From Gammaproteobacteria bacterium (GTDB lineage Bacteria; Pseudomonadota; Gammaproteobacteria; Eutrophobiales; Eutrophobiaceae): a stretch of DNA of 64,000 nucleotides. Both the position numbers and the translations under genes were made by a program. Each line of letters opens with the position of its first letter. The stretch's first letter is position 1. The stretch covers positions 7,698 through 71,697 of the forward strand of contig JBBDSH010000050.1 in the NCBI GenBank assembly GCA_040905045.1, in the 5' to 3' direction. The notes under the pieces were generated by a model, which saw nothing but the letters and a program-made list of their open reading frames with translations, searched no databases and was not told the DNA's origin. Shown piece after piece: positions 1 to 64,000 of the stretch.

Positions 1-17
1 GGGTATCTCGCATTCCT

Positions 18-785
18 GTGGCTGGGTATCGCAACTCTGGTTTACTATATTTCCGGAACAATGAAACAATCAACGAACGGGACTCATTCACCGACATGAA
101 CCACTCCAGGGTATACTTTTTTCTGTTGTTGATAACCTGGCTGGTTGCCGGCTGTAATCAAACCGGTGACAACAGTTACTTCCCGCTTTCGGACGGCCTG
201 TCCTGGGAATACCGCATTGACTTCCGAATCAAGGAAGAACCGAAAACCCAGAAACTGATTTTTTCAACCCGGCCTCCCATTGATCTGGACGGACAACGTT
301 ATCATTCCAGGGTCAGTCTCAGCGGCCCCCGTTATTTCTATCAGGAAACCGACGATGGCATCGTCCACGTGGATCCGGTCAGCGGCGATCGTTCCACAGT
401 GCTTGCCTATCCGATTAAAGAACGGCAAAGCTGGCAAAAAACCTCCCGCATCCGCATCCTGGAAGTCTCCGGCGCGTTCACGCCGACGTTCAAAGCCAGG
501 ATCGCGCAACCTATCACCATGGATTATGTCATCGAGGCCACCGGCGAGACCGTCAATGTAACGGCGGGCGAATTCGAAAACTGTATACGGGTCCACGGCA
601 AGGGCCGACTGTTCGCCGGCCGGACATTACAGGATTACATGGGAATCGACAGTATCTATATTGAACAGACGGAATGGTATGCGCCCGGGACCGGTCTTGT
701 AAAAAAGGTACGTACCGAGTATACCGAGCCCAATGAATTCAAAAACACCTACAGCCGGGAACTGCTGGCCTTTGTCCGGAATTGA
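18..785 (+). CDS. hypothetical lipoprotein
   Basis: N-terminal hydrophobic segment followed by a lipobox-like LVAGC; no recognisable catalytic motif. Confidence 0.4.
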   Translation: MAGYRNSGLLYFRNNETINERDSFTDMNHSRVYFFLLLITWLVAGCNQTGDNSYFPLSDGLSWEYRIDFRIKEEPKTQKLIFSTRPPIDLDGQRYHSRVSLSGPRYFYQETDDGIVHVDPVSGDRSTVLAYPIKERQSWQKTSRIRILEVSGAFTPTFKARIAQPITMDYVIEATGETVNVTAGEFENCIRVHGKGRLFAGRTLQDYMGIDSIYIEQTEWYAPGTGLVKKVRTEYTEPNEFKNTYSRELLAFVRN

Positions 786-815
786 ATCGATGTTTCGAGT
801 GATTGATCAATAAAT

Positions 816-1412
816 ATGTCGCAAGAAATAGTCACACTGCTGAAACTGCTGCTGATCGTCGCCGTCGGTATCGGCCTTTATATGCTCTCCCGCCGCGGCC
901 TGCAATCTCTGAACAAGCGCGAGTTGCTCTCGCTCATGGCGACCACGATCTATACGAGCCTCGTCAAATGGCTGCTGATCATCGTCGTGGTGTTGACGGG
1001 GCTGAACACCCTGGGCATTTCAGTCATCTCCATCTGGGCCAGCCTGTCCGCAGTCCTCATGCTGGTCGCCATCGGCTTCGTGGCGGTGTGGAGTATCCTC
1101 AGCAATGTCTCCGCCGCCCTGCTGCTGGTGATCTCCGCGCCGTTCCGCATCGGTGACGAGATCGAAATCCTGGAGCCAACGACACAGGACCCGGAAAAAC
1201 CCGGCCTGCGTGGACGCATCAAGGACATCTCCTTCTTCTACACCACCATGGAACAAGCCGGTGAAGATGAACAGCCCCGGCTGGTACGTGTGCCCAACAA
1301 CCTGTTTTTCCAGAAAGCCGTACGTTGCTGGCAGGGAGAAAACACCAAGGGATTGAAACAGGCGCTGTTTAGTTCCGCGAGTGAAAAGGATAAAGTTGAA
1401 TCCGCGCTTTGA
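816..1412 (+). CDS. small MscS-family mechanosensitive channel-like membrane protein
   Basis: Three predicted TM helices followed by a PFRIGDEIEI segment typical of the MscS beta domain. Confidence 0.45.
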   Translation: MSQEIVTLLKLLLIVAVGIGLYMLSRRGLQSLNKRELLSLMATTIYTSLVKWLLIIVVVLTGLNTLGISVISIWASLSAVLMLVAIGFVAVWSILSNVSAALLLVISAPFRIGDEIEILEPTTQDPEKPGLRGRIKDISFFYTTMEQAGEDEQPRLVRVPNNLFFQKAVRCWQGENTKGLKQALFSSASEKDKVESAL

Positions 1413-1738
1413 TTTCAGATGCTAATTTTTCATTAACCCATGAGGTTGCCGCGTGAGGTTCGGCGCCTGGAGAGAGTGAAAGGATTTCGGTATCTATGAC
1501 AGGGTATACTGGGTCTATGCAATAGCCTGCCACAACATTCCGATCATTCCCAGCATACCAATCGAGAATACCAGATTGAAACCGACCATCCATTTCAACA
1601 GCAACAAATCGGTTTTTACGGTTTCTATATCATCCTTGTAATCTGCAACCGTACTGGCAGCGGCCTGGCCTTGGCGTCACTGCTGCCGGACTCTTTGAGG
1701 GCGTCGTAATGTTCTGAGCCGGGGTGCCGCGGCGACGA

Positions 1739-2851
1739 TCAGGTCACGCGTGGATAGACGCCCTCCACCCCCTCGGGGGACAGCACCATCTGCCAGAGCT
1801 GCAGCTGGCGGGCGCGAAAGCTCGCCGCGTTCGTGAGCAGGAAGTAGCGCCACATTCGGTAGAAGCGGTCGCCGTACTGCTCGTGCAGGACCGGCCAGCC
1901 GGCCTCGAAGTTGGCGTGCCAGGCCATGAGCGTCCGGTCGTAGTCGGCGCCGAAGTTGTGCAGGTCCTCGAGCACGAACACCCCCTCGATCGCCTCGCCG
2001 ATACTGGCGACGGACGGGACCTGGGCGTTGGGGAAGATGTACTTGTTCGTCCACGGCTCACCGTAGGGCCGCGTCTTGCGCCGGCCGATGGTGTGCAGGA
2101 GGAACAGGCCGTCCGGCTTCAGGCAGCGCCGCGCCACCTCCATGTAGGTTCGGTAGTTCTTGTAGCCGACGTGCTCGAACATTCCGACGGAGACGACGTG
2201 ATCGAATTCCCCGTCGAGCTCGCGATAGTCCTTCACGATCGCCTTCACGGGCAGGTGGCCATAGCGCGCCTCGACGAGCTCGCCCTGCTCCTTCGAAACC
2301 GTGACTCCGAACACTTCCGCGCCGTACTTCTCGGCCGCGTAACCGGCGAAGCTGCCCCAGCCGCAACCGATATCGAGCACGCGTTGCCCCGGCTGCAGAT
2401 TGATCTTCCGGCAGATGAGATCCAGCTTCGCTTCCTGCGCCGCGTCCAGATCGTCGGCGCCGTGCCAGTAGCCGCAGGTGTAGGTCATGCGGCGGTCGAG
2501 CATCATCTCGAACAGATCGTTGCCCAGGTCGTAGTGCTGCTCGCCGACCTGGAAGGCACGTGGCAGGGACTGAAGATTGAACAGGCGCGCGGCGAGCACC
2601 GGCACGACGAGGGAGATGGGCCTGATGTGCCGCCGGATGTCCGCGCGCATCACCTTCGTGAGCATCACGTCGAGAGCCTCGCAGTCCCACCAGCCGTCCA
2701 TGTAGGCCTCGCCGAGCCCCAGCGTGGCGCGAGCGAAGACGCGGTCGAACACGCGCTCGTTGTGCACCTGCATGTCCCAGGGACGGTCCCCGTCGATGCG
2801 GATGTCGGCGTGCGCGAGCAGCTCTGCGAAACGTTTACGGGTGGTGGTCAT
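1739..2851 (-). CDS. cfa: cyclopropane-fatty-acyl-phospholipid synthase
   Basis: SAM-binding motif VLDIGCGWG and CFA-synthase-like N-terminus (RIDGDRPWDMQVHNERVF, GEAYMDGWWDC). Confidence 0.8.
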   Translation of the reverse strand: MTTTRKRFAELLAHADIRIDGDRPWDMQVHNERVFDRVFARATLGLGEAYMDGWWDCEALDVMLTKVMRADIRRHIRPISLVVPVLAARLFNLQSLPRAFQVGEQHYDLGNDLFEMMLDRRMTYTCGYWHGADDLDAAQEAKLDLICRKINLQPGQRVLDIGCGWGSFAGYAAEKYGAEVFGVTVSKEQGELVEARYGHLPVKAIVKDYRELDGEFDHVVSVGMFEHVGYKNYRTYMEVARRCLKPDGLFLLHTIGRRKTRPYGEPWTNKYIFPNAQVPSVASIGEAIEGVFVLEDLHNFGADYDRTLMAWHANFEAGWPVLHEQYGDRFYRMWRYFLLTNAASFRARQLQLWQMVLSPEGVEGVYPRVT

Positions 2852-2939
2852 CGGCGATCTCCCCGGACAGGATGTCTACGATTCAGCTACGCAATGAATC
2901 GGAAAGAAGTGTTAACGCTTCGTAAGTTGTTGGAAAGAA

Positions 2940-3015
2940 TGGTGGGCCGTGCAGGGATCGAACCTGCGACCACCTGATTAAAAGTCAGATGCTCTACCGA
3001 CTGAGCTAACGGCCC
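2940..3015 (-). tRNA. tRNA-Lys (anticodon UUU)
   Basis: The reverse complement folds as a cloverleaf (GGGCCGTTAGCTCAGTCGGTAGAGCATCTGACTTTTAATCAGGTGGTCGCAGGTTCGATCCCTGCACGGCCCACCA). The anticodon loop is CTTTTAA and the CCA end is encoded. Confidence 0.9.
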
Positions 3016-3285
3016 TATAGCAAGTTGAAAGTGTAAAGTTGAAAGTAAAAAGTGACGGCATGAACCTGATCACGTGCCCGCGGGCGGCACGGCGCCTCCT
3101 GCCGTTCCTTTCCACTTTTCACTTTCTACTTTTCACTGACTCTCGGAGAGGGGGCGATAATACCCGAGTTTGCCCGGCGGATAAACCGGGCCGGAACCGA
3201 ATCAAGGCTATTTGTCCTGTTTCACTTGATTTTCCCGGCCCCTGCCCCTATTTTCACCGGGTCTTTAACTTTCGAGGAAACAACG

Positions 3286-3630
3286 GTGCCGATATATGAG
3301 TATCAGTGCGACTCCTGCGGTCATCATCTGGAGACCCTGCAGAAGATCAGCGACCCCCTTCTGAAGACCTGTCCCGAGTGCGGGCAGGACAGTCTGCGCA
3401 AGCGGGTTTCCGCCGCGGCTTTCCGGCTCAAGGGCGGCGGCTGGTACGAGACCGATTTCAAGGACAAGAAAGCACGCAAGAACGTTGCCGGTGGCGAGGA
3501 CACCTCCGCACCGGCCGATAAGGACACTAAGTCGGCGAAAAAGGAGGAAACAGCCAAATCCGACAGCAAAAGCACCGATTCCGGCTCCGCAAATAAATCC
3601 ACCGGCACCGGCAAAACCGCCGCCGGATAA
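3286..3630 (+). CDS. FmdB-family zinc-ribbon regulatory protein
   Basis: YEYQCDSCGHH...CPECG CxxC pairs, start at GTG 3286 (MPIYEY), with an acidic/lysine-rich tail; the track ORF 3226..3630 carries an improbable N-terminal extension. Confidence 0.65.
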   Translation: MPIYEYQCDSCGHHLETLQKISDPLLKTCPECGQDSLRKRVSAAAFRLKGGGWYETDFKDKKARKNVAGGEDTSAPADKDTKSAKKEETAKSDSKSTDSGSANKSTGTGKTAAG

Positions 3631-3685
3631 TCTTCGGGTGTACCGCGCTCTGGGCAAGCACCTGTAAATCCGGCATGCTGTCCGG

Positions 3686-4342
3686 ATGATGACAACCCTG
3701 CGCAAATACCTCATCGCCGGCCTGCTGGTGTGGCTGCCTCTGGCGGCGACCGTCTTTATTATCCGCATGGTCATCGGCCTTCTGGACAGGACCATGCTGC
3801 TGCTGCCGCCGGAATACCGGCCGGAAGCCCTGATCGGATTTTCCATTCCCGGCATGGGCCTGGTCCTGTCGATAATCATCCTTATCGTCACCGGGATGCT
3901 CGCGGCCAATCTCATCGGCCGTCGCCTGGTGGAAAGCTGGGAAAGCATTCTCGGACGCATTCCACTTGTCCGCAGTATCTATAACGCTTTCAAGCAGATC
4001 TCCTCGACGCTGCTGGATTCCACCGGCAAATCCTTCCGAAAGGTGGTTCTGGTGGAGTATCCGAAAGAGGGGATCTGGAGCCTGGGTTTTCTGACCAATG
4101 AACATGTCGAGGTGGATACGGCGGCCTTAACGGGCAATATGACCGCCGTATTCATCCCGACGACGCCCAATCCCACTTCCGGCTTTCTGGTGATCATGGC
4201 AAAAGACACCATCCAGGAGCTGGATATGTCCGTCGAAGAGGGATTCAAATTCATCATTTCGGTCGGGGTGATTATCCCGGACGAACACATAAAAGCCCTG
4301 CAAAACTCCGGGAAAGTTGCGCAATCCACGGCCGGCTCGTAA
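3686..4342 (+). CDS. DUF502-family membrane protein
   Basis: N-terminal TM helices and a conserved position directly upstream of aspS, as in many gammaproteobacteria. Confidence 0.6.
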   Translation: MMTTLRKYLIAGLLVWLPLAATVFIIRMVIGLLDRTMLLLPPEYRPEALIGFSIPGMGLVLSIIILIVTGMLAANLIGRRLVESWESILGRIPLVRSIYNAFKQISSTLLDSTGKSFRKVVLVEYPKEGIWSLGFLTNEHVEVDTAALTGNMTAVFIPTTPNPTSGFLVIMAKDTIQELDMSVEEGFKFIISVGVIIPDEHIKALQNSGKVAQSTAGS

Positions 4343-4378
4343 GATGCCCGCTTTTTACGAAACGGAATCAGGCAAACC

Positions 4379-6160
4379 ATGCGCAGCCATTATTGCGGAC
4401 AACTGAATACATCCCTCATTGACGATGAAGTCGAGCTCTGCGGCTGGGTGCACCGGCGGCGGGATCACGGCGGCGTTATTTTTATCGACCTGCGCGACCG
4501 GGAAGGCCTGGCGCAGATTGTTTTCGATCCGGATCGCCCGGATCCCTTTGCCGTCGCCGACAGCGTCCGCAATGAATTCGTCATCCGTATCCGCGGGCGC
4601 GTCCGCCACCGGCCCGAAGGCACCGTCAATGCGGACCTGCCCACCGGCGAGGTCGAGGTCCTGGGTTACGAAATCGAGATCCTCAACCGCGCCAAGACGC
4701 CGCCTTTCCAGCTTGACGACGAGCACGTCCATGACGATAACCGCCTGCGCTATCGTTACGTGGATCTGCGCCGGCCCGCCATGCAGTCCAATATCCGGCT
4801 GCGCAGCCGCGTGGCCCGCTTCTTCCGCGATTTTCTTGATGAACGCGGCTTTCTCGAGATTGAAACACCCATGCTGACCCGGGCCACGCCGGAAGGCGCC
4901 CGCGATTACCTGGTGCCGAGCCGTACCCACAGCGGTCAATTCTTCGCCCTGCCGCAGTCGCCGCAACTGTTCAAGCAGCTGTTGATGATGTCCGGCATGG
5001 ACCGTTATTACCAGATCGTCCGCTGCTTCCGCGACGAAGACCTGCGCGCCGATCGACAGCCGGAATTCACCCAGCTGGATATCGAGACTTCTTTCATGGA
5101 TGAGGCGGAAATCACCGGCATCATGGAGGAAATGATGCGGCAATTGTTCCGGGAAGTTCTGGACGTTCAACTGCCGGACCCTTTCCCGCGCATGAGCTAT
5201 GCCGAGGCCATGCAGCGCTACGGATCGGACCGCCCGGATCTGCGCAACCCACTGGAGCTGGTGGATGTCAGCGATCTCATGACAGAAGTGGAATTCAAGG
5301 TTTTCTCCGGCCCCGCCAATATGCCCGACGGCCGGGTCGCGGCCCTGTGCCTGCCGGGCGGCGGCAAACTGACACGCAAGGAAATCGACGACTATACCGA
5401 CTTCGTCGGCCGCTATGGCGCCAGGGGACTGGCCTATATCAAGATCAATGACATCGGCAAGGGACGGGACGGCCTGCAGTCGCCGATCCTGAAATTCCTG
5501 CCGGACGAGGCCGTCAACAGTATCCTGGAACGCACCGGCGCCGAAAACGGCGATCTGATCTTCTTCGGTGCTGACAAGGCACGGATCGTCAATGACGCCA
5601 TCGGCGCCTTGCGCAACCGTCTGGCCGCGGATCTGGAACTTTATACCGGCGACTGGATGCCGGTCTGGATCGAGGACTTCCCGCTGTTTGAATATAACGA
5701 CGACGAAAAACGCTGGGATCCGCTGCATCATCCTTTCACCGCCCCCCGCGCCGCTGATCCGGCCGAGGTCCGGAAAGAGCCCGGCGGCGCCCTGTCCCGC
5801 GCCTATGACCTGGTCCTTAACGGCCTGGAACTGGGCGGCGGCTCCATCCGTATCCACGATCCCGATATGCAGCTGGCCATGCTGGACCTGCTGGGCATCG
5901 ATCATAATCATGCCCGGGAACGGTTTGGCTTTCTCATCGACGCCCTGGAATACGGTTGTCCGCCCCACGGCGGCATCGCCTTCGGACTGGATCGCATTGT
6001 CATGCTCATGGCCGGCGTCCATTCCATCCGCGATGTCATCGCCTTCCCCAAGACCCAGACCGCCGCCTGCCTGCTGACGGACGCCCCCTCCGACGCGAGC
6101 GAGCAGCAGTTGAAGGAACTGGGGATCCGCCTGGCCAAGGGAGTGAGGAGTAAGGAGTGA
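4379..6160 (+). CDS. aspS: aspartate--tRNA ligase
   Basis: Class II aaRS motifs ([36 protein letters not shown]) over a 593-aa length typical for bacterial AspRS. Confidence 0.95.
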
Positions 6161-6235
6161 GGCGTGAGGAGTAGATTCTGAGGCTCCCGGATTTTAGGCG
6201 GCAAACCCCTCACGCTGTTCCTCCTCACCCCTTAC
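6140..6235. repeat. REP-like imperfect palindrome (GTGAGGAGTAAGGAG repeats / CCTCAC complement)
   Basis: The purine-rich half gagtgaggagtaaggagtgaggcgtgaggag is followed by the pyrimidine-rich complement cctcacgctgttcctcctcaccccttactgcc. It overlaps the aspS stop, and a second copy lies at 9905..9986. Confidence 0.5.
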
Positions 6236-6252
6236 TGCCAAAGCGCTTGATT

Positions 6253-6294
6253 TAGTGTCACTAAGACACTATACTTAGTGTAGTTAAGACACTA
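6253..6294 (+). promoter_or_regulatory. two tandem 19-bp palindromic operator candidates upstream of and overlapping the nrtR start
   Basis: TAGTGTCACTAAGACACTA at 6253..6271 and TAGTGTAGTTAAGACACTA at 6276..6294 are each perfect 7-bp inverted arms around a 5-bp centre. The second box overlaps the ATG at 6294. Confidence 0.45.
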
Positions 6295-6971
6295 TGCGTG
6301 CGGCCATGTACACCTACGAACACCCCCATCCCGCCGTCACCACGGACGTGGTCATCTTCACCATCCACGAGGACGACCTGCGGGTCCTCCTGATACGGCG
6401 CGCCAACGACCCCTTCAAGGACTGCTGGAGCCTGCCGGGCGGTTTCCTGGAGATTGACGAGGATCTGGAAACCTGCGCCCTGCGTGAACTGCGGGAGGAA
6501 ACCGGGATCACCGGCGTGTACCTGGAGCAGCTGTATACCTTCGGCAAGCCCGATCGCGACCCCCGCGAGAGGGTGATCTCCGTCGCCTATTACGCCCTGG
6601 CACCCATGGATCGCCTGCAGGTCCGGGCCGCCAGTGACGCCGCCGCGGCGGACTGGTTTTCCGTTCACGATCTGCCGCAGCCGGCCTTCGATCACCGCCA
6701 GATCATCAAACTGGCCCACCGGCGCCTGGCCTCGAAACTGCATTATTCCACTATCGCCATGCAGTTCATGCCGGAACAGTTCACCCTCGGCGAACTGCAG
6801 AATGTCTATGAAATCATACTCGGTGAGGCGCTGGACAAGCGCAATTTCCGTAAGCGAGTGCTCGCTTACGATTGCCTGCTGGACACCGGCGAGATGCGTC
6901 GCGACGGCAAACACCGCCCGGCACGACTGTACACCTTGAAATTCCCCGGCAAGGTGCAGATTATCAAGTAA
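6294..6971 (+). CDS. nrtR: Nudix hydrolase-domain transcriptional regulator (NrtR-like)
   Basis: Nudix box [24 protein letters not shown], a short C-terminal winged-helix-like tail ([35 protein letters not shown]) and a position directly upstream of nadA. Confidence 0.55.
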
Positions 6972-6990
6972 TGGGGAAGGAGGAATTGTT

Positions 6991-8064
6991 ATGAGTACGC
7001 TCAATCCGACAATCGAAACGCGGGATTATCGCCTGCCGCCTGACCAGGTGCCGGAAACGGTGGTCGAGACCCTGCCCGAGGAAGAACGGCAGGAACTCAA
7101 GGAACGCATCAAACGCCTGCTCAAGGAGCAGAATGCGGTCATTATCGCCCACTATTACGTCGACGCCGACCTGCAATTGCTGGCCGACGAAACCGGCGGC
7201 CACGTTTCCGATTCCCTGGATATGGCACGTTACGGCCACGACGCCCCGCAACAGACCCTGGTGGTCTGCGGCGTGCGCTTCATGGGCGAGACCGCCAAGA
7301 TCCTGAACCCGGAAAAGAAGGTCATCATGCCGGACCTGGAGGCGGAATGTTCCCTGGATCTGGGCTGCCCGCCGGACGAGTTCGCGGCTTTCTGTGACGC
7401 CCATCCGGATCGCACGGTGGTGGTGTACGCCAATACCAGCGCCGCCGTGAAAGCGCGCGCCGACTGGATGGTCACCTCCGGCAGCGCCGTCGACGTGGTC
7501 AACCATCTGAAGGAAAAAGGCGAGAAGATCATCTGGGCACCGGACAAGTACCTGGGCGAATACGTGCAGGAACAGACCGGCGCCGACATGCTCATCTGGC
7601 AGGGTGCCTGTGTCGTACACGAAGAATTCAAGGGCATCGAGCTGGAACTGCTGCGCCGCGATCATCCGGACGCCAAGGTACTGGTGCATCCGGAATCACC
7701 CGAGTCGGTGATCAAGCAGGCCGATGTGGTCGCTTCCACCACAGGCATCATAAAGGCGGTCAAGGAGATGGATGCAAAGGAATTCATTGTCGCCACCGAC
7801 AAGGGTATCTTCCACAAGATGCAGGAGGCGGCGCCGGACAAGGTCTTTATCGAGGCGCCCACCGCCGGCAAAAGCGCTACCTGCAAGAGCTGCGCCCATT
7901 GTCCCTGGATGGCCATGAACAGCCTGCGCAAACTCGCGGACGTGCTGGAGTCGGGCGGCAACGAGATCCATGTGGATCCGGAGATCGGCGAAAAGGCACG
8001 AGCGTGCATCAAGCGGTTGCTGGATTTCACCGAGGATCAGAAGAAACTGGCCGGAGATGCATAA
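6991..8064 (+). CDS. nadA: quinolinate synthase
   Basis: Typical NadA length and motifs ([32 protein letters not shown], cysteine ligands for the FeS cluster). Confidence 0.9.
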
Positions 8065-8067
8065 CAG

Positions 8068-8098
8068 CAGTCACAAGTTATAAGTAACAAGTCACAAG
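8068..8098. repeat. left arm of an imperfect inverted repeat flanking the hydrolase cassette
   Basis: agtcacaagttataagtaacaagtcacaagg is an imperfect inverted complement of 8977..9006 (ccttgtgacttataacttgtgacttgtaac), built from shared CAAGTCACAAG and TTATAAGT modules. Confidence 0.5.
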
Positions 8099-8104
8099 GA
8101 AACA

Positions 8105-8740
8105 ATGGCAGTGGCTACTGAAACCGTAATGCTGGTGCATGGTTTATGGATGAACGGCATGGACATGCTGTTACTGCGGTGGCGGCTGCGACAGGCCGGT
8201 TACCGGGTTCGGCGGTTTTCCTACCGCAGTCTCGCCAACACGCCGCGCGAGAATGCCCGGGCACTGCAGGCGCAAATCGCGTCTCTTGACGATCCCGTCA
8301 TGCATTTTGTCTGCCACAGCCTGGGTGGCCTGGTCATCCGGCATCTGTTTGACGAATTCCCGCACCAGCGGCCGGGTCGAATCGTCACACTCGGTACGCC
8401 GCACCGGCCCAGTCACGCCGCACAGCAGCTCTATCGTTTCACGCCGGGCCGCGTTCTGCTCGGCAACAGTATCAGCGACGGACTTCTGGGAAGTGTCCCG
8501 GACTGGAGCGGCAGTCATGATCTGGGCAGTATCGCCGGCGATCTGCAACTGGGCATGGGCCTTTTTATTCCGGGCATCCCGAAACCCAACGACGGCGCCG
8601 TTGCCGTCGCCGAGACGAAGCTGGAAGGCATGCGCGATCATGCCGTCATACATGCCTCGCACTTCGGTCTGCTGTTGTCCCGGGAAGCGGAGAACCACAT
8701 TGAAAGCTTCCTGGTAACGGGTTCCTTCCGCAAGGATTGA
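8105..8740 (+). CDS. alpha/beta-hydrolase fold protein (lipase/esterase-like)
   Basis: Nucleophile elbow CHSLGG, a MLVHGLWMNG oxyanion region and a 211-aa length. Confidence 0.6.
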   Translation: MAVATETVMLVHGLWMNGMDMLLLRWRLRQAGYRVRRFSYRSLANTPRENARALQAQIASLDDPVMHFVCHSLGGLVIRHLFDEFPHQRPGRIVTLGTPHRPSHAAQQLYRFTPGRVLLGNSISDGLLGSVPDWSGSHDLGSIAGDLQLGMGLFIPGIPKPNDGAVAVAETKLEGMRDHAVIHASHFGLLLSREAENHIESFLVTGSFRKD

Positions 8741-8818
8741 ACGAAGATCGATCTCGCAGAGACCGCAGGGATCGCGGAGTAATACGTACAAGTCTTTATC
8801 TCTGCGCACCCTGCGGGC

Positions 8819-8954
8819 TAAATAAGTGTTCCGAATTCGTGTTCAATCCAGGGACATAACGCGGACACGCGGTAAATACCTCCTTGTAGCTCGAATGCGG
8901 CCTCCCTGCCGCATACGGTCCGCTTATATGTCCCTGGATTGAACACGAATTCGA
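8819..8954. mobile_element. MITE-like element, ~136 bp, with ~30-bp terminal inverted repeats
   Basis: taaataagtgttccgaattcgtgttcaatccagggacata ... tatgtccctggattgaacacgaattcgaa. The first 20 bp (CTAAATAAGTGTTCCGAATTC) are shared with the MITEs at 16441, 54948 and 59735. Confidence 0.6.
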
Positions 8955-8976
8955 AACGACTGTATAGAGCAACATC

Positions 8977-9006
8977 CTTGTGACTTATAACTTGTGACTT
9001 GTAACT
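8977..9006. repeat. right arm of the imperfect inverted repeat flanking the hydrolase cassette
   Basis: See 8068..8098; this arm overlaps the stop codon of the GGCT-like gene. Confidence 0.5.
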
Positions 9007-9397
9007 ATCTCCGTAAGTAACGGCGCAGATACTTCTTCCGGAATTCCTCCTCGCTCCACGGTTTGTCGCTGAGCAGATAGTGCAGGGACTCGACGAGAAG
9101 GTAGCCGAAGGCGTCCAGTTCCGTACCGTCCTCGAGTACCGGACGGACCGTTACGCGGCGGTAGTATTCCCCCTCAAACGCATCGATGCGCGCCAGGGCG
9201 GCATCATCGATATGGTAATAGACCTTGCCGCCGGTCCACGAATCGCCCGTATGGATCATGCCGGGATAAACGTGTCCGCGAATGAGGAAACTGCGGTAGC
9301 CCATCAGCGCGGCATCGTCCGAAGCGAATCCTTTACCGGCTACCTTTTCCATTACCTCCGGCAGACATAACGTGCCATACGTAAACAAGCGCATCAC
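9005..9397 (-). CDS. gamma-glutamyl cyclotransferase-like (AIG2/GGCT fold) protein
   Basis: N-terminal YGTL motif (MMRLFTYGTLCLPE) and a ~130-aa length. Confidence 0.55.
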   Translation of the reverse strand: MMRLFTYGTLCLPEVMEKVAGKGFASDDAALMGYRSFLIRGHVYPGMIHTGDSWTGGKVYYHIDDAALARIDAFEGEYYRRVTVRPVLEDGTELDAFGYLLVESLHYLLSDKPWSEEEFRKKYLRRYLRR

Positions 9398-9404
9398 CGG
9401 ACTC

Positions 9405-9830
9405 TTAATCGAATATCAGCGATTCCCGTCCGCCGCGCCGCCGCAGCCAGTTCACGGCTCGAAGTATCGGCCGGCGCAGTACCAGCCAGCGTTCAAGGCG
9501 ATACTTGCCGGGAAAATTCAACAATACCAGGCCGATTAAAATGGTCAGCAACCCCTGTCCCGGCAGCACCAGCATGGCGATGCCCATAACGACAAGGATA
9601 GCGCCGAACAGATTCTTGGCGATCAAGAGTATCCAGCGAATGGCGGGATGTTGATCGCTCCACGGAGCGGGTTGACGTTTCTCCGGGGCAAAATAATCGG
9701 TCGGAATGCGCACGATCAGCCAGGGGACGACGATCAACGTCCCGATGAATGTAATCAGCGAAATGACGCCCAGAAGCAATAAGGTCGATTCGCTGACATG
9801 CAGCAGTTCTGGAAGTGGAATATCCGGCAC
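9405..9830 (-). CDS. PGPGW-family small transmembrane protein
   Basis: Several TM helices and an LPGQGLLTILIGLVLLNFPGKYRL motif resembling the PGPGW family. Confidence 0.4.
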   Translation of the reverse strand: MPDIPLPELLHVSESTLLLLGVISLITFIGTLIVVPWLIVRIPTDYFAPEKRQPAPWSDQHPAIRWILLIAKNLFGAILVVMGIAMLVLPGQGLLTILIGLVLLNFPGKYRLERWLVLRRPILRAVNWLRRRGGRESLIFD

Positions 9831-9904
9831 GGTGGATCCTGATTAAGATTCGGAACAACATTATGTTTGTATATTATAAACGATTATAATCGGCAGGACC
9901 CATA

Positions 9905-9986
9905 GCGTGAGGAGTAAGGAGCAAGGGGCGAGGCGTAAAAAACTTATCGTAATCTACACCTCACTCCTTACCCCTCACGCCTCACC
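9905..9986. repeat. REP-like imperfect palindrome, second copy of the GTGAGGAGTAAGGAG family
   Basis: gcgtgaggagtaaggagcaaggggcgaggcg ... cctcactccttacccctcacgcctcacc. It is followed by a solo MITE-terminus remnant ggctaaataag at about 9982. Confidence 0.45.
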
Positions 9987-10011
9987 TTAAACCCTCTGTG
10001 GCTAAATAAGA

Positions 10012-11007
10012 TCAACGCGAGAAGGTTCGCACCAGATCCGGGCTGCGCAGGGCCCTGATGGGATGACGCAGGTTGGCATCCACAAGCCGATTGCAGATAA
10101 CGTTACAACCTGAATTATCGGAACACTGTCGAACCTTTTCCATATCCATTTTCTTCAGAATCCCCGGCAGGTCCGTCTGGAGAAGGTTGCCGGCATGTTC
10201 CATGGCCAGACACGCCGCCACGTTGCCCGATGCATCGATGGAAACACTGTAGCGACCGGCATCGCAACGGCCCAGGCTTTTTCCTTTCAGCCAGTTAATG
10301 TTATCGCGGACATAACCACTCAGGAATCCCTTCGGGATCAGACCGGAGTGCAGGATCTCGCCGAACAGGGACGCAACCGCTTCCTTGTCATACTGTAATC
10401 CCGGATCCACCCGTCCGTAGCGGCCGACATTCCAGTGATAGGGCGTGAGCACCGGGGTAAATCCGTGATCCCGGGCAAAGTTGACCACCTCCCTGACGTC
10501 AGAGCGGTTTTCCTCGCTGACGATACAGGTAATGTATTTCGGGTGAGGATAATCGCGCAGGCGGTTGATTCCGGCAAGAACGATATTCAGCTGATCCGCG
10601 CCGCGAATACGCCGGTACCGTTCCCGGTTCAGTGTATCCAGACTGATGGAAATACTGACAGGCATGGTTTGCAGGGTCTGAACAAAGGAATGCATGATAC
10701 GCGTGCCGTTGGTAACCAGGGTCTGGATAAAGCCGATGTCGTGCAGATCACGCATGATCTGCAGAAGATCCTTTCTCAGCGTCGGTTCGCCGCCCTGCAT
10801 GAACACAAATCGCACCCCTTCTGCATACAGCGATGTGAAGACCCGGTTTATTTCCCGGCGCGACATTTCATAACGGCCCTGATTAAGAGGGAGATCACAA
10901 TAACCGCAACTGGAGTTGCAACGCAGATTGACCTCGAAAACGGCCAGGAGCGGTTTTTGCTTGAGAATGTTCAGGAAGGGCCGGGCCTTGCCGTTCATCG
11001 GCGCCAT
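10012..11007 (-). CDS. radical SAM enzyme with a C-terminal SPASM/twitch-like cysteine cluster
   Basis: Cx3Cx2C motif (RCNSSCGYC) near the N-terminus with the GGEPTL glycine-rich SAM motif, a C-terminal CDAGR...C...CSDNSGCNVIC cluster, and an AGGGAG RBS 9 nt upstream of the ATG. Confidence 0.75.
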   Translation of the reverse strand: MAPMNGKARPFLNILKQKPLLAVFEVNLRCNSSCGYCDLPLNQGRYEMSRREINRVFTSLYAEGVRFVFMQGGEPTLRKDLLQIMRDLHDIGFIQTLVTNGTRIMHSFVQTLQTMPVSISISLDTLNRERYRRIRGADQLNIVLAGINRLRDYPHPKYITCIVSEENRSDVREVVNFARDHGFTPVLTPYHWNVGRYGRVDPGLQYDKEAVASLFGEILHSGLIPKGFLSGYVRDNINWLKGKSLGRCDAGRYSVSIDASGNVAACLAMEHAGNLLQTDLPGILKKMDMEKVRQCSDNSGCNVICNRLVDANLRHPIRALRSPDLVRTFSR

Positions 11008-11354
11008 GACGGATACACTCCCTGTAAAAAGCGCGTTCGAATAGCGGCCTGCCGGAACGGGATCCCGGTTCGGAATACTGCCGTTTCGCGAACCGGTTGA
11101 CCTGTACCATACAACCCGTACCGGACCGGTCCGTCATTTTGCTCTGTCGGCATAACGTGCAACCCTGCCAATTCCTGTTTCGGGGCTGCGCGGACGGCAT
11201 CAACCCCTTAATCCCGACTTGTAAAGCGCGCAGCCCTTATCGAGTTTCATCCATATCAAATATCATCCCGGTGCCCTGCACTTATTCTTGTTATGGCGGT
11301 ACAGATGCACAATGATTCACCTGCATACAGGATTTTTCAACCTTTTTTATTAAA

Positions 11355-11545
11355 CAGATTATAAGTATCCCGATATTCCTCTGTGGGACCGTCGGCCGCA
11401 TAGCCTGTCCCGGACCTGATCCGGGAGAGGCGGCCGTCGAGCGTACAGAGCCTGTCCCGGACCCCGGCTCGTTGGCCGGGGCAGGCTTGATCCTAATCCG
11501 GGGGGATGTATTTACAGCGTGTCCCACAGAGGAATATCGGGGTAC
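11355..11545. repeat. ~190-bp inverted-repeat element (MITE or structured RNA) in the rSAM/yebC intergenic region
   Basis: Arms gtatcccgatattcctctgtgggac at 11365 and gtcccacagaggaatatcggggtac at 11521, with internal (a)gcctgtcccggacc direct repeats. Confidence 0.4.
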
Positions 11546-11664
11546 TTCTAGAACCTATCTCATTAATAAGCTACGTTGCTGATGTATCACTTCTTCGTTT
11601 ACTTTGTCGCTTTGGATCGGGGTGCTAAAATCCGCTTTTTTCAAATCACTATCGAAGGACGGGT

Positions 11665-12411
11665 ATGGCCGGACACAGTAAATGGGCGAACATCAAGCAC
11701 CGCAAAAGCCGCCAGGACGCCCGGCGCGGCAAGCTTTTCACCAAACTGATCCGGGAAATCACGGTCGCCGCCAGGCTCGGCGGCCCGGATGTCAACGATA
11801 ATCCACGACTGCGGGCCGCGGTGGATAATGCCTTCGCCAACAACATGCCCAAGGACACGGTGGAACGGGCCATCAGCCGGGGCGCCGGGGCGGACGACAG
11901 CGAAAACGTCGAGGAGATCCGCTACGAGGGCTACGGTCCCGGCGGCGTCGCCGTCATGGTCGACTGCATGACCGATAACCGCAACCGCACCGTGGGCGAG
12001 GTCCGGCATGCCTTCAGCAAATGCGGCGGCAATCTGGGCACGGACGGTTCGGTCGCCTATTTGTTCAACCGGGTCGGCCAGATTTCCTTCCCCAACGGCG
12101 CCGATGAGGAGGCCTTGATGGAAGCGGCCCTGGAGGCGGGCGCAGAGGATATCGCTACCAATGAAGACGGCTCCATCGATGTCCTGACCTCGCCGGAGGA
12201 ATGCATGACAGTGAAGCAGATCCTGCTCGATAATGGACTGGAACCGGAATCCGCGGAAATCACCGAACGCGCCGTAACCAATATCAGCGTGGACAGGGAC
12301 GGCGCCGAGACCATGATCCGGCTGCTGGACATGCTGGAGGATCTGGACGACGTGCAAAAAGTCTACTCGAATGCCGACATCCCCGACGATATACTGGCCG
12401 AACTAAACTGA
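11665..12411 (+). CDS. yebC: YebC/PmpR-family transcriptional regulatory protein
   Basis: [15 protein letters not shown]-terminus and a 248-aa length, upstream of ruvC as in many bacteria. Confidence 0.9.
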
Positions 12412-12473
12412 CTAATAGCCAGCGTGCCGTGATAACCAGAACCGCACCAGCAACTGTCCCGAATACCTACCGT

Positions 12474-12505
12474 ACGAGCCACGAGCCACGAGCCACGAGC
12501 CACGC
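12474..12505 (+). repeat. (ACGAGCC)x4.5 heptamer tandem repeat immediately upstream of the ruvC ATG
   Basis: acgagccacgagccacgagccacgagccacgc occupies the position where an RBS would be expected. Confidence 0.7.
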
Positions 12506-13024
12506 ATGATCCGCATCCTCGGCATCGATCCGGGTTCCTTGCAGACCGGCTACGGCATCATCGACATGGACGGCAACCGGACCGTGCACGTGGATCACGG
12601 CATCATCCGCGTCCGGGGAGACGACCTGGGAGCGCGCCTGCAGCTTATCTTCGAACAATTGCATGACATCATCGCCCAACACCGGCCGGTCGAGGCTGCC
12701 GTCGAACAGATTTTCATGCAGCGCAACGCCGACTCCGCCCTGAAACTGGGACAGGCACGGGGCGCGGCGATTACCGCCTGCGCGCAACAACATCTGCAGA
12801 TATTCGAATACACGCCCAACCAGATCAAACAGGCCACCGTGGGCAAGGGCCATGCCGCCAAACAGCAGGTCCAGCACATGGTGCGCATTCTGCTCTGTCT
12901 GGGCGAGACGCCCCAGGCGGACGCGGCCGACGCCCTGGCCGTGGCCGTCTGTCACGGCCATTCCCGCGAGGGCCTCATGCGCATGGCCGGCGTCAGCGGC
13001 ATACGCGGAGGGCGGCTGCGATGA
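12506..13024 (+). CDS. ruvC: crossover junction endodeoxyribonuclease RuvC
   Basis: [19 protein letters not shown]-terminus with catalytic Asp residues. Confidence 0.9.
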
Positions 13025-13626
13025 TCGGGCAATTACGCGGCACGCTGCTGGAGAAACAGCCGCCGCTGCTGCTCATTGAAACGGGCGGCGTCGGCTATGA
13101 AGTGGAAGTGCCCATGACCACCGTCTATAAACTGCCGGAGGTGGGCAGCGAACTGCGCCTGTTTACACACCTGGTGGTACGCGAGGACGCCCATCTGCTG
13201 TTCGGCTTCGCCACGGAGGAGGAACGCCGCCTGTTCCGCACATTAATAAAGGTCAACGGCGTCGGCGCCAAACTGGCATTGACCATCCTCTCCGGTATCG
13301 AGGCGGATGAATTCGCCCTTTGCGTCCGCGACGGTGATTCCGCCCGGCTGACCCGTCTGCCGGGCGTGGGCAAGAAAACCGCGGACCGCCTCATTGTGGA
13401 AATGCGTGATCGTCTCAAGGACTGGGAAATTATCCGGAACGCCGCCGGCGGGGGCGAGGGAAGGACGGAGGCCAACGACGCTATTACCGAGGCCGTCAGC
13501 GCGCTCATCGCCCTGGGTTACAAACCCCAGGAAGCCAGCCGCTACGTGCACGCGGTGGCCGCGGAGGGTATGACTCCGGAAGCGATCATCCGCGACGCCC
13601 TCAAGGCCTCGGTACGGGGATCCTGA
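13021..13626 (+). CDS. ruvA: Holliday junction branch migration protein RuvA
   Basis: MIGQLRGTL...GGVGYEV OB-fold start with HhH motifs ([12 protein letters not shown]). Confidence 0.9.
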
Positions 13627-13854
13627 AGCCGGGGGAAAAGCCATTTTTCCGCCATAGGACGGCCATGTTTCTGTAGCAGACTGTAATGGTTCGCGGCCCG
13701 GGACGGGAGATTTCCCGCGTGCTCCGCGATCTCTGCGAGATCAAATTATTAGTCCTGTCGAAGATCCACTTTTCCTTCGGGACAGGGGTCAAAATCTTAA
13801 AGAGATCACCATGGCCATTGGCATCCTGAGACGATACAAGGGACAATAAACACC

Positions 13855-14898
<1,044 letters not shown>

Positions 14899-14908
14899 GT
14901 CTCATTTC

Positions 14909-15334
14909 GTGCGCCCGGAATCCGCCCCTGATGAATTTCACTGGCCGGTGCGTGTCTACTACGAGGACACGGATGCAGGCGGCGTGGTTTATCACAGTAA
15001 TTACCTGAAGTTCATGGAGCGTGCCCGCACCGAATGGCTGCGTGCCATCGGCTTCTCCCAGCAATACCTGCGGGAGAAAGAAGGGATAATCTTCGTGGTC
15101 GCCGACATGAACATACGCTTTCGCAAGCCGGCCGTCTTCGACGAGGAATTAACCGTAACAAGCACAATAAAGGATATGAACGCCGCCAGCCTGAATTTCA
15201 ACCAGACGATAACCAACAGCCGGGCCGAAACCATCTGCAACGCGAACGTAACCGTGGCCTGTCTCGAAGCAGCCACATTCAGGCCATGCCGTATTCCCGA
15301 CAACATCAAGGAAACTTTTCACCATGTCGCATGA
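14909..15334 (+). CDS. ybgC: tol-pal system-associated acyl-CoA thioesterase YbgC
   Basis: Hot-dog thioesterase motif VRVYYEDTDAGGVVYHSNYLKF. The likely start is GTG at 14909, because the track ORF start at 14846 overlaps ruvB. Confidence 0.75.
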   Translation: MRPESAPDEFHWPVRVYYEDTDAGGVVYHSNYLKFMERARTEWLRAIGFSQQYLREKEGIIFVVADMNIRFRKPAVFDEELTVTSTIKDMNAASLNFNQTITNSRAETICNANVTVACLEAATFRPCRIPDNIKETFHHVA

Positions 15335-16019
15335 TCTCTCCTATGTCAGCCTGATCCTGAACGCCAGCCTGCTGGTACAGCTCGTCATGCTGGTTCTGCT
15401 GCTGGCGTCCCTGGTTTCCTGGGCCATGATCTTCAGCAGACGCATCGCCCTGGAACAGGCGCGCCGGGACGCGGATCAATTCGAGGAGCGCTTCTGGGCC
15501 ATGGAGGATCTGACGCCGCTGTACAACCGCATCACCAACAAGCGCTACCAGGCCAAGGGCATGGAGAAGATGTTCGAATCGGGCTTCAAGGAGTTCGCCC
15601 GCCTGAAGAAGCAGGAGCACATCGATCCGGACGCGGTCATGGAAGGCGCGCAGCGCGCCATGCGCGTGACCATGAACAAGGAAATGGAGAACCTGGAAAC
15701 CAATCTCTCGTTCCTGGCCACGGTCGGTTCCACCAGTCCCTACGTCGGACTGTTCGGCACGGTCTGGGGCATCATGAACAGCTTCCGCGCCCTGGGCAAT
15801 GTCCAGCAGGCGACCATCTCCATGGTGGCACCGGGTATCGCCGAAGCCCTGATCGCCACCGCCATGGGCCTGTTCGCCGCCATCCCGGCGGTGATCGCCT
15901 ACAATCGCTTCTCCAATGACGTGGAGCGGCTGCTGAACCGCTACGATATTTTCATGGAGGAATTCTCCGCCATCCTCCATCGCCACGCCCACGCTGCCCT
16001 GGTGGAGGAGGAGAGCTGA
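15324..16019 (+). CDS. tolQ: Tol-Pal system protein TolQ
   Basis: MotA/TolQ/ExbB family with three TM segments and conserved TVGSTSPYVGLFGTVWGIM. Confidence 0.9.
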   Translation: MSHDLSYVSLILNASLLVQLVMLVLLLASLVSWAMIFSRRIALEQARRDADQFEERFWAMEDLTPLYNRITNKRYQAKGMEKMFESGFKEFARLKKQEHIDPDAVMEGAQRAMRVTMNKEMENLETNLSFLATVGSTSPYVGLFGTVWGIMNSFRALGNVQQATISMVAPGIAEALIATAMGLFAAIPAVIAYNRFSNDVERLLNRYDIFMEEFSAILHRHAHAALVEEES

Positions 16020-16021
16020 CC

Positions 16022-16444
16022 ATGCGCCAGCGAGTCCGCAAGCGTCCCATGTCCGAAATCAACGTCGTCCCCTACATCGACGTCATGCTGGTATTGCTGG
16101 TGATCTTCATGATCACCGCGCCGCTTCTGACCCAGGGCGTCAAGGTGGAACTGCCGCGGGTGGCCTCGGAACCCATGTCGCCCAGCGACAATGAGCCGGT
16201 TATTGTCAGCGTTGACAGTACCGGAAGATATTACATCAACTTCGGCGAGGATCAGGACAGTCCCGTGGACGCGCAGACGCTGGTCAACCGCGTCGGCGCG
16301 CTGCTGAAATACCGGCCGGACATCCCCATTTACGTCAAGGGCGATGAAAACGTGCCCTACGGCCGCGTCGTCGAGGTCATGGCGCTGCTGCAGACGGCCG
16401 GCGTGCCCAATGTCGGCCTCGTCACGAAACCGCCCGAAGGCTGA
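16022..16444 (+). CDS. tolR: Tol-Pal system protein TolR
   Basis: ExbD/TolR family (INVVPYIDVMLVLLVIFM); the TGA stop at 16442..16444 lies inside the MITE terminus CTGAATAAG. Confidence 0.9.
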   Translation: MRQRVRKRPMSEINVVPYIDVMLVLLVIFMITAPLLTQGVKVELPRVASEPMSPSDNEPVIVSVDSTGRYYINFGEDQDSPVDAQTLVNRVGALLKYRPDIPIYVKGDENVPYGRVVEVMALLQTAGVPNVGLVTKPPEG

Positions 16445-16532
16445 ATAAGTGTTCCGAATTCCAGTACAGTTGCAGTCCGGGTTGAATATGGGACGGGGTC
16501 ATGGGGCATTGAAGCGACTAGCGCCAGGGACG
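16441..16532. mobile_element. left half of a MITE split by the prophage insertion
   Basis: ctgaataagtgttccgaattccagtacagttgcagtccggg...gcgactagcgccagggacg matches the left half of the intact copy at 59735..59950. Confidence 0.8.
16528..16532. repeat. 5-bp target-site duplication (GGACG), left copy
   Basis: GGACG directly precedes the prophage terminus TGTAACGCG and recurs at 54948..54952 directly after the other terminus. Confidence 0.8.
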
Positions 16533-16612
16533 TGTAACGCGCCACATGGTTTGAGATCGCAACGACAGATGGTTTGAGATCGTGCGGCGCACAAATACTA
16601 TTTACAAATAGT

Positions 16613-17053
16613 TTAAACGGTCTCTTCAGACGCCGCCAATATCTCTTGTCGCCGTGTCTCCGTCAGCAACCCGGCCTGCACCAGCAACGTCAGCCCCTCC
16701 TGGGTGTCGGGATCGTCGGCATAGACGCGGCGAGCGGTGCGTAGCATGTCGAGGTAGTCCTCGATGAGTGGCTCGGATTTGGCGGCAGTGCGAATATCGA
16801 TCCGCTCTTGGCGGGTGAAGCGGTCCAGGAAGGCTCTGGATGACCAGCTCGCCCGGGGCGCCGGCGCCGGCGGCCCGACCACCCGCAGCCCCGGGGGCGT
16901 TACGCCAGCATCGGCGATCAGTCCGTCCAGTTCCTGCCGGTTCAGTCCGATGCGTGCCAGCGTATCGTCGCCGGCGTGGTGCAGCGCGATCAGGGCGCGG
17001 TGATACTCCTCGCTCTGCAGAGTCTGCAGATGTTGTTTGCTTTCGATTTTCAT
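16613..17053 (-). CDS. hypothetical phage protein (last gene before the prophage end, downstream of the DGR RT)
   Basis: 146-aa ORF whose ATGA overlaps the RT stop; no recognisable motif. Confidence 0.4.
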   Translation of the reverse strand: MKIESKQHLQTLQSEEYHRALIALHHAGDDTLARIGLNRQELDGLIADAGVTPPGLRVVGPPAPAPRASWSSRAFLDRFTRQERIDIRTAAKSEPLIEDYLDMLRTARRVYADDPDTQEGLTLLVQAGLLTETRRQEILAASEETV

Positions 17054-18033
17054 GACGCGATCTCCAGATGACGTAACAGGTTGTGGCTGTCGGCCCAGTT
17101 GGCGTGGCCGGTCCAGGCGGCCAGGAATTTGGCCAGGGCCTCTTCATCGCCACGGGCACGCAAGGAGTTGATGGCGCGGCGTGCCCGCGTCACGCTGCTC
17201 CGGCGCAGCAGTTTGTGCTTGGGCCAGATGCGGTAGCCGAGGAAGTTGACGCCGCGGTTAACGGGCGCGAGTGTCCATTTGCTGAGTTTTAGACCGAGGC
17301 GTTCCTTGCTGACAGCTCGCATGGCGTTAAGCGTCTTTCGGAGGACGTCCGGGTCGTGGTGCAATACCACGATATCGTCCATATAGCGCGCCCAGTGTTG
17401 GTGTTTCAATTCCTGCTGCAGCAGCCGATCGATGACGCCGCCGTAAAGGTTGGCGAAGTACTGGCTGGTCAGGCTGCCGATGGGAATACCCTTTCCCTGG
17501 GCAGGCAGCATGGCATCGATGATTCTGAGCGTGCCGGCGCAGCTGATTTTCTTGCGGATCAATCCATGCAGAACCCGCCTGTCGATGCTGTAGAAGTAAC
17601 GGTGGAAATCGGTCTTGAGATAATACAGGCGCTGGTCCTGCCGCACGAGCCGGCGCATGTCGGACTGTACGGCCTTGACACCGGCGTGCGTGCCGAGGCC
17701 GGGCCGACAGGCGAAACAGCGCGGCAGGAGCATCGCCTCAATAACAGGACCGATGACATTGCACAGCGCGTGCTGCGCCACGCGGTCGCGGAACGGCAGC
17801 GCCGAGATCTGCCGGACCTTGGGTTCGGACACGAAAAACTGATGAAACGGTCCACGATAATAAGTCCCGTCGCGCAGCTCGCGGGCGAGTATCGCGAGAT
17901 TGACTTCGGCGTATTCCTTCCATTCCAGATAGCCGGCGGACTGACGCTTGCCCTTGAGCGTGCGCTCATAGGCCAGGCGCATATTGTCGTCGCTGACAAT
18001 CGTCTCGATGAGGTTGCGGTATTTCTTAGCCAT
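17050..18033 (-). CDS. diversity-generating retroelement reverse transcriptase
   Basis: 327-aa RT (BPP-1 Brt is 328 aa) with RT palm motifs and the DGR-specific IGxxxSQ signature (GIPIGSLTSQYFANLY) instead of QG. It lies 150 bp downstream of the template repeat. Confidence 0.85.
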   Translation of the reverse strand: MAKKYRNLIETIVSDDNMRLAYERTLKGKRQSAGYLEWKEYAEVNLAILARELRDGTYYRGPFHQFFVSEPKVRQISALPFRDRVAQHALCNVIGPVIEAMLLPRCFACRPGLGTHAGVKAVQSDMRRLVRQDQRLYYLKTDFHRYFYSIDRRVLHGLIRKKISCAGTLRIIDAMLPAQGKGIPIGSLTSQYFANLYGGVIDRLLQQELKHQHWARYMDDIVVLHHDPDVLRKTLNAMRAVSKERLGLKLSKWTLAPVNRGVNFLGYRIWPKHKLLRRSSVTRARRAINSLRARGDEEALAKFLAAWTGHANWADSHNLLRHLEIAS

Positions 18034-18182
18034 AATAATAAATGCCCGGCGCGGGTTTCGATGATCTACTCCCCGCTATCCGGAACCCCGCAGTGTATTC
18101 GCCGAAGCAGGTCAAGCGGGCTGACCACCACAAGGACAGCCGGCCTGCGCCGCCGTAACGGACGCAGAGCGAAATAAGGGTC

Positions 18183-18301
18183 GTCACTGCAGCCGCGCGC
18201 CCCGATGTTGCTGTTCGCGTTCGAGGGCTGATTGTTCCAGTTGGAACAGCGCGAACCGGCGATGGCGCCGTTGCTCCAGTTCCCGCCGAATAGCACGGCA
18301 T
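18183..18301 (-). repeat. DGR template repeat (TR), 119 bp
   Basis: 119-bp near-identical copy of 18758..18876. On the coding strand TR carries AAC/ATC codons (the TR frame reads NWSNGAIAGSRCSNWNNQPSNANSNIGARG) where VR has varied codons. Confidence 0.85.
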
Positions 18302-18312
18302 GCAAACCCCGC

Positions 18313-18681
18313 TCAACCTTTACGCCTCTTGCCGATCCACGTGCCCAGCATCTTTCCCGTTTCGGCCAGGTGCGTACTGGCAACCCGGTGCTGCTTCGGC
18401 GTGATGATGCGTCGCTGTGAATGGCTCATGAAGCGTAACCAGAACCGCAGATGCGCCAGTCCGGCATCCGCGGCATAAAGGCGGGAAACCTGATTCGACT
18501 TCCCGCCAACGATAAATAAATGCACCTGCTCCAGCATGGCCTGGAGGAACATGTCCCGTACGCGCCCGTGTTTGCGCGGAATGTTCTGCGCCACCGGATA
18601 CATGTAGTTAATGAATTTTTCATATTTCTCGACAATCGCCAATTGATCGACGGGCGCCCGTTCGTCCTTAACCGTCTCCAT
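18313..18681 (-). CDS. avd: DGR accessory variability determinant (Avd-like four-helix bundle protein)
   Basis: 122-aa basic protein between the target gene and TR. FIVGGKSNQVSRLYAADAGLAHLRFWLRF closely resembles the Bordetella phage Avd as recalled from memory. Confidence 0.75.
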   Translation of the reverse strand: METVKDERAPVDQLAIVEKYEKFINYMYPVAQNIPRKHGRVRDMFLQAMLEQVHLFIVGGKSNQVSRLYAADAGLAHLRFWLRFMSHSQRRIITPKQHRVASTHLAETGKMLGTWIGKRRKG

Positions 18682-18720
18682 ACTCTGCTCCTCGTTTGCG
18701 TTTCAAGTTTCATGAACGAC

Positions 18721-18740
18721 GGCAGCGCTACCGCGCTGCC
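18721..18740 (-). promoter_or_regulatory. GC-rich hairpin (8-bp stem, 4-nt loop) immediately 3' of VR/IMH
   Basis: ggcagcgc tacc gcgctgcc is a perfect inverted repeat that starts at the target-gene stop codon. It matches the DGR target-recognition hairpin described for BPP-1, and TR has no equivalent. Confidence 0.7.
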
Positions 18741-20080
18741 TATGCAAGTCTCAGGTGGTCACTGCAGCCGCGCGCCCCGATGATGCTGGCCGCGTTCGAG
18801 GGCTGACTGGTCCAGACGGAACAGCGCGAACCGGCGACGGCGCCGGCGCTCCAGTTCCCGCCGAATCGCACGGCATTGTCGACCTCGTAAGTCTCACCGC
18901 GGCCGCCGGTGATGTCTTCCCACGTGCCCGCCGCGGCGTCGGGATTGCTGCCGCCGAACTCCGAGCCCCAGATCCACATACACGCCGTCGCCTGGATCAC
19001 ACCCCAGCGCGAGGTGAACGCCTCATCGCCGTTGTTGCTGCCGCTGTTGGTGGTCGCGATCCCGGTCGTGACGGGATCGTTGCCGCGATCGACTTCCTCG
19101 CTGGTGCCGTAGGCCAGCGCGGCGAACTCCTGGTAGGACGGCGGGCGCTTGCCGTGCGCGGCCAGCACCTCGGTCAGATTCCACCAATTCGCGGCAGCGT
19201 AGACGCTGGTGCCGTTGCCGCCGAATGCGTCCGGGATCTTCGGCGCGTTGCTGTTATCCGCGATCGTCACACCGTGCGCCGATGTGCCGTTGATATGGTG
19301 ATCGACGCCGAGCAGGTAGATATCGGCCCAGAAATTCCCGGCGACCAGCGTCATGCCTCGCGGATCATCACAGGCCGGGCGCCATTTCAAATCCCAAAGT
19401 GAATACTCGTTGATCTGCGCCGTCGTGTTACCGCCCGCTTGTGCGCCGGCGTTGGAGCCCGGCGCGTAGTGGAAGCCACCGATACGGCGTGCATTGGCCA
19501 CTGGCGGCGAGGTGTAACTGCTGGTTGCCTCCAGCGTGCCATCCGGGTGAATCCAGATCACGTAATCCGTGCCTGCACTCGGCGAGCCGGGCATCGTGAT
19601 CGAGGTGCTGGCCGCGATCTCGTACACCGTGCCGTTGACCTCGATGGTCAGCGCCTGCGATGTCTCGGCGGTGAAGTTACCGGTCTTGGTCCAGGCGACG
19701 GTGGTGGGATCGGATTTGGCGAAGAGGGCGGCGGGCAGTTCGCCGCCCGACGTAAATTCACTCCAGGATCCGGCAGTAAACTGATACCGCTTATCCTCGT
19801 CCTCGACGTACGCCCACCACCCATTATTGGGCGCGTAGTATTTCCACGCGCCGGCAACGCGCACGGCCACTTGGTTCTCGTTGGCGTCGCCCACCGGCAC
19901 GATGTAGCGAACGCCGTCGTTCGGCGTGCCGGGCAGGCTGGTGGTGCGCGACTTCACGCTGAGCTGGACGATGGCGCCCAGGCCGATCAGGTTCTCGTCG
20001 TTTTCCGTGTGCCAGCCGTTGAAGCCGAGACCCCAGGCGTATTTGATCCAGTTCAATATAGGGTGCGTGCTTGGTGCCAT
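18740..20080 (-). CDS. DGR target protein: Mtd-like tail fiber/receptor-binding protein with C-terminal C-type-lectin-fold variable region
   Basis: The C-terminal ~40 aa (FGGNWSAGAVAGSRCSVWTSQPSNAASIIGARGCSD) are encoded by VR. The gene follows the truncated J-like tail-tip gene. Confidence 0.8.
   Translation of the reverse strand: MAPSTHPILNWIKYAWGLGFNGWHTENDENLIGLGAIVQLSVKSRTTSLPGTPNDGVRYIVPVGDANENQVAVRVAGAWKYYAPNNGWWAYVEDEDKRYQFTAGSWSEFTSGGELPAALFAKSDPTTVAWTKTGNFTAETSQALTIEVNGTVYEIAASTSITMPGSPSAGTDYVIWIHPDGTLEATSSYTSPPVANARRIGGFHYAPGSNAGAQAGGNTTAQINEYSLWDLKWRPACDDPRGMTLVAGNFWADIYLLGVDHHINGTSAHGVTIADNSNAPKIPDAFGGNGTSVYAAANWWNLTEVLAAHGKRPPSYQEFAALAYGTSEEVDRGNDPVTTGIATTNSGSNNGDEAFTSRWGVIQATACMWIWGSEFGGSNPDAAAGTWEDITGGRGETYEVDNAVRFGGNWSAGAVAGSRCSVWTSQPSNAASIIGARGCSDHLRLA
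18758..18876 (-). repeat. DGR variable repeat (VR), 119 bp, at the 3' end of the target gene
   Basis: Differs from TR at 11 positions; 10 of these are TR coding-strand adenines (AAC->GCC/GTC/ACC/AGC/ATC, ATC->GTC). The eleventh is a non-adenine difference at the 5' edge. Confidence 0.85.
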
Positions 20081-22290
20081 CAGGCGAGCCCTCCGTAATC
20101 GTTACCGTAATGCCGGCCGTAACCGGCCAGGCGAATTTCCTCGCGGCGCTGCTGTTGCCAGTTGGTGTAGCCGTCGCGCAGCGCGTCGATCTCCCAGGTG
20201 ATGTGACCCAGCGCGGCGCCGTCGTTGAGTTCCTTCGCCTCGTCGTAGATGTATTCGTCGCCGGTCAGCCCGGTGACCAGGCGGCGCGATGTGCCGGTCT
20301 CGCCGTCGCGGATGCGCACGTTGTACGTGGTGCCGGCTTCCGGGCCGATGGGGCCGGCGTCCTGATCGATCAGCTCCGCCGTCTGCAGCGTGCGGTCGCG
20401 GTGCGCCCAGTTCAGCGTCGGCACGCCGCTGACTTCCTCCGGCCAGTCTTCGCCGTTCACCCGGATCTGGCCGGGCGGGTACGGCCGGATGAAGCGCGAG
20501 TCGAAAGTAATGTTGTCCGTCGGCGCGCTGGCCACATCCAGCCGTCCTAAAGAAGTAGACGGCAACACGCGCACGTTCGCCGTCTCGCTGTCGACAAATT
20601 CCGTCGTCGGTGTGGCCTCGAAGTTCTGGCCGAAGAAGATCCGCGCGCCGCTGCTGTGCGCGTTTGGCACGGTATCAATGACGCCGCGATTCACCGTCAG
20701 CGTGCCGGCGCCGATGTCGATATCGGTGACCTCGACGATCTCGCCGTCCAGGTACGCCCACGTGCCTGCCTCGACGAGATCCAGATCTTCCGTTGCCGTG
20801 CTGTTGTCGATGGGCAGCACGGTCTGCTGAGGCGTAATGTCATCGGTGATCGTTGTGGTCGGCGCGAAGTTGCCGGGCGGGCCGATGCGCTCGTAGACGC
20901 CGCCGACGTTTTCCATCACAAGAAAGTTAAACGCGTCGCTGCTCGGCCGCACGGCGTTCACCACCAGAAAGCCGCTGGATTCGTCGATGCCATCGAGCAC
21001 GGCATCGGAGTCCGCCACTTCGCGCGCCACCTGGTAGTACGTCGCCTCGGTGAGCAGCCGGAACGGCGCCGGCGCCGGCGTGCTGCGCGGGTCGATCCAG
21101 TCCGTCGGTGTCGGATCGGCGAACTCGGAATCGACCAGCGAGAACACATCCTGCACCGCGTTCACGGTGATGGCGCGATCGGTGAGCGTGCCGTAATTGA
21201 CCTTGGCGATCCGGATCACCATTGAGGTGATCCCGTATTCCGGCCAGCTGAATAGATACACATCGCCCGGCCGGATAGCGTCCTGATCGGACGTGAGCCG
21301 CAGCTTCATCTGTGCCAGCGGCGCGGAGAGCTGGCGCAGGTCGCGGGAACAGACGCGGTTCGCCAGCGCGCCCTTGGTGATGCCGGTGTAGCGATGCGTG
21401 CGGTTGATCACCTGGCCGCCCTGGATCTGCAGCGCCGCGAGATTCTGGATCGTGACGGATCGTTCCTTCCAGGTGGGCTCGTCGTCCTCTCCGTCGATGT
21501 AGGTGACGGTCATTTCGTTCACCAACTCGCCCCAGCCGGGTACCTTGTAATCCAGCACCTCGATGATGTTGGTGTTGTCCAGCGTCTGGAGATTGCCGAC
21601 GGTGTAATCGTCCCGCGCCAGCTTCAGAGACCACAGGCCCGTGGTCGGATCTTCGTAGAGCGAGGCATCGATGTGCTGCAGCACGGATTGAATGAAGCCC
21701 TCGATATCGAGATTCTCATCCGTCCACAGGAAAGAGAGGCCGAAGCCCTCGCTGGCCAGCGTCGATCGCGCGGCGTTGAAGGCATCGACATCGACGCGCG
21801 ACTCGCTGTAGCCCATGCCCCAGTCCTTGCTGGTGATCAGCTCATAGAGAATATGCGCCGGGTTCGCATCATTTCCGATCAGTCCGCTGCCGGCGCCGCT
21901 CCATCCATTCGGCGTGCGCCGGCCGGTCGCCGCCCAGTTCTTGAAACGCGGTATATTGCCCAGATAAGGGCGCTTTAAAACGGCCGCAACAATACCTCGA
22001 AAGGCCGGGATCGCCGCGCCCAGTTGCGAGACCAGGTAACTGTTCGCGGTCTGCGCTTCGCCGCCCATCTCGATATCCACATCGCCGGACACGCCGCCCT
22101 CGCGATCCTCGCCGCCGAACAGTTCTTCCTCGTCGATGCTGATGGTGCCGCCGCTGGTCTCGCCCTGCCAGGCGACGCGATCGCCGACGCGGATCTCGGT
22201 GATGTTGTCGATGGGTCCACGGCACCAGGCCAGATGCATGCCGACGTAATACTTATACCCGACCGTGATCTCCTGACTCTTACCGCCCAT
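20080..22290 (-). CDS. phage tail tip / host-specificity protein J-like (N-terminal Phage-tail_3-type portion only)
   Basis: 736 aa; it resembles the lambda J N-terminal/central region (e.g. NPAHILYELITSKDWGMGYSESRVDVDAFNAA) but lacks the J C-terminal receptor-binding part. Confidence 0.55.
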   Translation of the reverse strand: MGGKSQEITVGYKYYVGMHLAWCRGPIDNITEIRVGDRVAWQGETSGGTISIDEEELFGGEDREGGVSGDVDIEMGGEAQTANSYLVSQLGAAIPAFRGIVAAVLKRPYLGNIPRFKNWAATGRRTPNGWSGAGSGLIGNDANPAHILYELITSKDWGMGYSESRVDVDAFNAARSTLASEGFGLSFLWTDENLDIEGFIQSVLQHIDASLYEDPTTGLWSLKLARDDYTVGNLQTLDNTNIIEVLDYKVPGWGELVNEMTVTYIDGEDDEPTWKERSVTIQNLAALQIQGGQVINRTHRYTGITKGALANRVCSRDLRQLSAPLAQMKLRLTSDQDAIRPGDVYLFSWPEYGITSMVIRIAKVNYGTLTDRAITVNAVQDVFSLVDSEFADPTPTDWIDPRSTPAPAPFRLLTEATYYQVAREVADSDAVLDGIDESSGFLVVNAVRPSSDAFNFLVMENVGGVYERIGPPGNFAPTTTITDDITPQQTVLPIDNSTATEDLDLVEAGTWAYLDGEIVEVTDIDIGAGTLTVNRGVIDTVPNAHSSGARIFFGQNFEATPTTEFVDSETANVRVLPSTSLGRLDVASAPTDNITFDSRFIRPYPPGQIRVNGEDWPEEVSGVPTLNWAHRDRTLQTAELIDQDAGPIGPEAGTTYNVRIRDGETGTSRRLVTGLTGDEYIYDEAKELNDGAALGHITWEIDALRDGYTNWQQQRREEIRLAGYGRHYGNDYGGLA

Positions 22291-22474
22291 CGTGTTCCTC
22301 CCGCGCGGCGTCCACCACCTTCATGGCCATCGGATCGCCGGTCGCGATCAGCGCCTCGGCCTCGATGCCGTTACGCACGAAGCCGCGCCAGTCCAGATCG
22401 TGACGGGCAAACCAGCGCCGCGCGCCGCGCGCGCAATGATGCGCCTGGCGCAAATGGCGGACGTGGACCTTCAC
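22280..22474 (-). CDS. small hypothetical phage tail-module protein
   Basis: 64-aa ORF filling the gap between the 79-aa and J-like ORFs, with ATGA-type overlaps on both sides. Confidence 0.3.
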   Translation of the reverse strand: MKVHVRHLRQAHHCARGARRWFARHDLDWRGFVRNGIEAEALIATGDPMAMKVVDAAREEHDGR

Positions 22475-22710
22475 TTCTTGCCTCCCTTACTCTTGATCGG
22501 CACCGTGCGCAGGTCGCCGTACCAGATCACATTGGGCGCCTTCATTTGCCGGCGGCCGAACAACACCGGGATCGGCTTGCCTTCCTCGGCGGTCGGCACG
22601 TCCAGCTCGCCCAGCTTGGCCGGCTCCGGAATATTCTGCCCGGCGCCCGGCCGCAGGAACGCGCTGATCGCGAAGCTGACGACGAGGAATGCAATCTGCC
22701 ACCACACCAT
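22471..22710 (-). CDS. small membrane-anchored phage tail protein
   Basis: 79 aa with an N-terminal TM helix, translationally coupled to the L-like gene. Confidence 0.4.
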   Translation of the reverse strand: MVWWQIAFLVVSFAISAFLRPGAGQNIPEPAKLGELDVPTAEEGKPIPVLFGRRQMKAPNVIWYGDLRTVPIKSKGGKK

Positions 22711-22712
22711 GA

Positions 22713-23462
22713 TCAGAACACCGGATCGGAGCCGAAGGGATTGATGCGCGGTATAAACGGCATGCCGCCGTAGTTCACCACGTTGTCGAACTTGTCGATG
22801 CAGGTCTGCCTGTCGTGCGCGCAGCCAGCGAAAGCGGCGACGTCCTCACCGACCTCGGAATCGATCAGCGGCGAGGACAGCGTGATGGTGTCGCCGGCGT
22901 GATCGACGATGGCGCGCCGCTGGTTGCCGTACTCCACATAGCCGGCGATAAACCAGCCGTCCTCCTTCGTATCGAACTCCGCCGCCGAGAGCGTCAGATC
23001 CGTGCGCGCCGTCAACGTCGCCAGCACACGGAAGTCGTTGCGCACCACCTTGCAGTTGTCGTCGTAGAGCGCGTGCCGGCAGAGTTTCTGATAACGCGCG
23101 TGCAGGCCGGTGCGCTTCATGGAACTGAAAATCGGCTCGCACTGCAGGACCACCTCCGAGCCGGACCAGGCCGCCGTCAACACCCGGCCGGTCCAGATCA
23201 CCACCGTCGCCTCATCGTCCTGCTGGAAGATATCCAGCTCCATCACGGTGGCCGGCGCGCCGCCGACGAACAGCGCGGCCACGCCGGCGTCGCGCGGCAG
23301 CCGCACGCTGATCCGGGCGCGGGCGATTTCCTCGGTGTGTTCGATCTCGTTGCGGCGCACGTAGATGGGATCGTAGTCCTGGCCGTCGTGCGTTACCTTG
23401 CTTGGCGATGTCGTGTAACCGAACACCAGGCCTGCGACGACGAATCGGTACAGCTCGATCAT
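22713..23462 (-). CDS. minor tail protein L-like
   Basis: 249 aa whose C-terminal cysteine cluster CAHDRQTCIDKFDNVVNYGGMPFIP resembles the lambda gpL C-terminus. Confidence 0.5.
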   Translation of the reverse strand: MIELYRFVVAGLVFGYTTSPSKVTHDGQDYDPIYVRRNEIEHTEEIARARISVRLPRDAGVAALFVGGAPATVMELDIFQQDDEATVVIWTGRVLTAAWSGSEVVLQCEPIFSSMKRTGLHARYQKLCRHALYDDNCKVVRNDFRVLATLTARTDLTLSAAEFDTKEDGWFIAGYVEYGNQRRAIVDHAGDTITLSSPLIDSEVGEDVAAFAGCAHDRQTCIDKFDNVVNYGGMPFIPRINPFGSDPVF

Positions 23463-25102
23463 TCCACGGCCCTCATCGTCAGCATCGCCTGGATTTTGTC
23501 ATCGGTAATCCAGGCGATCTCGATGGCGTCGCTATCCAGGCGCACGGTCTCCAGCCAGCAGACGCGGCGGATCTCGCTGCGCGTCAGGCGGGTATCGGTG
23601 AGCGCGCGATCCAGTGTCAGCGTTTCCTCATCGCCGACGACGTCGCCGGCCAGCACATAGGCGAAGTGCCACTCGTCGTCAATGTCCTCGACGGCGATGA
23701 GGTTGCGGTTGGCGCGGCCGTCGTAATAATTGCTCCAGTTGATCGGTTCGATGCGCAGCACCGATTCGTCCGCCTCGATGGCGCCGGTCAGTACCATGTC
23801 CGCCGACCAGGTGGGATAACGGAAGGCGTTCAAGCGGCCGGCGCGCGCCAGCAGCCAGGCGATGAAGCCGTCCGCATCATCACGCGTCCAGAAGTTGAAC
23901 CGCCAGCGGTGGCTCTGGATGGGATCGTCGTCCGGATCGTCCACCAGGATCAGGCCGCCGGGCGCGTCGATGCGCACGCCGGCGCGAGCGTAATCCACGC
24001 CGCCGCTGCGCGCCCAGTTCGGCTGCACCAGGTAGACGGGCAGGCCGTCGAAAGTGGTCTCGCTCTCCGCCGCCTCATACGTCGTCGCGGTGTCTTCATC
24101 GGCGATGAATTCCAGCTCGCCGGAAAAGAACGCATCCGTGCGCCGGGAAAAGCCCACCTCCTGATCGATGTACATCAGCCGCGCCGGGTACACGCTCGTG
24201 CCTTCCGGCCAGGTGTTCGAGAGCGGGTGCTGTATCGTGATCGCGTCGGGCTCGATGGCCTCGATCACCGGCGCCTCGTAATCGAGATCCTCATCGATCA
24301 GCACCAGCTGCGATCCGATCCGCCACTCGCCGACGCCGGTGTCCACGGCCAGCGTGATCTCGCCTGCGCTCGCCGTTGCGTTCAGGCGGGCGCGGTCCAT
24401 CCAGCGCGGCACGTTAAACAGGCGCGATTGCCAGCCCGACAGCAGCGCGTCCACCAGCGGCACGTGCTCGCCGGCGACGCGATAGCTGAGGCCGCGTCGC
24501 GGCCGCGTGAGGATCTTCGTTCGCACCTCATTGCCGGCGCGCGCCCGCTGCAGATCCGTGCGCCAGATCCAACGCTCGATGACCGACTCGGACCATTCCG
24601 GCGGCACCGGCCAGGCCTGCGCCACCAGGCGGCTGCCCTGGATGATCAGGACCGCGTCCGTGTCCGAGTCGAACACGATCAGCGCGTCGATGATCTCCGG
24701 CCCGTCCAGCGTCACGTCCACGTCGTAGAGTGCGGACTTGCGCGCCTCGATGGGGAACGGCGTCGCCGGATGATTGATGGTGATGCCGGTATCGCCCGTC
24801 TTCGCCACGTCCGTGATCGAGGCATCCGTATCGCCGGCGTTGTAGACGGCGGCCTGATCCGACACCGGCTGGCGGATGGTACCCAGCTGAATCGAGCCCG
24901 GGATCGCGTGCAGGCGATCGGCCCAGTCGCGATCGTAATACATCGGTACCGGCGCGCCGTTTTCTATGTTGCTGGTCACCGGCACCGGCACAGTTTTTAT
25001 GGTCCGCGTGACGGACAGCACGTCCTCGATGTCCTCCGCCGCCAGCGCGATGGCGGCGGGCAGGATGGGATCGGAAGCGAGAATGCCGTCGACGATCGCC
25101 AT
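23459..25102 (-). CDS. phage tail protein (distal tail/baseplate-like)
   Basis: ~547 aa from the ATG at 25100..25102; the track ORF start at 25264 would overlap the upstream gene by 160 nt. Confidence 0.45.
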   Translation of the reverse strand: MAIVDGILASDPILPAAIALAAEDIEDVLSVTRTIKTVPVPVTSNIENGAPVPMYYDRDWADRLHAIPGSIQLGTIRQPVSDQAAVYNAGDTDASITDVAKTGDTGITINHPATPFPIEARKSALYDVDVTLDGPEIIDALIVFDSDTDAVLIIQGSRLVAQAWPVPPEWSESVIERWIWRTDLQRARAGNEVRTKILTRPRRGLSYRVAGEHVPLVDALLSGWQSRLFNVPRWMDRARLNATASAGEITLAVDTGVGEWRIGSQLVLIDEDLDYEAPVIEAIEPDAITIQHPLSNTWPEGTSVYPARLMYIDQEVGFSRRTDAFFSGELEFIADEDTATTYEAAESETTFDGLPVYLVQPNWARSGGVDYARAGVRIDAPGGLILVDDPDDDPIQSHRWRFNFWTRDDADGFIAWLLARAGRLNAFRYPTWSADMVLTGAIEADESVLRIEPINWSNYYDGRANRNLIAVEDIDDEWHFAYVLAGDVVGDEETLTLDRALTDTRLTRSEIRRVCWLETVRLDSDAIEIAWITDDKIQAMLTMRAVE

Positions 25103-25962
25103 CACGGAATCAACCGGAATGCGTAATGAGCGACGAACTTCCACGTGTCCGAGCCGACCGTAAACTCCGCGCCGCCGGTCAGCGTCGGGTGATAATAGTG
25201 CCGCACGTCCGGCACCGTGCCGGCGTAGCTGTAATTGCCGCCACCGCGATTGATCAGCGCCCACAAGGGGAACATGGCGCCGCGCCCGGACCAGTCGGCC
25301 GGATCAAGGTTTTCGACCGCCAGTGACTCGAAGAAATTTTTCAGGCATTGCAGCAGCAGTGATCCGTTGCGCGTGTTGGTTGTGGTGTGCCACTGATCGG
25401 TATTGCCGTCCACGTCCGCGTTCACGGCCGTGTTGCGATCGCTGGAATCGAACAGCGTGTTATCGTAAAAGGCGTTGTCGCCGCGCACCGGCATGCCGGA
25501 GACGTACGCGCCGCCGGTCCAGGTGCCGAACTTGTCCAGCGTCCCCAGGATCATCGCGCACCACATGAACGCGTCCTTGCGCGCGAGCACATGAATGTAG
25601 TCGCCGGCGGCGTTGCTCAGCAGCAGGTATTCCTTCACGTCCGTCTGATTGAACACACCAAGCAGGGCCGGATAACCGCTGTCGCCCGGCTGGCTGTCCC
25701 AACTCAGGCCGCCATCGAAACCGCGCGCGCCGAAGCAGGCAATGCCGGGATGATTGTAGTCGGCAAAGCTGTTCATGATCGCGCCGAAGTCGATGCTGTC
25801 CAGATCGTCGTCGGCCTTGAGCGCGTAATAATCACTGCCGTTCTGCAGGTACAGTTCACTGGCCGTTGTTTTGTTGACGGTCCAGCCCAGGGTGCCGGCG
25901 AACACGCCGATCTTGTCCAGCAGGTCGTAGACGTCCGTCGCTGTGCCCGTTTCAACCGTCAT
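25102..25962 (-). CDS. phage tail-associated protein, paralog B
   Basis: 286 aa, paralogous to 25959..26816 (MTVETGTATDVYDLLDKIGVFAG vs MAYQNGTASDYLDLLKKLEDFAV). Confidence 0.5.
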   Translation of the reverse strand: MTVETGTATDVYDLLDKIGVFAGTLGWTVNKTTASELYLQNGSDYYALKADDDLDSIDFGAIMNSFADYNHPGIACFGARGFDGGLSWDSQPGDSGYPALLGVFNQTDVKEYLLLSNAAGDYIHVLARKDAFMWCAMILGTLDKFGTWTGGAYVSGMPVRGDNAFYDNTLFDSSDRNTAVNADVDGNTDQWHTTTNTRNGSLLLQCLKNFFESLAVENLDPADWSGRGAMFPLWALINRGGGNYSYAGTVPDVRHYYHPTLTGGAEFTVGSDTWKFVAHYAFRLIP

Positions 25963-26816
25963 GCCAGCTCCAGCGCCATGAAGTCGTGAATGTCGTTGCG
26001 CAGTGTGTTCTGCGCCACCAGGTAATCCTGCGTGCCGGTATCGACAATATCCTCCGTGCCCAGGGAAAAGCCGGTGATGTGGCGCACGCCGTCCAGCTCA
26101 CCGAGATGGCCCTCCACGTTGTTCGATGTCGGGATCATGAGCACAGGCGGGAACAGCGGATAATCGCCGAAGGTATCGCGCAGCGAATCCTGGTTGCCCG
26201 TATTCGCGTCCATCCACGGCCAAATGCGCACGTTGTCCGTGCTCGTGCCGATCTGCCGCCAGGTATCATCCGGCGTCCACAGGTAGCCGTGGCCCTGGCC
26301 GCTGGCCCAGTAGGCGTTCAGCCCGGTGTTGGACCAGCGCGCTGTGCTCGAGGCGGAGGATCCGCCGATGAGCAGCGGGTAATCGTATTCGAAGTCGGCG
26401 GCGTAGGGATTGATGTAGCCGAGATACAGGTGCATGTAGACCGTGCTCACTTTCGCCACCAGCGCGATGCGCTGCTTGTTGCAGATCAGCCAGTAAGGAA
26501 TGCTGTCGTTCCACAGCGGCAGATAGCGCGCGTTGCTGTCCTGGACCATGTTGTCGTAGGTCTCGCCGTCGTAGATCCGCGCGCCCTTGAATTCCCAGTT
26601 ATAGTAATCGCTGCCGACATCGTGATAACTCTTGATGCCGACGATGATGTTCTGATCGTCATTGACGCCCGGCCCGTCCAGGATCAGCTCGCCGTCCGTG
26701 CCGCCGACCTCGTCGTAGGTCGAGCGCTGCACCGTCCAACCCTGCAGGACCGCGAAGTCCTCCAGCTTTTTCAGCAGGTCCAGATAATCACTCGCGGTGC
26801 CGTTCTGATACGCCAT
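25959..26816 (-). CDS. phage tail-associated protein, paralog A
   Basis: 285 aa immediately downstream of the tape measure gene. Confidence 0.5.
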   Translation of the reverse strand: MAYQNGTASDYLDLLKKLEDFAVLQGWTVQRSTYDEVGGTDGELILDGPGVNDDQNIIVGIKSYHDVGSDYYNWEFKGARIYDGETYDNMVQDSNARYLPLWNDSIPYWLICNKQRIALVAKVSTVYMHLYLGYINPYAADFEYDYPLLIGGSSASSTARWSNTGLNAYWASGQGHGYLWTPDDTWRQIGTSTDNVRIWPWMDANTGNQDSLRDTFGDYPLFPPVLMIPTSNNVEGHLGELDGVRHITGFSLGTEDIVDTGTQDYLVAQNTLRNDIHDFMALELA

Positions 26817-28921
26817 TATCCGAGACTCCGTTTCACGCTGCCGGGATTGCGGCCGATGGTATTGAGGATCACTTCCTCGCCGGACGCGGAATTCATCGCA
26901 TCGGCGATCGCCTGTGGATCAATCGCGTTGACGATGCGCACGTTGCTGCCGCCGCCGCCCGCGCCGCCGTTGAACCGATGGCGCGGATCCTCGCGCGTGA
27001 TCACTTCCTCGCCACGCTGCAGGATCGCCGGCACCTCATCCGAGCTGAGGCCCAGCGCGCCGCCGCCGTGAAAACGCGGTGCGCTGATGAACGCCGCCGG
27101 GCTGACGCCGCGCTTACTGCCGCCGCCGGGGACGGCAATGCCGCCCTCGTGTAAAAAGCTGGAAAAGAACCCGGCCAGCCCGCCCTCACTGGACGGAAAG
27201 ATACGCTCGAGGATCGCCGCCGCCGCCGCTTCCGCAATCATGCGCCGCATGGCGTTGGCGAAGCCCAGGACCATGCCCTCCAATCCCTCGTCAAAAGGAT
27301 CGAACAGAAAGTCGGCGAACTCGCTCTGCAGGTTGCGCGCACCCTGCACGGCGAACTCGCTCATCTCCTCGCCGGATTCCTCAGCGGCTTCCTGTAACTG
27401 AAACAGCTCCGCCACCAGGGCGCGCACGGCTTCGCGTTGTTCGTCGGTGGCGTCGGCCGATAGGCGATCTACCGCAATGGCTTGCTGACGTTCCAGCGTT
27501 GACATGCGCTCCAGTTCAATCTTGCGTTCCAGGTCTGCTATCAGCTGCGTATCAGCCTCGCGGTTTTCTTCCAGTGCGCGACGCCGCTCGGCCTCGGCTT
27601 CGGCCTGGGCGCGCGTGGCCTTGGCGTCGTCACGCTTTGCCTGGACCCGCTCCTCGGTCGATCCGTCGGCGGAACTATCCAGCGCATCGTCGACCCTGCC
27701 AAGCAACGCGTCGATTTGCTGCGACGGCAATGCATCATTCATTAGCCCGGACAGGCCGTTGGAAAAGTCCTCACGCAGCCGCGAGACCCGTTCCCGGCTG
27801 GCGCGTGCCGCTTCGCTGAGGCTGTCAAGGAGTGGACTGTTGTCGAGCAGGCCCGGGTCGAACAGCGGGATGTTCACGCCCGGAATACGGTTAAACGCGC
27901 GGATCGCGAAGTTGGCCCCCTCGCTGGCTCGCCTGTCAATCGCGGCGAATGCCTGGGCGGCAGTGTCGAGCAAAGTCAGCAGAGTTGATGCGAAGCCGGA
28001 CAACACCAGATTGGCCCCGGTGATGCCGGTGGCTATGACCTTGACGCCGTTGGCCATGATCGCGCCGAAGCGGATGCCGGCACGCAGCCCGGAGACCACC
28101 GTGTCGCTGAACGACTTCGCCGTGCCGGCCGACTCCTCGAACGATGTCTTCAACAACGACTGGACGGTGTTCGCGAACGCCTTGAGGAAATCGAACAAGC
28201 CTTCGTCCATGACCGCAGCGCGGAATTGGAACCAGAGATCGGACAACATGGACATCGCGCCGTCCCAGGTCTGGGCCATTTGTTCGGTCGCGCCCCGAAT
28301 GGTGTTGGTGGCCGAGCCCGAACCGAACCACATATCGAAGATGTGTTGACGCGTTTCCTCGGCCGTGGTGGCAACGCCGGCCTCGAAGCCGAGCATCGCG
28401 GACACGCCCCGCTCCCGGAATAATTCAGCACTGTTAATGCCGCTGCCCAGGGCTCGCTGAATATTTTGGGCCGTCTCCTGGAACGACAGGCCGCTGACAA
28501 CGGCAATATCGCCGGTGATCTGCAGCAGCTTGTTCAGCTCTTCGACGTCATCCGCGACCGTTAACAGCAACGGAGACGACTCGACGATCTCCTGGAATTG
28601 AAACGGTACCCGCCCGGCGAACTCGCGCATGATATCGAATGCGCGGTTGGCATCCTGAACCGAACCGGTTAATGCCTCAAGCCGTATCCGAGTGGTTTCG
28701 ATCGTGCGGCCCACATCGAGAAAACTGCGGGCAAGGAGACCCACGCCCAATGTGGCAAAGGCGCCGCGAAGAGAGAATACGGCATCATTGACGCGTGACA
28801 AGGCTCGGCGGGCGCCGCGACCGAAAGTGCGTATATCGCCGATGGCGGAATTGACCGCGCGCTTCAGCCCGCGCGCGTCGCCGCGTATCAGAAGTCGTAG
28901 GATTTCCCGGCTGTTTGCCAT
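26816..28921 (-). CDS. tail tape measure protein
   Basis: 701-aa largely alpha-helical protein directly downstream of the G/GT chaperone pair. Confidence 0.75.
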   Translation of the reverse strand: MANSREILRLLIRGDARGLKRAVNSAIGDIRTFGRGARRALSRVNDAVFSLRGAFATLGVGLLARSFLDVGRTIETTRIRLEALTGSVQDANRAFDIMREFAGRVPFQFQEIVESSPLLLTVADDVEELNKLLQITGDIAVVSGLSFQETAQNIQRALGSGINSAELFRERGVSAMLGFEAGVATTAEETRQHIFDMWFGSGSATNTIRGATEQMAQTWDGAMSMLSDLWFQFRAAVMDEGLFDFLKAFANTVQSLLKTSFEESAGTAKSFSDTVVSGLRAGIRFGAIMANGVKVIATGITGANLVLSGFASTLLTLLDTAAQAFAAIDRRASEGANFAIRAFNRIPGVNIPLFDPGLLDNSPLLDSLSEAARASRERVSRLREDFSNGLSGLMNDALPSQQIDALLGRVDDALDSSADGSTEERVQAKRDDAKATRAQAEAEAERRRALEENREADTQLIADLERKIELERMSTLERQQAIAVDRLSADATDEQREAVRALVAELFQLQEAAEESGEEMSEFAVQGARNLQSEFADFLFDPFDEGLEGMVLGFANAMRRMIAEAAAAAILERIFPSSEGGLAGFFSSFLHEGGIAVPGGGSKRGVSPAAFISAPRFHGGGALGLSSDEVPAILQRGEEVITREDPRHRFNGGAGGGGSNVRIVNAIDPQAIADAMNSASGEEVILNTIGRNPGSVKRSLG

Positions 28922-29522
28922 CAGTCTTGTCGCAATTTACGCACGCTTTGAGCGGCCTTTTGGCCGCCGTTGAATCCGGTATGAATGTCCTCGATCCGTT
29001 CGGCTCGCGCCTGGCGCTCCCTGCGCAGCGCGTGCTTATAGAAGAGCGTCAACTGCCGTCGCGTATAGGTTTTGATCGTCGGCCAGTCATGGCCGTGATC
29101 AACCAGCGCAGCGCAGATCTCGCCCCAGCCGGCCCGGCGGGCTTCCCCTCCAGGGCGGACGCCAGGCTGAGGCGGCGGGCGAAAAAACCGCGCATCACCC
29201 GCCAGAAGGCCAGTTGGTACAATCTGCCCTGATCGTCCTTCAGCGACATTAACCATTCCTTATCCACATCGCCGCAGAACGCCATAAAATCCAGCAGCGT
29301 ATCCTTGTTGGCGACGTCGAGGCTCATGCACGTATCGATGAAAGATTCATGGCCCTCGCTGGCAGCCTCGCCGAGATCATGGATCACGGGCTTGAGAGGC
29401 CCTTCCCACTCCAGCGCCTGCAGCCAGGACGGTTCCCGGATCGTGACCTCGCGCCCGCCGACGGTGATCGTCAGTTCGGGCGCGAGGATCTCCAGATCGT
29501 TCGCGTGCTTGTTGGCCGGCAT
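28921..29522 (-). CDS. tail assembly chaperone pair (G-like 29049..29522 and a -1 frameshift-extended GT-like product continuing to 28921)
   Basis: ORF 29049..29522 overlaps ORF 28921..29256 in the -1 frame. The overlap contains the slippery heptamer T_TTT_TTC (RGFFARR in the 0 frame, ARFFRPPP in the -1 frame). Confidence 0.65.
29171..29177 (-). other. programmed -1 ribosomal frameshift slippery site (TTTTTTC on the coding strand)
   Basis: The plus-strand gaaaaaa at 29171..29177 is the reverse complement of the coding-strand U_UUU_UUC, which sits in the ORF overlap upstream of the tape measure gene. Confidence 0.6.
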
Positions 29523-30286
29523 CAGGACTGCGGCTGGCTCAGATCGATGATCCGCCCGGTGCGGCCCAGTGTGTCATTGCCTGCTTTCGTATCGTCATCG
29601 AAGGCCACGGCGTTCATGCTGAGCTGGCCGTGCGCCTCGTTGATCAGCGAGAGCGTCTCCACCGGGTCGAACTTCACCTTGTAGAGTTCCACCAGCACCG
29701 GCTTGTCGCCGTCGGCCGTGTTGATGCCTTGCAGGCGCACCCAACGGATCGGCGGCTGGCCGGCGAACATGGCGATGTTGATGCCGCCGGCGTAGTCGTA
29801 GTCGGCCACCAGCGGTTGCGTGAACGTGGACAAGTCCAGGAACTTGATGGTGCCGTGCTCGGCGCTCTGAATTTCGTAGTGTGTATCCTCGGTCAGGGCG
29901 GCGGCGGCATTGTCCTCGAGCACAAGATTGGAAATGTTCTGCTGCTGCAGCGCCACCAGGTCGCCGTCCTCCAGCCCGGAGGGCAGTGCCTCGTCGGTGA
30001 CCGAGCCGGCCGCGATGGCCGCCGGCGTGCCGTACAGGGCGAGGCCAAGATTCAGCGTGCTGAAGTCGTTCAGCACCAGCGACAGGTTCACGTCCTGGCC
30101 GGTGATGATCTCCGAGCGCAGCCGGCGACGGCCGGACTGGGATTCGTACTGCTGATCCTTGTTCACGCCCAGGCTGAGATCGAACGTCGGCGCGACGCCG
30201 ATATCGCGAAAGGCCTTGGCGTTGCCGTTGGCGTCGCGCTCGGCGAGGAGCACGTGGCCCTGGAAACTGAATTGTTTCATATCCAT
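29522..30286 (-). CDS. major tail (tube) protein candidate
   Basis: 254 aa encoded immediately upstream of the tail chaperones; no sheath gene is present. Confidence 0.45.
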   Translation of the reverse strand: MDMKQFSFQGHVLLAERDANGNAKAFRDIGVAPTFDLSLGVNKDQQYESQSGRRRLRSEIITGQDVNLSLVLNDFSTLNLGLALYGTPAAIAAGSVTDEALPSGLEDGDLVALQQQNISNLVLEDNAAAALTEDTHYEIQSAEHGTIKFLDLSTFTQPLVADYDYAGGINIAMFAGQPPIRWVRLQGINTADGDKPVLVELYKVKFDPVETLSLINEAHGQLSMNAVAFDDDTKAGNDTLGRTGRIIDLSQPQS

Positions 30287-30297
30287 GATCGCTTACC

Positions 30298-30525
30298 TCA
30301 CTTGTCGTTATCGTTGTTGCCGGCAGGCTTGTCGGCGTCGTTACTGCCGACGGACTTCAGCGGCGCTTTGCTGCCGCCGGAGACTTTCTCGCCGCGCTCT
30401 TTTTTCACCAGGCGATCCGCCGCGCCCGGGCTCACTTCGATCACATCGTTCACCGGGCAGGGCTTGCCGCGATGGCGGTGGCCCTCGGCGGTGATGCGCA
30501 CTTTCACTTTCTCATCGGCTTTCAT
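30298..30525 (-). CDS. small phage protein (DUF2635-like)
   Basis: 75-aa basic protein at a conserved position in Mu-like late operons. Confidence 0.35.
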   Translation of the reverse strand: MKADEKVKVRITAEGHRHRGKPCPVNDVIEVSPGAADRLVKKERGEKVSGGSKAPLKSVGSNDADKPAGNNDNDK

Positions 30526-30538
30526 GGTCTCGTTCTCC

Positions 30539-30973
30539 TCATGTAAAAACGCGTGTCGTAAACAGCAGCGGGAAATAGGCGTAGCCCTTGTCGTACGCCG
30601 GCCCCGGCGCGCTGCCGCGCCGCATGGCCCGATAGCCTTTCTTCGGCGTCCAGCCGGCGAAGGCGGTGATCGTCGCCAGGATCAGCGGGCTCGCCTCCTG
30701 CCGTGCCGACGCCCCGCCGCGAATGTTGCGCACATTGCGCACCGCCACCACCAGGCCCCAGCGTTGATCAATCACCTGCGAGCCGCTGTCGCGGCTGCCG
30801 CCTTCGCCGGTGAGCACATCGTCGCCGTCGTAGAAGACGATCCCCGCCGGCGCCGGCTGTTTCACCTCGCCGATGTCGTCCAGATCCGCGATGCTGATCA
30901 CGTTCTTGATATCGGGCACCTCGTCTTGCCATCGCTGCACGATCAGCGGCTCCAGTTCCAGGTATTCATCCAC
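30539..30973 (-). CDS. Mu-like gp37-type protein (DUF1834-like)
   Basis: 144 aa, directly follows the G-like gene as in Mu-like phages. Confidence 0.4.
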   Translation of the reverse strand: MDEYLELEPLIVQRWQDEVPDIKNVISIADLDDIGEVKQPAPAGIVFYDGDDVLTGEGGSRDSGSQVIDQRWGLVVAVRNVRNIRGGASARQEASPLILATITAFAGWTPKKGYRAMRRGSAPGPAYDKGYAYFPLLFTTRVFT

Positions 30974-31478
30974 GTGCGAAGTGCCTCTCGATCACACGGA
31001 ACACATCGCCGCGCCAGTCGTCCGGCAGGCCGGCGTCCGGAATTTGTTTGCGTGCCGGAATGGTCACCTGCTTCGCCGCGCGGATCTCGCCGCCCACCGG
31101 GAACAGCAACACGCCGTCGGGGTTGCGCGGTTTGATCGTCGCGCCGAAGTGATGGATAGCGGCGAGCGAAAACCGTCCGCCGGCGCTGCTCACCGTGCGG
31201 TTGTTCATGATCTCCACCTGGTCGCCGCTGGCCCGGTAATCCCAGGCGTCGCGCAGGTTGCCGCGATCGCGCAGCGCCTTGCCGCGCCGTGTCTTCAGCG
31301 GCTCCCAAGCGCGGCCGTAAGGATCGGTCTGCGTGCGGTAGCCCAGCTGGATGCGTGACTTCAATACGCGGCCGACGGAATTGAACGCCGGCGTCATGTC
31401 CGCGCCGCGCCGCTGCAGGCGCCGCAGCGCGGCCATCACTTGTCTGTCATCGATGCGAATATCGCCGACCGGCATCAA
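30966..31478 (-). CDS. phage virion morphogenesis protein (Mu G-like)
   Basis: 170 aa, basic, follows the gp36-like gene; the family assignment comes from position and sequence character. Confidence 0.45.
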   Translation of the reverse strand: MMPVGDIRIDDRQVMAALRRLQRRGADMTPAFNSVGRVLKSRIQLGYRTQTDPYGRAWEPLKTRRGKALRDRGNLRDAWDYRASGDQVEIMNNRTVSSAGGRFSLAAIHHFGATIKPRNPDGVLLFPVGGEIRAAKQVTIPARKQIPDAGLPDDWRGDVFRVIERHFARG

Positions 31479-31894
31479 GAAAAGTCCTTCAGATCGTCGC
31501 GCGTGAAAATGGGATCGTGCGTTTTCGTCTGCACATCACCCGCGCCCTGGCCGGCGGGCAGATCGGAAAGGCCCAGCGCCACCTTGCCGTCCCGGATGCC
31601 TTCCAGCAGCTTGACGGCGTCCTTGTAGCGGTTGCGGATATCTTCCGGCGCGGAGTCGTCGTACAGATGCCAGCGCGCGATGTCGGCGGCGATGCGCTTG
31701 ATGACGCGCGGTGTTTCCGGCAGCGGCAGAGAATAGCGCACGGCCAGGTAGGAATCGATCTCCGAGTCGGCGTCGGTTAACGCCTGGTCCAGCACGTCAT
31801 CGACAATCGCGCCGGCGCTGCCGTCGCGATCAGTGAGCTGGATCAGTTCCGGCTCGCCGAAGCGATCGATCATTTCCTGTTTCGTCGTGTACAA
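31475..31894 (-). CDS. Mu gp36-like protein (DUF1320)
   Basis: MYTTKQEMIDRFGEPELIQLTDRDG N-terminus typical of the DUF1320/gp36 family. Confidence 0.6.
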   Translation of the reverse strand: MYTTKQEMIDRFGEPELIQLTDRDGSAGAIVDDVLDQALTDADSEIDSYLAVRYSLPLPETPRVIKRIAADIARWHLYDDSAPEDIRNRYKDAVKLLEGIRDGKVALGLSDLPAGQGAGDVQTKTHDPIFTRDDLKDFS

Positions 31895-31898
31895 ACGA

Positions 31899-32138
31899 TT
31901 ACTCCGTAATGTGACGGACGCCGCGCATCACGGCGTCTTCAACGTGCGTCTTTGCCAGGGACAGCTCGCGCGAGTTACCCATCGAATCCAGGAATTGCCA
32001 CAGATCCCGGCCCATATCTTTCAGGGTCGCCATCTGATCCTTCTCCTGCTGCGTGAGAACGCGGTACTCATGCCGCATGACGTTGTTGATCGTGCGTTCG
32101 TCGCTGCTGCTGTTGACGCTGTCGTTATCGCCTTTCAC
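31899..32138 (-). CDS. hypothetical phage protein
   Basis: 79-aa ORF with lower local GC. Confidence 0.3.
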   Translation of the reverse strand: MKGDNDSVNSSSDERTINNVMRHEYRVLTQQEKDQMATLKDMGRDLWQFLDSMGNSRELSLAKTHVEDAVMRGVRHITE

Positions 32139-32156
32139 TTTTCCGCTCCTGAATGT

Positions 32157-32232
32157 TTGGTTGCGGGGGCAGGACTCGAACCTGCGACCTGCGGCTTATG
32201 AGACCGCCGAGCTACCAGCTGCTCCACCCCGC
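32157..32232 (-). tRNA. phage-encoded tRNA-Met (CAU; could alternatively be tRNA-Ile2 read with lysidine)
   Basis: The reverse complement TGCGGGGTGGAGCAGCTGGTAGCTCGGCGGTCTCATAAGCCGCAGGTCGCAGGTTCGAGTCCTGCCCCCGCAACCA folds as a cloverleaf with a U1-A72 pair and anticodon loop CTCATAA. Confidence 0.75.
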
Positions 32233-32285
32233 AATAAAAAACCCCGCTCACTCCCGCCCGGCGGCGGGAGGGCGGGGCTTATTAC
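32233..32285 (-). terminator. rho-independent terminator downstream of the capsid gene cluster
   Basis: On the minus strand, the GC-rich hairpin gccccgccctcccgccgccgggcgggagtgagcggggt is followed by TTTTTTATT. Confidence 0.6.
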
Positions 32286-32311
32286 CGTCGCTCACTCGCT
32301 TGGTAAATTCT

Positions 32312-32626
32312 TTACTCGCCGCCGCTTCCGTCCTGCAGTTCGCTCAGTCGCTCGAGCGCTGCCTCGGATACCGTCTTGCGCGTATCCTCAGTCAATTCCT
32401 GCAGCCGCTCGACATCGTCCATTTCGGCGATCTCGGCAATCAACTCAGCGGCAGTCGGAGTCTTGCCCGCTTCGGGCTTTTTGTCCTCCGCCGTCACCGG
32501 CCGCAGCACCGGGCGCGGCTTATGATTGACCAGCGGCTCGGCCTGGCGCGGACTCATTTCAACTTCCGTGTTTGCCGGGATGCGTTTGCCGTCACGGCGG
32601 ATGCCTGTCAGCGTCACGTACTTCAT
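32312..32626 (-). CDS. hypothetical head-associated phage protein
   Basis: 104-aa ORF immediately downstream of the major capsid gene. Confidence 0.35.
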   Translation of the reverse strand: MKYVTLTGIRRDGKRIPANTEVEMSPRQAEPLVNHKPRPVLRPVTAEDKKPEAGKTPTAAELIAEIAEMDDVERLQELTEDTRKTVSEAALERLSELQDGSGGE

Positions 32627-32628
32627 GA

Positions 32629-33684
32629 TCAGGCGACCAGGTCCTGGATGAGGAAGCCCGCGTCCTTACCGACGATCTCCGGACTGCGCTCCAGCGTCGT
32701 CGGGTAGATCCAGGACTTCGCGTTGCGATCCTGGTAAGGCTCCTCGACGATGGGATGGCCTTCCATCATGTACGTGTAGCCGTAGCTGGGTTCCTCGTTG
32801 GAGCTGGCGTTGGCCGGCACGTAAGCCAGCAGCGCAAAGTCGCCCCAGACATCGACCATCGTTTCGTTGTCGTCGTCCCAGTAGATCTCCTGACCGATGG
32901 CCAGGCGCTCCACCTGGAAGTAGCGCATCAGCATCTCCGCCGTGATGGAATCCGCCGAGGTGTACTTGAACTGTTCCTTGATGGTCGGATGCTCGGCGGC
33001 GGCGTTGAACACCGTCTGCCCCAGCATCAGCGTGTTCGGATTGACACCGATGGAACTGCGGATCACTTCCTTGTAGTCGCGGATCTGCTGGCCGGGATTC
33101 GAGCCGTCGTCGCTCCACTGATCGGTGCCGGTCAATGTGTCCACGTGACTGGCGTCGTAGTTGTTCGAGTCCAGCGCCACCTCGGCGGCGTCGATCTCCA
33201 GGCCGCGTTCGATGATGCTCATCACCGTGCGCACCGCGCGTGATCCCATGTCCACACCGGGCACGCGACTGGCGTCGCGCTGATGCTCGAACGGCACCTT
33301 GCCTTCCAGCGAATCCTGGACAAGAGCAAAGGGCTTGCCGAGATAGCCGAGCTGCACGCGCAGCGTGTTCGCGCCCGGCGTGCGCCGCATGTTGTAGCGC
33401 CGGAACGCCTCCTTGCCGAACTCGATGATCTGCCCGCCGCTCACCTGTACCGGCACGCGCGGGAACAGCATATTCGCGATCCGGTTCGGGTCGCGGTAGC
33501 CGCGCGCCACATTGGAGAGGATGGGATCGATCACCCGCACCTGGCCTGGTGACATCTGGCCGACGGCCAGAAGGCCCAGGCTGGCGGTGGTCGGGTCCAG
33601 CATCGGGTCACCCGGCCCGGTACCGAACATCAGGGCCGCCACGGCAAGCGCGGCGAAGAAGCTGTATTTGATGGCTGCGTTCAT
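32629..33684 (-). CDS. major capsid protein (Mu gpT-like)
   Basis: 351 aa, directly downstream of the protease/scaffold and DUF2190-like genes. Confidence 0.6.
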   Translation of the reverse strand: MNAAIKYSFFAALAVAALMFGTGPGDPMLDPTTASLGLLAVGQMSPGQVRVIDPILSNVARGYRDPNRIANMLFPRVPVQVSGGQIIEFGKEAFRRYNMRRTPGANTLRVQLGYLGKPFALVQDSLEGKVPFEHQRDASRVPGVDMGSRAVRTVMSIIERGLEIDAAEVALDSNNYDASHVDTLTGTDQWSDDGSNPGQQIRDYKEVIRSSIGVNPNTLMLGQTVFNAAAEHPTIKEQFKYTSADSITAEMLMRYFQVERLAIGQEIYWDDDNETMVDVWGDFALLAYVPANASSNEEPSYGYTYMMEGHPIVEEPYQDRNAKSWIYPTTLERSPEIVGKDAGFLIQDLVA

Positions 33685-33726
33685 GGTCTTTATCGCTCCG
33701 TTAAATGACTTTTATGCCGATGCGGA

Positions 33727-34137
33727 TCAGCGGATGACGCCGCGGATTTCCCCGGCGCCGGCGGAATCTTCCCGGGCCTCGCCGAAGATCGTCTCCGGTG
33801 TGACCGAGCCTTCCAGGATCTCGCCGTTGGCGGCGGTGGATGTCACGGCGGTACCGCCGGCCGCGATGGCCAGATTCGACGCGGCCACAACGCGGCCCTC
33901 GGCGTCCACCGTTAGCGGGTCGCCCTTGCTGAACGCGCCGCCGGTCTCGAACGGGATTACGCCGCGCATGTTGACGGTGAGGTCCTCGCCGTCGGCCGCA
34001 GGGGGGGGGGCGGCGCCGGCGAAACGCTGGCCGGCGACGGACGCCTGGGCGCCGTCGTAACCGACGGCGCGGTATTGGGTCACCGCGCCGGAGGCGGTGA
34101 AGGTCAGTGCAAGCTGGATCAGTTCCTCGCGCGACAT
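33727..34137 (-). CDS. DUF2190-like head protein (possible decoration/cement protein)
   Basis: 136-aa Gly/Ala-rich protein between the scaffold and capsid genes; it contains a C10 run encoding PPP. Confidence 0.4.
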   Translation of the reverse strand: MSREELIQLALTFTASGAVTQYRAVGYDGAQASVAGQRFAGAAPPPAADGEDLTVNMRGVIPFETGGAFSKGDPLTVDAEGRVVAASNLAIAAGGTAVTSTAANGEILEGSVTPETIFGEAREDSAGAGEIRGVIR

Positions 34138-34139
34138 AA

Positions 34140-35315
34140 TCAGTTACCCCGCTGTTTCGTGACGATGTTGACGGCCGCCTCGTAGTCCACGCCTTCGTGG
34201 GCTTCCTGGTAGGCGAGCGCCCTGTTGTGGATGTCCATCTTTTCCGGGTTGACGCTGTAGCCGGGCGGCAGGTCGTAGTCCTGCGCCACCGCCGTGTCCT
34301 GTTCCGCCGGGCTGCGCTCGGCGTAGTCCACCACCTTCGGCAGCTCCTGCAGGAAATCACGCAGGAAGGTTTTCGGTTCGCGCTTCACCGTCTCGCCGCC
34401 TTCCTTTTCGGCGAACTCGATGACGCCGTCGATGTTGGCCTCGACCGAATCCATGAACTCGATCAGACCCAGCTCCTGCTTGGGCAGAATGCGGCCGTCT
34501 TTGACCAGGTTCTCGACGAACGATGTGATCTCGCTCTTGCGGGTGCGCGCCTTGTCGGCAGCGATGCGTTCTTCGTCTTCCTTGAGTTTCTGTTCGCGCT
34601 CGGCGAACTCCGCCTCTTTGCGCTCTTGCTCGGCTTTCTGTTCGGGTGTCAGTTCCACGGTCTTTTCCTCCGGTGTGGCTTTCGGTGTCGGCTCTGCGTA
34701 CGACGTTGACTCTTTCACCGGCTCGTAGAAATCCGAGTCGGTCATGTAATCGGGGATGATCTTGTCGGCGGTCTCCATGTCTTCCTTGGCGATCAGATAT
34801 TCGCGCATGCGGCGGAACACGCCGGCGATACTGCGCGGGAGAAACGAGTCGGCGAAGGCCGACTCGCTGAATTCAACTTCGATGCATTGATCGTCGCCGG
34901 CGGCGAACGCGGCATCCTTCAGGCCCTTTACGCCGGGCGCCGCCGCGCCCAGGAAGCCCACGTGCTTGAGGTAATACACGCCGGGTTTCGGATTGCTCGG
35001 ATGATTCGGCGGGTAAAAGGAAGCGGATCGTTTCTTGAAGCGGCCGGCGTTGACCATCTCGGCGAACTGCGGCTCCACCTGGTGCGGCTCGGCCTGCAGT
35101 TTGCCGTCCGCGTATTCCAGCGCCTTGATCCAGCCGTACGCCGGTTTGTTATGTTCCGGGTGCCCGACCGTGATCGGCGCCTCGTGCAACTGCGGATCGT
35201 ACGCCTCGGCGCTGGCCTGCAGGTGAGACTCGGAAAACTCCAGCGACCGGCCGGCCATGTCGGTGTGCCGGCCGGCCCGGAAGATTTCCAACAGTTTTCG
35301 CAAAGAGGCGGTCAT
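34140..35315 (-). CDS. Mu I-like head protease/scaffold protein
   Basis: Mu gpI-family features with an acidic/Lys-rich coiled-coil C-terminus (EQKAEQERKEAEFAEREQKLKEDEER). The track ORF extends to 35465, but the start is probably the internal Met at 35313..35315. Confidence 0.55.
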   Translation of the reverse strand: MTASLRKLLEIFRAGRHTDMAGRSLEFSESHLQASAEAYDPQLHEAPITVGHPEHNKPAYGWIKALEYADGKLQAEPHQVEPQFAEMVNAGRFKKRSASFYPPNHPSNPKPGVYYLKHVGFLGAAAPGVKGLKDAAFAAGDDQCIEVEFSESAFADSFLPRSIAGVFRRMREYLIAKEDMETADKIIPDYMTDSDFYEPVKESTSYAEPTPKATPEEKTVELTPEQKAEQERKEAEFAEREQKLKEDEERIAADKARTRKSEITSFVENLVKDGRILPKQELGLIEFMDSVEANIDGVIEFAEKEGGETVKREPKTFLRDFLQELPKVVDYAERSPAEQDTAVAQDYDLPPGYSVNPEKMDIHNRALAYQEAHEGVDYEAAVNIVTKQRGN

Positions 35316-35465
35316 GAGGCTGGCAGTCTGCGCCAGCGATCCTGGGAAAATAAGGGTGACGCGCGTCACCCATAAAGCCTGCCGCGTGGCAGGGCCAGGA
35401 AGCGGCAGGATCAGCAGCAGATGGAAGAAAATAAAAAGCCCGCCGGATGGCGGGCTTGGGATCAA

Positions 35466-35716
35466 GGGTAACTTCTGGACGTGATTAAGTTAGCACGGTC
35501 ATGCGTGGCGCTCAATCATTCCGTCGGGGTGCCCTATATAATGTCATGGCCCGTCCGCCGACCCGGATCGGGGCTGTCTCCGGATCGGCGTCCGATCCGG
35601 GCTTCAAAAATCGCCGGATCGCCATTTAATTTTCCGCGTGTGTTTTTAACTTTTTCCGGGGCTAGCCCTGTAGCCCCGGATCGCACACAGCGAATCTGAG
35701 GCGGCGAGGGGGCGGA
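35466..35716 (-). promoter_or_regulatory. candidate late-promoter/activator region with four CCGGATCG repeats upstream of the structural arm
   Basis: gaCCCGGATCGgggctgtctCCGGATCGgcgtCCGATCCGGgcttcaaaaatcgCCGGATCGcc lies between the I-like gene start and the OMP gene. Confidence 0.3.
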
Positions 35717-36355
35717 TCAGAACTCGAACCGCACGCCGGCGGTAAAGTTATGACTGGCGAACGTGCTGGTGGTGGTGTCGAATTCCGGATCGCTGCTGGA
35801 GATATAACGATAGCGCAGCTCCAGCGTGACCTGTTCCGACACCATGTAACCGATACCGGCGCCGGCGTTCCAGGCAAAGTTCGTGTCCTTGTTGCTGAAG
35901 TCGAGCGGCACGCCCTGCAGGGCGCCATCCGCCTTGATGCGCGCGAAGCCTACACCGGCGCCGACGAACGGCCGGATATTATTGCCGAGATCGAAATCGT
36001 AATACGCGTTCACGAATCCCATCAGCGCAGTGACGTCGCCGGACAATCCGATAGTAGCCGGATCCACGTTCAGTCCCTGCACGTTAATGTTATCGAGATC
36101 GTTCTTCATGTAACTGAACTCGACTTCAGAACGGTACTGATCGCTGCGCAGACCCAGCACGCCGGACGCGGTCAGCCCTTCATCAAAACCGAGATCCACC
36201 TGCACACCGGGCACCGTACTGTCGGTGATCTCCGAGTCTTCCATCATCGCCACGCCGCCGTGCGCGCCGGCATAAATGTCGTAGGCGTGTAGTTGGAAAC
36301 TTGATATTAACAAGCAGCCCGCAACCCAAAACCTCGTATGGTTTTTCTTATTCAT
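35717..36355 (-). CDS. outer-membrane beta-barrel protein (Ail/Lom/OmpX-like moron)
   Basis: Signal peptide, alternating amphipathic beta-strands and a C-terminal aromatic (AGVRFEF). GC is lower than in the neighbours, and the gene sits between the late genes and the repressor. Confidence 0.6.
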   Translation of the reverse strand: MNKKNHTRFWVAGCLLISSFQLHAYDIYAGAHGGVAMMEDSEITDSTVPGVQVDLGFDEGLTASGVLGLRSDQYRSEVEFSYMKNDLDNINVQGLNVDPATIGLSGDVTALMGFVNAYYDFDLGNNIRPFVGAGVGFARIKADGALQGVPLDFSNKDTNFAWNAGAGIGYMVSEQVTLELRYRYISSSDPEFDTTTSTFASHNFTAGVRFEF

Positions 36356-36394
36356 CTCTATCTCCTTTTGTCAAAAAAAATGTATCCATATCAA

Positions 36395-36817
36395 CTATCC
36401 CGCTTTTTTATTTTTGTCTTCTGGTACGAACGCAGTAATGATCTTCTTCACGCGGTCACGATCTTCCGGGGCGAGCCCCCGATAAAGATCGAGGACCGCC
36501 TGCTCCTCCTTGTCAGGTATTTCTGACCGTCCATCTTCGGCCGGCTTATCTGCAACGTAACCGGCTCGATCGCCAGTCAGGATATAGTGCACGTCCGCGC
36601 CCAGTCGGGCAAATGCGATCAAGGCCTCGCCGCCTGGGGTACGTTTGTCCCCTTCATATTTCTTCAGCGTCTCCAGCGGAAGCTTCAATTCCGTCGAAAA
36701 TTGGCGCTGCGAGAGTCCCATTTTTTGACGTAACTCTCTGATTCTATTTCCAATTGTCATAGATACACATCTGTAAGCGGGGTCAGGCTTGACTGGTGCC
36801 CAATTGGGCACTATCAT
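36395..36817 (-). CDS. phage repressor (XRE-family HTH, c-like)
   Basis: HTH IGNRIRELRQKMGLSQRQFSTEL. It is divergent from ner, and the real start may be the internal Met at 36758..36760, because the 16-bp palindrome lies inside the longer ORF. Confidence 0.65.
   Translation of the reverse strand: MIVPNWAPVKPDPAYRCVSMTIGNRIRELRQKMGLSQRQFSTELKLPLETLKKYEGDKRTPGGEALIAFARLGADVHYILTGDRAGYVADKPAEDGRSEIPDKEEQAVLDLYRGLAPEDRDRVKKIITAFVPEDKNKKAG
36796..36811. promoter_or_regulatory. perfect 16-bp palindrome GTGCCCAATTGGGCAC (candidate repressor operator)
   Basis: Located in the divergent c / ner control region. Confidence 0.5.
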
Positions 36818-36853
36818 CCGTTTAAGTTAATTTTTTATCTGAGTATAGACGAA

Positions 36854-37063
36854 GTGCATCCAGCGGACATTAAAGCGGCACTGAAAAAGAACGGGAAAAG
36901 CCAATCTGTGCTGGCAAAGGAACTCGGCGTATCTCCAGCCGCGGTGCATCTCGTCATTGAAGGTCGCACGCACAGCAAGCGCGTCGCGAAAGCCATATCG
37001 CAAATTACGGGTTATTCAATCGATGAGTTGTGGCCGGAACAATATGAGGAGAAGGCCGCATGA
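36854..37063 (+). CDS. ner: Ner-like DNA-binding protein
   Basis: 69 aa, MHPADIKAALKK...LAKELGVSPAAVHLVIEGRTHSKRVAKAISQITG matches the Ner/Nlp family. Confidence 0.75.
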   Translation: MHPADIKAALKKNGKSQSVLAKELGVSPAAVHLVIEGRTHSKRVAKAISQITGYSIDELWPEQYEEKAA

Positions 37064-37896
37064 ATATCCGGCTTTCTATGAGTGACTGGCTGTCTAGGAA
37101 GCTGATATCGATGGCGCAGCTACTCAGTTCGGAGGGCCGGAAAATCCCCTCTGCAATCGAGCAGAAGAGCAGTTCGCGGCAGCCACGTAATATAAGGATC
37201 GGAGACAGGCTCACGCAATATCGAAAGCTGCTGGGATACACACAAGCAGAAGCGGCCTCTGAATTCGGCGTGTCTCGACGGTCGTGGATCAGGTATGAAA
37301 CGGGCACCACAAAACCTGCCAATTCCGTATTAATTCAACTCTCGCGCAACGGCTTAAATCCGGACTGGCTGTACACAGGCAAAGGAGAAGTGCTTCTTTG
37401 TCATCCAACTCGCCAGAAATCCACCGGTGAACGCTCCCGCGCACGAAGGCTTGAACGGATGCGCCGAAGCCTGGCTAAAACATTTGACAGTGATTATTGG
37501 TTCACCCGGAACCGCTTCATCAAGATAACCCTCTACAGCGAACTGCTGGTACGACAACAGACAACAGAAGAATTTTTGAAGGAACTCTCCGTTGCGATAG
37601 GCAGGCGAGTTGAAAACATCGGTGTCGTTATCGATGCGCTCTCCGCCAAGCCGGAATACCGATCATCGAGCGTCACCACCGCTTCAAAAATTAGAAAGTC
37701 GGTGGCGCGCATTCTCAATATCGATTTCGACGCTATCGATTACGACGCTCTCCAGAAGAAAGTCAATTTCGATTCAATCGGCGGCACGTCCAAAGAGGGC
37801 CTGGGATCGTCCACGACTGATCCAGGGCAGTCGGGCGATCCAACGCGACAGAGCCCCGGGCGTGCCGCCGTCCTTTCAACGGAGGGCGACGCATGA
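37060..37896 (+). CDS. XRE-family HTH protein (extra early regulator, low-GC)
   Basis: 278 aa with central HTH QYRKLLGYTQAEAASEFGVSRRSWIRYETG; its ATGA overlaps the ner stop. Confidence 0.45.
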   Translation: MNIRLSMSDWLSRKLISMAQLLSSEGRKIPSAIEQKSSSRQPRNIRIGDRLTQYRKLLGYTQAEAASEFGVSRRSWIRYETGTTKPANSVLIQLSRNGLNPDWLYTGKGEVLLCHPTRQKSTGERSRARRLERMRRSLAKTFDSDYWFTRNRFIKITLYSELLVRQQTTEEFLKELSVAIGRRVENIGVVIDALSAKPEYRSSSVTTASKIRKSVARILNIDFDAIDYDALQKKVNFDSIGGTSKEGLGSSTTDPGQSGDPTRQSPGRAAVLSTEGDA

Positions 37897-37938
37897 AATT
37901 TGACTGGTCCACGCATTATCCGCCCGAGGGCTGGGCAG

Positions 37939-38139
37939 TCAGATCGCGGTCAGGCTCTCGGCGATTGCGCCCAGTGCATCGGCTGCGCCGTCTTCTCCGA
38001 TCCGTTTTAGCTGGTGCGTGGCCCCGGAAAGGTTGCTGAACAGATGATCCATTTCAAGCACACCGTCATCGCTCAGGGTTTTGACCAGGGCCGTGTAGGC
38101 GTAATAGAGCGCCAACGCTCGTTCATTCGTGTCATGCAT
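37939..38139 (-). CDS. small hypothetical protein (antisense-oriented within the early region)
   Basis: 66-aa ORF on the minus strand between the HTH gene and the transposase. Confidence 0.2.
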   Translation of the reverse strand: MHDTNERALALYYAYTALVKTLSDDGVLEMDHLFSNLSGATHQLKRIGEDGAADALGAIAESLTAI

Positions 38140-38228
38140 ATCGGTGGCCTCCCGGCTGGGGTTGGGTTCGTCAGCCTCTCAACTTTACCAGCCGGGCGTG
38201 CCGCCGTCCTTATTCACCGGAGCGGATC

Positions 38229-40406
38229 ATGAGCTGGATAACAACAAAAGAAGCCGCAAGTCTGCTCGGCGTCAATCAACGCACGGTGCAGCTCCGGGCG
38301 CGGCGGGAAGGCTGGCGCAGCCGGCCGCGTATCGGGCGCGGCGGCGGCAGGGAATACCACACCGACGATCTGCCGCTGCCGACATCCCAGCCGGACGATC
38401 GCAAAGAGTCACTGAAACAAACCACGGAACAATCCTTTTCCCTTCGCAATATCGAATCCGGCCTGCGCGACGTACAGGGTTTATCAACGTCGCAGCAACA
38501 ACGATTGAACGCCCGTTTAACCATCGTTCGAACGTGGCAGCAATACCATCGTAACAGCGGCCTGAAACAGGTCGCCTCGCAATACAAATTCGCCGAGCAG
38601 TACAACGCCGGCGAGATCGACATCGACGCGGAGACCCGCGCCGCTTATCCCACCATCAGCCGCGCCTCCCTGGTGCGCTGGAAAACCGAACTAAAGAAAC
38701 ACGGCGTCGCCCGGCTCGCCGGCCAGTACGGCAACCGCAAGGGTCAATCGCTGATCGCATCGCAGCCGGAGGTTGCCGATTACCTGCGCGCTTGCCTGGG
38801 CGGTCCGCACGCGGACATCACCGCGCGCCATCTTTATCGCGGCCTGCGCGCCCGCTTCCACGCGCGCGACGATATCCGCATGCCGTCACCGCGATCGGTC
38901 GAGCGCTGGCTCGATGCCTGGCGTCGCGACAACGCCGAGCTGCACGCCAGTCTCAGTAATCCGGATCGCTGGAAAAACGAATACATGGTCGCGCACGGAT
39001 CGTTGTCCGAATCCATCAGCGCACCGAATCAACTCTGGGAACTGGACGCCACGCCGGCGGACGTCATGCTGGCAGACGGCCGGCATTCATTGAGCGGCGC
39101 CATCGATGTCGGCACGCGCCGATTCAAATTATTAGTGACACCCACACCGCGCGCCGCCGCCGTCGCCGCGCTCATGCGCTGGACGCTGCTGCACTGGGGC
39201 GTGCCGGACACCTGCAAGCTGGACAACGGCAAGGAATACGTCGGGCATTACACGATGCGCATTTTACACGCGCTGGAGATCACGCCGGATGTCTGCCCGC
39301 CGTTCCAGCCCTGGATGAAGCCGCACATCGAACGCGCCTTCCGAACCTTCTCCCACGATCTGATCGAGCTGCTGCCCAACTACATCGGCCACAACGTCGC
39401 CGACCGCAAGGCCATCGAGGCGCGCCGCAGTTTCGCCGATCGGCTTATGAAGAAAAACGAAGTGGTAGAGATCAACATGACCGCCGCCGAGCTGCAGGCG
39501 TTCTGCGATCGCTGGTGCGAATCCATCTACGAACATCAGGCGCACGACGGCCTGCACGGCAAGACGCCGTTCCAGGTCGCCAGCGAGTGGACCGGCGAGC
39601 TGCGCCGCATCCGCGACGAACGCACTCTGGACATGCTGCTGGCCGAGGCGCCGGACAATCACGGCAAGCGCACGGTGCACAAGAAAGGCATCCGCATCAA
39701 GTGGCCGCAGCAGTCGCATCACCACTGGTACATCGCGCCGGAGCTGGCGCTGCACGTTCGCCGGCAGGTCACCGTTCTTTACGACCCGGCCGGCGACATG
39801 GGCCGCGTCTACGTGTTCGGCGACGATGGCTTCCTGTGCATCGCTGAATGCCCGGAACTCACCGGCATCGATCGCCGCGACTACGCGATGGCGGCGAAGC
39901 GCCTGCAGCGCGAGACAGTGCAGGCGCGCCGCCGCGAAATGAAAAAGGCAGCGAAGGATCTGGACGTCGGCAACATCGCCGGCGAGATCCTGGAACACGC
40001 CGAGCGCGAGCACGGCAACGTAACCCTATTCCCGCGCGCCGGGCAGGCGCACGAATCCGCATTTCTCACTGAAGCCGGCGAGGCCATCCGCGCGGCCGAC
40101 GATCACGACACGCCTGCCCAGGGCGCGCCCGTCTCCGAGGAATCCCATCAGCGCGTCGCGGCGATGCTCGCCGAAGAAGACGAACAGCCGATGGAGACGC
40201 CGGAACAACGATTCACGAAAGCACTTTCCTTACTGGACGGAACGCTGCAGGGCACGCCCGCCGATTACGAATGGCTGGCCATGTATCAAACCTCATCCGA
40301 ATTCCGGGGCCGCTACCTGACGTGGCGGACTCTCGGTGCGGGCGCGGACCGGGACGACATCGATGGCGATCCCTGGCTGCGCCCGGTGCATCAGCAAACG
40401 GGGTAA
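38229..40406 (+). CDS. Mu-type DDE transposase (MuA-like)
   Basis: 725 aa with an N-terminal HTH (MSWITTKEAASLLGVNQRTVQ), a central rve/DDE core (WELDATPADVML...) and a C-terminal Mu-transposase-like region. Confidence 0.8.
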   Translation: MSWITTKEAASLLGVNQRTVQLRARREGWRSRPRIGRGGGREYHTDDLPLPTSQPDDRKESLKQTTEQSFSLRNIESGLRDVQGLSTSQQQRLNARLTIVRTWQQYHRNSGLKQVASQYKFAEQYNAGEIDIDAETRAAYPTISRASLVRWKTELKKHGVARLAGQYGNRKGQSLIASQPEVADYLRACLGGPHADITARHLYRGLRARFHARDDIRMPSPRSVERWLDAWRRDNAELHASLSNPDRWKNEYMVAHGSLSESISAPNQLWELDATPADVMLADGRHSLSGAIDVGTRRFKLLVTPTPRAAAVAALMRWTLLHWGVPDTCKLDNGKEYVGHYTMRILHALEITPDVCPPFQPWMKPHIERAFRTFSHDLIELLPNYIGHNVADRKAIEARRSFADRLMKKNEVVEINMTAAELQAFCDRWCESIYEHQAHDGLHGKTPFQVASEWTGELRRIRDERTLDMLLAEAPDNHGKRTVHKKGIRIKWPQQSHHHWYIAPELALHVRRQVTVLYDPAGDMGRVYVFGDDGFLCIAECPELTGIDRRDYAMAAKRLQRETVQARRREMKKAAKDLDVGNIAGEILEHAEREHGNVTLFPRAGQAHESAFLTEAGEAIRAADDHDTPAQGAPVSEESHQRVAAMLAEEDEQPMETPEQRFTKALSLLDGTLQGTPADYEWLAMYQTSSEFRGRYLTWRTLGAGADRDDIDGDPWLRPVHQQTG

Positions 40407-40432
40407 CCCAACCACTTAATGGAGGCATCGTT

Positions 40433-41221
40433 ATGAAATACAAAATCTGCCACACGAAGAATGTCGCCCGCCTCGCTGAGGCGGGCGATGCGTTGATATC
40501 GCGCCAGCCGGGGATGCCGGGCATGGGATTGCTGTCCGGTCCCACCGGCTACGGCAAGACGGTGTCCGTCGCCTGGTACGCCATCCAGTGCCGGGGCGTG
40601 TTCGTCCGCGCGATGGCGAACTGGAGTCCGAGCGCCATGCTTTCCTCAATACTGCGCGAGCTGGACGTCGAGATGAACGGCACCAACGCCGACAAAACCA
40701 CGCGCATCATCGAACTGCTGGCACAACATCAACGCCCGGTGTTCATCGACGAAGCCGATTACCTGGTCCGCTCGCAAATGATGATGGAAACATTGCGCGA
40801 TCTGCATGACCTTTCCAACGTGCCGGTGATCCTCGTCGGCGAGGAACACATGCATCGCAAGCTGCAGGGCTACACGCGACTGACCCGGCGCCTGGCGCAG
40901 CACGTGGAGTTCACCGGCGCGGACATCGAGGACGCGCGGATCCTCGCCGATCAGTTGTCCGAAGTGACGATCGCCGACGACTTGTTGGGCGATCTACATT
41001 ACGCCGCCTGCGCCAAGAAGCGCGGCAGCAACGAGGCCATCGGCGGCGCCTCGGCCGGATTGATCGTGGTCGGCCTCTCGCGCATCGAGCAGCTCGCGCG
41101 CAACAAGGGGATCAAGACCGTCGCCGCGAAGGACTGGCCGCGCGGTGCGTCATTCTTCGAGGGCGCCGCGCCCATGCCCGGCCCGGCCGGCGATGTGGTC
41201 AAACTGCGGAGCGGCAAATGA
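40433..41221 (+). CDS. transposition ATPase (MuB-like, AAA+)
   Basis: Walker A GPTGYGKT, Walker B VFIDEAD, GGAGG RBS; the start is ATG 40433 rather than the track ORF 40271. Confidence 0.75.
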   Translation: MKYKICHTKNVARLAEAGDALISRQPGMPGMGLLSGPTGYGKTVSVAWYAIQCRGVFVRAMANWSPSAMLSSILRELDVEMNGTNADKTTRIIELLAQHQRPVFIDEADYLVRSQMMMETLRDLHDLSNVPVILVGEEHMHRKLQGYTRLTRRLAQHVEFTGADIEDARILADQLSEVTIADDLLGDLHYAACAKKRGSNEAIGGASAGLIVVGLSRIEQLARNKGIKTVAAKDWPRGASFFEGAAPMPGPAGDVVKLRSGK

Positions 41222-41475
41222 TCCGGCACGTCGCCCGGCAGGACACGCGCAGGACCGCACGCGATCGCATCTGGCACTCCGTGCGGATCCTGCGCCGCTT
41301 CACCTACGCCGACGTGGCGACAGCGGCGGACGCGGGGTACGACGACGTGAAGACCTACCTCGGCACGCTGCGCCGCGTCGGCGTGATCCGGATCACGGGC
41401 CGCGCCGCCACCGGGCGGCGCGGGCCCCCTAAGCCCCCCCCCCCCCCCCCCCCCCGGGGCCGCGTACGCCGGTGA
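41218..41475 (+). CDS. hypothetical early protein containing a poly-Pro stretch encoded by a C22 tract
   Basis: 85 aa whose ATGA overlaps the MuB stop; the C run at 41434..41455 encodes PKPPPPPPPRG. Confidence 0.4.
   Translation: MIRHVARQDTRRTARDRIWHSVRILRRFTYADVATAADAGYDDVKTYLGTLRRVGVIRITGRAATGRRGPPKPPPPPPPRGRVRR
41434..41455 (+). repeat. 22-nt poly-C homopolymer followed by GGGG
   Basis: aagCCCCCCCCCCCCCCCCCCCCCCggggcc. Confidence 0.9.
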
Positions 41476-41580
41476 TGAACCTGGTCCGCGACCTCGGCCC
41501 GCTGACACCGCGTCGTAAGCGCGGCGGCAAGGCTGTCTACGATCCCAACGCGCACGAAGTCCTGGAGGCCGACGATGGAT
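41475..41580 (+). CDS. small ORF (35 aa) bridging the poly-C gene and the next HTH gene by overlapping stop/start codons
   Basis: MNLVRDLGPLTPRRKRGGKAVYDPNAHEVLEADDG; it has TGATG and ATGGATGA overlaps with its neighbours. Confidence 0.25.
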
Positions 41581-41898
41581 GAATGGATCAAGGTGCTCCA
41601 GCGCGAGTGCAAGCGCAGCAGCCAGAACCGCGTCGCCCAGGAGTTGGGCGTGTCGACCTCGGTCATTAACCAGTGTTTGAAAGGCACTTACAGCGGCCGT
41701 GTAAAGCGCATTCAAAGCCTGGTCGAAGGGCGCTACATGAAGGCCACCGTCGAGTGCCCGGTGATCGGCGAGCTGCCGAAGGATCGCTGCATGGATTTTC
41801 AGGCACGGCGTAACAACTTTGCCGCCACCAACCCGGTACGCGTGCAGCTGCACCAGGCCTGCCCGACGTGCCCCAACTTTCAGGGGGGAGAATCATGA
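41575..41898 (+). CDS. HTH plus Cys-rich DNA-binding protein (putative early/middle regulator)
   Basis: SQNRVAQELGVSTSVINQCLKG HTH with a C-terminal CPV...C...CPTC cluster. Confidence 0.4.
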   Translation: MDEWIKVLQRECKRSSQNRVAQELGVSTSVINQCLKGTYSGRVKRIQSLVEGRYMKATVECPVIGELPKDRCMDFQARRNNFAATNPVRVQLHQACPTCPNFQGGES

Positions 41899-42164
41899 GA
41901 GTACTGACACGCAATCATTCCGGCCGCACGCCGGCGGGAGAATACAGTCACCAGGTCGCGACAATGGAAGCCGCGCACATACCGATGACCTCGTATCTCT
42001 GCCCGGCCGATCGCTGCGGTTTCATCATCAAGTGCCAGCGGCCGGTGCATCAGGAATACACCGACGCGTTGACCGAATGCCCGGACTGCGGCTGCCAGCA
42101 TTTCCGCCTTGTCACCCGGGACGGCCGCGTTGAAACCGAGCTGCTGTACGGAGGCATCGCATGA
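41895..42164 (+). CDS. zinc-finger phage protein
   Basis: Cys pairs CPADRC and CPDCGC; the probable start is MRVLTRN at 41895. Confidence 0.35.
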   Translation: MRVLTRNHSGRTPAGEYSHQVATMEAAHIPMTSYLCPADRCGFIIKCQRPVHQEYTDALTECPDCGCQHFRLVTRDGRVETELLYGGIA

Positions 42165-42565
42165 GGCCCGCCTGGGAACGCGATATCGGCGATCCCATCC
42201 TCGATCGCTGGTGCGCGATTTACCACGCCAATCCATCCCTGCGGGTGCGCGGCCTCACGCTCGAGCAGTTCCTCTACGATCCGGAAAAGCGCCTGCAGGA
42301 AACCGTGTTCAATCACGTCCAGCCCGGCGGCGGCACTGACTTCCGGCCGCTGCTGCCGCGCCAGCTTGCTGTCCTGCATGACCTGGCCGAAGAAGAGGCA
42401 GGCCAGCTCTCCCCGGACGCCCTGGCTGCCTATCTCGACGAGCTCGAAGCGCAGCTCGTGCCGGAACCGGATTGCCGGCTCAAAGCCGGCGCCTGGGTGC
42501 AGCCGCTGCATCACCACCGCTACGACGAAAGCCACGACCGCGATCACAGGAGGATCAAGCGATGA
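42161..42565 (+). CDS. hypothetical phage protein
   Basis: 134-aa ORF, translationally coupled. Confidence 0.35.
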   Translation: MRPAWERDIGDPILDRWCAIYHANPSLRVRGLTLEQFLYDPEKRLQETVFNHVQPGGGTDFRPLLPRQLAVLHDLAEEEAGQLSPDALAAYLDELEAQLVPEPDCRLKAGAWVQPLHHHRYDESHDRDHRRIKR

Positions 42566-42792
42566 GCCTGACCAACACACAGATCGAGTTGCTGCGCGTC
42601 GTCGGCGACGGCAATTACTTCTACCCGGTCCACGCCGATGAAGTGGCGGAGCTGAAGGAACTCCAGCGCCAAGGCTACGTCATCGTCCGCGATAACCCGC
42701 ACCCGCCGCCCGGCACGGAAGACATGCCGCCCATCGCCTTCGCGCGGCTTACACAGCAGGGCCGTTATGCCGCGGCCGGGAGCGCCTCATGA
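42562..42792 (+). CDS. hypothetical phage protein
   Basis: 76 aa from ATG 42562 (MSLTNTQIELLRVVGDGNYFYPVH). Confidence 0.3.
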   Translation: MSLTNTQIELLRVVGDGNYFYPVHADEVAELKELQRQGYVIVRDNPHPPPGTEDMPPIAFARLTQQGRYAAAGSAS

Positions 42793-43472
42793 ACCCCGTC
42801 CACGAACAGATCCTCGCCATCATCGATCGCGAGCCGCGCGGCCTGAACGCCAGGGAAGTCTTCGAGCGCGCCTCTCTCTGCACCGACGCCGAACAATGCA
42901 GCAAGGCGCTGTATCACCTGATGGACCAGGGCGAGATCGTCCGGCACGGCAACCAGTACTACCCCGCCGGCACGCCGGCGCCGGCAACCGATTCATCCGA
43001 TCGAAAGGAGGGCAACGCCATGAGCATAGAGATCAAGGGCAAGAAGCAACGGCAGATTTACGACACTCTTAAGAGGCCCATGACGGCCAACCAGATCGCC
43101 GGCGTTACCTTTATGACTGTCGCGCAAATCCAGGCGCAGATCAGCGTCCTCAAAAAGAAGGGGCTCGTCGCCTCCGAGACGCGCGATGGCCGCACGTTCT
43201 ACCTGCGCCGCGATACGGACGGAACAGTCGCGCCGACAGCGACGACAACCGCCAAAAAGGCGGCGAAGAAAAAGCCCGGCCGCATGCCCGCCGCGCAGCC
43301 GAACGGCGACGATCCCGTCGAGCGGCTGCTCGCGCTCAACGTCGAGGCCGCGCAGTCGGCGATGGATGAATACATCACCTCGGTCTGCGATCCGGACACC
43401 CTTGCCCTGTTCCGTGAGCAGCGCGACCACGCGCGCAGCTGCCTCGACCAGTACCGGGAGAAGCGGTCATGA
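42789..43472 (+). CDS. tandem winged-helix DNA-binding protein
   Basis: Two wH-like segments (LAIIDREPRGLNAREVFE..., IYDTLKRPMTANQIAGVTFMTVAQIQAQISVLKKKGLV). Confidence 0.35.
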   Translation: MNPVHEQILAIIDREPRGLNAREVFERASLCTDAEQCSKALYHLMDQGEIVRHGNQYYPAGTPAPATDSSDRKEGNAMSIEIKGKKQRQIYDTLKRPMTANQIAGVTFMTVAQIQAQISVLKKKGLVASETRDGRTFYLRRDTDGTVAPTATTTAKKAAKKKPGRMPAAQPNGDDPVERLLALNVEAAQSAMDEYITSVCDPDTLALFREQRDHARSCLDQYREKRS

Positions 43473-43723
43473 GTCACACGCTTATTGTCGGTTTCACTAT
43501 TGATGATGATGTCCTGGCGGGCATCGATCGTCTGATCGGTACCGGCTTCGGTACCACGCGCGGCGAAGTCATAGGCAACGTGCTCGCCCACGCCCTGCGC
43601 CGCAACGAATCCATCGGCCGCTGCGAGATCTGCGGCGTCGTCGATCACCATCTCATCGAGGGCGCCTGTCCGCTGTGTCGGGTGAAATACGATTTCGATG
43701 AGCCGGAGGTAAATCATGGCTGA
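43469..43723 (+). CDS. small CopG/RHH-like plus zinc-ribbon protein
   Basis: 84 aa with CEICG...CPLC. Confidence 0.3.
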   Translation: MSHTLIVGFTIDDDVLAGIDRLIGTGFGTTRGEVIGNVLAHALRRNESIGRCEICGVVDHHLIEGACPLCRVKYDFDEPEVNHG

Positions 43724-44057
43724 CATCAACCGCGACACCGTCCTTACCGCCCTGCGCCGGCACATCGGCAAACGCAACGGCCTCTCCGCCCGCAAGCTGG
43801 TACGCGAGATCAAAGGGCCGGACGCCACCGAGCGCGACGAACGGATACTGCGGTTCGTCATCGTCGAGCTGCGCAACGAGGGCTACCACATCGGCGCGCA
43901 CCCGCGCTGCGGCTACTTCATCTGCGAGACCGACGCCGAACTGAACGAAACCTGCCTGTACCTGCACGACCGCGCCATGACCACGCTCACGCAGATCAGC
44001 GCCATGAAGAACATCTCGCTGCCCGATCTCAAAGGGCAGCTCAAACTGCCCACATAA
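43716..44057 (+). CDS. hypothetical phage protein
   Basis: 113-aa ORF. Confidence 0.3.
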   Translation: MADINRDTVLTALRRHIGKRNGLSARKLVREIKGPDATERDERILRFVIVELRNEGYHIGAHPRCGYFICETDAELNETCLYLHDRAMTTLTQISAMKNISLPDLKGQLKLPT

Positions 44058-44069
44058 AAGGAGGGAACC

Positions 44070-44603
44070 ATGCGCGACATGAACGACATCGAAATCCTGG
44101 CCGAGGAATATTCCAAGGCCCACGACGCCCTGGCCGACAAGGTCAGCCAGGCCAACGCCGAGCTGCAGGCGGTGAAACGAAAATACCGCCACGAACTGAA
44201 AAGCCTGGCCAGCAACGCCGCCAACACCAAGGCGGATCTCATCGCCGCCATCGAGGAATCGCGCGAGCTGTTCAGGAAACCAAAGACGCGCACCTTCCAC
44301 GGCATCAAGGTCGGCCTGCGCAAAGCGAAAGGAAAACTGAAGTGGACCGATGCGGAGAAAGTCGTCAAGGCCATCAAGCGGGTGTACGACGATCAGATCG
44401 GCACGCTGATCAAAACCACGGAGAAACCGAACAAGGACGCCCTGGAGAAGCTGCCGGCGGCGGAACTGAAAAAGCTCGGCATCACCGTCGAGGATAGCGG
44501 CGACCAGGTGGTCGCCAACCCGGCCGAGGGCGAGATCGACAAGATGGTCGACGCGCTGCTTGAAGGCATGGAACAACAGGAAGAAGAAAGCGACGCCGCG
44601 TGA
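44070..44603 (+). CDS. gam: host-nuclease inhibitor Gam-like protein
   Basis: 177 aa with a coiled-coil N-terminus and Mu Gam-like architecture; it sits in the semi-essential early region. Confidence 0.4.
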   Translation: MRDMNDIEILAEEYSKAHDALADKVSQANAELQAVKRKYRHELKSLASNAANTKADLIAAIEESRELFRKPKTRTFHGIKVGLRKAKGKLKWTDAEKVVKAIKRVYDDQIGTLIKTTEKPNKDALEKLPAAELKKLGITVEDSGDQVVANPAEGEIDKMVDALLEGMEQQEEESDAA

Positions 44604-44926
44604 GCAACTCTCTACTCGAACTCATATTCCTGATTGTGCTCACCGCGCTGCTTGCGTTCTGCGCGTGGCGCGTGGCCAACGAACCGTTACTGGAGGTGAT
44701 CACCGTGTCGGATGAAAAACAGCAATACATGAAGGCAGCGGACGGCAGCCCGATCAAAACCGGCCCCGTCTGGTGTTTCGATGCAGCCAGCCTCGAGGAA
44801 GCGCTGGCGGAGTGGAAAAGGGACGAGATCGTGGGCGCCGAGAAGATTGTCCGCGACTTCCTCCATTCCGACACAGCGCGCGCTCACAAGCTGATCGTCG
44901 AGGTCAAGAAAAAGGAGGGGCAGTGA
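44600..44926 (+). CDS. small membrane protein
   Basis: N-terminal TM helix (LLELIFLIVLTALLAFCAW). Confidence 0.35.
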   Translation: MSNSLLELIFLIVLTALLAFCAWRVANEPLLEVITVSDEKQQYMKAADGSPIKTGPVWCFDAASLEEALAEWKRDEIVGAEKIVRDFLHSDTARAHKLIVEVKKKEGQ

Positions 44927-45345
44927 TGATCGAGAAAGCGGAAGCCATCGTTCCCGGCCCGCTGTATCCGGATCTGTTCGACGGCGAGTCGCCGATCTGG
45001 CAGCAGGGCGAGGCGGTCTGTCTCGGCTGCGGCTGCACGGATTCGAACCCTTGTCGCTTCCCGAATTTCTCGAACTACAGCCGCATGGAATCCTGCGCCT
45101 GGGTTTATGTGCGTTACGACATCGGCATCGGTGCCTGCAGTCAATGCGAGTTTTATGCGTGGCTGGTGGAGAACTGGGACGCCGCCACGGCCCACCGCTC
45201 AGGTCCCTGCCAGCGCTGCCGCCGGCCTAATTCGAAAGTCTTTATCGTCGCCGACTCGACCGTCGTTGGTCGCATCGCCGTTCAGATATGCCAGTGGTGC
45301 TGGATAGGGCCGGAGTTATGGTGCTGGATAGGGCCGGAGTTATGA
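44926..45345 (+). CDS. Cys-rich hypothetical protein with duplicated C-terminus
   Basis: Start is probably ATG 44926 (MIEKAEA...). The C-terminus WCWIGPELWCWIGPEL is produced by the 24-bp tandem duplication. Confidence 0.35.
   Translation: MIEKAEAIVPGPLYPDLFDGESPIWQQGEAVCLGCGCTDSNPCRFPNFSNYSRMESCAWVYVRYDIGIGACSQCEFYAWLVENWDAATAHRSGPCQRCRRPNSKVFIVADSTVVGRIAVQICQWCWIGPELWCWIGPEL
45296..45343 (+). repeat. perfect 24-bp tandem duplication (ggtgctggatagggccggagttat x2) spanning a stop/start junction
   Basis: Two identical units at 45296..45319 and 45320..45343. Confidence 0.9.
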
Positions 45346-45536
45346 ATATCAATCGCAGCGCCCGCGTCAACATGGACGGCAACATCGAGGAGACGATCAC
45401 GATCACACGCACGCCGGAGGAATACCTGCGTGAGGCACACGAGGTCTACGACTACCTGATGGCCTATCGCGGCAAACCCGCCGCGCAACGGCCGCCGGCA
45501 TTGGGGAACAAGAATAATGGCAAAGTCAGTCAGTAA
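45342..45536 (+). CDS. hypothetical phage protein
   Basis: 65 aa from ATG 45342 (MNINRSARVNMDGNIEE). Confidence 0.3.
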   Translation: MNINRSARVNMDGNIEETITITRTPEEYLREAHEVYDYLMAYRGKPAAQRPPALGNKNNGKVSQ

Positions 45537-46023
45537 AAACGGTTCGCGCCGTGACGATTATGAAACGCCCTGGGCGGTGGTGCGCTGGCTGGAAGCGCGG
45601 TTCGGCGCGTTCGATCTCGATCCGTGCTGCAGTCGAAGCACGAAAAAAGCGCCGCGATATATCAGTGAGCAAGGCAACGGCCTGCTGCGGAGATGGTCGG
45701 GCAACGTGTTCATGAACCCGCCCTGGTCGCAGCCGTTGCAATCGCTGTTCCTCTATATGGCCAGGACGGAAGTCAGAACAGGTCATGCCGATCAGGTGGT
45801 CGGACTGATCCCTTCCTGCAACATGGACACCATCGCCTGGCACGACGAGATCCTGAATTGCGGCGCCCACGAACTCATCATCGTGCGCGGCCGCATCCAC
45901 TTTCTGCTGGACGGCGAGCCGCGCCCGAACAGTTCCGTGCCGACCGCGTTCCCGATCTGGCGAGGGAAGCGTGCGCCCAGGTCGCCGAAAATTTTTACCG
46001 TCAGAGCGAGCGACCTGCGATGA
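45517..46023 (+). CDS. phage DNA N6-adenine methyltransferase (Dam-like)
   Basis: DYETPWAVVRWLEARFGAFDLDPCCS with the catalytic NPPW motif (FMNPPWS). Confidence 0.7.
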   Translation: MAKSVSKNGSRRDDYETPWAVVRWLEARFGAFDLDPCCSRSTKKAPRYISEQGNGLLRRWSGNVFMNPPWSQPLQSLFLYMARTEVRTGHADQVVGLIPSCNMDTIAWHDEILNCGAHELIIVRGRIHFLLDGEPRPNSSVPTAFPIWRGKRAPRSPKIFTVRASDLR

Positions 46024-46472
46024 CCTGCCGCGCCACCGTCGATCAACGCAAGGCCGAGCTGGGCAAGATCCACATCGCCAAGAAGCAGCTCGACATGGAC
46101 GATGAAACGTATCGGGACATGTTGTTCACCATCGCGCGTGTGCGATCCGCTGCGGACCTGGACGCCCAGGGCCGGCAGGACGTACTGCGCCACCTGCGTG
46201 CCTGCGGCTTCCGGGGCAAGCCGGCGCGGCCGCGCCACCATCCCGGCGCGCCGCACAACATCGATAGCGACGTGCGCGGCCCGATGCTGAAAAAGATCGA
46301 GGCCTATCTCGCCGAGGCCAAACGGCCCTGGTCCTACGTCGACGGCATGGCGCAGCACATGTTCCACGTGGATCGCGTTGCCATGTGCGGCCCGCAGCAG
46401 CTGCGTAAAATCATCGCCGCCCTTGATTACGACGCGCGACGGCACGGCCGGTACCGGGGAGCAAAATCCTGA
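46021..46472 (+). CDS. GemA/Mu gp16-like regulatory protein (DUF1018)
   Basis: Start is probably ATG 46021; LGKIHIAKKQLDMDDETYRDMLF is typical of the family. Confidence 0.55.
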
Positions 46473-46723
46473 TGGCCGTCTACGTGGACAACGCACAGAT
46501 CCCGTTTCGGCGCATGAAGATGTGCCACATGATTGCCGACAGCCTGGACGAATTGCACAGGATGGCGGAGCGGATCGGGCTGAGACGTCGGTGGTTTCAG
46601 GATGGCGGCAGCTTCCCGCACTATGACGTCTGCCTCACTAAACGCGACATGGCCATCAGCTATGGCGCCGTTCCGGTCGAGCGCAGGGAGCTGGTCAGGA
46701 TCATGCGGGAGCTGCGTGCATGA
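46472..46723 (+). CDS. DUF4031-family protein
   Basis: MAVYVDNAQIPFRRMKMCHMIADSLDELHRMAERIGLRRRWFQ. Confidence 0.5.
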   Translation: MAVYVDNAQIPFRRMKMCHMIADSLDELHRMAERIGLRRRWFQDGGSFPHYDVCLTKRDMAISYGAVPVERRELVRIMRELRA

Positions 46724-47298
46724 ATATCAGCTGCCCCAACTGCGCGCTCACCTTTCCCTTGATCGCCGGCGTCAACGACGCCGACGCGCGCAAGTTCGCG
46801 GCCGTTATGGGTGAGCTGCCGTCGCCGGTTACGCGCCCGTTAATCGAATATTTACAGCTCTTTAAACCGCCTAAATCCGGCCTGCGCTGGAAGAAGATGC
46901 TGTCCGTCACCTGCGACATCGCCGGGGAAATCATCGCCGGCGAGATCCGTTACGACCGGCGCACGCTGCCGGCCGGCGTCGAGCAGTGGGCGGCCGGCAT
47001 GCAGGACATGGCCGAGCGCCGCGACAAGCTGTCGCTGCCGCTCACCAGCAACGGCTACCTGCGCAAGATCGTCTTCGGCCTGGCGGACAAGGCCCAGGGC
47101 GAGGCCGAGCGCGAACGCGAGGAACGGGTGCGCAGCGGCCGCCGGACGGAGAATACGACGCCGGCGCCGGACCGCAGCGCGATCAACAACGAGATCCGAT
47201 CGCTGCAGCGGCTGCTGGAACACGCGCCGAACGCCGCGCGGCCGTCGCTGGAAAAGCAGATCGCCGAACTGAAAACACGACTGGGGGAGGTGGACTGA
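46720..47298 (+). CDS. hypothetical phage protein with an N-terminal CxxC
   Basis: 192 aa, MNISCPNCALTF. Confidence 0.35.
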   Translation: MNISCPNCALTFPLIAGVNDADARKFAAVMGELPSPVTRPLIEYLQLFKPPKSGLRWKKMLSVTCDIAGEIIAGEIRYDRRTLPAGVEQWAAGMQDMAERRDKLSLPLTSNGYLRKIVFGLADKAQGEAEREREERVRSGRRTENTTPAPDRSAINNEIRSLQRLLEHAPNAARPSLEKQIAELKTRLGEVD

Positions 47299-47486
47299 TG
47301 TATTCCTTTTACACGGATATCCACGAGGGCGCGAGGCGCCTCACTATCCGGGTCCGTCGCGGCTGGCTGTATCGCCTTCTGACCGGCCAGGAAGAAACCA
47401 CCGTCGCGGAGATTTATCTGCCCCGCAAAGACTGTTTTGCGTTATCCAACGCGCTCCATAAACTCGGCGACAAGAGGGTGGCATGA
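47298..47486 (+). CDS. small hypothetical phage protein
   Basis: 62 aa from ATG 47298 (MYSFYTDIHEG). Confidence 0.25.
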   Translation: MYSFYTDIHEGARRLTIRVRRGWLYRLLTGQEETTVAEIYLPRKDCFALSNALHKLGDKRVA

Positions 47487-47884
47487 TCGCTGTTACGGAA
47501 ATCGACGACGATCTGCTGCCGGACTCTTTGAAACCGATTGCGGATCTCATCGGCCTGCCGGCGACCATCAGCCTGGTGGAATCCTACGGCGGCGTGCGGA
47601 TATATATCCCGCGGAGTCCCGGTGAGGATCACCCGCTGGTGCAGCGCATCGGCCTCGAGGCCGCCGAGTCACTGGCGCGGATCTACGACGGTGAGCCGGT
47701 GGAATTACCGATGGCCTCGGCCGCGCTGCGCGACGCTCGCGACAGGGAACTTCTGCGCCGTGCCGATGAGGGCTGCAGCATCAATGCACTGGCGCAGGAG
47801 TTCGGCCTGTCCCGCCGCCAGGTCTTCCGCATCCTGTCACGACTTCGTCGCCTGAACCCGGGTGACGCGCGTCACCCTGATTAA
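47483..47884 (+). CDS. mor: Mor-family transcriptional activator (middle/late operon regulator)
   Basis: C-terminal HTH NALAQEFGLSRRQVFRILSR and a Mor-like N-terminus. Confidence 0.65.
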   Translation: MIAVTEIDDDLLPDSLKPIADLIGLPATISLVESYGGVRIYIPRSPGEDHPLVQRIGLEAAESLARIYDGEPVELPMASAALRDARDRELLRRADEGCSINALAQEFGLSRRQVFRILSRLRRLNPGDARHPD

Positions 47885-47912
47885 TTTTCCCCCGGGCGTC
47901 TATCGTGGCGCC

Positions 47913-48494
47913 ATGTCCAGTCAAACATTCGATCGACTCGCCGCACCCTGGATCCTGCGCAGGGATGTGGAGGGCGGTTTCTCCGACCATCGTAACGATC
48001 GCGGCGGCGCCACGAATTTCGGTATCTCCATTCATTTGATGGAGTTGCTGCCGGACGGCAACGACGACGGCTATCTCGACGGTGACATCAACAAGGACGG
48101 CGTCATTGATATCGAGGACATTCACGCCCTGGACGACGATCGCGCCCTGGATATTTACTACCGTTATTTCTGGCGGCCGAACCGCTGCGAGGATCTGCCG
48201 CCGGCCGTCGGCCTGTGTCTCTTCGACGGCCTGGTCAATCACCAGCCGAACCCCGCGCGCCGTTTGCTGCAGGAAGGTCTGGAGGTGTTGGCCGACGGCA
48301 AGGTCGGCCCGATCACGATCGGCGCCGCGCACAAGATCAGTCCGGACTACTTCCTGCCGAACTACCTTTCCCACCGCGCGCGGTTCTACACCGACATCGT
48401 CCGTGCGGATACATCGCAGTCCACGTTCCTGCGCGGCTGGTTAAAGCGGATGTTCCTGCTGCAGCAATTCATTATGAAGGAGATCAAACCATGA
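47913..48494 (+). CDS. endolysin (GH108 N-terminal domain plus peptidoglycan-binding domain) with an EF-hand-like insertion
   Basis: EGGFSDHRNDRGGATNFGIS matches the GH108 motif; it contains the loop DGDINKDGVIDIED. Confidence 0.65.
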   Translation: MSSQTFDRLAAPWILRRDVEGGFSDHRNDRGGATNFGISIHLMELLPDGNDDGYLDGDINKDGVIDIEDIHALDDDRALDIYYRYFWRPNRCEDLPPAVGLCLFDGLVNHQPNPARRLLQEGLEVLADGKVGPITIGAAHKISPDYFLPNYLSHRARFYTDIVRADTSQSTFLRGWLKRMFLLQQFIMKEIKP

Positions 48495-48925
48495 GAGTCA
48501 TTTTATCCATTGTATTTGTCGCGTTGCTGGCCGGTTGCAGCACTTACGCCGGCAAAAGCAAGCTGCGCGATCATGCGAACCTCGAAGATTATAACCCGCA
48601 GAATTTCCAGGGATGCACCGTCGGCCAGTACAAAATCCCGGATATTGCGACCCGCGAAACGGGCGACACTGATAATAAGGGGCTGGCTCCCGGCGCCACG
48701 ATCACCTGGTGGGATTGCAAAGACAAGGCACACGTCAGCGGCAAGATGGATTTGACGGGTGACGGTAAGCCGGACTTTGAATACAGGGCCGACGATGTGG
48801 ACGGCTCAACAGCCGCCAAGATACGCGCCGATCTCGAAGCGCGGTTTGCCGAGGCCGGCGTGGAAGGCGCCGGCAAGGCAGCCTGTCTCGCGATGGCCAG
48901 CATGGGCATTCCGTGTAGAGACTGA
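48491..48925 (+). CDS. lysis-cassette lipoprotein (o-spanin or unimolecular spanin candidate)
   Basis: Signal peptide plus lipobox LLAGCS; it overlaps the endolysin stop by 4 bp. Confidence 0.45.
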   Translation: MRVILSIVFVALLAGCSTYAGKSKLRDHANLEDYNPQNFQGCTVGQYKIPDIATRETGDTDNKGLAPGATITWWDCKDKAHVSGKMDLTGDGKPDFEYRADDVDGSTAAKIRADLEARFAEAGVEGAGKAACLAMASMGIPCRD

Positions 48926-48928
48926 TCT

Positions 48929-49300
48929 GTGCCGGAAACCCGCGACGGCCTCGCCTGCCCGCAATCGTTCCTCGACGCGCCGGATGAACTCCGGCGCCAG
49001 GTGTGTAACGGCTGCGGGTCGGCGCAGGCGAAGTTCGATTTCATTCCGGACACGGTCTGGTTTCTGCCGATCCGGAAAGCCTGCGACATTCATGACTGGA
49101 TGTACGCACAAGGCCGGGACATCGAGGACAAACGCCAGGCCGATCGCGTGTTCCTCAACAACATGCTGCGGCTGGTCGAACGCGAGCGCGGCATCGTCGG
49201 CCGGCTGCTGAAACCGCTGCGCCGCCGGCGGGCGCTGAAGTATTACGAGGCGGTGAACGCCTTCGGCGGGCCGGCCTTCTGGTCGGGCAAGAATGGATGA
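48929..49300 (+). CDS. hypothetical phage protein in the lysis region
   Basis: 123 aa with a GTG start. Confidence 0.3.
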   Translation: MPETRDGLACPQSFLDAPDELRRQVCNGCGSAQAKFDFIPDTVWFLPIRKACDIHDWMYAQGRDIEDKRQADRVFLNNMLRLVERERGIVGRLLKPLRRRRALKYYEAVNAFGGPAFWSGKNG

Positions 49301-49502
49301 AGCCGATCACGCGCAGCGCTGGGAAGAACGGGAGCGCGCATTATCACTGGGCGCGGTGCTCGGCGCCGCGACCGAAGAGCACGTCATCATCGACGGAGAG
49401 GTAGTCTGTATGGACTGTAGTACGCCGCTGCCGCAAGAGCGTTTGAAAGCACACCCGCGTGCACTACGGTGCGTGCCGTGTCAACAGAACCGGGAGGCCT
49501 GA
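49293..49502 (+). CDS. TraR/DksA-family C4 zinc-finger protein
   Basis: CMDCSTPLPQERLKAHPRALRCVPCQ. Confidence 0.6.
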   Translation: MDEADHAQRWEERERALSLGAVLGAATEEHVIIDGEVVCMDCSTPLPQERLKAHPRALRCVPCQQNREA

Positions 49503-49867
49503 TGCTGGAAGCTGACCTTAACAACATGATCGAGATCGCCAAATTTTTTTGGATGATCACCATCTCCATCGCCTCCGCCGGCGCCTGGATCTACGCCTGG
49601 TTGAGTCAGAAGCGGTCGGCGACGCTGGATCGCGTCGAGGCCTCCGAGCGCCTGCTGAATGAAATGGCGCATCGGCTGACCTCGCTGGAAAAGGACGTGA
49701 TGCACGGCCCGACGCACAACGACATCCAGGAGCTGCACGGCCGCATCACCGATTTACAGAGCAGCCTCGATAGATTGATCGGCGGTATCGACGCCTGGGG
49801 CGATACCTACAAGGCCATGAACGAGCAGCTGATCAATATCAACAGTTACCTGCGGGAGCACAAGTAA
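49502..49867 (+). CDS. membrane protein with coiled-coil (DUF2730-like; holin or i-spanin candidate)
   Basis: Start is probably ATG 49502; it has a TM helix (FFWMITISIASAGAWIYAWL) followed by a coiled-coil. Confidence 0.4.
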   Translation: MLEADLNNMIEIAKFFWMITISIASAGAWIYAWLSQKRSATLDRVEASERLLNEMAHRLTSLEKDVMHGPTHNDIQELHGRITDLQSSLDRLIGGIDAWGDTYKAMNEQLININSYLREHK

Positions 49868-49869
49868 TC

Positions 49870-50166
49870 GTGCCCTACAACGAGCACATCGCCAGGGCGC
49901 GCCGTCTCCGGCTGCTGCGCATACTCCACGAGGCGGACGGCTACCGGCTGAACGATATCATGCTCGGCAAGCTGCTGGACAATTACGGCTATAACGTCAG
50001 CAACGATCAGCTGCGCACTGACGCCGCCTGGCTGTCCGAACAAGGGCTCGTCACGGTGCAGGATTTCGACGATGTGCAGCTCATCAGTCTTACGCAACGC
50101 GGCGCCGACGTCGCGGCCGGAAAGATCACCACGCCTGGCGTCGACCGGCCCGCACCGGGGCGGTAA
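49870..50166 (+). CDS. hypothetical phage protein upstream of the terminase genes
   Basis: 98 aa with a GTG start. Confidence 0.3.
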   Translation: MPYNEHIARARRLRLLRILHEADGYRLNDIMLGKLLDNYGYNVSNDQLRTDAAWLSEQGLVTVQDFDDVQLISLTQRGADVAAGKITTPGVDRPAPGR

Positions 50167-50168
50167 CG

Positions 50169-50696
50169 ATGCCGAAAGCCTCCAGCGTCACGCAACTCGA
50201 TCCTGCGATCCGTGAAGCGGTGAATCGCGCGATACGTGAGGAACGCGCCACCATCGATCAGATCGTCGCGCTCATCGAAGACATGGGCGGCGAGGCCTCT
50301 CGATCGGCGGTCGGCCGTTACAAGAAAAACGCCGAGGAGCAGATGGAAATATACCGCGAGGCGCAGGAAGTCGCCAAGGTCTGGATCGGCAAACTGGAAG
50401 AGGATCCGGAAAGCGACATCGGCCGGTTGCTCTCGGACTTGTTGCGCACCGTCGCCTACCAGACGATGGGCACGATGAAGGGGGGTAAAGCCAAACCGGC
50501 CGAGGTGATGTACCTCGCTAAGGCACTGAAAGAAGTCGCCAGCGCCGACAAGATCAGCACCGAGCGCGAGCTGAAGATCCGCCAGGAGGTGGCGAAGAAG
50601 GCGGCGGATAAGGCGGAGACCGTCGGCCGGCAGATGGGGCTGTCCGCAGATCAGCAAACCAATCTGAAAAAAGAATTGTTGGGGATCGTCGGGTGA
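50169..50696 (+). CDS. DUF3486-family protein (Mu gp27-like small terminase subunit)
   Basis: 175 aa, basic N-terminus, immediately upstream of the large terminase gene. Confidence 0.55.
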   Translation: MPKASSVTQLDPAIREAVNRAIREERATIDQIVALIEDMGGEASRSAVGRYKKNAEEQMEIYREAQEVAKVWIGKLEEDPESDIGRLLSDLLRTVAYQTMGTMKGGKAKPAEVMYLAKALKEVASADKISTERELKIRQEVAKKAADKAETVGRQMGLSADQQTNLKKELLGIVG

Positions 50697-52306
50697 GTAC
50701 GCTCGAAGCCGGATTGCTACTGGAGTATCAGAAGCGGTGGGTCGCCGACGACTCGCCGCTAAAGGTATCCGAGAAAGGTCGGCGAACGGGCATTACCTGG
50801 GCGGAGGCTGCCGACGATGTATTGATCGCGGCGACCGACCGCGCGCACGGGGGGCTGAATGTCTATTACTTCCCGCAAGCGCACGATGATTCCATTGAAT
50901 ACATCGAGGCTTGCGCGCGCTGGGCGCAGGCATTCGGCCACGCCATCGAGGAACAGGCATGGGAAGGCACATGGGAGGATGAACTCGGTGTCGTCCTGCC
51001 CGGCGACGATCCCGACAAGCACATCCAGACCTACAAGATCCGCTTCGCCAGCGGTAACCGTATCGTTGCACTCTCATCCGCGCCCAGCCGCGCGCGCGGC
51101 AAGCAGGGCATTTTCGTGCTCGACGAGGCGGCATTCCATCCGAACATGCCCGGCGTGCTCAAAGCTGTCATGGCCGCGCTTCTGCGCGGCGGCAAGGTGC
51201 GCGTGATCTCGACGCACAACGGCGAGGACAACCCGTTTAATGAGCTGCTCTCCGAGATCCGCGCCGGCCGGCGCAAGGGCACCGTGCATCGCTATCCGTT
51301 CAAGCTCGCCGTCGAACAGGGTATGTATAAACGGATCTGTGAAATGGAGATGGCGCGCCGGGAAAAGGCCGGGCTCGATCCCGTCGAGGCGCAATGGTCA
51401 CAAGAGAAAGAAGATAAATACGTCGCCGATGCGTATGCGTTCTACGGCGATGATGCCGAGGAAGAGCTGGACGCGGTACCGAAGTCCGGTACCGGCACGT
51501 TCCTCTCCGGCGCGCTGATCGAGGCGCGCATGAAGGCCGCGCCCGTTCTGCGGCTGCAGTACGATGATGCGTTCGCCCATAAGCCGGAACGTGTTCGCTG
51601 GAGTGAGTGCCAGGCCTGGATCGAGGATCACCTGGCACCGTTGATCAATACGCTCGATGAAAATCTTGAGCACTGCCTCGGCGGTGACTTCGGTCGTACC
51701 GGTGATCTGTCCGTGTTCGGTCCGCTGGAAATAGGCCGTGACCTGGTGCGTCGTTGCCCGTTCCTGGTCGAACTGCGCAATGTGCCATTTGCTCAGCAAG
51801 AGCAGATCCTCTGGTACATCCTCGATCACCTGCCACGGTTGCGCGCGGCGGCACTGGATGCGCGCGGGATCGGTCACCACCTCAGTGAATTGACCTGGCA
51901 GCGGTATGGCGTGTCGCGCGTGGAGCCGGTGATGCTCTCTGTGGAATGGTATCGCGAGAACATGCCTGCATTCAGAACGGCGTTTGAGGACGCGGAGATT
52001 GAAGTGCCGAAGGACGCCGACGTGCTCAAGGATCTGCGCTCCATCAAAATGGACAAGGGCGTCGCGAAGATCCCGGACAATTACAAGGGCACCGGCACCG
52101 ACGGTAAACCCCGCCACGGCGACGCGGCGGTCTGCCTGTTCCTCGGTCACTATGCCAGCCGCATGGAAGTCGCGCCAATCGATTATCAGTCCACCGGCGT
52201 ACGCCGCATGGGCGAGATTGCAGACGGCGCACCGCCGGGTCGCCGCCGCCTGGACGACGTCGGCTTCGGCGCCGTCGCCGGCCGCAATGATTTCGGAGGC
52301 TATTAA
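50693..52306 (+). CDS. terminase large subunit (Mu gp28-like)
   Basis: 537 aa with ATPase and nuclease halves, positioned between DUF3486 and the portal. Confidence 0.7.
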   Translation: MSTLEAGLLLEYQKRWVADDSPLKVSEKGRRTGITWAEAADDVLIAATDRAHGGLNVYYFPQAHDDSIEYIEACARWAQAFGHAIEEQAWEGTWEDELGVVLPGDDPDKHIQTYKIRFASGNRIVALSSAPSRARGKQGIFVLDEAAFHPNMPGVLKAVMAALLRGGKVRVISTHNGEDNPFNELLSEIRAGRRKGTVHRYPFKLAVEQGMYKRICEMEMARREKAGLDPVEAQWSQEKEDKYVADAYAFYGDDAEEELDAVPKSGTGTFLSGALIEARMKAAPVLRLQYDDAFAHKPERVRWSECQAWIEDHLAPLINTLDENLEHCLGGDFGRTGDLSVFGPLEIGRDLVRRCPFLVELRNVPFAQQEQILWYILDHLPRLRAAALDARGIGHHLSELTWQRYGVSRVEPVMLSVEWYRENMPAFRTAFEDAEIEVPKDADVLKDLRSIKMDKGVAKIPDNYKGTGTDGKPRHGDAAVCLFLGHYASRMEVAPIDYQSTGVRRMGEIADGAPPGRRRLDDVGFGAVAGRNDFGGY

Positions 52307-53844
52307 TGGCCACGTATATACAGACTAAAGGTGGTTTAATCGTCCCGGAAAGTTTCGCTGAGCCGGTACCGCAAGAGCGGCCCGGCCGCCCGGACATGAA
52401 CGAGGTCGCCACCACGCGCGATGGTCGCGATATCACGCGCGGCTACGTCGATCCCATGATGCTATTGCAGCCGCAGGATTCCGTTCTGCGTCTGCGCGGC
52501 AATATCAATTATCAGATTTACAAGGAAGTGCTGCGTGACGATCAGGTCAAGACGGCGTTTGAACAGCGCCAGCGTGCCGTCGTCGCGCGCGAATGGGAAG
52601 TGATGCCCGGCGGCGATCGGCCCATCGATCAGGAAGCGGCCGACTACGCACGCGAGCAGCTGAAGGCGCTCAACTTCGACGCCGCTACCGACAAGATGCT
52701 GTACGGTATTTTCTACGGTTACGGTGTGGCGGAGATACTATGGGCGCGGGACGGCAATCGCGTCATCATTGATCAGGTCCGCGTGCGCGATCGCTCCCGC
52801 TTCGCCTTCGACGGCGCCATGCGTTTGCGCCTGAAAACCATGAGCAATCCCATGCCGGGCGAGGAAGTGCCGGACCGCAAGTTCTGGCACTTCGCCAACG
52901 GCGCCGACCACGATGACGAGCCTTACGGTCTCGGCCTCGCGCACTGGTTATATTGGCCGGTGTTCTTCAAACGCGGCGGCATCCGGTTATGGATGACGTT
53001 CCTGGATAAGTTCGGCGCGCCGACGGTCAAAGGCGAGTATCCGCCCAACGCCACGCCGGCGGAAAAGACGAAACTGCTGAACGCACTGGAAGCCGTAAGC
53101 AGTGAGTCCGGCGTGATCATTCCGGAAGGCATGGCCATCGAATTACTGGAAGCGGCGCGCACCGGATCGGCGTCGTATGAAAAGATGTACGATCGCATGG
53201 ACAAGGCCATCGCGAAAGTTATCATCGGCCAGGTGGGATCGACGGAAGGCACGCCCGGCCAGCTCGGCGATCAGGAATCTCAGAGCGATGTCCGTGCCGA
53301 CCTGGTCAAGGCCGACGCGGATATCATCTGCAGCTCGTTTAATCGCACGGTGCTGCGCTGGCTGACCGAGTTTAATTTCCCCGGCGCCATGCCGCCTCAG
53401 GTCTGGCGCAAGATGGAAGAAGAAGAGAATCTTACTTCCATCGCCGAGCGTGACAAAACGCTGTCCGATATCGGATTCCGGCCCACCGAGGATCGCGTCC
53501 GCGATGTTTATGGGGACGGCTACGAATACGCGCCGCCGCAGACACCGCCGAGCCTGCCGCCGCAGTTCGCCGAACCGGCCCGGCGTGACAGCACTGATGA
53601 TGTCGATCAGATCGATGACGAGGCGGACAAGCTGGCCGAGGACTGGGAGCGCACGCTCGGCCGTCGAGTGAATGACATTATTGCGATGGCCGAGGACACC
53701 AACGACTTGCAAACATTCCGCGAACGCCTGCGCGAACTCGCCGCCGCCGAACCGGATGACCAGGTTGTCGAGCAGTTCCGCCGTCTTGGATTCATCGGCC
53801 GCTTGTGGGGACGCTGGCGTGCCGGACGCGGCCGTGACGAATGA
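52306..53844 (+). CDS. portal protein (DUF935, Mu gp29-like)
   Basis: 512 aa at the typical position between the terminase and the MuF-like gene. Confidence 0.7.
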   Translation: MATYIQTKGGLIVPESFAEPVPQERPGRPDMNEVATTRDGRDITRGYVDPMMLLQPQDSVLRLRGNINYQIYKEVLRDDQVKTAFEQRQRAVVAREWEVMPGGDRPIDQEAADYAREQLKALNFDAATDKMLYGIFYGYGVAEILWARDGNRVIIDQVRVRDRSRFAFDGAMRLRLKTMSNPMPGEEVPDRKFWHFANGADHDDEPYGLGLAHWLYWPVFFKRGGIRLWMTFLDKFGAPTVKGEYPPNATPAEKTKLLNALEAVSSESGVIIPEGMAIELLEAARTGSASYEKMYDRMDKAIAKVIIGQVGSTEGTPGQLGDQESQSDVRADLVKADADIICSSFNRTVLRWLTEFNFPGAMPPQVWRKMEEEENLTSIAERDKTLSDIGFRPTEDRVRDVYGDGYEYAPPQTPPSLPPQFAEPARRDSTDDVDQIDDEADKLAEDWERTLGRRVNDIIAMAEDTNDLQTFRERLRELAAAEPDDQVVEQFRRLGFIGRLWGRWRAGRGRDE

Positions 53845-54668
53845 CGGTATCGATCCGGTTCGATTTGCCGCCCGAACGGGCGCTCGAGTTTTTTCAGAAG
53901 AAGGGACTGGCGACATCGTTTGCCTGGCAGGACCTGCTTCACCAGGAACACGAGGCCGCGTTCACCGTCGCCAAGATGATGGACATGGATCTGCTTTCCG
54001 ATGTGCGCGACGCCGTGGAGCGTGCCATCACGGACGGTATCAGCTTCGAGGATTTCCGCGCCGAGCTGGAACCGACGCTGGCCGATCGTGGCTGGTGGGG
54101 AAGAAAGGAGATGACCGACCCGCAGACTGGCCAGGTCCGCGAGGTCCAGCTCGGATCGCCGCGCCGGTTGCGCACCATCTATCAGACGAACCTGCGCACG
54201 GCCTATGCCGCCGGCCACTGGGATCGCATTGTGGACACCGCCGAGGAAGCGCCGTTCCTCTTATACGATGCTGTCCTCGACGAACGCACGCGGCCGGAGC
54301 ACGCCGAATGGGATGGCACATTGTTGCGCTACGACGATCCCTGGTGGGAAGATCATTACCCGCCGAACGGCTGGAATTGCCGCTGCTCGGTGGTCCAGCT
54401 CGACGCCGATCAGGCGCAGGCCATCCTCGGTAAATCCGCGCCGGATACGCCGCCCAGCGACCCGGCGCGTGAATGGGTGAACCCGCGTACGGGCGAGGTG
54501 CAGCAGGTACCGCGAGGCATCGATCCGGGATGGAACTATCATCCCGGACGCGCGCGCACAGCAAAGCTGAGGCAGGATTTTACGGACAAGGTGCGCGGTG
54601 CCGGCACAATCGGCGCCAGCGCTGCAGCGGCACTGGAACGCGCCCTGGATAATTTGAATTTACAGTGA
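53841..54668 (+). CDS. MuF-like head morphogenesis protein (gp30/F)
   Basis: Phage_Mu_F-like C-terminal half (HAEWDGTLLRYDDPWWEDHYPPNGWNCRCSV). Confidence 0.7.
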   Translation: MTVSIRFDLPPERALEFFQKKGLATSFAWQDLLHQEHEAAFTVAKMMDMDLLSDVRDAVERAITDGISFEDFRAELEPTLADRGWWGRKEMTDPQTGQVREVQLGSPRRLRTIYQTNLRTAYAAGHWDRIVDTAEEAPFLLYDAVLDERTRPEHAEWDGTLLRYDDPWWEDHYPPNGWNCRCSVVQLDADQAQAILGKSAPDTPPSDPAREWVNPRTGEVQQVPRGIDPGWNYHPGRARTAKLRQDFTDKVRGAGTIGASAAAALERALDNLNLQ

Positions 54669-54947
54669 TATCAGGACGTTACAGCGAAGATCGATCTTTC
54701 GCACTTCAGGATCGATCTTCCAGTTGAAAGTGCGATCCCTGATCGTTGATAATTCAGCGACTTACAGAATTATGAGATCGCAATCCATCTGTCGCTATGA
54801 TCGATGTTCGGAGAAACCATGTGGCGAAGATCGATCTTCCGGAATTTTTGCGCGCCGCTTATAACCATTTGAAACCTGTTTATTTATCCCGTTATATCCC
54901 ATTTAATCCCGCGCGATCCCGGATCTCAATCCATCTGTCCGATCACA

Positions 54948-54952
54948 GGACG
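54948..54952. repeat. 5-bp target-site duplication (GGACG), right copy
   Basis: Directly follows the prophage terminus ...GATCACA. Confidence 0.8.
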
Positions 54953-55080
54953 AGCGCGGGACCGAGCCAGGGATGGCTCGGGGAGCGGAAATGCCCCATG
55001 ACCCTGCCCTTTTCCCCGGTCAATTTCCCATTCTCAATACTTCAGCGACAACCGTACTGGAGTTCGGAACATCCATTCAG
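54948..55080. mobile_element. right half of the MITE split by the prophage
   Basis: ggacgagcgcgggaccgagccagg...ccgtactggagttcggaacatccattcag matches the right half of the intact copy at 59735..59950 and ends 22 bp before the tolA ATG. Confidence 0.8.
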
Positions 55081-55102
55081 ACGGGACCGGCGATAGAAAT
55101 TC

Positions 55103-56035
55103 ATGCTGTACCGACCCATCCTGTATTCGATCCTCATTCACGCGGCCGTCGCCGGCTTGCTGCTGTTCAGTTTCGAGTTCCCTGCCAGGACCATAGAAAC
55201 GCCGCAACCGGAACGTAATATCGTCAACGCGGTAGCGGTAGATGAAGAAAAGGTTCAGCAGGAGCTGGATCGTATCAAGGAGCAGGAGGAGCAGGAACGC
55301 CGTGCCGACGAACAGCGCCGGCAGGAACTGAAGCAAATAGAACAACAACGACAGAACGAGGAAAAAAGACTGGCTGAACTGAAAGAACAGCAAAAAAAGG
55401 AAACCCGGGAACGCGAGGCGGAACAACAGCGCCTGGCGGAACTGCGCAAGGAGCAGCAGGAACTCAAGGAAAAGCAGAAGCGCGAGGCGGAAGAGGAAAG
55501 AAAGCGTCTTGAGGAGGAACGGCGCCGGGCCGAAGAGGAGAAGAAACGCATCGAGGAAGAAAAGCGCCGCGCCGAAGCCGAGAAGAAGCGCATTGAAGAA
55601 GAACGGCGCCAGGCCGAGGCGGAGAAACAACGCCTGGAGGAAGAGAAAAGAAAGGCGGAAGAAGAACGCAAACGCCGCGAGGCGGAAGAGGCCATGAAGA
55701 AACAACTGGCCGAGGAACAGCGCCGGCAGGAAGAAGCGCAGGCGCGCGCCGATCAAAGGGTTATCAATGAATACGGCTTGCGCATCCGGGAGGCCATACG
55801 GCGGCAGTTCAATACATCCGGCCTGCCGGAAGGGCTGTCCTGCGTGCTGCAGATCCGTACCATTCCCGGCGGCGACGTGGTGGAGGTGCGGGTGGTCAGT
55901 TCCAGCGGCAACAGCATCTTTGATCGCCGCGCCGAGACCGCCGTTAACAAAGCTTCGCCGCTGCCGGTGCCCGACAACATGCGCGTATTTGAAAAAATGC
56001 GTGAAATTCGATTAACGTTCGATCCGGAACGCTGA
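55103..56035 (+). CDS. tolA: Tol-Pal system protein TolA
   Basis: N-terminal TM anchor, a long E/K/R/A-rich helical domain and a C-terminal TolA-III-like domain. Confidence 0.85.
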   Translation: MLYRPILYSILIHAAVAGLLLFSFEFPARTIETPQPERNIVNAVAVDEEKVQQELDRIKEQEEQERRADEQRRQELKQIEQQRQNEEKRLAELKEQQKKETREREAEQQRLAELRKEQQELKEKQKREAEEERKRLEEERRRAEEEKKRIEEEKRRAEAEKKRIEEERRQAEAEKQRLEEEKRKAEEERKRREAEEAMKKQLAEEQRRQEEAQARADQRVINEYGLRIREAIRRQFNTSGLPEGLSCVLQIRTIPGGDVVEVRVVSSSGNSIFDRRAETAVNKASPLPVPDNMRVFEKMREIRLTFDPER

Positions 56036-56039
56036 ATAA

Positions 56040-57353
56040 ATGACAAATACCATGATGAAAAAAACCCTGTTTCTGCTTTTCCTGCTCGCCGGCGGGCAGG
56101 CGCATGCCGTGCTCGACATCAAGATCACCCAGGGCATGGAACAGGCGCTGCCCATTGCCGTGATCCCCTTTGCCACGGATATTCCCGACGGCGATGTCCT
56201 GCCCGTCGACATGCACGTCACTATCGCCAACGACCTGTCCCGCAGCGGCCGTTTCAAGCCCATGGATGTAGCCGACATGCCGCAGCGGCCGCACCGCTTT
56301 CAGGATGTGAATTTCAGCGACTGGCGTCTGTTGGGGATGGAGAACGTCCTGCTGGGCAATATCAAGCGAATGGAAAACGGCAATTACGAGATCCAGTTCC
56401 GCCTGGTGGATATCTACAGTGGTTCGCAAATCGCCGGCTTTCGCATCCCGGCCGCGAAAAACCAGCTGCGACGTACGGCCCATCGCATCAGCGATATTGT
56501 CTTTGAAAAACTCACCGGCACTCCCGGCGCCTTCGATACCCGTATTGCCTACGTGACGGTGCAAAAAGAAAACGACGGCAAAAAACTGTTTGCCCTGCAG
56601 ATCGCCGATGCCGACGGTTTCAATCCCAAGGTATTGCTGGAATCCTCGGAGCCGCTCATGTCCCCGGCCTGGTCGCCGGACGGCCGCAAGCTGGCCTATG
56701 TTTCCTTCGAGGGGAAGAATTCCTCCATTTACATTCAGGACATCACCACAGGCGGGCGCGAGCGCGTCGCCGCCCACGAAGGCATCAACAGCGCCCCGGC
56801 ATTCTCCCCGGACGGTACGCGCCTGGCCATGACCCTGTCCAGGGACGGCAATCCCGAGATCTATATTCTGCATCTGTCCGGCAAGCGGCTGCAGCGCGTG
56901 ACCCGTAACCGCTCTATCGACACGGAACCGTTCTGGTCGCCGGACGGCGCCAGACTGGCCTTTACATCCGATCGCGGCGGTTCGCCGCAGATCTACGAGG
57001 TCACGCTCAGGGACGGAAGCGTCAAGCGCCTGACCTTTGATGGCCAGTACAACGCCCGCCCGCGCTATTCCCCGGACGGCAGGTTCATCACCATGGTCCA
57101 CGGCAATCAGGGCAATTACCGCATCGCCATCAAGCGTACGGAAGGCGGTTATCCGGACGTGTTGACGCGCGGCAGCCAGGACGAATCCCCCAGCTTCGCG
57201 CCCAACGGCAGCATGATCATCTACGCCACCAGCGGCAGGGGCGGCTCGGAACTGGCGGCGGTATCCGCCGACGGCCGGGTCCACCAGCGCCTGGCCCTGC
57301 AGGAAGGCGAAGTACGGGAGCCGGCCTGGGGGCCGTTCCAGTCCTCGCCGTGA
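56040..57353 (+). CDS. tolB: Tol-Pal system beta-propeller protein TolB
   Basis: Signal peptide with WD40-like PD40 repeats (SPAWSPDGRKLAYVSF, APAFSPDGTRLAM ...). Confidence 0.95.
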   Translation: MTNTMMKKTLFLLFLLAGGQAHAVLDIKITQGMEQALPIAVIPFATDIPDGDVLPVDMHVTIANDLSRSGRFKPMDVADMPQRPHRFQDVNFSDWRLLGMENVLLGNIKRMENGNYEIQFRLVDIYSGSQIAGFRIPAAKNQLRRTAHRISDIVFEKLTGTPGAFDTRIAYVTVQKENDGKKLFALQIADADGFNPKVLLESSEPLMSPAWSPDGRKLAYVSFEGKNSSIYIQDITTGGRERVAAHEGINSAPAFSPDGTRLAMTLSRDGNPEIYILHLSGKRLQRVTRNRSIDTEPFWSPDGARLAFTSDRGGSPQIYEVTLRDGSVKRLTFDGQYNARPRYSPDGRFITMVHGNQGNYRIAIKRTEGGYPDVLTRGSQDESPSFAPNGSMIIYATSGRGGSELAAVSADGRVHQRLALQEGEVREPAWGPFQSSP

Positions 57354-57425
57354 CCGATTCAACAGATTAATCATTGAGTGGTATGCTTGACCCATTGAAC
57401 AACGGTTCATAAGGAGAACCCGGAC

Positions 57426-57971
57426 ATGACTACACGACTGCTGACCTTTTTACTGCTTACCGGCCTGCTGGCGGCCTGCGGCACAACCCAGGAAACCGAA
57501 CAGGACGCCGCTACCGTGGAAGATCGTTCCACCCGTGCCGGCACCGCCGGTGAAAGCGGGGAAGATGACGAGTACAGCCGCACCTACGGCACCGGCGAAG
57601 ACGCGCGCGGCAGCTTTGCGGAACTGGATGATCCGGGCAGCATTCTGGCCACGCGTACCGTCTATTTCGATTACGACAGCAGTGATATCCGCGACGAATA
57701 CCGGGATGTGGTCGCCGCCCATGCCGAATACCTGGCCGCCAACCCGGATCTGAACGTTTCCCTGGAAGGTCACGCCGACGAACGCGGCTCGCGGGAATAC
57801 AATCTGGCCCTGGGCGAACGCCGCGCCCTGTCGGTAAAACAACAGATGATGGTACTCGGCGCCCGATCCGACCAGATCCGCGTCACCAGTTACGGTGAAG
57901 AACGCCCGGCCGTGGAGGGCACCGGCGAATCCGTCTGGAGTCAGAACCGGCGCGTGGAAATCCTTTATTAA
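57426..57971 (+). CDS. pal: peptidoglycan-associated lipoprotein Pal (OmpA-family)
   Basis: Lipobox LLAACG and OmpA C-domain motif NVSLEGHADERGSREYNLALGERRA. Confidence 0.9.
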   Translation: MTTRLLTFLLLTGLLAACGTTQETEQDAATVEDRSTRAGTAGESGEDDEYSRTYGTGEDARGSFAELDDPGSILATRTVYFDYDSSDIRDEYRDVVAAHAEYLAANPDLNVSLEGHADERGSREYNLALGERRALSVKQQMMVLGARSDQIRVTSYGEERPAVEGTGESVWSQNRRVEILY

Positions 57972-57991
57972 CCAGGCCTGGAGGCGGAATC

Positions 57992-58975
57992 TTGCTGAAC
58001 CGATATCGATACAGCCTCGTTGTTTTCTGTGTGGCAGGAATGCTGTCTGCGCAGATCGCGGCCCAGGAGGATGAACAACCCACTATCGAACAGCGTCTGG
58101 ATCGCATGGAGCGCCTGCTCTCGAGCCAGGGTTTGATGGGTATGCTGGAGCAGCTTCAGGATCTGCAGGAAGAAGTCCGCCAGTTGCGCGGTGAGATGGA
58201 AGTGCAGAATCACAAAATCGATCAAATGCAGCAGCGCCAGCGCAATCTGTATGCGGACATCGACCAGCGCCTGCGGCGGCTCCAGTCGGGTGGTTCCGCT
58301 ACCGCGGACACGGCGCCGGCCGGGAACGCGGGTGATGACGCCGACAGTCCGCCGCTGGCCACCCTGTCACCGATCATCGGCGACGATACGGCGGGTCGGA
58401 GCAGCGACAGCGCCCTGACCGTGGAGATCACCGGGGAAAGCAACGGCGAGTCCGGGGCCGCGCCGCGGGCCGAGGACACAGCCCCGGATGAAACAGTGGC
58501 AGGTGATGACGCCGCCGCGGATATTCAGCCGGCGGCAATAGAACACGCCACACTCGTAAGCCCGGTGCAGATCCGGGCGCAATATCAGGAAGCCTTCGGA
58601 TTACTGAAGCAGTCCCGCTATGATCAGGCCATCCGCAGATTCACCGAATTCCTGTCCGCCCATCCCGACAGCGACTATTCCGACAACGCCCAGTACTGGC
58701 TGGCGGAGGCCTATTACGTCACCCGGGACTTCGAACCGGCGCTGGAGGAATACCGTAAACTGGTTAACAATTATCCCGACAGTCAGAAACTGACCCACGG
58801 CCTGCTCAAAATCGGTTACACCCTGCAGGAACTGGACAGGCCGGACGAGGCGAAACAGCAGTTGCAGGACTTGATCGAGAAACATCCGGGCACCACCGCC
58901 GCGCGCCTGGCGGAGGAACGGTTGCAGCGCATGAGTGCCGCCGCCGCTGATGTATCCTCCGGGTCGTCGGAATAA
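57992..58975 (+). CDS. cpoB: cell division coordinator CpoB (YbgF), TPR-containing
   Basis: Signal peptide, coiled-coil, C-terminal TPR repeats (AQYWLAEAYYVTRDFEPALEEYRKL). Confidence 0.8.
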   Translation: MLNRYRYSLVVFCVAGMLSAQIAAQEDEQPTIEQRLDRMERLLSSQGLMGMLEQLQDLQEEVRQLRGEMEVQNHKIDQMQQRQRNLYADIDQRLRRLQSGGSATADTAPAGNAGDDADSPPLATLSPIIGDDTAGRSSDSALTVEITGESNGESGAAPRAEDTAPDETVAGDDAAADIQPAAIEHATLVSPVQIRAQYQEAFGLLKQSRYDQAIRRFTEFLSAHPDSDYSDNAQYWLAEAYYVTRDFEPALEEYRKLVNNYPDSQKLTHGLLKIGYTLQELDRPDEAKQQLQDLIEKHPGTTAARLAEERLQRMSAAAADVSSGSSE

Positions 58976-58985
58976 TAACCTTTCC

Positions 58986-59669
58986 ATGAGCGCAACCATG
59001 GCCACCGTAGAGCAGCCCGGCGTCCTCAACCGGACCCTGCGTATCAACGAGATTTTTCTGTCCTTGCAGGGCGAGACCGGCAAGACCGGCCTGCCCACGG
59101 CTTTTATCCGCCTGACCGGCTGCCCGCTGCGCTGCACCTACTGCGATACCGAATACGCCTTTTATAAAGGCGAAAAACAAACCATCGGCGCCATCATGCA
59201 GACCATCGCCGGATACCGCACCCGCCATGTCACCGTCACCGGCGGCGAACCCCTGGCGCAGAAAGACTGCATCCCGTTACTGGCGCATCTCTGCAATGAA
59301 GGCTATCAGGTATCACTGGAAACCAGCGGCGCCATGGATATCTCCGGCATCGACCCGCGCGTAATGAAAGTCCTCGATCTGAAAACACCGGCATCCGGTG
59401 AAGAAAGCAAAAACCGCTTCGAGAACCTGAAACACATCGACGGACAGGATCAGATCAAGTTCGTCATTTGTGATCGCGAGGATTACGATTGGTCGAAGAT
59501 GGTCCTCAATCAATACCAGTTGAACGAACGCTGCGAGGTTCTCTTCTCACCGAGTCATGATCAACTGCCGGCCGCGCAACTGGCCGACTGGATCCTTGAA
59601 GACAAGCTGCCCGTGCGTTTCCAGATCCAGCTGCACAAATACCTCTGGGGCGATGTGCCGGGCAAATAA
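58986..59669 (+). CDS. queE: 7-carboxy-7-deazaguanine synthase (radical SAM)
   Basis: INEIFLSLQGETGKTGLPTAFIRLTGCPLRCTYCDT matches the QueE N-terminus; the start is ATG 58986, not the track ORF 58935 which overlaps cpoB. Confidence 0.85.
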   Translation: MSATMATVEQPGVLNRTLRINEIFLSLQGETGKTGLPTAFIRLTGCPLRCTYCDTEYAFYKGEKQTIGAIMQTIAGYRTRHVTVTGGEPLAQKDCIPLLAHLCNEGYQVSLETSGAMDISGIDPRVMKVLDLKTPASGEESKNRFENLKHIDGQDQIKFVICDREDYDWSKMVLNQYQLNERCEVLFSPSHDQLPAAQLADWILEDKLPVRFQIQLHKYLWGDVPGK

Positions 59670-59734
59670 CTGCCAGGCTCGGGTGTCAGGATCAGGGCTT
59701 TATTTATAATTCATGTTTCCCTCTGAGATAAACC

Positions 59735-59950
59735 CTAAATAAGTGTTCCGAATTCCAGTACAGTTACAGTCCGGCTCGAAGACAGGCCGGGATCATGGTG
59801 TTGGAGCGACTAGCGCCATGGATGAGCGCGGGACCGGGCCAGGGACGGCCCGGGGAGCGGAAACACCATGATCCCGGCCTGTCTTCCGGCCAATGTCTCA
59901 TACTCCCTGTTTCAACGACAACTGTACTGGAATTCGGAACATCTATTTAG
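59735..59950. mobile_element. intact MITE (216 bp) of the same family as the copy split by the prophage
   Basis: ctaaataagtgttccgaattccagtacagtt ... aactgtactggaattcggaacatctatttag are terminal inverted repeats, and the internal sequence is collinear with 16441..16532 plus 54948..55080. Confidence 0.8.
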
Positions 59951-60022
59951 TTGTGGGAGCGGCGACCCCGGCTTACTACATGCCGGGGCAGGCCCCGCCG
60001 CTAATCCGGTCATGGCCCGGCC

Positions 60023-60700
60023 ATGAAAGCTGTCGTTTTATTGTCCGGCGGGCTCGATTCCGCCACCACGCTTGCTATCGCCCGCGACCAAGGTTACGAC
60101 TGCCATGTCCTCAGCTTTGACTATGGCCAGCGCCACGAATCCGAACTGCAGGCGGCACGGCGTGTTGCCGAAAGCATGAACGTTGTCGAACACAGGATCC
60201 TTGAGATTGATCTGACCCAAATCGGCGGTTCGGCCCTGACGGATAACAGCATCGACATACCCGAAGAGCCGGGCGAGGGTATCCCCGTCACTTACGTCCC
60301 GGCACGCAATACCATATTCCTGTCCTTCGCCCTGGCTTACGCGGAGGTAATCGGCGCCGGCAATATCTTTATCGGCGTCAACGCCGTGGATTATTCTGGC
60401 TACCCCGACTGCCGTCCGGAATACATCCGTGCCTTCGAGACAATGGCCAATCTCGCCACCAAAACCGGCGTGGAAGGCAACAAACTGACCATACATACGC
60501 CGCTCATGGATCTCAGTAAAGCGGAGATCATAAAAAAGGGGGCAGGCCTGGGCGTGGATTATTCACTCACCGTTTCCTGCTACCAGGCAGACAGCGAAGG
60601 CCGCGCCTGCGGCGTCTGCGATTCCTGCCGATTCAGGAAACAGGGTTTCCTGGATGCCGGCATCCCCGATCCGACGGTATATTTTTCCCATGATAAATAA
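60023..60700 (+). CDS. queC: 7-cyano-7-deazaguanine synthase
   Basis: [20 protein letters not shown]-loop with C-terminal zinc-binding Cys cluster ([10 protein letters not shown]). Confidence 0.9.
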
Positions 60701-60714
60701 ATAACCGGTATCGC

Positions 60715-61185
60715 TTGCCCGTAATGACCGACAAAGCAGCCGTCTTCAGAAAATACGTTTTCGACGAGATGTCGAAATTCAGGCAGCCCGAGCATCTGCG
60801 CAACTTCATCGAATCACTGGATGATGGGCAGATCGAGACGCTATGCGACTGGTTGTCCGCGTGGCGGAATAACGAAATGCATCGTTTCATCGGCCAGAGC
60901 CCTCGGGAGTGGAAGATTGCGGACGTGCCTATCTCAAAGATCAAGGTCGGGGACGTGAACGAAATCGTCAAACCAATGCTGAAAAGAAACCGTTACCGGC
61001 TCGACGCCATCGCCGCCGATCCCGAGATCGGCAATCACTTCGAGTTCGCCTGGCCCCACAAATATCAACCCGGCGAACTGATCGCCGTAAAACAGGGCAA
61101 CATGTACCTGCTGAAAGACGGTATTCACCGCGCCATCCGGGCAGCCTGTGACGGCACGACCGAATTCAGGCTCATGTATTACTGA
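60715..61185 (+). CDS. hypothetical protein with a ParB/Srx-like motif
   Basis: 156 aa, GNMYLLKDGIHRAIRAA resembles the ParB N-terminal-domain DGxHR motif. Confidence 0.3.
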   Translation: MPVMTDKAAVFRKYVFDEMSKFRQPEHLRNFIESLDDGQIETLCDWLSAWRNNEMHRFIGQSPREWKIADVPISKIKVGDVNEIVKPMLKRNRYRLDAIAADPEIGNHFEFAWPHKYQPGELIAVKQGNMYLLKDGIHRAIRAACDGTTEFRLMYY

Positions 61186-61220
61186 ATCCTTTTACCGGTT
61201 CACCTTCGAACATTAACCTG

Positions 61221-61715
61221 ATGCCCCGCTATTCCATTCCCGCACAATGCCTCGGCCTTGCCGGCTGGCTGGCACTGACGTTTGCCGCCGCGGCAATCGG
61301 CGGCATCGCATCCGCCGCCGCGGGTGATTTTTATATACAACTCGCGCGTCCTGTTTGGGCGCCCCCGGGCTGGCTGTTCGCGCCGGCCTGGACAACGCTC
61401 TATATTCTTATGGCCGTCTCCGCCTGGCTGGTCTGGAGAAAACACGGTTTTCAAAACGCACGCACGGCCCTGATTTTTTTCATGATCCAGCTTGCCGTTA
61501 ATGCATTATGGACCTGGCTGTTCTTTGTCTGGCGTATGGGTGGGGTGGCGTTTGCGGAGATCCTGCTTCTCTGGGTCCTGATCGCAGTAACCATGGCCGC
61601 GTTCCGCCGGCTGCATACGCCGGCCGCCATTCTGCTGCTGCCTTACCTGGCCTGGGTTACCTATGCGGCGGCGCTCACTTTTTCAGTATGGATACTGAAT
61701 CCGGATATCTTATAG
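61221..61715 (+). CDS. tspO: tryptophan-rich sensory protein TspO/MBR
   Basis: Five TM helices with conserved W/P pattern (APPGWLFAPAWTTLYILMAVSAWLVW). Confidence 0.8.
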   Translation: MPRYSIPAQCLGLAGWLALTFAAAAIGGIASAAAGDFYIQLARPVWAPPGWLFAPAWTTLYILMAVSAWLVWRKHGFQNARTALIFFMIQLAVNALWTWLFFVWRMGGVAFAEILLLWVLIAVTMAAFRRLHTPAAILLLPYLAWVTYAAALTFSVWILNPDIL

Positions 61716-62050
61716 CTGCGAGAGCACAATTCTCTCCTGGAAGTTCTTCAGCATCGTCTTCCACCGGATTGCAGAAACACTTTGTATATTAATGAATAAT
61801 TAAACATTCAGGTGTCGATTGACATTGTGTCAATCTTGTTCGTAAATGTTACGACTCCATCACAATTTTGTGAGCTATACCTCTTTAATGGGAATCTCAA
61901 ACGAGACAACCTGCGCTTCTTCCACATGAGTGTCTTGAACGAAACCGAAATCCGTACTCTCAATGAAGCGCTCGACGACGAATATCGGGCCTTGGCAACC
62001 TACGACCAAATGCTGGCGGATTTCGTTGATGTGCAGCCGTTCCATCTTGC

Positions 62051-62728
62051 ATGAGGCATTACTCCATGGCTAAAGACGCTCCTTTCGAGACCCACCATCA
62101 ACGCTATGAGGCGTGGTTCGGTGAACACGAGGCAGCCTATATTTCGGAACTGCTCGCTCTGCGCCCATTCATACCCTGGGAGGGACGGGGGCTTGAGATC
62201 GGGGTGGGCAGCGGCCGTTTTGCCGCCCCGTTGGGCATTCAGGTCGGGCTGGATCCCTCGCCGGCGATGCTGAGTCATGCCGCCGCACGCGGCATAGAAA
62301 CCGTGGAAGGTATTGCCGAAAACCTGCCCTTCACCGATTGCAGTTTCGACCATAGCCTGGTAGTGACTACGATCTGTTTCGTGGATTCCGCGGAAAAGAT
62401 GCTTGCTGAAGCGTACCGGGTTCTGAAGCCGGAAGGGCGTCTGATAATCGGCTTCATCGACAGAGAGAGCGACATAGGGCAGGATTATCTGGCGCATCAG
62501 GACACGAGTATCTTTTACCGCAACGCCACGTTTTATTCCGCCGGCGAAGTAGAGCAACTGCTGCTGGAGACCGGTTTCTCAATCGACACGTGGGCACAGA
62601 CGCTCGCCAATCCCCTGCCTGAGACCCGGACAATCGAACCACTGTATCCGGGACGGGGCCGCTGTGCGTTCGTGGTCGTCACGGCCGCGAAACAGACTGC
62701 GTACGAATCGATCGCAAAACCGGTTTGA
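62051..62728 (+). CDS. class I SAM-dependent methyltransferase
   Basis: Motif I LEIGVGSGRFAAPLG with a Methyltransf_11-like fold. Confidence 0.7.
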   Translation: MRHYSMAKDAPFETHHQRYEAWFGEHEAAYISELLALRPFIPWEGRGLEIGVGSGRFAAPLGIQVGLDPSPAMLSHAAARGIETVEGIAENLPFTDCSFDHSLVVTTICFVDSAEKMLAEAYRVLKPEGRLIIGFIDRESDIGQDYLAHQDTSIFYRNATFYSAGEVEQLLLETGFSIDTWAQTLANPLPETRTIEPLYPGRGRCAFVVVTAAKQTAYESIAKPV

Positions 62729-62788
62729 TTGATACAACGATAAATTTATTAACCCATCAGAAAGGGGATGACGATATGTCGACCTTAG

Positions 62789-63016
62789 TCAGGTCTTCTT
62801 CACCCACCGCTCTCCCTTTTTCTCATAGGACTCCTTGACCGCCGCCCAGGCGACACGATGGGCGGTTTCCTCGCGGCCGGCATCGCCGCGGCGTTTACCG
62901 GGGTCTTTGTATTCATCCCAGGCGCTGTTGTAAGCTTTGCGATAAATGGTCTGTGCGGCCTGTGGCAGGTGCTCACGGACCGGTTTCGGCAGGTCGGCAT
63001 TGCGGTCATATGGCAT
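62789..63016 (-). CDS. ChaB-family protein
   Basis: MPYDRNADLPKPVREHLPQAAQTIYRKAYNSAWDEY...AHRVAWAAVKESYEK matches the ChaB family pattern. Confidence 0.5.
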   Translation of the reverse strand: MPYDRNADLPKPVREHLPQAAQTIYRKAYNSAWDEYKDPGKRRGDAGREETAHRVAWAAVKESYEKKGERWVKKT

Positions 63017-63238
63017 TGTATTTACCCCATAATCCAGCCTGGATAATCCTGCACCGACTGGTGCGGAATTTATATGTACAAAACATTATAGACAGCAGGA
63101 TATCGTCAATATCATGATCCCTGTCAAAGTTTTACCAATGAGCGTATCACTTCAGAATTGCTGAATGACTACGGAACCCGATACCTGCGCCAACACTACT
63201 CGCGGAAATACCGACGGCTGAGGCCCGGTTAAAAGTGA

Positions 63239-64000
63239 TCATTGCGCCAATTCGGACAGGCGCGCATGAAACGGACCGTCCTTCATCAGATCCAGGCTAC
63301 GTGCCAGACGCCGGCGGTCGTCTTGCCGTGGCAGGTCCCTGAGCGCCGTGAAGATTCTTTCCACCTGATCATCTTTGACTGTCCCGACGAGCGGCTGGCC
63401 CAATCCCATGATGTATTTGGCACGCTGCAAATCGGCGAATTGTGCCGGGTCGTCCTGCATGGCATTGAAGAGTCTCGTCACTGCCTGTTGCGCCTGTGTC
63501 ATTTCGTCCCAGTCTTCGCCGGCGGCGGCATCCAGTATGTGAAAATACTGGTATACCGCCAATGACATCAGCCCGGAAGTGATGCCGACGCGCTGGCGCC
63601 CCTTTTCATCGTAATCCGGCCCTTCGCGCAGGGCACGGCCCAGGTGCGGGTCCCAGCCCTGTACAATCTTGAGATGTTTGATGCCGGGATGTGCCAGAAA
63701 ACGCGCCGTACTGGCCTCGTAATCGGCCTCGGTAATCTTGACGGCAACGATGTGATCACCGCCCGGTACGGCACAGAGACGCGCCGCCGCCTCCGCTGTC
63801 AGCGGCAGGCCGCTGACGTCGGGAATCGAATAAAGTCCGATGGCCAGTCCGCGCGAGGCGGCGGCTTCGATGAGCGGGGCGAGATTGTCTGTCACCTGTT
63901 CGGTACCGGCATCGGCGGGAAGATTGGTGCCCGGCCGCAGGAATACCACCGGATAACCCGCCCCGGCCAATAAATCCAGTAATCCGGCATTGGCGGCCAC
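63239..64000 (-). CDS. hypothetical protein (possibly DapA/aldolase-like), 5'-truncated by the window end
   Basis: The ORF runs off the window, and IVAVKITE could be the Schiff-base lysine region of a class I aldolase; the assignment is weak. Confidence 0.25.
   Translation of the reverse strand: MAANAGLLDLLAGAGYPVVFLRPGTNLPADAGTEQVTDNLAPLIEAAASRGLAIGLYSIPDVSGLPLTAEAAARLCAVPGGDHIVAVKITEADYEASTARFLAHPGIKHLKIVQGWDPHLGRALREGPDYDEKGRQRVGITSGLMSLAVYQYFHILDAAAGEDWDEMTQAQQAVTRLFNAMQDDPAQFADLQRAKYIMGLGQPLVGTVKDDQVERIFTALRDLPRQDDRRRLARSLDLMKDGPFHARLSELAQ

Follow-up and report, generated by a model that had tools for sequence, protein, structure and literature searches.

The analysed window is a 64-kb stretch of a contig from the metagenome-assembled genome (MAG) of an uncultured gammaproteobacterium, whose tol operon houses a prophage. 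The genes tolQ (15324-16019, +; Pfam MotA_ExbB, 1.9e-42) and tolR (16022-16444, +; ExbD, 1.3e-30) precede the insertion, tolR directly, and tolA (55103-56035, +; TolA, 4.2e-11) and tolB (56040-57353, +; TolB_N, 1.2e-27) follow it. This order by Pfam places the insertion between tolR and tolA, where an earlier, sequence-only reading of the same DNA had put it. Since tolA is parted from tolQR by 38 kb, the question arises how tolA is expressed.

The insert comprises positions 16533..54947, i.e., 38,415 bp with TG…CA ends, of which about 35 nt (41427-41461) are a probable assembly artefact. The left tip at 16533 reads TGTAACGCGCCACATGGTTTGAGATCG, the right tip, up to 54947, reads GGATCTCAATCCATCTGTCCGATCACA, and compared as inverted repeats the two termini are identical at 18 of 27 positions. 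A target-site duplication, GGACG, flanks the insert at 16528-16532 and 54948-54952. It is exactly 5 bp long, because the bases beyond each copy are unlike; such a short duplication is found in transposable phages, and one insertion of the present phage is known. The host DNA on both sides belongs to a miniature element (MITE), whose left half (16441..16532) has the left GGACG copy as its last five bases, and whose right half follows the right GGACG copy, the two together covering 54948..55080. When 16441-16532 was joined to 54953-55080, a 220-nt element was obtained which showed no gap where the halves meet when aligned with the intact copy at 59735..59950, our reference for the uninterrupted element. 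At the insertion point the intact copy has GGATG where the interrupted one has GGACG. The MITE is short, non-coding and multicopy (two copies within the 64-kb window), and its 23-nt terminal inverted repeat was confined in the window to these two copies, with 0 occurrences expected. The rebuilt element folds into a single long hairpin (z = -8.05), with the prophage insertion point in the apical loop. The boundaries of the prophage are thus fixed to the base by the sequence alone, and the single-nucleotide boundaries, the 5-bp duplication and the single MITE cut in two, all of them claimed in the sequence-only reading, were reproduced. An exact search for the empty-site pattern gave 0 matches in JGI metagenomes, and a search with the host TolR among 185,579 species genomes gave a best match of 68%. 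Since the host, a MAG, has no close relatives, an empty site could not be found.

A 16-nt motif, CASATGGWTTGMGATC, was present in four exact copies in the window, all at the two ends of the prophage and all facing inward: at 16543-58 and 16566-81 (+) on the left, and at 54776-91 and 54922-37 (-) on the right. With up to two mismatches allowed over the whole 64 kb, and 100 shuffles as control, five matches were found against 0.23 expected, a count reached in none of the shuffles (0/100). The fifth match, at 4514-4529, has two mismatches and lies in host DNA. A half-copy at 54810-25, 123-138 nt from the right tip, accounts for the "two to three" right-end sites of the earlier reading, in which the inward-facing motif at both ends had been recognized correctly. 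In the left terminus (16533..16582, +) the two repeats are tightly packed, at 11-26 and 34-49 nt from the tip, and in the right terminus (54669..54947, -) they stand at 11-26 and 157-172 nt. We take the packed spacing to resemble that of Mu attR, and the spaced right-end sites presumably resemble those of Mu attL. The 16-nt repeats are candidate transposase sites, inward-facing behind TG…CA tips. The right terminus also carries GAAGATCGATCTTC palindromes and three outward promoter-like sites, which are consensus matches only and face tolA.

The transposition genes are found near the middle of the insert. A MuA-family DDE transposase is encoded at 38229-40406 (+; Mu-transpos_C, PF09299, 5.3e-12; rve, PF00665, 7.8e-8); HTH_Tnp_Mu_1 scored slightly under the cut-off in this protein and is present in relatives. 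It is adjoined by a MuB-like AAA+ ATPase (about 40433-41221, +; AAA_22, 2e-16; TniB, 2e-7). On the other side, a c-like HTH repressor (36395..36817, -; phrog_8, phrog_4), with its likely start at ATG 36760, and a Ner-like regulator of 69 aa (36854..37063, +; HTH_35, 3.3e-11) are separated by a central divergent control region (36761..36853). This region contains a promoter-like site (TTGACT, 17 nt, TATCAT; 36789-36817), and inside the latter a perfect palindrome, GTGCCCAATTGGGCAC, at 36796-36811, which is a putative operator. A 69-aa Ner-like gene also precedes MuA in relatives. Here, an extra HTH protein of 278 aa (37060..37896, +; HTH_19, HTH_3) is encoded between the two.

Further along the rightward arm, the semi-essential, middle and lysis genes occupy 44070..50696 (+): Gam (44070-44603), Dam (45517-46023), GemA (46020-46472), Mor (47483-47884), endolysin (47862-48494), DUF2730 (49502-49867) and gp27, formerly DUF3486, or small terminase (50169-50696). 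They are followed on the same strand by the large terminase (50693-52306), the Mu-type portal (Portal_Mu; 52306-53844) and MuF (53841-54668), the last gene ahead of the right end. The markers of transposable phages Mor/C, GemA, Gam, Mu-type portal, F and gp27 are all present; mom and gin were not found in the prophage.

Integration by a site-specific, MITE-targeting recombinase, with GGACG as a short att core, was considered, since repeated elements are a type of target used by some integrases. No annotated ORF of the prophage matched an integrase or recombinase family, the intact MITE deviates from GGACG at that very point, and the TG…CA tips, multiple inward sites, MuA/MuB pair and 5-bp duplication form the signature of DDE transposition, so that we give this explanation next to no credence. 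The GGACG duplication stems from a cut by the transposase at the TG…CA tips and their joining to nicks staggered by 5 bp within the apical loop of the palindromic MITE.

The leftward arm starts with the repressor and is encoded on the minus strand. On the same strand as the repressor lies a moron for an outer-membrane β-barrel protein (Opacity/Ail-like; 35717..36355; OMP_b-brl, 1e-15). The head genes (32629..35465), supported by phrog_1005 (1.5e-91), phrog_976 (4.3e-119) and Pfam, are an I-like protease/scaffold (34140 to about 35300), a cement or scaffold-like gene (33727-34137) and the major capsid gene (32629-33684). The protease ORF extends to 35465, and owing to a terminator at 35457-35436 its true start must lie further down than this limit. 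A phage-borne tRNA-Met (CAT; 32158..32233, -) was detected by ARAGORN. Next come genes for gp36-like (31475-31894) and G-like (Phage_tail_S; 30966-31478) proteins, tail terminator (30539-30973), major tail protein (29522-30286), tail chaperone (29049-29522), tape measure (26816-28921), tail structural proteins (25102-26816), tail assembly proteins (22280-25264) and tail tip protein (20080-22290). No sheath or baseplate genes were found in this tail and connector module (20080..31894), and by its annotated genes the tail is of the non-contractile type. All genes named in the sequence-only reading (Ner, MuA, MuB, Gam, GemA, Mor, gp27, terminase, portal, MuF, I-like protease, gp36 and G) were recovered. 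The non-contractile tail module, the β-barrel moron, the Dam methylase and the tRNA-Met had been overlooked there.

The left end of the prophage is taken up by a diversity-generating retroelement (DGR), which had likewise escaped the earlier reading. All its genes are on the minus strand. The predicted target is an Mtd-like tail-fibre or receptor-binding protein (18740..20080; mtd_2nd and DUF2793), of which residues 114-445 are 52% identical to Mtd of Bordetella phage BPP-1, and which carries the variable repeat (VR, 18754-18876) at its C-terminus. It is followed by the accessory protein Avd (18313..18681; bAvd, 1.6e-32; phrog_3206), the template repeat (TR, 18179..18301), a 123-nt direct repeat 90% identical to VR, and a reverse transcriptase (17050..18033; phrog_1423, 1.7e-110; RVT_1, 2.6e-16). 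A 146-aa protein of unknown function (16613..17053; phrog_25252, 1.5e-9) overlaps the end of the reverse transcriptase gene. Ten of the 12 differences between TR and VR fall on TR adenines, and the remaining two are at the repeat edges. Judged by these components, the cassette is a complete DGR of BPP-1 type, with target, Avd, TR and RT. Adenine-specific mutagenic retrohoming would rewrite some 40 codons at the end of the gene for the Mtd-like receptor-binding protein; VR was identical in both assemblies of the sample, a comparison at the assembly level only.

The second of these assemblies is an independent Logan assembly of run SRR27977661. One of its contigs reproduced the left junction through tolR, and two others the centre and the right junction as far as 30 nt inside the MITE; the centre of the prophage is spanned at 100% identity. 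The window has at least one likely assembly error, i.e., a 35-nt stretch with C22 (41427..41461), which interrupts a 109-aa ORF in the window. The Logan assembly, made from the same run, lacks the stretch and has the ORF whole; the stretch is probably an assembly artefact.

Taken together, we read the element as an apparently intact temperate phage with MuA/MuB DDE transposition as its mode of integration and presumably also of replication, with a probability of about 0.88. The MuA/MuB pair, the TG…CA ends, the inward sites, the 5-bp duplication and the rebuildable host MITE bear out the earlier claim of a Mu-like transposable prophage. The insertion has the signs of being recent and intact, as the ORFs are open, except the one interrupted by C22, the two GGACG copies are identical and the four end sites match exactly. 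An element that arrived by transposition and is now a fixed, non-inducible remnant, kept for its moron genes or simply undecayed, is an unlikely alternative to us. It would agree with the finding of one copy at one site in the only sample with the element, where no second insertion site of the same phage was found, and with the poly-C interruption of an early ORF. However, this interruption is confined to one of the two assemblies, all other ORFs, including MuA, MuB, terminase, portal and capsid, are open, neither the duplication nor the end sites have any mismatch, and the TR/VR differences are solely those typical for a DGR. As a transposable phage the prophage is an ordinary kind of element, and the known view of how such phages work is unchanged by it.

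A further observation, overlooked in the sequence-only reading, was the divergent two-arm layout. The transposase is 21.7 kb away from one end of the prophage and 16.7 kb away from the other, and MuF stands apart from the protease. The rightward arm runs from Ner through transposase, ATPase, Gam/Dam/GemA, Mor, lysis, small and large terminase and portal to MuF, and the leftward arm from the repressor through the OMP moron, terminator, protease/scaffold, capsid, connector and non-contractile tail to the DGR. The designation "Mu-like" therefore applies to the modules for transposition, regulation and head, but not for the tail, which is non-contractile, nor for the gene order. A private rearrangement, in which half of a colinear prophage was inverted after insertion, or a mis-joined contig could produce such an order, and both the MAG origin of the window and the colinearity of most cultured MuA-type phages, including HS6 and YPCBV-1, might suggest it. 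We consider this very improbable, as about 15 independent relatives (JGI, ENA, Logan, IMG/VR) have this junction too, relatives finish directly after MuF or MuF-G, and the second assembly crosses the centre without a mismatch. The divergent protease/repressor/MuA junction was found in L003/L004, L005 and L012-14, with MuA 55-57% identical, and in 11 IMG/VR loci, with MuA 41-45% identical. Three contigs of one relative (L125-127) come to a stop or diverge at …TTCACA, some 480 nt past MuF-G, and such stops exactly at the phage tip may hint, indirectly, at replication by transposition and at virion DNA with variable host DNA at its ends; two others (L140, L142), 94% identical, diverge about 170 nt past MuF into unlike flanks; and in a prophage of an isolate genome (L119/L129/L130) the right arm finishes with MuF-G. 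The layout was absent from the best 25 of 28 isolated-phage records with DNA matching this transposase. Shared by some 15 uncultured relatives, the layout is a trait of the lineage rather than a scramble, and as judged from these loci it is common in metagenomes. In a rough MuA tree the split-layout phages were not strictly monophyletic.

Given the attR- and attL-like spacing of the sites at the ends, the layout can be read as Mu order in which everything from c to F was flipped between attL and the G|I boundary. [quoted passage not shown] We suggest, tentatively and at less than even odds, a widespread undescribed lineage with MuA-type transposases, non-contractile tails and the c→MuF half flipped versus Mu, this member carrying an Mtd-type DGR. 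If so, transposase and control region would be central and the DNA-packaging genes on the early-side arm, which would make a third basic layout of transposable phages beside Mu/D3112 and B3/BcepMu, and a natural test of the distance tolerated between transposase enhancer and ends. The layout may be of interest for the classification of transposable phages and for the geometry of ends, enhancer and gyrase site in Mu transposition.

Among known phages, Mu and cultured MuA-type phages of colinear order (Pseudoalteromonas HS6, Rhodobacter RC1, Ralstonia RS138) share with the prophage the MuA-family transposase and MuB-like ATPase, Ner, Gam, GemA, Mor, gp27, terminase, Mu portal, F, G, I-like protease and gp36. 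They also resemble it in TG…CA termini that bear repeated sites, in the 5-bp duplication and in a genome size of ~38 kb. HS6 was the best match in the phage collection (36.5% MuA identity). Their transposase is situated 1-5 kb from an end, with the late genes all after it on one strand, and the tail of Mu is contractile, in contrast to that of the prophage, which in addition has a Dam-family methylase and a DGR. The Muvirus architecture (colinear c|ner-A-B…lys…H-F-G-I-T…tail, contractile) was rejected on account of the two divergent arms, the terminal MuF and the lack of sheath and baseplate. In B3/BcepMu-type phages two arms are transcribed oppositely from a central regulatory region, as in the prophage (PMC8705779, section 2.5). 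The short arm of BcepMu, however, has early genes only, from Mor to transposase, and the other arm keeps lysis, terminase, portal, F, G, protease, capsid and tail together, whereas the prophage has lysis, terminase, portal and MuF on the early arm. As the transposase is MuA-type, not Tn552-type as in BcepMu, and shares its arm with lysis and packaging genes, this architecture was rejected too.

As to the DGR, the cultured gammaproteobacterial Mu-like phage YPCBV-1 of Chromohalobacter (OP380511) has a target–Avd–RT cassette as its last module, at the tail-fibre end, and its protease is the closest among isolated phages (48%). It differs in its colinear Mu order, contractile tail with sheath and baseplate, and SUMF1-type DGR target, that of the prophage being Mtd-type. 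Hankyphage and other transposable prophages of gut bacteria also pair replicative transposition with a DGR (PMC6199706, PMC12135933). Their hosts (Bacteroides, Firmicutes) are unrelated, and none of them was among the phage-collection matches to the MuA, protease or Mtd-like protein of the prophage. The set of DGR-carrying transposable phages now includes an Mtd-type DGR. Its order, target(VR)–avd–TR–RT, is that of the BPP-1 cassette, mtd/VR–avd–TR–brt, and the adenine-specific TR/VR differences and the G+C-rich stretch at the VR 3' end are alike; BPP-1 is short-tailed and non-transposing, whereas the present cassette is terminal in a transposable phage whose tail is long and non-contractile.

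The prophage was found enclosed by identical GGACG pentamers at 16528-16532 and 54948-54952, as the sequence-only reading had stated, and the target-site duplication is exactly 5 bp, since the bases adjoining the two pentamers differ. Between them lie 38,415 bp, beginning with TGTAACGCG… and ending with …CCGATCACA, and the element bears a DDE-transposition signature. The host neighbours were those named before, tolQ-tolR on one side and tolA-tolB on the other. The flanks had also been described as one interrupted MITE, and this held: 16441-16532 joined to 54953-55080 gives 220 nt, which match the intact MITE at 59735-59950 in a full-length alignment. The junction is ungapped, and the intact copy has GGATG there. 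The 23-nt terminal repeat of the MITE is restricted to these copies, with 0 expected by chance. When rebuilt, the MITE folds into a single long hairpin (-60.2 kcal/mol, z = -8.05), and the insertion point falls in the apical loop of this predicted structure. The proposed end motif, CASATGGWTTGMGATC, proved real: the 64 kb contain four exact copies, a plus-strand pair at the left tip and a minus-strand pair at the right. Allowing up to two mismatches gave five matches in the 64-kb window vs 0.23 expected, the sole imperfect one, at 4514, belonging to host DNA; the count of "two to three" copies made earlier for the right end is explained by a half-copy at 54810-25. The earlier observation is confirmed and its interpretation supported.

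The NCBI record of the prophage transposase derives from a 129-kb contig of "MAG: Gammaproteobacteria bacterium", and a Logan assembly made independently from run SRR27977661 allowed this contig to be checked. An 8.1-kb Logan contig was 100% identical to 15863-23998 and extended past the left junction as far as tolR and tolQ; a 20.9-kb contig, identical to 34007-54977, covered the right junction as well as the central region. The only difference was a stretch of 35 extra bases, including C22, in the window at approximately 41427-41461. It splits an early ORF, and a tract of this kind could be read as a phase-variation switch; this reading was rejected because the Logan assembly is without the 35 nt and has the ORF (109 aa) intact, and the stretch is probably an assembly artefact of the MAG contig. 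The early region also has a 24-nt sequence perfectly duplicated in tandem at 45295-45344 (2.1 copies). Empty sites were sought in two ways. Among 185,579 species genomes scanned with TolR, the best match had 68% identity, and the host is therefore without a usable relative in that collection; an exact 35-nt empty-site pattern had 0 matches in JGI metagenomes. Exact-protein look-ups for a second insertion site of the same phage returned SRR27977661 alone, with the same site. The insertion separates tolR from tolA by 38 kb. Three sigma-70-like promoter matches, vs 0.6 expected, lie at the right end (54724-54801, plus strand) and point outward to tolA; judged from their sequence, they might relieve insertion polarity on tolA, which we offer as a lead only. 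On the host side, tolA contains a 42-nt tandem repeat (55486-55644, 3.8 copies) encoding a Glu/Lys-rich stretch, and purine-rich short repeats of the GGAGTGA type were seen outside the prophage at 6125-6173 and 9889-9937, 3.8 kb apart.

All the genes listed in the sequence-only reading were recovered by profile or family matches, and the element has a full lytic and lysogenic gene set. Transposition and early functions comprise Ner (36854-37063), MuA (38229-40406), MuB (about 40433-41221), Gam (44070-44603), GemA (46020-46472) and Mor (47483-47884), followed by the packaging and portal genes gp27/DUF3486 (50169-50696), large terminase (50693-52306), Portal_Mu/DUF935 (52306-53844) and MuF (53841-54668). 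The I-like protease (34140 to about 35300), gp36 (31475-31894) and the G-like Phage_tail_S gene (30966-31478) were likewise present. No match to an integrase family was found among the annotated prophage ORFs. Several further genes had been overlooked. Those of the tail belong to the long non-contractile type (major tail protein, chaperone, tape measure and tip proteins), and no sheath or baseplate genes were found in the tail module. The prophage also encodes a Dam-family methylase, a tRNA-Met (CAT) within the head-connector operon (32158-32233, minus strand) and an outer-membrane β-barrel protein of the Opacity/Ail-like type (35717-36355, minus strand). The β-barrel gene has the repressor on one side and a strong terminator on the other, and is likely a lysogenic-conversion moron.

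The last 3.5 kb of the left end, of which the earlier reading made no mention, is filled by a complete BPP-1-type diversity-generating retroelement (DGR) on the minus strand. It consists of an Mtd-like target (18740-20080), the accessory gene avd (18313-18681), a template repeat (TR, 18179-18301) and a reverse transcriptase (17050-18033), with the variable repeat (VR) at 18754-18876. TR and VR are 123-nt direct repeats with the DGR signature: 10 of their 12 differences fall at TR adenines, and the remaining two at the repeat edges. The target shares 52% identity with the Mtd protein of Bordetella phage BPP-1. An ORF at 18066-18383 with a "tail protein" match was discarded, being merely the translated TR and no gene.

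The arrangement of these genes is split into two arms. The minus-strand genes occupy 36817 to 16613 and the plus-strand genes 36854 to 54668; because the arms diverge from the centre, MuA is separated from the two tips by 21.7 and 16.7 kb. The right arm finishes with terminase, portal and MuF at the right tip, while the left arm runs from the centre through protease, capsid, connector and tail to the DGR at the left tip. Such an order could have come from a private inversion or a misassembly, and both were ruled out by relatives with the same layout. The closest MuA relatives, from JGI, ENA and Logan assemblies (55-57% identity), share the divergent junction, in which protease and capsid on one strand are followed by the repressor and then by Ner-MuA-MuB on the other. 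The same junction was found in 11 IMG/VR loci with MuA identities of 41-45%; IMG/VR queried by protease alone gave no relatives. The right end is shared as well. Three contigs of one relative break off at …TTCACA or diverge there, approximately 480 nt past MuF-G. Two contigs from one metagenome, L140 (~7430) and L142 (~9595), are 94% identical and lose similarity approximately 170 nt past MuF, at …TTTCTGTCAGAAAA, beyond which each continues into unrelated DNA with different flanks, the pattern expected of one phage type at two insertion sites. In a prophage from an isolate genome (IMG/VR 637000208_000001) the right arm also finishes with MuF-G; this contig is trimmed at gene boundaries, so that the tips and the duplication are not visible in it. 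The closest relative is a 38.7-kb JGI contig, Ga0502761_0001696, whose MuF was not among the best 120 of the MuF search. From the same junction and the same right end in relatives, the split layout is concluded to be a lineage trait. Other relatives (loci L007-L011, L015, L136 and L146, and phages HS6 and YPCBV-1) keep the colinear Mu order. In a rough neighbour-joining tree of MuA, to which we give little weight, the split-layout phages fell into two groups and not strictly one clade. Two further loci, L016 (8000-16100) and L017, contain a short element with MuA, MuB, GemA, Mor, tape-measure-like and G-like genes and no recognisable head genes; in L016 it adjoins a tyrosine integrase, and it may be a satellite or remnant.

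Between the arms is a 94-bp control region with a promoter-like site wrapped around a perfect palindrome, GTGCCCAATTGGGCAC. The HTH repressor (121-140 aa) and Ner are probably the regulators acting on this region. Early transcription would proceed rightward through the transposase to Mor, which would then activate the downstream lysis and packaging genes, as well as, for the head-tail-DGR arm, a separate promoter located past the 35457-35436 terminator. Packaging would begin at one tip and take in host DNA, and the DGR would vary the receptor-binding tip. A GATC-containing palindrome, GAAGATCGATCTTC, occurs in 3-4 copies in the right-end non-coding region 54686-54839, which holds three of its five window matches (0.28 expected for the whole window), and similar CGATCCGG repeats are found at 35560-35690. 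The phage has its own Dam-family methylase gene. Possible roles for these repeats are pac, regulator or methylation control.

The closest MuA in the phage collection was 36.5% identical, and by this comparison the prophage is without a close cultured relative. Full-text literature searches, which did not cover the Saltoviridae proposal, turned up transposable phages with DGRs and the two-arm layout of the B3 type, but not this split. The split layout is common in metagenomes; no isolated phage with it was found, nor any description of it in the searchable literature. Two arms diverging from central regulators have been reported for B3 and Leptospira prophages (PMC8705779). BcepMu also has two arms from central regulators, but its short arm carries only early genes and lysis through tail are kept together, whereas in this prophage MuF and protease are on either side of the arm boundary. 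Read in Mu's orientation, the present order is what Mu's would become if everything from c to F were inverted between attL and the G|I boundary. The tip on the tail/DGR side has two abutting sites (11-26 and 34-49 nt). At the MuF-side tip, the outermost site (11-26 nt) is followed after a gap by a half-site (123-138 nt) and a second full site (157-172 nt). In Mu, the end sites are packed at attR and spaced at attL. By analogy, the tail/DGR tip would be attR-like and the MuF tip attL-like, which fits a c→F flip. The centre of the Mu genome, between G and I, is where its strong gyrase site lies. In the prophage, whose midpoint is 35,740, the intergenic region that precedes the protease gene (~35300-35716) is no more than a few hundred bases from that midpoint and may correspond to the gyrase site of Mu. 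The prophage belongs to a well-known kind of element, and carries an Mtd-type DGR; according to our literature search, gut bacteria also have transposable phages with DGRs, and the cultured Mu-like phage YPCBV-1 of Chromohalobacter has a terminal DGR as here, but combines it with a colinear order and a contractile tail.

Follow-up and report, generated by a model that had tools for sequence, protein, structure and literature searches.

Gene content and boundaries of the prophage

The analysed sequence (hereafter the window) is a 64-kb stretch of DNA from a metagenome-assembled genome ('MAG: Gammaproteobacteria bacterium'). Positions 16533..54947 are occupied by a single intact Mu-like transposable siphophage prophage of 38.4 kb, inserted as a unit, as evidenced by its TG...CA ends, terminal transposase-site repeats and 5-bp duplication. 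Its first bases (TGTAACG at 16533), its last (GATCACA at 54947) and the duplication were read directly from the sequence.

16528..16532, no strand, target-site duplication GGACG, left copy, same as 54948-54952
16533..16581, no strand, left terminus (5'-TG...) with adjoining transposase-site repeats, 16541-16558 and 16564-16581
54776..54947, no strand, right terminus (...CA-3') with transposase-site repeats 54922-54939 (terminal) and 54776-54793 (146 bp inward)
54948..54952, no strand, target-site duplication GGACG, right copy, matching the left one

The end repeat GATCTCAANCCATCTGTC has four matches, against 0.12 expected, which are restricted to the termini, two per end and in inverted orientation; a motif search found no copies inside the prophage between the termini. 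The spaced repeats of the right end resemble Mu attL, and the adjoining pair of the left end resembles Mu attR; the labels attL-like and attR-like are used by analogy only. Once joined, the two flanks make up one palindromic host element, with a contiguous reconstructed empty site.

Genes were called using Pfam and PHROGs profiles, which, together with the termini, confirmed the two-arm layout as first described, including gene content, strands and coordinates. The repressor gene c and the divergent ner gene are central, and the arms extend from them to both termini. The leftward arm, with c, contains:

16613..20080, minus, diversity-generating retroelement (DGR) with accessory ORF (Pfam RVT_1, bAvd, mtd_2nd; Rfam Phage_DGR)
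17050-18033, minus, DGR reverse transcriptase, RT (Pfam RVT_1)
18044-18170, minus, DGR RNA (Rfam Phage_DGR, 101 bits)
18179-18301, minus, DGR TR (TR/VR comparison)
18313-18681, minus, bAvd (Pfam)
18740-20080, minus, Mtd-like DGR target gene (Pfam mtd_2nd)
18754-18876, minus, DGR VR, within the Mtd-like gene (TR/VR comparison)
20080..30973, minus, siphovirus tail module: J-like, hub, tail assembly proteins, tape measure, DUF6631, tube, tail terminator (Pfam, PHROGs for module and members)
20080-22290, minus, Phage-tail_3 (J-like)
22713-23462, minus, tail hub
26816-28921, minus, tape measure
29522-30286, minus, tail tube
30539-30973, minus, tail terminator
30966-31478, minus, Mu G-like, Phage_tail_S (Pfam, E 1.8e-16)
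31475-31894, minus, Mu gp36-like head-completion gene (Pfam, E 1.4e-41)
32158..32233, minus, phage-borne tRNA-Met (CAT) (Rfam tRNA, 66 bits; ARAGORN)
32629-33684, minus, major capsid (phrog_1005, E 1.5e-91)
33727-34137, minus, cement/DUF2190 (Phage_cement_2)
34140-35315, minus, Mu I-like head protease/scaffold (phrog_976, E 2e-118)
35717-36355, minus, OMP beta-barrel accessory gene, a moron (Pfam OMP_b-brl, E 1e-15)
36395-36817, minus, c-type HTH repressor (Pfam HTH_3, HTH_19)

The DGR combines RT, Avd, DGR RNA and a TR/VR pair with adenine-specific differences: TR and VR are 90% identical, and 10 of the 12 differences fall at TR adenines. The second half of the head module (capsid, cement and I) spans 32629..35315 on the minus strand, the I start lying 18.8 kb from the left terminus. 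The OMP gene is located 40 bp downstream of c in the same orientation, and the cargo at this position differs between relatives.

The rightward arm contains (Pfam and PHROGs unless indicated):

36789..36817, plus, candidate sigma-70-like early promoter facing ner: TTGACT, 17-nt spacer, TATCAT (consensus match only, 10 of 12 positions)
36854..47884, plus, early operon from ner to Mor, including a second HTH gene and DUF4031
36854-37063, plus, ner
38229-40406, plus, transposase Mu A (Pfam rve, Mu-transpos_C, HTH_Tnp_Mu_1)
40271-41221, plus, B (Pfam AAA_22, TniB)
44070-44603, plus, Gam
45517-46023, plus, Dam
within 45693-46472, plus, GemA
47483-47884, plus, Mor
47913..54668, plus, first late block: endolysin, lysis genes, DUF2730, gp27, TerL, portal, MuF
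50169-50696, plus, gp27 (TerS)
50693-52306, plus, TerL
52306-53844, plus, Mu portal
53841-54668, plus, MuF

After Mor, the same arm thus carries 6.8 kb of lysis and packaging genes, and the MuF stop codon lies 279 bp from the right terminus. Considered against the class of Mu-like transposable phages (Saltoviridae proposal), the element has a DDE transposase with the Mu C-terminal domain, a MuB-like AAA+ ATPase, inverted repeated transposase-binding sites at its TG...CA termini and a 5-bp duplication at a non-specific site. The marker genes GemA, Mor, Mu-type portal, gp27, MuF and gp36 are all present with Pfam scores above gathering, and relatives have the same terminus with different flanks.

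Predicted activator sites of two late operons

The original prediction proposed looking for a motif upstream of both late blocks, and an 18-bp dyad was indeed found there. It is listed below with the other elements of the OMP–I intergenic stretch.

35354..35371, minus, perfect 18-bp dyad GGGTGACGCGCGTCACCC, predicted Mor-type activator site of the leftward late promoter (PI equivalent)
35436..35457, minus, terminator-like hairpin and T-run (9 pairs, 7 of 9 G-C, tail TTTATTTTCT)
35563..35690, no strand, CCGGATCG repeats (four direct copies, one inverted) in the untranslated region 3' of the OMP gene
47860..47877, plus, second dyad copy of identical sequence, predicted activator site of the rightward late promoter (Plys equivalent)

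GGGTGACGCGCGTCACCC occurs exactly twice in the 64 kb, even with three mismatches allowed. The centre of the leftward copy precedes the start codon of I by ~48 nt, while the rightward copy overlaps the last mor codons, its centre ~45 nt ahead of the likely ATG of the endolysin gene (47913). No third dyad for the tail genes was found in the 64-kb window; Mu has a separate PP promoter. The CCGGATCG-repeat region (35466-35716), earlier put forward as a late promoter, lies between the OMP stop codon and the hairpin at 35436-35457 and is not supported in this role, the element common to both late blocks being the dyad. The hairpin probably closes the c-OMP lysogenic transcript ahead of the late promoter.

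The Mu promoter Pm has a dyad, centred at -43.5, to which Mor binds as a dimer, and related dyads at Plys, PI, PP and Pmom are targets of C (PMC4287176, PMC4461284). Position, covariation and this analogy suggest that Mor recognizes the dyads of the window phage. Two-armed phages each have a phage-specific dyad twice, after mor before the lysis genes and just upstream of I; at these two positions the dyad is GGGGACATATGTCCCC in locus L088, GGCTGACATATGTCAGCC in L090, CCTGAAGTACTTCAGG in L091 and TAACCnnGGTTAATA in L119. Mor recognition helices vary among phages as the dyads do, and the most similar helices belong to the two phages sharing a TGAC-N4-GTCA core. A clean perfect dyad after mor was not found in the closest relatives, L001 and L002. 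In L115, a relative with canonical gene order (MuF 62% identical), the dyad GGCGGAAnnnnTTCCGCCTTATT is present after mor and in the MuF–I intergenic region. Judging by this pair, the head module in the window is split at the equivalent of the Plys/PI boundary between late operons of Mu.

The dyads lie unusually close to the start codons. With the Mu geometry (-43.5), transcription would be predicted to begin 1-4 nt ahead of these codons, so either the messages are leaderless or the geometry differs; the ~45-nt distance in front of the lysis genes is a hint of leaderless late messages. Alternatively, the dyads might not be Mor-dependent promoters but terminators or insulators where the early operon and the c-OMP transcript end, or they might be bound by a different protein, from the phage or the host. 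The short distance of ~45-48 nt from dyad centre to start codon would fit this possibility, as would the position of the rightward copy exactly at the mor stop codon and the capacity of the window dyad to fold into a hairpin (7-bp stem, 4-nt loop) ahead of a T-rich tail, which was scored terminator-like. However, we consider it unlikely. Terminators need no sequence identity, yet both sites are identical within each phage; the dyads of L090, L091 and L119 have no T-tails, and the 4-nt spacer in L115 is non-complementary, as is typical of a pair of protein half-sites. In addition, the leftward copy is already preceded by a strong terminator, in each arm the similarity of the dyad flanks goes with the direction in which the genes downstream are transcribed, and published Mor and C sites are dyads located just upstream of the -35 region (PMC4461284, PMC4287176).

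With the dyads taken as Mor-type activator sites, the following mode of operation can be proposed. In the lysogen, the leftward repressor transcript would also express the OMP accessory gene and halt at the hairpin terminator. Induction would switch on the rightward early operon, in which mor comes last, after ner, A, B, gam, dam, gemA and other genes. Mor, the sole Mor/C-family activator found in the Pfam/PHROGs annotation of the prophage, would then bind the identical dyad at two places and turn on two divergent late operons. One, directly downstream of mor, would include lysis genes, TerS, TerL, portal and MuF and run to the attL-like right end; the other, beginning just left of the OMP terminator, would include I, capsid, tail and DGR genes and run to the attR-like left end.

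Conservation of the two-arm layout

The closest relatives by transposase A (P0002-P0005; loci L088, L090, L091-093 and L162) are 55-57% identical, come from different metagenomes and form a clade with the window phage. All four lineages encode tube, tail terminator, gp36, capsid and I on the minus strand, followed by cargo and c, and ner-A-B through Mor and lysis on the plus strand. A fifth relative (NCBI JACCDH010389802.1, 36,134 bp; A 43% identical) has the full two-arm layout on one contig and a terminus, ...CATCTGTCGGTTCACA, ~505 bp past MuF-G. Since these five relatives have the same layout, the two-armed gene order is a stable inherited architecture shared with distant relatives. The synteny comparison suggested in the original prediction thus indicated a lineage trait and not a rearrangement, in support of its proposal of a divergent-architecture lineage with separate late promoters, whose function is predicted.

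TerS, TerL, portal and MuF of L001 and L002 are 67-76% identical to those of the window phage. The two loci are the same up to ...AACA, ~500 bp after MuF, and part from each other immediately after this CA; the right terminus of the window prophage aligns at this point. They therefore have a Mu-type terminus in the same place after MuF, with different flanks. Metagenome contigs of relatives break or diverge at prophage termini.

Canonical order is retained by other homologs: all I-protein relatives in IMG/VR (76 of 76) and the MuF relatives L115 and L116 (62-66%) have adjacent MuF and I. This, and the origin of the window from a metagenome-assembled genome, where misjoins happen, would be expected if the layout were private to this genome, through a recent internal inversion of ~19 kb (19.8 kb in the original prediction) or a misjoined contig. 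Such an explanation is highly improbable, because the c-proximal I arm is common to five divergent relatives, both junctions are conserved in relatives, both arms are found on one 36-kb contig, the terminus follows MuF or G in three phages, the target duplication is intact with flanks that rejoin into a contiguous empty site, and the dyad pair is located exactly where two-armed transcription requires it. Still less probable is that two neighbouring defective fragments, a structural and an early-plus-packaging remnant, mimic one prophage, as the different nearest relatives of the arms (canonical phages for I and capsid, the two-armed clade for A) might suggest: there is only one set of inverted termini and one 5-bp duplication, with no end repeats in between, the gene set is complete, non-redundant and without obvious truncations, the same combination recurs in relatives, and 38.4 kb is typical of transposable phages (37-39 kb; PMC8705779).

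The I and capsid proteins are 49% and 57% identical to those of canonical-order phages, compared with 38-44% and ~24% for two-armed relatives. Arm content has therefore been exchanged, and the two-arm layout may have arisen more than once. Overall, we consider it quite probable that this is one intact Mu-like prophage with an inherited two-arm order and Mor-dyad late operons, whose head module is split at the Plys/PI boundary.

Comparison with known transposable phages

The layout is a new permutation, but calling it unusual, as was done initially, overstated the case, since two-armed or split-head layouts have been published for B3, KS10 and Leptospira prophages. The accompanying claim that B3-like phages are unidirectional downstream of c was wrong: in B3 (Beetrevirus; NC_006548) the early arm is inverted. 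Like the window phage, B3 is a transposable siphophage with a central repressor, two divergent arms, cargo downstream of c, a single Mor, GemA and the gp27-TerL-portal-F set; the two-arm plan has been termed 'B3 genome organization' (PMC8705779). In B3, however, Mor closes the early arm, 124 bp short of the genome end, and the lysis-to-F-G and I-to-tail blocks both follow c on the other arm, with F/G and I adjacent. In the window, the lysis-to-MuF block remains downstream of mor and the I-to-tail block alone follows c. The central regulatory genes and oppositely transcribed arms are thus of the B3 type, whereas an early arm ending in GemA/Mor and the placement of all late genes on the repressor arm are not found.

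The Mu-like Burkholderia phage KS10 (NC_011216) has its head module split at the same F|I point: MuF is ~200 bp away from one end of the genome, and the protease/scaffold is encoded mid-genome in a separate transcription unit. Its capsid genes, 'separated by approximately 11 kb', were taken as evidence of rearrangement (Goudie et al. 2008, PMC2628397). KS10 is a mirror of the window: lysis-terminase-portal-MuF genes are on the repressor arm, and I-capsid-tail genes follow Mor on the early arm. Unlike the window phage, it is a myovirus without a DGR; a simple word search of KS10 found no clean shared dyad. In Leptospira transposable prophages of group TG1 (PMC8705779) regulatory genes also separate two arms, but these prophages are myovirus-like, lack Mor/C genes, have no detectable sequence relationship to the window phage and, as described, have a split that does not part the pilot (MuF-like) protein from the protease and capsid genes.

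Mu and Pseudomonas phage D3112 share with the window phage c, ner, A, B, gam, gemA, mor, lysis genes, gp27, terminase, portal, F, I, capsid and gp36, as well as TG...CA ends, the 5-bp duplication and dyad activator sites at the Plys and PI late promoters (predicted equivalents here). In their canonical layout, c is placed close to the left end, and all genes past ner are read in one direction. Where Mu relies on two successive activators (Mor, then C) and four late promoters, one Mor-family gene and two dyads were found in the window.

The simplest origin of the layout would be one ancient inversion of the c-to-F block, with breakpoints inside attL and at the PI promoter. Tentatively, this clade could represent the missing fourth arrangement of two portable late operons, lysis-packaging and I-capsid-tail, each placed behind either the early operon or the repressor. 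Both blocks follow the early operon in Mu and the repressor in B3; the repressor is followed by the lysis-packaging block in KS10 and by the I-capsid-tail block in this clade. Such rearrangements would be tolerated because each block has its own copy of the phage-specific Mor dyad. At least six Mor/dyad pairs would then constitute a natural covariation set for the DNA recognition code of the Mor family.

Gene content of the two arms

The gene map of the original prediction, including strands, was confirmed by an ORF listing combined with Pfam and PHROGs scans. The prophage (16533-54947) consists of two arms that diverge from a centrally located repressor.

Main features of the prophage
35315 down to 16613, minus strand: structural arm, with Pfam/PHROGs matches, in this order, to the Mu I-like head protease/scaffold (gene at the 35315 end; phrog_976, E 2e-118), cement/DUF2190, major capsid, Mu gp36, G-like, tail terminator, tube, tape measure, hub and J-like proteins, and with a diversity-generating retroelement (DGR) leftmost
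35717-36355, minus strand: outer-membrane beta-barrel gene (OMP), to the right of I
36395-36817, minus strand: HTH repressor c
36854 to 54668 (MuF stop), plus strand: ner, a second HTH gene, Mu A transposase, B, Gam, Dam, GemA, Mor, endolysin, gp27, TerL, Mu portal and MuF

Only one Mor-family gene was detected in the window. In an exact-sequence look-up, the I protein had no identical sequence on record; the A protein is 100% identical to one on a 129-kb NCBI contig labelled 'MAG: Gammaproteobacteria bacterium'.

The two-armed layout is shared by relatives

The original prediction allowed for an inversion of about 19.8 kb, biological or due to misassembly, and held that the same organization in relatives would speak for a lineage trait. 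Relatives were found to share the layout at the MuF end, on the c side and with both arms on a single contig. The MuF end is represented by L001 and L002, a pair of IMG/VR contigs whose TerS, TerL, portal and MuF are 67-76% identical to those of the prophage; up to ...CCGGATCTCAAACCATCCGTAACTTAACA, ~500 bp past MuF, the two contigs agree fully, and directly after that CA they diverge, at the position where the prophage terminus ...CCGGATCTCAATCCATCTGTCCGATCACA aligns. On the c side, the closest A homologs (P0002-P0005; 55-57% identity), coming from different JGI, ENA and Logan samples, form one clade with the prophage in a quick neighbor-joining tree of A. In all four lineages, one strand bears tube, tail terminator, gp36, capsid and I-like genes, then variable cargo and c; ner, A and B diverge from these on the opposite strand and, on contigs long enough to include them, are followed by GemA, Mor, lysis genes and gp27. 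Both arms are present on the NCBI contig JACCDH010389802.1 (36,134 bp; A 43% identical): one strand encodes gp36, capsid and I, the opposite strand A, B, Mor, lysis genes, gp27, TerL, portal, MuF and G. Its terminus ...CATCTGTCGGTTCACA lies ~505 bp past G, with 126 bp of flank beyond it. A 50-mer taken from L088, the 38.7-kb contig of one P0002-P0005 lineage, had no exact match in metagenome contigs, and the view of both arms was drawn from the L119/L153 contig in place of the MuF end of L088. A second A clade, which includes L119, is also two-armed. Taken together, the L001/L002 terminus, the P0002-P0005 lineages and JACCDH010389802.1 exclude a misassembly or an inversion private to this genome for practical purposes.

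L001 and L002, the two closest relatives, differ from each other and from the prophage between portal and MuF: the two genes overlap in the prophage, but are separated by insertions of ~1.4 kb in L001 (8625-10001) and ~0.5 kb in L002 (7972-8518).

Each arm has a predicted late promoter

The alternative in the original prediction, a divergent lineage architecture with separate late promoters, is supported, but the promoter element appears to be different from the one proposed. Every two-armed phage for which dyads were tabulated has a phage-specific dyad at exactly two places: one copy precedes the lysis genes, at or just past the stop codon of mor, and the other lies upstream of the I-like gene.

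Paired dyads of two-armed phages
Prophage: GGGTGACGCGCGTCACCC, at 35354-35371 and 47860-47877
L088: GGGGACATATGTCCCC, at 8001 and 20071
L090: GGCTGACATATGTCAGCC, at 4257 and 19156
L091/L092: CCTGAAGTACTTCAGG, in L091 at 5446 and 20524
L119: TTAACCCAGGTTAATA upstream of I (~8180) and CTAACCTGGGTTAATA upstream of the endolysin gene (~19152)

No further copies of the prophage dyad were found in the 64 kb with up to three mismatches, nor was a third dyad that could serve as a tail promoter with two mismatches allowed. In both arms, similarity of the flanks extends a few bases past the dyad toward the downstream genes. In L115, a phage with the canonical, Mu-like unidirectional order, GGCGGAAnnnnTTCCGCCTTATT follows mor and recurs in the 314-bp gap between MuF and I, suggesting that a second promoter pre-exists at the F-I junction; this pair is imperfect and was seen only by word matching. 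Repeated perfect palindromes of at least 14 bp were absent from loci with the canonical order, and L001 and L002 have no clean perfect dyad after mor. The paired dyads match published Mu biology, and the predicted recognition helix of Mor varies between phages as the dyads do. In Mu, the late promoter Plys covers the lysis genes through F/G, and PI starts at I. From the paired dyads, the direction of flank similarity, the L115 pair, the Mu precedent and the single, covarying Mor, we infer that each arm has its own Mor-dependent late promoter, such that the genome would be split at a natural operon boundary. The covarying Mor/dyad pairs are the most useful by-product of the analysis, and the paired dyads provide testable predictions for the specificity of the Mor family.

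Together with its T-rich tail, the prophage dyad also receives a terminator-like score. However, the dyads of relatives lack T-tails and the spacer in L115 is non-complementary, which makes a protein-binding site the more likely reading of these sequences. On the lysis side, 43-46 nt separate the dyad centre from a plausible start codon in the prophage, L088, L090, L091, L115 and L119; on the I side, the distance is 48 nt in the prophage, 46 nt in L088 and 79-126 nt in the others (prophage dyad centre and start codon, 47868 and 47913 on the lysis side, 35362 and 35315 on the I side). With the geometry of Mor in Mu (−43.5), such short spacing would place start sites at or beside the start codon, implying that the late messages are leaderless or near-leaderless, or else that the geometry is unlike that of Mu.

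A shared-word search for dyad pairs in the phages KS10 and B3 returned a single match, the motif CCTAGGCCGTTTA. In the form CCTAGGCCGTTTA(A/T)A it lies upstream of the protease/scaffold gene in both KS10 (L156, ~18060-18080) and B3 (L157, ~19740-19760), and may represent a conserved PI element in these lineages.

The repressor side hosts a terminator-like hairpin and variable cargo

The stretch that separates the OMP gene from the leftward dyad contains a hairpin followed by a T-run (35436-35457), which would halt the lysogenic c-OMP transcript. The CCGGATCG repeats, put forward in the original prediction as a candidate late promoter, comprise four direct copies and one inverted copy (35563-35690) between the OMP stop codon and this hairpin. 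They thus lie upstream of the terminator in the OMP 3′ region and are absent from the other late block, which argues against that role. The terminal transposase site starts with CCGGATC. Clustering of GATC is not distinctive of either the prophage ends or the repeat region, with 624 GATC sites throughout the window.

The site between c and the I-like gene is a variable cargo position (prophage, 35717-36355; L088, 8024-8980; L090, 4288-6082; L091, 5791-8177; L162, 5796-6341), occupied by the OMP beta-barrel in the prophage, and by a DUF6731 protein, a zinc-ribbon protein and several unknown ORFs in relatives. The position behind c is thus a recurrent cargo site insulated by a predicted terminator, which is relevant to lysogenic conversion.

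Termini and insertion site

The prophage is one insertion, starting with TGTAACG at 16533 and ending with GATCACA at 54947, with GGACG directly outside both ends. The end repeat GATCTCAANCCATCTGTC occurs four times in the 64 kb (0.12 expected by chance), only at the termini and in inverted orientation. No copy is internal to the prophage or lies in the c-I gap, where a vestigial att site was sought, indicating that the stretch between I and c lacks any further att site, intact or vestigial. Two repeats stand side by side at the left terminus. At the right terminus, one repeat is terminal and the next is 146 bp inward. These arrangements resemble attR and attL of Mu, respectively. When the flanks (16440-16532 and 54953-55075) are joined, a long imperfect palindromic, intergenic host element is rebuilt, with the phage at its centre; its arms have GTTCCGAAyTCCAGTACrGTT and GGGTCATGGGGCATT in common, and the reconstructed empty site folds into a single long hairpin.

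Arrangement of late blocks in transposable phages

In Mu and D3112, neither late block is behind the repressor: lysis-to-F and I-to-tail both follow the early operon. In B3 (NC_006548), both blocks are behind the repressor, with F-G-I adjacent; the early arm lacks a late block, and Mor, its last gene, is 124 bp short of the genome end. KS10 (NC_011216) has lysis-terminase-portal-MuF behind the repressor, with MuF 205 bp from the end, and I-capsid-tail behind the early operon, after Mor; the ~11-kb split of its capsid genes was remarked upon by its authors (PMC2628397). The clade studied here has I-capsid-tail-DGR behind the repressor and lysis-terminase-portal-MuF behind the early operon, and thus provides the fourth way of distributing the two late blocks over the arms, so that all four placements are now exemplified. 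Limited searches yielded neither a deposited phage with this layout among those with detectable A similarity nor a published description of the exact permutation. The original label 'unusual' is overstated: two-armed and split-head transposable phages have already been published, making the finding one of modest interest.

The layout is not shared by all relatives. All 76 I-protein relatives from IMG/VR (at most 49% identity over the full length, up to 62% over the best segment) have portal-MuF-(G)-I-capsid where the contig includes upstream genes. The same order is found in L115 and L116 (MuF 62-66% identical), in L011/L085 and L158 (A 44-46% identical) and in the phage that matches I best at the DNA level, Chromohalobacter phage YPCBV-1. 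In the deposited phages nearest by A (at most 36.5% identity), A is always near a genome end. Genome contigs yielded no match to an over-long I ORF and, with an A alignment, only relatives of at most 37% identity, none of which has head genes within 10 kb upstream of A, fitting the canonical layout. One ENA contig, L160 (ERZ24825765, 37,721 bp; A 46% identical), appears to be of the B3 type: Mor closes the early arm at the contig end, and the other arm bears the repressor together with lysis, terminase and portal genes. Fairly close transposase relatives would thus include several coexisting layouts.

The I and capsid proteins of the prophage are 49% and 57% identical, respectively, to those of canonical phages, versus 38-44% and ~24% to those of two-armed relatives. 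Sequence comparison thus suggests that the two-armed architecture persisted in the A-defined clade while the structural arm was swapped; the layout may have arisen once or several times. The attR-like left and attL-like right spacing of the end repeats fits a single ancestral inversion, which would have spanned c to F, with breakpoints just inside attL and at PI. More generally, transposable phages appear to rearrange their gene order by moving entire operons, with breakpoints at activator-dependent late promoters. For annotation, a mid-element repressor with head genes at both ends does not mark a Mu-like prophage as broken or misassembled.

Two small Mu-like elements, L159 (JGI 3300023283 Ga0255745_1000033) and L161 (NCBI DAIDLH010000008.1), have A, B and GemA on one arm, and the repressor, one or two Mor genes and a few tail/baseplate genes on the other. 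Host genes begin ~6-7 kb past A, so their early arm is far shorter than that of a full phage. Both could be Mu derivatives of a degenerate or satellite-like kind.

DGR and tRNA gene

The DGR (16613-20080, minus strand) encodes a reverse transcriptase and bAvd, and contains the Rfam Phage_DGR RNA (18044-18170; 101 bits). Its template repeat (TR) is at 18179-18301 and the variable repeat (VR) at 18754-18876, at the 3′ end of an Mtd-like gene on the minus strand. Ten of the 12 TR/VR differences are at TR adenines, and judging from its sequence the element looks complete and active. A tRNA-Met gene (anticodon CAT; 32158-32233, minus strand) is located in the gap between the gp36 gene and a small ORF beside the capsid gene.

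Follow-up and report, generated by a model that had tools for sequence, protein, structure and literature searches.

The 64,000-nucleotide stretch of DNA analyzed here (the window) contains an intact diversity-generating retroelement (DGR) of the type found in Bordetella phage BPP-1, with the gene order mtd-avd-TR-brt and all of its parts well formed. The element occupies the very end of a Mu-like siphophage prophage of 38.4 kb. The family to which it belongs is well known, and it is an unexceptional new addition, closely related to the BPP-1 system: it shares 52-56% identity with BPP-1 in the reverse transcriptase (RT; bRT in BPP-1), Avd (bAvd) and the target protein (Mtd), and structures of all three BPP-1 proteins have been solved. 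The three open reading frames are full length, and each aligned end to end with its BPP-1 counterpart. A first-pass annotation had proposed a complete, co-oriented mtd-avd-TR-brt cassette whose adenine-specific mutagenic retrohoming would diversify a receptor-binding protein of the tail. All of the features that it listed are present at the coordinates it gave, and this core reading passed every test that was run. It had also taken the DGR to be unannotated, but the GenBank record of the MAG names MEX2524434.1 'diversity-generating retroelement protein Avd'.

The Template and Variable Repeats

The template repeat (TR, 18179-18301) is non-coding, and the variable repeat (VR, 18754-18876) makes up the final ~40 codons of the target gene; both are on the minus strand, as are all of the genes and elements of the cassette described below. 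They form a 123-nt direct repeat with 90% identity and 12 mismatches, and the VR is the only significant TR-like match elsewhere in the 64-kb window (blastn, E = 1e-41). Ten of the 12 mismatches are at TR adenines rather than being spread evenly over the four TR bases; with 26 adenines in 123 nt, the hypergeometric probability of at least 10 of 12 is 1.8e-6. The first-pass annotation worked with 119 nt and claimed 11 mismatches, 10 of them at TR adenines, and tabulating the alignment gave the same counts. The TR and VR peptides are exactly as it quoted them, and the adenine changes that it listed are real, except that one codon change is AAT to AGT and not to AGC.

The changes from TR to VR at adenines are A to G (five), A to C (three) and A to T (two), all at codon positions 1 or 2. 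The sole non-adenine mismatch within the 119 nt is a T to G at 18292/18867. Extension to 123 nt adds a G to C at 18182/18757, which is the family-typical difference between IMH and IMH* (GACCAC in the VR, GACGAC in the TR). The observed mutagenized span of the VR is 18783-18847, plus 18867. Thirteen codons of the TR, read in the VR frame, contain adenine (seven AAC, one AAT, two ATC, two AGC and one CAG), giving a repertoire of ~2.6e12 protein variants and no reachable stop codon. Reverse transcription of the BPP-1 TR begins at G117, and position 18187 corresponds to this base.

The adenine-specific difference between the VR and TR shows that this element has undergone at least one past mutagenic homing event. 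Because the VR shows no non-adenine drift over 119 nt besides the one T to G, the last homing presumably took place recently when set against the neutral mutation rate.

The Proteins and the Spacer RNA

The brt gene (17050-18033) encodes a DGR RT of 327 aa with the motifs R74, IGSLTSQ (residues 185-191) and YMDD (217), and so the DGR-specific IGxxxSQ motif claimed for it is present. A structure search puts bRT far first (PDB 8ub7_A, E = 6.5e-121, 56% identity over 1-324); group II intron-like and retron-type RTs follow in second place with no better than E = 1e-13. Roles in adenine mutagenesis have been described for R74 and I181 (PMC7826257). The 122-aa product of 18313-18681, described earlier as Avd-like, scored 112 bits with NCBIfam NF033474 (DivGenRetAVD), above the equivalog cut-off of 80, and 112.6 bits with Pfam bAvd; it matches PDB 4dwl/8ub7_B with E = 1e-40 and 56% identity.

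The spacer ahead of brt is 145 nt long, not 150 bp as first reported. It contains the DGR RNA spacer (Sp) element (18044-18170), which matches Rfam RF03022 (Phage_DGR) over its full length (1-127) with 101.3 bits (gathering score 50); the Sp of BPP-1 itself scored 104.7 bits. Biochemical experiments on the BPP-1 system have established that the structured Sp RNA recruits RT-Avd and provides the priming 2'-OH, and they have defined the context of the priming adenosine (PMC6182149). The equivalents of BPP-1 Sp A56/G57 are 18122/18121, inside the conserved GGTGGTCAGCC, and the priming context is, as judged from the sequence, intact.

The last prophage gene, orf146 (16613-17053), has a start that overlaps the brt stop (ATGA). 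It is kept after brt in a sister element, L002 (54%), and in a decayed cassette, L055 (65%). Its only match is phrog_25252, a family of unknown function, and a comparison with a bbp4-family profile gave E = 0.04. It is a possible, uncertain member of the DGR.

The IMH and the Hairpin

The GC-rich IMH-like element that had been claimed for the VR 3' end is there (18744-18778), as comparison with BPP-1 and related loci indicates. Its GC-rich core, GGGGCGCGCGGC (18767-18778), is identical to that of BPP-1 and is followed by TGCAGTGACCACCTGAGACTTG; the window shares the VR-specific GACCACCTGA with BPP-1 and with the majority of 25 related loci. In the TR, the corresponding IMH* (from 18203 downwards) is the same as the IMH up to GTGAC, after which nine of the next 15 positions differ.

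A hairpin/cruciform with a perfect 8-bp stem and a 4-nt loop lies directly after the VR (18721-18740) and is absent after the TR, as the first-pass annotation had it. It reads GGCAGCGC-GGTA-GCGCTGCC (18740-18721), and its first base is the G of the target's TAG stop. The predicted fold has an energy of -12 kcal/mol (z = -3.4), and none of 200 shuffles folds as well. Each of the 26 loci examined has such a hairpin, capped by a G-N-N-A loop, and seven of the eight stem pairs have changes on both sides, with covariation across 23 distinct loci. The BPP-1 hairpin has the same position and another sequence; it is functionally required, and the stem's structure is needed but its sequence is not (PMC3240598).

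The Target Protein

The target gene (18740-20080) encodes what appears to be a chimeric receptor-binding protein of 446 aa, with an N-terminal DUF2793 anchor (aa 28-106; Pfam, 61 bits), an mtd_2nd domain (aa 130-230; Pfam, 63.5 bits) and a C-terminal Mtd C-type-lectin domain that contains the VR. Residues 114-445 match Mtd crystal structures (PDB 1yu4) right through the VR, with E = 4e-104 and 52% identity. A central-fibre-like tail gene (20080-22290), which matches phrog_1101, has a stop that overlaps the start codon of the target gene. DUF2793 is the anchor domain of receptor-binding proteins in such phages (bioRxiv 10.1101/150227). Fusion of an Mtd module to this anchor would place the protein in their usual receptor-binding-protein slot.

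The Prophage

The proposed Mu-like transposable siphophage host was borne out. The prophage (16533-54947) is inserted between tolR and tolA and has 5'-TG termini and a perfect 5-bp target duplication, GGACG (16528-16532 at the DGR-proximal end). The sequence of the DGR-proximal terminus (16533-16582) starts with 5'-TGTAACGCG, and two 20-nt repeats that resemble transposase sites lie within it (16540-16559 and 16563-16582). The perfect duplication and intact termini suggest a fairly recent transposition. The c-to-MuF block (~35.7-54.7 kb) is inverted compared with the relatives L080, L081, L083 and YPCBV-1, in which the order is TerL-portal-MuF-protease-MCP, and this inversion splits the head module. 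The prophage may be defective, in which case the selective context for tropism switching would be gone.

Related Elements

TR adenines account for 301 of the 357 TR/VR mismatches in the 25 related loci. The closest relative is a sister element present on a MAG contig (DASTLN010000157.1, L002) and on two metagenome contigs (Ga0214471_10092106 and Ga0214472_10079663; L075 and L077). Its tail module, DUF2793-Mtd target, Avd, RT and orf146 are syntenic with those of the window, its Sp RNA is of the same family (103 bits) and it has the same hairpin stem GGCAGCGC; L002 also has the Mu-type end repeats and terminus. The RT, Avd and full-length target of L002 are 71%, 76% and 69% identical to those of the window, and nucleotide identity is only ~70%.

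Comparison of L002 with L075 revealed differences at 20 of 2,429 positions. Every one of these is in the VR, and 18 coincide with TR adenines; the two TRs are identical, and nothing differs outside the VR. This pattern implies that the sub-lineage is active in nature. The sister element is thus represented by several copies with VR-only, adenine-specific differences, whereas the exact window element occurs as a single copy in the databases searched, and all three of its proteins are singleton clusters. DGR decay does occur in the lineage, because the related cassette L055 has lost its TR, Sp and RT core by deletion.

Proposed Mechanism and Probable Current Activity

The mechanism outlined here was shown in BPP-1, and its extension to the window, which is very probably correct, is based on the conservation of each part. 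The RT-Avd complex would bind the avd-TR-Sp transcript via the structured Sp RNA, and cDNA would be primed from the 2'-OH of Sp adenosine 18122, starting at TR guanine 18187. The TR would be copied faithfully except at adenines, where R74 and I185 of the RT would favor misincorporation, and the adenine-mutagenized cDNA would then replace the VR. The GC-rich IMH would set the 3' boundary of the VR, enhanced by the hairpin/cruciform; the TR, having IMH* instead and lacking the hairpin, would never be a target. In this way 13 codons on the ligand-binding face of the C-type lectin could be re-drawn, with stop codons impossible. The target would be anchored by its N-terminal DUF2793 to the tail tip beside the central fibre, and we propose that the phage could thereby switch its receptor specificity.

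One could argue that the TR and VR are an ordinary drifted duplication and that the RT, with no diversifying role, comes from a different kind of retroelement (a group II intron or a retron, for example). The best NCBIfam match of the RT is indeed to the model for group II intron RT/maturases, with a score of 90.9 bits that is far under the cut-off of 300; NCBIfam has no DGR-RT model. However, the mismatch spectrum, an RT with IGxxxSQ and not QGxxxSP (PMC7826257) that is far closer to bRT than to group II intron-like or retron-type RTs, and the presence of Avd, Sp RNA, IMH and hairpin together refute this explanation, and it is almost certainly wrong. A diversifying element could also act on a protein that binds a non-receptor ligand, e.g., environmental glycans or mucus, and does not set host range, as has been suggested for some Ig-like or C-type-lectin targets of phage DGRs. 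The N-terminal third of the target, which is unlike BPP-1 Mtd, would fit such a role. Against it, Mtd is a proven receptor-binding protein and shares 52% identity with the C-terminal 330 aa of the target, whose gene is in the DUF2793 slot right behind that of the central fibre. The protein that the Mu-like siphophages DMS3 and JBD26 encode in this slot binds pili and is found in virions (bioRxiv 10.1101/150227). A non-receptor ligand is therefore very unlikely.

A third alternative is a complete but currently silent cassette: the DGR would have been inactivated recently or would not be expressed, the Mu-like prophage around it would be rearranged and possibly defective, and the VR would record past homing and no ongoing diversification. 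The inverted c-to-MuF block with its split head module and the deletion in L055 are in keeping with silence; a promoter scan upstream of avd/TR was at chance level and gave no convincing candidate. But all three reading frames are full length, every cis-element is intact, one T to G is the only non-adenine drift in 119 nt of VR, the target duplication and termini are intact, and the sister lineage is demonstrably active. We consider a silent cassette unlikely, though much less so than the other two alternatives, and we infer that the window copy is currently active.

Comparison with Known Systems

BPP-1 (mtd-avd(bbp7)-TR-brt; a Rauchvirus) has the same gene order and orientation as the window, with identities of 56% for the RT, 56% for Avd and 52% for the C-terminal 330 aa of Mtd. 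The two also share the Sp RNA family with its A56-G57 priming context and TR G117 equivalent, the IMH core and VR-specific GACCACCTGA, a hairpin of 8 bp and 4 nt in the same location behind the stop codon, and a TR that is rich in AAC and has Asn codons at homologous positions. However, BPP-1 is short-tailed, whereas the host here is a Mu-like transposable siphophage, and in place of residues 1-50 of BPP-1 Mtd the window target has an N-terminal region of ~113 aa with the DUF2793 anchor. The repeat is 123 nt in the window and 134 nt in BPP-1, with 13 and 12 variable codons, respectively. The IMH* of the window is more diverged from its IMH (nine mismatches in the 3' part), the hairpin stems differ in sequence and have GGTA (window) and GAAA (BPP-1) loops, and the ORF coupled to the stop codon of the RT encodes 146 aa without significant similarity to bbp4.

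The Mu-like setting had been called unusual, but DGRs have repeatedly been reported in such phages, including by Toussaint 2013, as cited in PMC5883640. Chromohalobacter phage YPCBV-1 (OP380511) is a published Mu-like phage of a gammaproteobacterium with a DGR (PMC9769972). As in the window, its target-Avd-TR-RT cassette makes up the last genes at the right end; its TR/VR pair is complete, with 14 of 14 mismatches at adenines, and its target is Mtd-like (31% identical). Unlike the window phage, YPCBV-1 has the sheath and baseplate of a myovirus and keeps its genes in the standard collinear Mu order; its RT is only 38% identical, its target lacks DUF2793 and it has no RF03022-type Sp RNA. Hankyphage of Bacteroides (PMC6199706) and Mushu of Faecalibacterium (PMC5883640) are likewise transposable Mu-like phages with 5-bp target duplications and a DGR that diversifies a tail protein. 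However, their hosts are from distant bacterial phyla, and Bacteroidota and Firmicutes DGR RTs from a genome scan are only ~27-35% identical to the RT of the window. Finally, gp49 of DMS3 and gp59 of JBD26, from Mu-like Pseudomonas siphophages, resemble the window target in their N-terminal DUF2793 anchor, their gene position directly downstream of the central fibre gene and their variable C-terminal receptor-binding part, but this part has no Mtd/C-type-lectin module and is not diversified by a DGR.

Organization of the cassette and adenine signature

The features described for the region 17050-20080 are confirmed, and their interpretation as a BPP-1-type DGR is supported. The cassette consists of four elements, all on the minus strand, in the order target-avd-TR-Sp-brt, and they lie where the first-pass annotation had placed a complete, co-oriented DGR. 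The target ORF (18740-20080, minus strand, 446 aa) has the VR as its 3' end (18754-18876, minus strand, 123 nt, the last ~40 codons). It is followed by the avd ORF (18313-18681, minus strand, 122 aa), the TR (18179-18301, minus strand, 123 nt) and the brt ORF, which encodes the reverse transcriptase (RT) (17050-18033, minus strand, 327 aa). The TR is thus located between the 122-aa and 327-aa ORFs, 575 nt downstream of the VR in the direction of transcription. Every part of the cassette is intact. The TR/VR pair is the only significant self-match of the repeat sequence in the window (E=1e-41), and a search across the window for a second VR found none.

The TR and VR differ at 12 of the 123 nt, and 10 of the 12 mismatches are at TR adenines (five A to G, three A to C and two A to T). 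As the repeat contains 26 adenines in 123 nt, this is a strong enrichment (hypergeometric p=1.8e-6), and so the substitutions are concentrated at adenines, as had been claimed, and are not spread evenly over the four bases. All ten adenine changes are at codon position 1 or 2, where they convert AAC, AAT or ATC to Ala, Val, Thr, Ser or Ile codons. This adenine-specific difference means that the window VR records at least one past homing event. Two differences are not at adenines. One is a G to C at 18182/18757, 3' of the predicted cDNA start; it is the family-typical first difference between the IMH of the VR (GACCAC) and the IMH* of the TR (GACGAC), and most of 25 related loci show it. The other is a T to G at 18292/18867, close to the 5' end of the repeat. 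The TR has 13 variable codons containing adenine (seven AAC, one AAT, two ATC, two AGC and one CAG), which give a repertoire of ~2.6e12 protein variants with no reachable stop codons.

Reverse transcriptase, Avd and target protein

The RT matches the cryo-EM structure of bRT, the BPP-1 enzyme (PDB 8ub7_A), over residues 1-324 with 56% identity and E=6.5e-121, far ahead of group II intron-like and retron-type RT structures, which reach only ~E=1e-13. The DGR RT motif is defined as [I/V/L]GxxxSQ (PMC7826257), and the window RT has this signature together with the catalytic YxDD, as IGSLTSQ at residues 185-191 and YMDD at 217. It also has R74; experiments on bRT have shown that R74 and I181, the residue with which [I/V/L]GxxxSQ opens, promote mutagenesis at adenines (PMC7826257). 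The enzyme is therefore of the DGR type, as was proposed from the motif.

The protein encoded at 18313-18681, whose gene adjoins the TR and the RT gene, had been called Avd-like, and Avd it is. It scores 112 bits against the NCBIfam equivalog NF033474 (cut-off 80) and 112.6 bits against PF22296 (cut-off 40), and it matches the bAvd structure (PDB 4dwl) with E=1e-40. The DGR was also thought to have escaped annotation; this is not supported, since the NCBI pipeline already names this Avd as a DGR protein.

Target residues 114-445 align with the Mtd crystal structures (Mtd 51-380; E=4e-104, 52% identity), and the alignment runs across the VR as far as the C-terminus. The full-length Mtd architecture, including the BPP-1 N-terminal domain, is absent, and the N-terminal ~113 residues of the target are a DUF2793 domain. 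Because of this limited match and the different N-terminus, the target is chimeric, joining a siphophage tail-tip anchor to the ligand-binding module of Mtd, and is not an Mtd orthologue over its full length. Its gene overlaps the stop codon of the central-fibre gene. By homology to Mtd, the VR is predicted to lie within a ligand-binding domain with the C-type-lectin fold. Separately, ~115 nt of the Mtd-like gene (19284-19399) align at 74-77% identity with two Escherichia phage T7 records (LR745707 and LR745708), in the region of tail fibre gene 17; these records may be engineered T7 derivatives carrying Mtd-related sequence.

Spacer RNA, IMH, hairpin and proposed mechanism

The gap between the TR and the RT gene is 145 nt, and 18044-18170 matches the Rfam family RF03022 (Phage_DGR RNA) over its full length with 101.3 bits (gathering score 50); BPP-1 itself scores 104.7 bits. 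The priming biochemistry of Sp A56/G57 and TR G117 has been worked out for BPP-1 (PMC6182149). When aligned with BPP-1, the equivalents of the priming adenosine A56 and the required G57 are at 18122 and 18121, in the conserved GGTGGTCAGCC, and the equivalent of G117, the first templated base, is at 18187.

The GC-rich IMH core, GGGGCGCGCGGC, is the same as in BPP-1. After this core the VR carries GACCACCTGA, like BPP-1, and the TR diverges (IMH*). The hairpin at 18740-18721 has a perfect 8-bp stem and a 4-nt loop (-12 kcal/mol, z=-3.4), and its first base is the last base of the stop codon. No counterpart exists downstream of the TR, so that the earlier description of a GC-rich IMH, and of a hairpin behind the VR only, stands. 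In BPP-1 homing, the hairpin/cruciform is required for efficiency, and the structure of the stem matters rather than its sequence (PMC3240598); the IMH and the hairpin presumably have the same functions in the window element.

On the BPP-1 model, RT-Avd would bind the avd-TR-Sp RNA, and the cDNA would be primed by the 2'-OH of the adenosine at 18122 and begin at the G at 18187. Copying of the TR would involve random incorporation opposite adenines, and the cDNA would then replace the VR, guided by the IMH and the hairpin. We infer each of these biochemical steps, as well as present-day activity of the window element, by analogy. Promoters and terminators were also looked for around the cassette, with no result above chance level.

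Host prophage and insertion site

The host element is a prophage of 38,415 bp (16533-54947) that lies between tolR and tolA in the tol-pal operon, so that the window reads ybgC-tolQ-tolR (to 16444), prophage, and tolA-tolB-pal-cpoB (from 55103). Its termini, at 16533 and 54947, are of the 5'-TG...CA-3' type and begin 5'-TGT. They are bracketed by a perfect 5-bp target duplication, GGACG (16528-16532 and 54948-54952), and 20-nt repeats resembling transposase sites are present near both ends (four matches versus 0.05 expected by chance). The insertion point is central in a host intergenic palindrome of ~230 nt (flanks 16441-16532 and 54948-55080), and the reconstructed empty site folds with ~-120 kcal/mol.

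The prophage encodes a MuA-type DDE transposase (38229-40406, with Mu-transpos_C, rve and HTH_Tnp_Mu_1 matches) and a MuB-like ATPase (40271-41221, AAA_22 and TniB matches), together with GemA, Mor, gp27, Portal_Mu and Mu F. Its tail genes include a phrog_807 major tail protein, chaperones, a tape measure, distal tail proteins and a phrog_1101 central-fibre-like protein. No sheath family was found among the 20 tail and head ORFs scanned, and the tail is non-contractile, of the siphovirus type. Taken together, the Mu-type genes, the TG termini with their 5-bp duplication and the non-contractile tail genes bear out the first-pass description of the host as a Mu-like transposable siphophage. The DGR is the last functional module ahead of the prophage terminus.

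Two other delimitations were considered and rejected. The inverted TGTTCCGAAyTCCAGTAC sequences (16450 and 55071) were taken as candidate termini, and a comparison with L002, a sister element on a MAG contig, and a search for the target duplication ruled them out in favor of 16533 and 54947; these inverted flanks form the two arms of the palindromic host intergenic element. An arrangement of two head-to-head prophages was also dismissed, as 55103-56035 encodes TolA, 56040-57353 encodes TolB, and one pair of ends and one duplication bracket the 38.4 kb.

The gene order inside the prophage departs from the collinear Mu-like order. The c-to-MuF block (about 35466-54775, c repressor to Mu F), which contains the early genes, lysis genes, terminase and portal, is on the plus strand, against the minus-strand protease-to-DGR block (16613-35465). 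In three relatives (L080, L081 and L083) and in Chromohalobacter phage YPCBV-1 (OP380511), TerL-portal-MuF-protease-capsid are all on one strand. This inversion could be genuine or could stem from misassembly of the MAG. No inverted repeats were found at the block junctions, and no relatives of the head protease turned up in the viral contigs searched. In the arrangement found here, the plus-strand arm is read outwards, towards tolA, and a real rearrangement might perhaps leave the prophage defective.

Two other genes in the prophage can be mentioned here. A tRNA-Met (CAT) gene lies between the major capsid and head-tail adaptor genes (32158-32233, minus strand), and a 78-nt stretch is 85% identical to the tRNA-Met of Rhodobacter phage RcXuper. 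Beside the repressor is a gene for a 212-aa outer-membrane beta-barrel protein of the OMP_b-brl/Opacity family (35717-36355, minus strand), which is likely to be a moron or lysogenic-conversion gene; it would be at the c-proximal phage end if the gene order were un-inverted.

Related loci and natural activity

A scan of the genome collection with the window RT found ~28 loci with RTs that are 46-71% identical, and in most of them the cassette has the same Mtd(C-terminal)-avd-TR-brt composition. In 25 of these loci, TR/VR pairs 104-136 nt long were recovered, and 301 of their 357 mismatches are at TR adenines. The hairpin is present in all 26 of the loci compared (the window and BPP-1 included), where it is GC-rich with a G-N-N-A tetraloop and lies ~20 nt past the end of VR homology. 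Among 23 distinct sequences, both sides of the stem have changed in seven of the eight pairs. In the same set, 95.7% of the cells are paired versus 23-46% when the partner is slid by 1-3 columns; the best hairpin was picked for each locus, and so this percentage is partly produced by construction, which is not true of the constant position and loop type.

L002, on the 12-kb MAG contig DASTLN010000157.1, is the only locus in the genome collection that shares the whole phage context. Its tail genes are syntenic with those in the window, and the identities are 69% for the full-length DUF2793-Mtd target, 76% for Avd, 71% for the RT and 54% for orf146, a gene that follows brt. The end repeats and terminus are the same as those of the window prophage. 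A pattern scan of metagenome and viral contigs, based on the VR 3' end plus the hairpin, found two further sister copies, L077, which is identical to L002, and L075. L075 differs from L002 at 20 of 2,429 aligned positions. All 20 are inside the VR (L075 32-118 versus L002 9196-9282) and 18 are at TR adenines; the TRs are identical, and there are no differences in avd, TR, Sp, brt or orf146. Since the differences are confined to the VR and are mostly at TR adenines, they are direct population-level evidence that this sister sub-lineage of the cassette is active in nature. This evidence does not extend to the window's own copy. The exact window element has no other copies in the databases searched, where all of its protein clusters are singletons, and the pattern scan recovered only the sister and decayed lineages.

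The two remaining L075/L002 differences are at TR thymines, and one of them is a T to G in a CTA codon. This CTA codon, which is close to the 5' end of the TR, also has a T to G in the window VR (18292/18867), the only window mismatch that is neither at an adenine nor in the IMH. This codon, changed in two independent lineages, may mark a recurrent, context-specific site of non-adenine misincorporation.

The decayed lineage is represented by one contig, IMGVR_UViG_3300026184_000140 (L055/L076/L078), with a target C-terminus that is 81% identical to that of the window. At L055 6293-6790, a deletion of ~1.2 kb has fused Avd 1-51 in frame to RT 227-325. The TR, Sp and RT catalytic core are gone, and the target gene, VR, hairpin and orf146 have been kept. 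With TR and Sp deleted, this is a decayed DGR with a frozen VR.

A small gene behind brt

The last gene of the prophage is orf146 (16613-17053, minus strand, 146 aa), which overlaps the RT stop codon (ATGA) and ends 80 nt from the prophage terminus. In BPP-1 the RT stop is likewise overlapped by an ORF, bbp4, and the same holds for 21 of the 28 related loci that were compared (L002-L030 except L028). The bbp4-like small ORFs of the BPP-1-type loci have a common N-terminal motif, INTR-DLDAL-GT. The similarity of orf146 to a profile of the bbp4-like ORFs is not significant (E=0.04). A conserved copy of orf146 follows brt in L002 and also in the decayed L055, where it persists despite the deletion of the RT core, and the gene moves with the cassette into a different tail background. 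One explanation would be that a gene translationally coupled to the 3' end of brt is an overlooked, lineage-variable fourth component of BPP-1-type DGR cassettes, as opposed to a chance neighbor; we consider this unlikely. Such a component could have a role in integrating the cDNA, or it could link diversification to phage development.

Comparison with known systems

Mtd-domain targets are a recognized DGR class; Wu et al. counted 12 among the 372 that they surveyed, one of them with an N-terminal extension (PMC5758913). The Mu-like host had been thought to be an unusual setting. This is not supported, because DGRs in Mu-like transposable phages have been reported repeatedly: by Toussaint (2013, as cited in PMC5883640), in Mushu (PMC5883640), in Hankyphage (PMC6199706) and in the gammaproteobacterial phage YPCBV-1 (PMC9769972).

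YPCBV-1 has its DGR cassette at the same right-end position as in the window and a complete TR/VR pair (126 nt) with 14 of 14 mismatches at adenines. Unlike the window, it is without the RF03022 Sp RNA, and its Mtd-like target is 31% identical to that of the window. This target is ORF53 (33159-34208, with the VR at 34074-34199 and the other repeat at 34591-34716), which the phage's paper (PMC9769972) treats as a SUMF1/EgtB/PvdO "auxiliary metabolic gene" that possibly serves an antioxidant function. ORF53 is in fact a DGR target, and the published function is probably wrong. As a separate observation, the early region of YPCBV-1 contains a type II hammerhead ribozyme (7490-7554, plus strand; RF02276, 78 bits).

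The current understanding of DGRs is unchanged; earlier work had already described targets of the Mtd type, targets in phage tails and Mu-like hosts. The novelty is mild and lies in three points: that a Mu-like siphophage carries the BPP-1-type cassette proper, with the RF03022 Sp RNA; that this cassette is fused to a DUF2793 anchor; and that the sister lineage gives natural evidence of VR switching.

In conclusion, the window element is a clean, fully parsed example of a BPP-1-lineage DGR from a gammaproteobacterial MAG, and it demonstrates the modularity of the cassette. The gene order target-avd-TR-Sp-brt on one strand is that of BPP-1, but BPP-1 has its cassette in a short-tailed phage, whereas here the same Mtd C-terminal module, with avd, TR, Sp and brt, is on a DUF2793 tail-tip anchor in a Mu-like siphophage. 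The BPP-1 determinants, namely the priming adenosine, the first templated G, R74 and I181, the IMH core and the hairpin, have all been kept at ~55% protein identity, so that the element offers a useful natural comparison for structure-function studies and for the engineering of DGR targeting.

Follow-up and report, generated by a model that had tools for sequence, protein, structure and literature searches.

The 22-nt C homopolymer in the early operon of a Mu-like transposable prophage is probably an error private to the MAG assembly in which it was found, and not a feature of the phage. The initial annotation had interpreted this tract as a possible phase-variable switch on the early operon. 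However, the tract is part of an insert that is missing from an otherwise identical assembly of the same sample, therefore an error is more likely than a genetic switch. The initial annotation had also mentioned, as an alternative, that the tract length might be a homopolymer sequencing artefact, which came close to this conclusion; doubt falls, however, on the entire 30-nt insert and not just on the tract length.

The C22 tract and the gene split by it

In the window, that is, the whole stretch of 64,000 nucleotides that was analysed, 22 consecutive C residues were read directly in the deposited sequence at 41434–41455, followed by GGGG at 41456–41459, exactly as first described. Calculated from the base composition (about 31% C), approximately 7e-7 C or G runs of at least 22 are expected in 64 kb; the length of the tract is far above chance, and the runner-up C run of the window consists of 6 residues. 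Besides C22, the only G/C run of at least 8 in the window is a G10 at 34001–34010. The early operon around the tract contains the following features:

36395–36817, minus strand: repressor
Ner-like gene, in the same early operon
38229–40406: MuA (MEX2524460.1)
40433–41221, plus strand: MuB-like AAA+ transposition ATPase (AAA_22, TniB; a 262-aa gene call on the Logan contig), whose stop overlaps the split gene
41218–41582, plus strand: one interrupted winged-helix gene, phrog_2030 (from homologues, alignments, profile match and AF2 model)
41434–41455, plus strand (G22 on the minus strand): C22 homopolymer, read directly
41575–41898, plus strand: 107-aa HTH gene (MEX2524462.1), beginning within the last bases of the split gene
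44070–44603: Gam

The 85-aa ORF at 41218–41475 begins in an ATGA sharing bases with the MuB stop, its TGA overlaps the GTG/ATG (41472/41475) that starts a 36/35-aa ORF, and the end of the latter at 41582 reaches past the ATG (41575) with which the 107-aa HTH gene starts. When the coordinates were checked, this geometry agreed with the earlier description, and so did the predicted effects of tract length. A +1 change (C23) joins the 85-aa and 35-aa ORFs into a full-length product, likewise C20 and C26, while the other tract lengths compared truncate it, and a −1 change shifts the frame, C21 (as well as C24) giving an out-of-frame product of approximately 99 aa. The tract is thus a long simple repeat within an ORF where unit changes alter the frame of expression, and it is far above the length threshold of slippage. 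The mechanics supposed in the initial annotation, namely a tract lying in coding sequence and long enough to slip, were right. The G22 on the opposite strand could in principle form a G-quadruplex, a question that becomes moot if the tract is not real.

The assumption that did not hold was that the two ORFs are separate, translationally coupled genes. When the C23-fused translation was used as a query, one protein was found, P0001, with a length of 109 aa. This is the intact form of the gene, split into 85-aa and 36-aa ORFs in the window copy, and it reads ...GRAATGRRGPRTPVMNLV..., lacking the PKPPPPPPPPG segment. A HMMER search of 1.84 billion representatives yielded 894 homologues, each of which matched residues ~10–105 in one piece; tandem two-domain proteins make up about half of this family. 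Alignments were made from 18 and from 46 single-domain homologues, and the best 150 of the 894 were scanned for proline runs. Conserved residues flank the tract position on both sides (W19 and R23 before it, L77, G82, P83, P86, D97 and N99 after it). The wing segment, from the recognition helix to the next strand, has 17–23 residues with a mode of 20 in the 46 aligned homologues, and it would reach 33 aa with C23. None of these 46 proteins carries an insert at the tract position, no proline run of at least 4 occurs in the best 150 of the 894, and the homologues compared run through the site without any tract.

P0001 matched the phrog_2030 profile "transcriptional regulator" over residues 7–107 (E 7e-18). 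Its AlphaFold (AF2) model is a winged helix (pLDDT 88.6), in which the wing loop is formed by residues 63–72 and the tract position falls on the wing tip, and the best Foldseek matches of the model were ROK/MarR-type wHTH domains. A homologue without the tract is found in Shewanella phage vB_SspS_MuM16-1 (p06, QYW06195.1), directly after the MuB ATPase. The whole-domain profile match, the position after MuB and the predicted wHTH fold all identify the gene as phrog_2030. Considering the homologues uninterrupted across the site, the synteny and the modelled fold, the "85-aa" and "35-aa" ORFs are to be regarded as the halves of one ordinary early gene of this family, broken by a frameshift. The 85-aa product was absent from a collection of 15 billion proteins, and no product of tract lengths C18–C27 was found in public protein data. 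In the NCBI annotation a single accession lies between MuA (MEX2524460.1) and the 107-aa HTH protein (MEX2524462.1), presumably that of MuB (MEX2524461 by numbering), and no protein is annotated between this and MEX2524462. The MAG contig to which the window belongs is 129,062 bp long.

The same phage in a second assembly

Comparison with the Logan assembly of run SRR27977661 defined the insert and a second anomaly of the MAG:

41427–41456, plus strand: 30-nt insert CCCTAAG + C22 + G, absent from Logan contig SRR27977661_72350 (BLAST and alignment)
41422–41426, plus strand: GGGCC, left copy of a 5-nt direct repeat of which the Logan contig has one copy
41457–41461, plus strand: right copy of the same repeat (BLAST and alignment)
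34001–34010: G10 replacing TCGTGCGCGG, same length (comparison with Logan contig SRR27977661_729571)

Contig SRR27977661_72350 (20,936 bp) encodes P0001 intact. It is 100.000% identical to the window at 34007–41426 and 41457–54977, and it lacks 41427–41456 together with one GGGCC copy, which appears as a 35-column gap over 20.9 kb. The two BLAST HSPs overlap at 7416–7420 of the Logan contig, which is the shared GGGCC. Although GGGCC is present on both sides of the insert, it is weak as a target-site duplication because the G residues of its right copy merge directly into the G/C run.

Host genes of the MAG (tolB, pal, cpoB and queC) were found on other contigs of SRR27977661 with 1 SNP in 3.9 kb, therefore both assemblies represent the same population and probably derive from the same reads. 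The SNP, at 58074 in cpoB (A/G, MAG versus Logan contig SRR27977661_154653), is the only other discrepancy in the ~27 kb compared base by base. Since junction-spanning 31-mers require reads that contain them, the reads of SRR27977661 must include the native allele without the insert. Only two tract states were seen between the sibling genomes, C22 and no insert at all. With P0001 as query, no related locus was found in the genome contigs or viral contigs searched, blastn of the tract region against phages gave no match, and scanning metagenomes with the upstream flank produced a single match, by chance. As no relatives were found, there is no second copy of this phage outside the MAG and SRR27977661 in the databases searched.

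The G10 at 34001–34010 lies in the cement-protein gene (33727–34137, minus strand), where it changes AAAHDAA to AAPPPAA. It differs from TCGTGCGCGG by 5 mismatches (2 T>G and 3 C>G), and we know of no mutational process that gives such a same-length replacement. Both Logan contigs end within a few bases of G10, which suggests poor or conflicting k-mer support at this point. G10 is probably a second assembly or sequencing error in the same assembly. Some assemblers are said to encode N as G, which would account for G10, a point on which the present argument does not rely. A same-length overwrite by "dark cycles" was also considered for both sites; it fits G10 but not C22, after which the sequence resumes at the same place and not 22–30 nt further on. 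The motif GGCGGCGC, shared by the G10 and C22 sites, is uninformative, occurring 25 times in the window.

Origin of the insert

Runs of exactly C21, C22 and C23 were present in at least 120, 110 and 100 IMG/VR contigs, respectively. The possibility that C22 represents k+1 of a k=21 de Bruijn self-loop was rejected, since there was no spike, that is, no excess of runs of exactly 22, among the IMG/VR matches listed; the tract length is therefore not a k-mer signature. Among the retrieved IMG/VR loci, 236 of 358 runs of 20–26 C/G were located within 150 nt of a contig end, and many of the internal ones sit in C-rich junk or at C(n)G(n) junctions. Judging from the clustering at contig ends, long G/C runs in metagenome assemblies are mostly technical. 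CCCTAAG followed by poly-C had 0 matches in IMG/VR and 12 in GTDB genomes, 11 of them in MAGs, 4 at contig ends and all in unrelated contexts. Seven of the GTDB matches were read: two were C-rich junk at a contig end and one stood beside an N gap. Without a control set this distribution is uninformative, and no common element was seen. To our knowledge, CCCTAAG matches no common adapter sequence, and a literature search on the SRR27977661 accession and on poly-G assembly artefacts found nothing specific.

Among the IMG/VR matches, seven unrelated viral contigs contain several copies each of the unit ...gtgccaacc..ttggcac...gct-C(20-26)-G(8-27)-(g)tatcccc(t)tgggatacccc..., the G block of which is interrupted in some copies. 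Either one phage group has a genuine C(n)G(n) repeat of this form, or the unit is an assembly artefact that recurs.

The insert in the MAG adjoins the following structure:

41400–41423: perfect 10-bp all-GC hairpin CCGCGCCGCC-ACCG-GGCGGCGCGG (folding and stem scan)

The hairpin ends 3 nt before the insert (centroid −23 kcal/mol, z −2.4) and is the only all-GC one of the three perfect stems of at least 10 bp in the 64 kb. C22 reads as G on the minus strand, whose reads would enter the hairpin just past two GGC motifs, and G10 follows an inverted repeat (33973–33993) and a GGC on the plus strand, where this run reads G. In two-colour Illumina chemistry, the lack of signal is called as G. Consecutive Illumina miscalls begin at inverted repeats and GGC, T>G and C<->G miscalls dominate in high-GC genomes, and such sequence-specific miscalls, which reflect dephasing, disturb assembly (Nakamura et al., 2011, PMC3141275). 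A trigger of this kind, an inverted repeat with GGC, lies beside both anomalies of the MAG, the errors in G10 are toward G in the read direction, and both C22 insert and G10 are missing from the other assembly of the same run or population.

Short reads of the minus strand would thus enter the all-GC hairpin just after the GGC motifs and lose phase or signal, the affected reads would be called as a G-rich stretch, and the assembler would have retained this erroneous path as the 30-nt insert with the 5-nt repeat. The same technical process would account for G10. The platform and the assembler of the MAG, as well as the exact read-level event, are what we infer here. An assembly error is in accordance with the family-typical form of the intact gene and with the error-trigger contexts of both anomalies. 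Against it counts that net sequence was added, with the locus resuming cleanly behind it and a 5-nt direct repeat, like a real DNA molecule, and that the insert does not resemble the classic poly-G read tail. In addition, no technical source was found for CCCTAAG, and the native path is solid in the same run, yet the MAG assembler would have preferred an erroneous one.

Because of these weak points, a real and recent gene-breaking insertion, present in a part of the phage or lysogen population, retains an appreciable share of the probability, although it is clearly the less likely explanation. It would be accidental, not an evolved switch. The foot of the hairpin would have been the site of a break or stall, repaired with ~30 nt of filler and a 5-bp duplication, and the wHTH gene would have been knocked out, with C22 out of frame. 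As a newborn hypermutable site, the tract would slip at a very high rate, and DNA or RNA-polymerase slippage would restore the full-length protein in some genomes or transcripts, with an 11–13-aa Pro-rich loop at the wing tip. The clean return to the locus and the flanking 5-nt direct repeat speak for such an event, and a 5-bp duplication was made by the integration of the host phage itself (GGACG, 16528–16532 and 54948–54952). The adjoining hairpin is strong, and hairpins are fragile in vivo too. Furthermore, the insert lies at the tip of wing loop 63–72 in a model of high confidence, a place that may tolerate additional residues, C20, C23 and C26 restore the frame, and the SNP at 58074 shows that there is some genuine heterogeneity in the sample.

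On the other side, we know of no bacterial process that adds 22 untemplated C residues, and the insert has neither TG...CA ends nor similarity to the phage ends. The 5-nt repeat consists partly of just the G residues beside the G/C run, no product of C18–C27 appears in public protein data, and the Logan assembly resolved the site to the native path. Moreover, G10 in the same assembly cannot be a mutation, therefore a shared technical cause is indicated for the two anomalies. A product of Mu-type transposition was rejected as the source, as CCCTAAG-C22-G has no TG...CA termini and no ACAGATGGWTTGAGATC-like transposase-binding repeats.

A more specific form of insertion can be imagined, in which the foot of the GC hairpin suffered a staggered break and template-independent synthesis of ~22 dC/dG filled it, a single step that would give a regulator gene a hypermutable tract and bring a contingency locus into being; the polymerase would be a repair polymerase or a reverse transcriptase, as the phage carries a diversity-generating retroelement (DGR). 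The DGR of this phage recognises its own target through a GC-rich segment and a hairpin, and the insert site is similarly laid out on the minus strand, a likeness of layout alone. We consider this scenario very improbable. If the insert were real, it would capture a rarely seen moment, the de novo origin of a homopolymer tract at a hairpin of a replicating transposable phage.

The evolved contingency locus proposed initially, in which the tract length would switch the early-operon wHTH gene on and off, is even less credible. The tract is indeed frame-sensitive and well beyond the slippage threshold, and the genes of the operon overlap and are probably translationally coupled. Nevertheless, the same run also contains the identical phage with no tract at all, and no homologue examined has one, the syntenic gene of Shewanella phage MuM16-1 included, neither an insert nor a proline run having been found in the 46 aligned and the best 150 homologues, respectively. 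In the ON form, a wing of tightly conserved length would be extended by a 12-aa insert, and the tract arrived within a composite insert, not by growth from a pre-existing run. The claim of a phase-variable switch on the early operon was thus not borne out. Programmed recoding, by which ribosomal frameshifting or transcriptional slippage on the C run would produce the full-length protein by design, is the least plausible of all. Long homopolymers do cause RNA-polymerase slippage, and the frames are set so that a +1 shift fuses the two halves, but neither a slippery run nor a split gene is found in any homologue, and the native allele is a plain uninterrupted ORF. Even taken together, an evolved contingency locus and a recoding site have hardly any probability.

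If the assembly error is the true explanation, 21 kb of prophage in the MAG contain no fewer than two homopolymer errors, and through one of them an intact gene came to look like two translationally coupled ORFs with a "phase-variable" tract. When MAGs are screened for contingency loci, pseudogenes or G-quadruplexes, long G/C runs need to be checked against the reads.

The prophage and comparison with known systems

The prophage is complete, and its exact limits are 16533–54947. Its ends read 5′-TGTAACGCG...GATCACA-3′, with repeated ACAGATGGWTTGAGATC-like motifs near both, and it is flanked by the 5-bp target duplication GGACG (16528–16532 and 54948–54952). It sits between tolQ/tolR and tolA/tolB/pal/cpoB, where it interrupted a MITE-like host repeat of ~200 nt, the halves of which are found at 16450–16532 and 54953–55071. 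This repeat has terminal inverted repeats (TGTTCCGAATTCCAGTACAGTT), and an intact second copy is present at 59744–59941, between a queE-like gene and queC; the joined halves align with the intact copy end to end. The inverted repeat TGTTCCGAATTCCAGTACAGTT had been considered for the phage ends, which was rejected as it is the terminal repeat of the interrupted host element.

A complete DGR occupies 17050–20080 on the minus strand. It consists of an Mtd-like target gene (18740–20080) with the VR at 18754–18876, a TR at 18179–18301, which is 90% identical to the VR and differs from it at TR adenines exclusively, a small ORF in the Avd position (18313–18681) and the reverse transcriptase (17050–18033). 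An 8-bp GC hairpin, GGCAGCGC-TACC-GCGCTGCC, is located just past the VR at 18721–18740. The prophage also contains a tRNA-Met (CAT) at 32158–32233 on the minus strand, between the capsid gene and gp36, and a Logan contig ends at the edge of this tRNA gene.

The gene order is odd for a Mu-like phage. The protease, cement, capsid and tail genes and the DGR run leftward from 35465, the block from the repressor to Mu F runs rightward from 36395, and the phage end follows directly after Mu F. In the closest sequenced relative, Chromohalobacter phage YPCBV-1 (OP380511.1), the order is c, A, B ... F, G, protease ... tail, DGR. Compared with YPCBV-1, the segment from c to F stands reversed with respect to both the late genes and the phage ends, and gene G is apparently absent. 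Two junctions, protease–OMP–repressor and Mu F with the phage end, are seen independently in the Logan contig as well. A gene of the OMP_b-brl/Opacity family (35717–36355, minus strand), coding for an outer-membrane beta-barrel of 212 aa, lies exactly where the late block adjoins the repressor and may be a moron gained at the inversion breakpoint.

Like the HTH genes that follow MuB in Mu-like phages, the split gene is located directly after the MuB ATPase and has a predicted winged-helix fold; it differs in being interrupted in the window copy, and the function of the family is a predicted one. The insert itself resembles the footprint of Mu-type transposition in that it is flanked by a 5-nt direct repeat and lies within a Mu-like prophage showing a 5-bp duplication, but it is only 30 nt long and lacks the TG...CA and the ACAGATGGWTTGAGATC-like repeats of true ends. 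With the simple-sequence contingency loci of Neisseria, Haemophilus, Campylobacter and Bordetella, the site shares a long G/C homopolymer in coding sequence, where changes of ±1 shift the frame. In contrast to these loci, neither the orthologues nor the sibling genome has a tract, no length series was seen, and C22 came inside a composite insert. Functional phase-variable poly-G/C tracts are typically about 8–17 long, and C22 is much longer. The remaining comparison is that with the Illumina sequence-specific or "dark G" errors. The published errors are runs of miscalls, whereas the C22 site is a 30-nt net insertion. The likeness consists in that both anomalies are G runs on one strand, downstream of GGC and at inverted repeats, that the changes at G10 are T>G and C>G and contigs break there, and that both anomalies are missing from another assembly of the same run.
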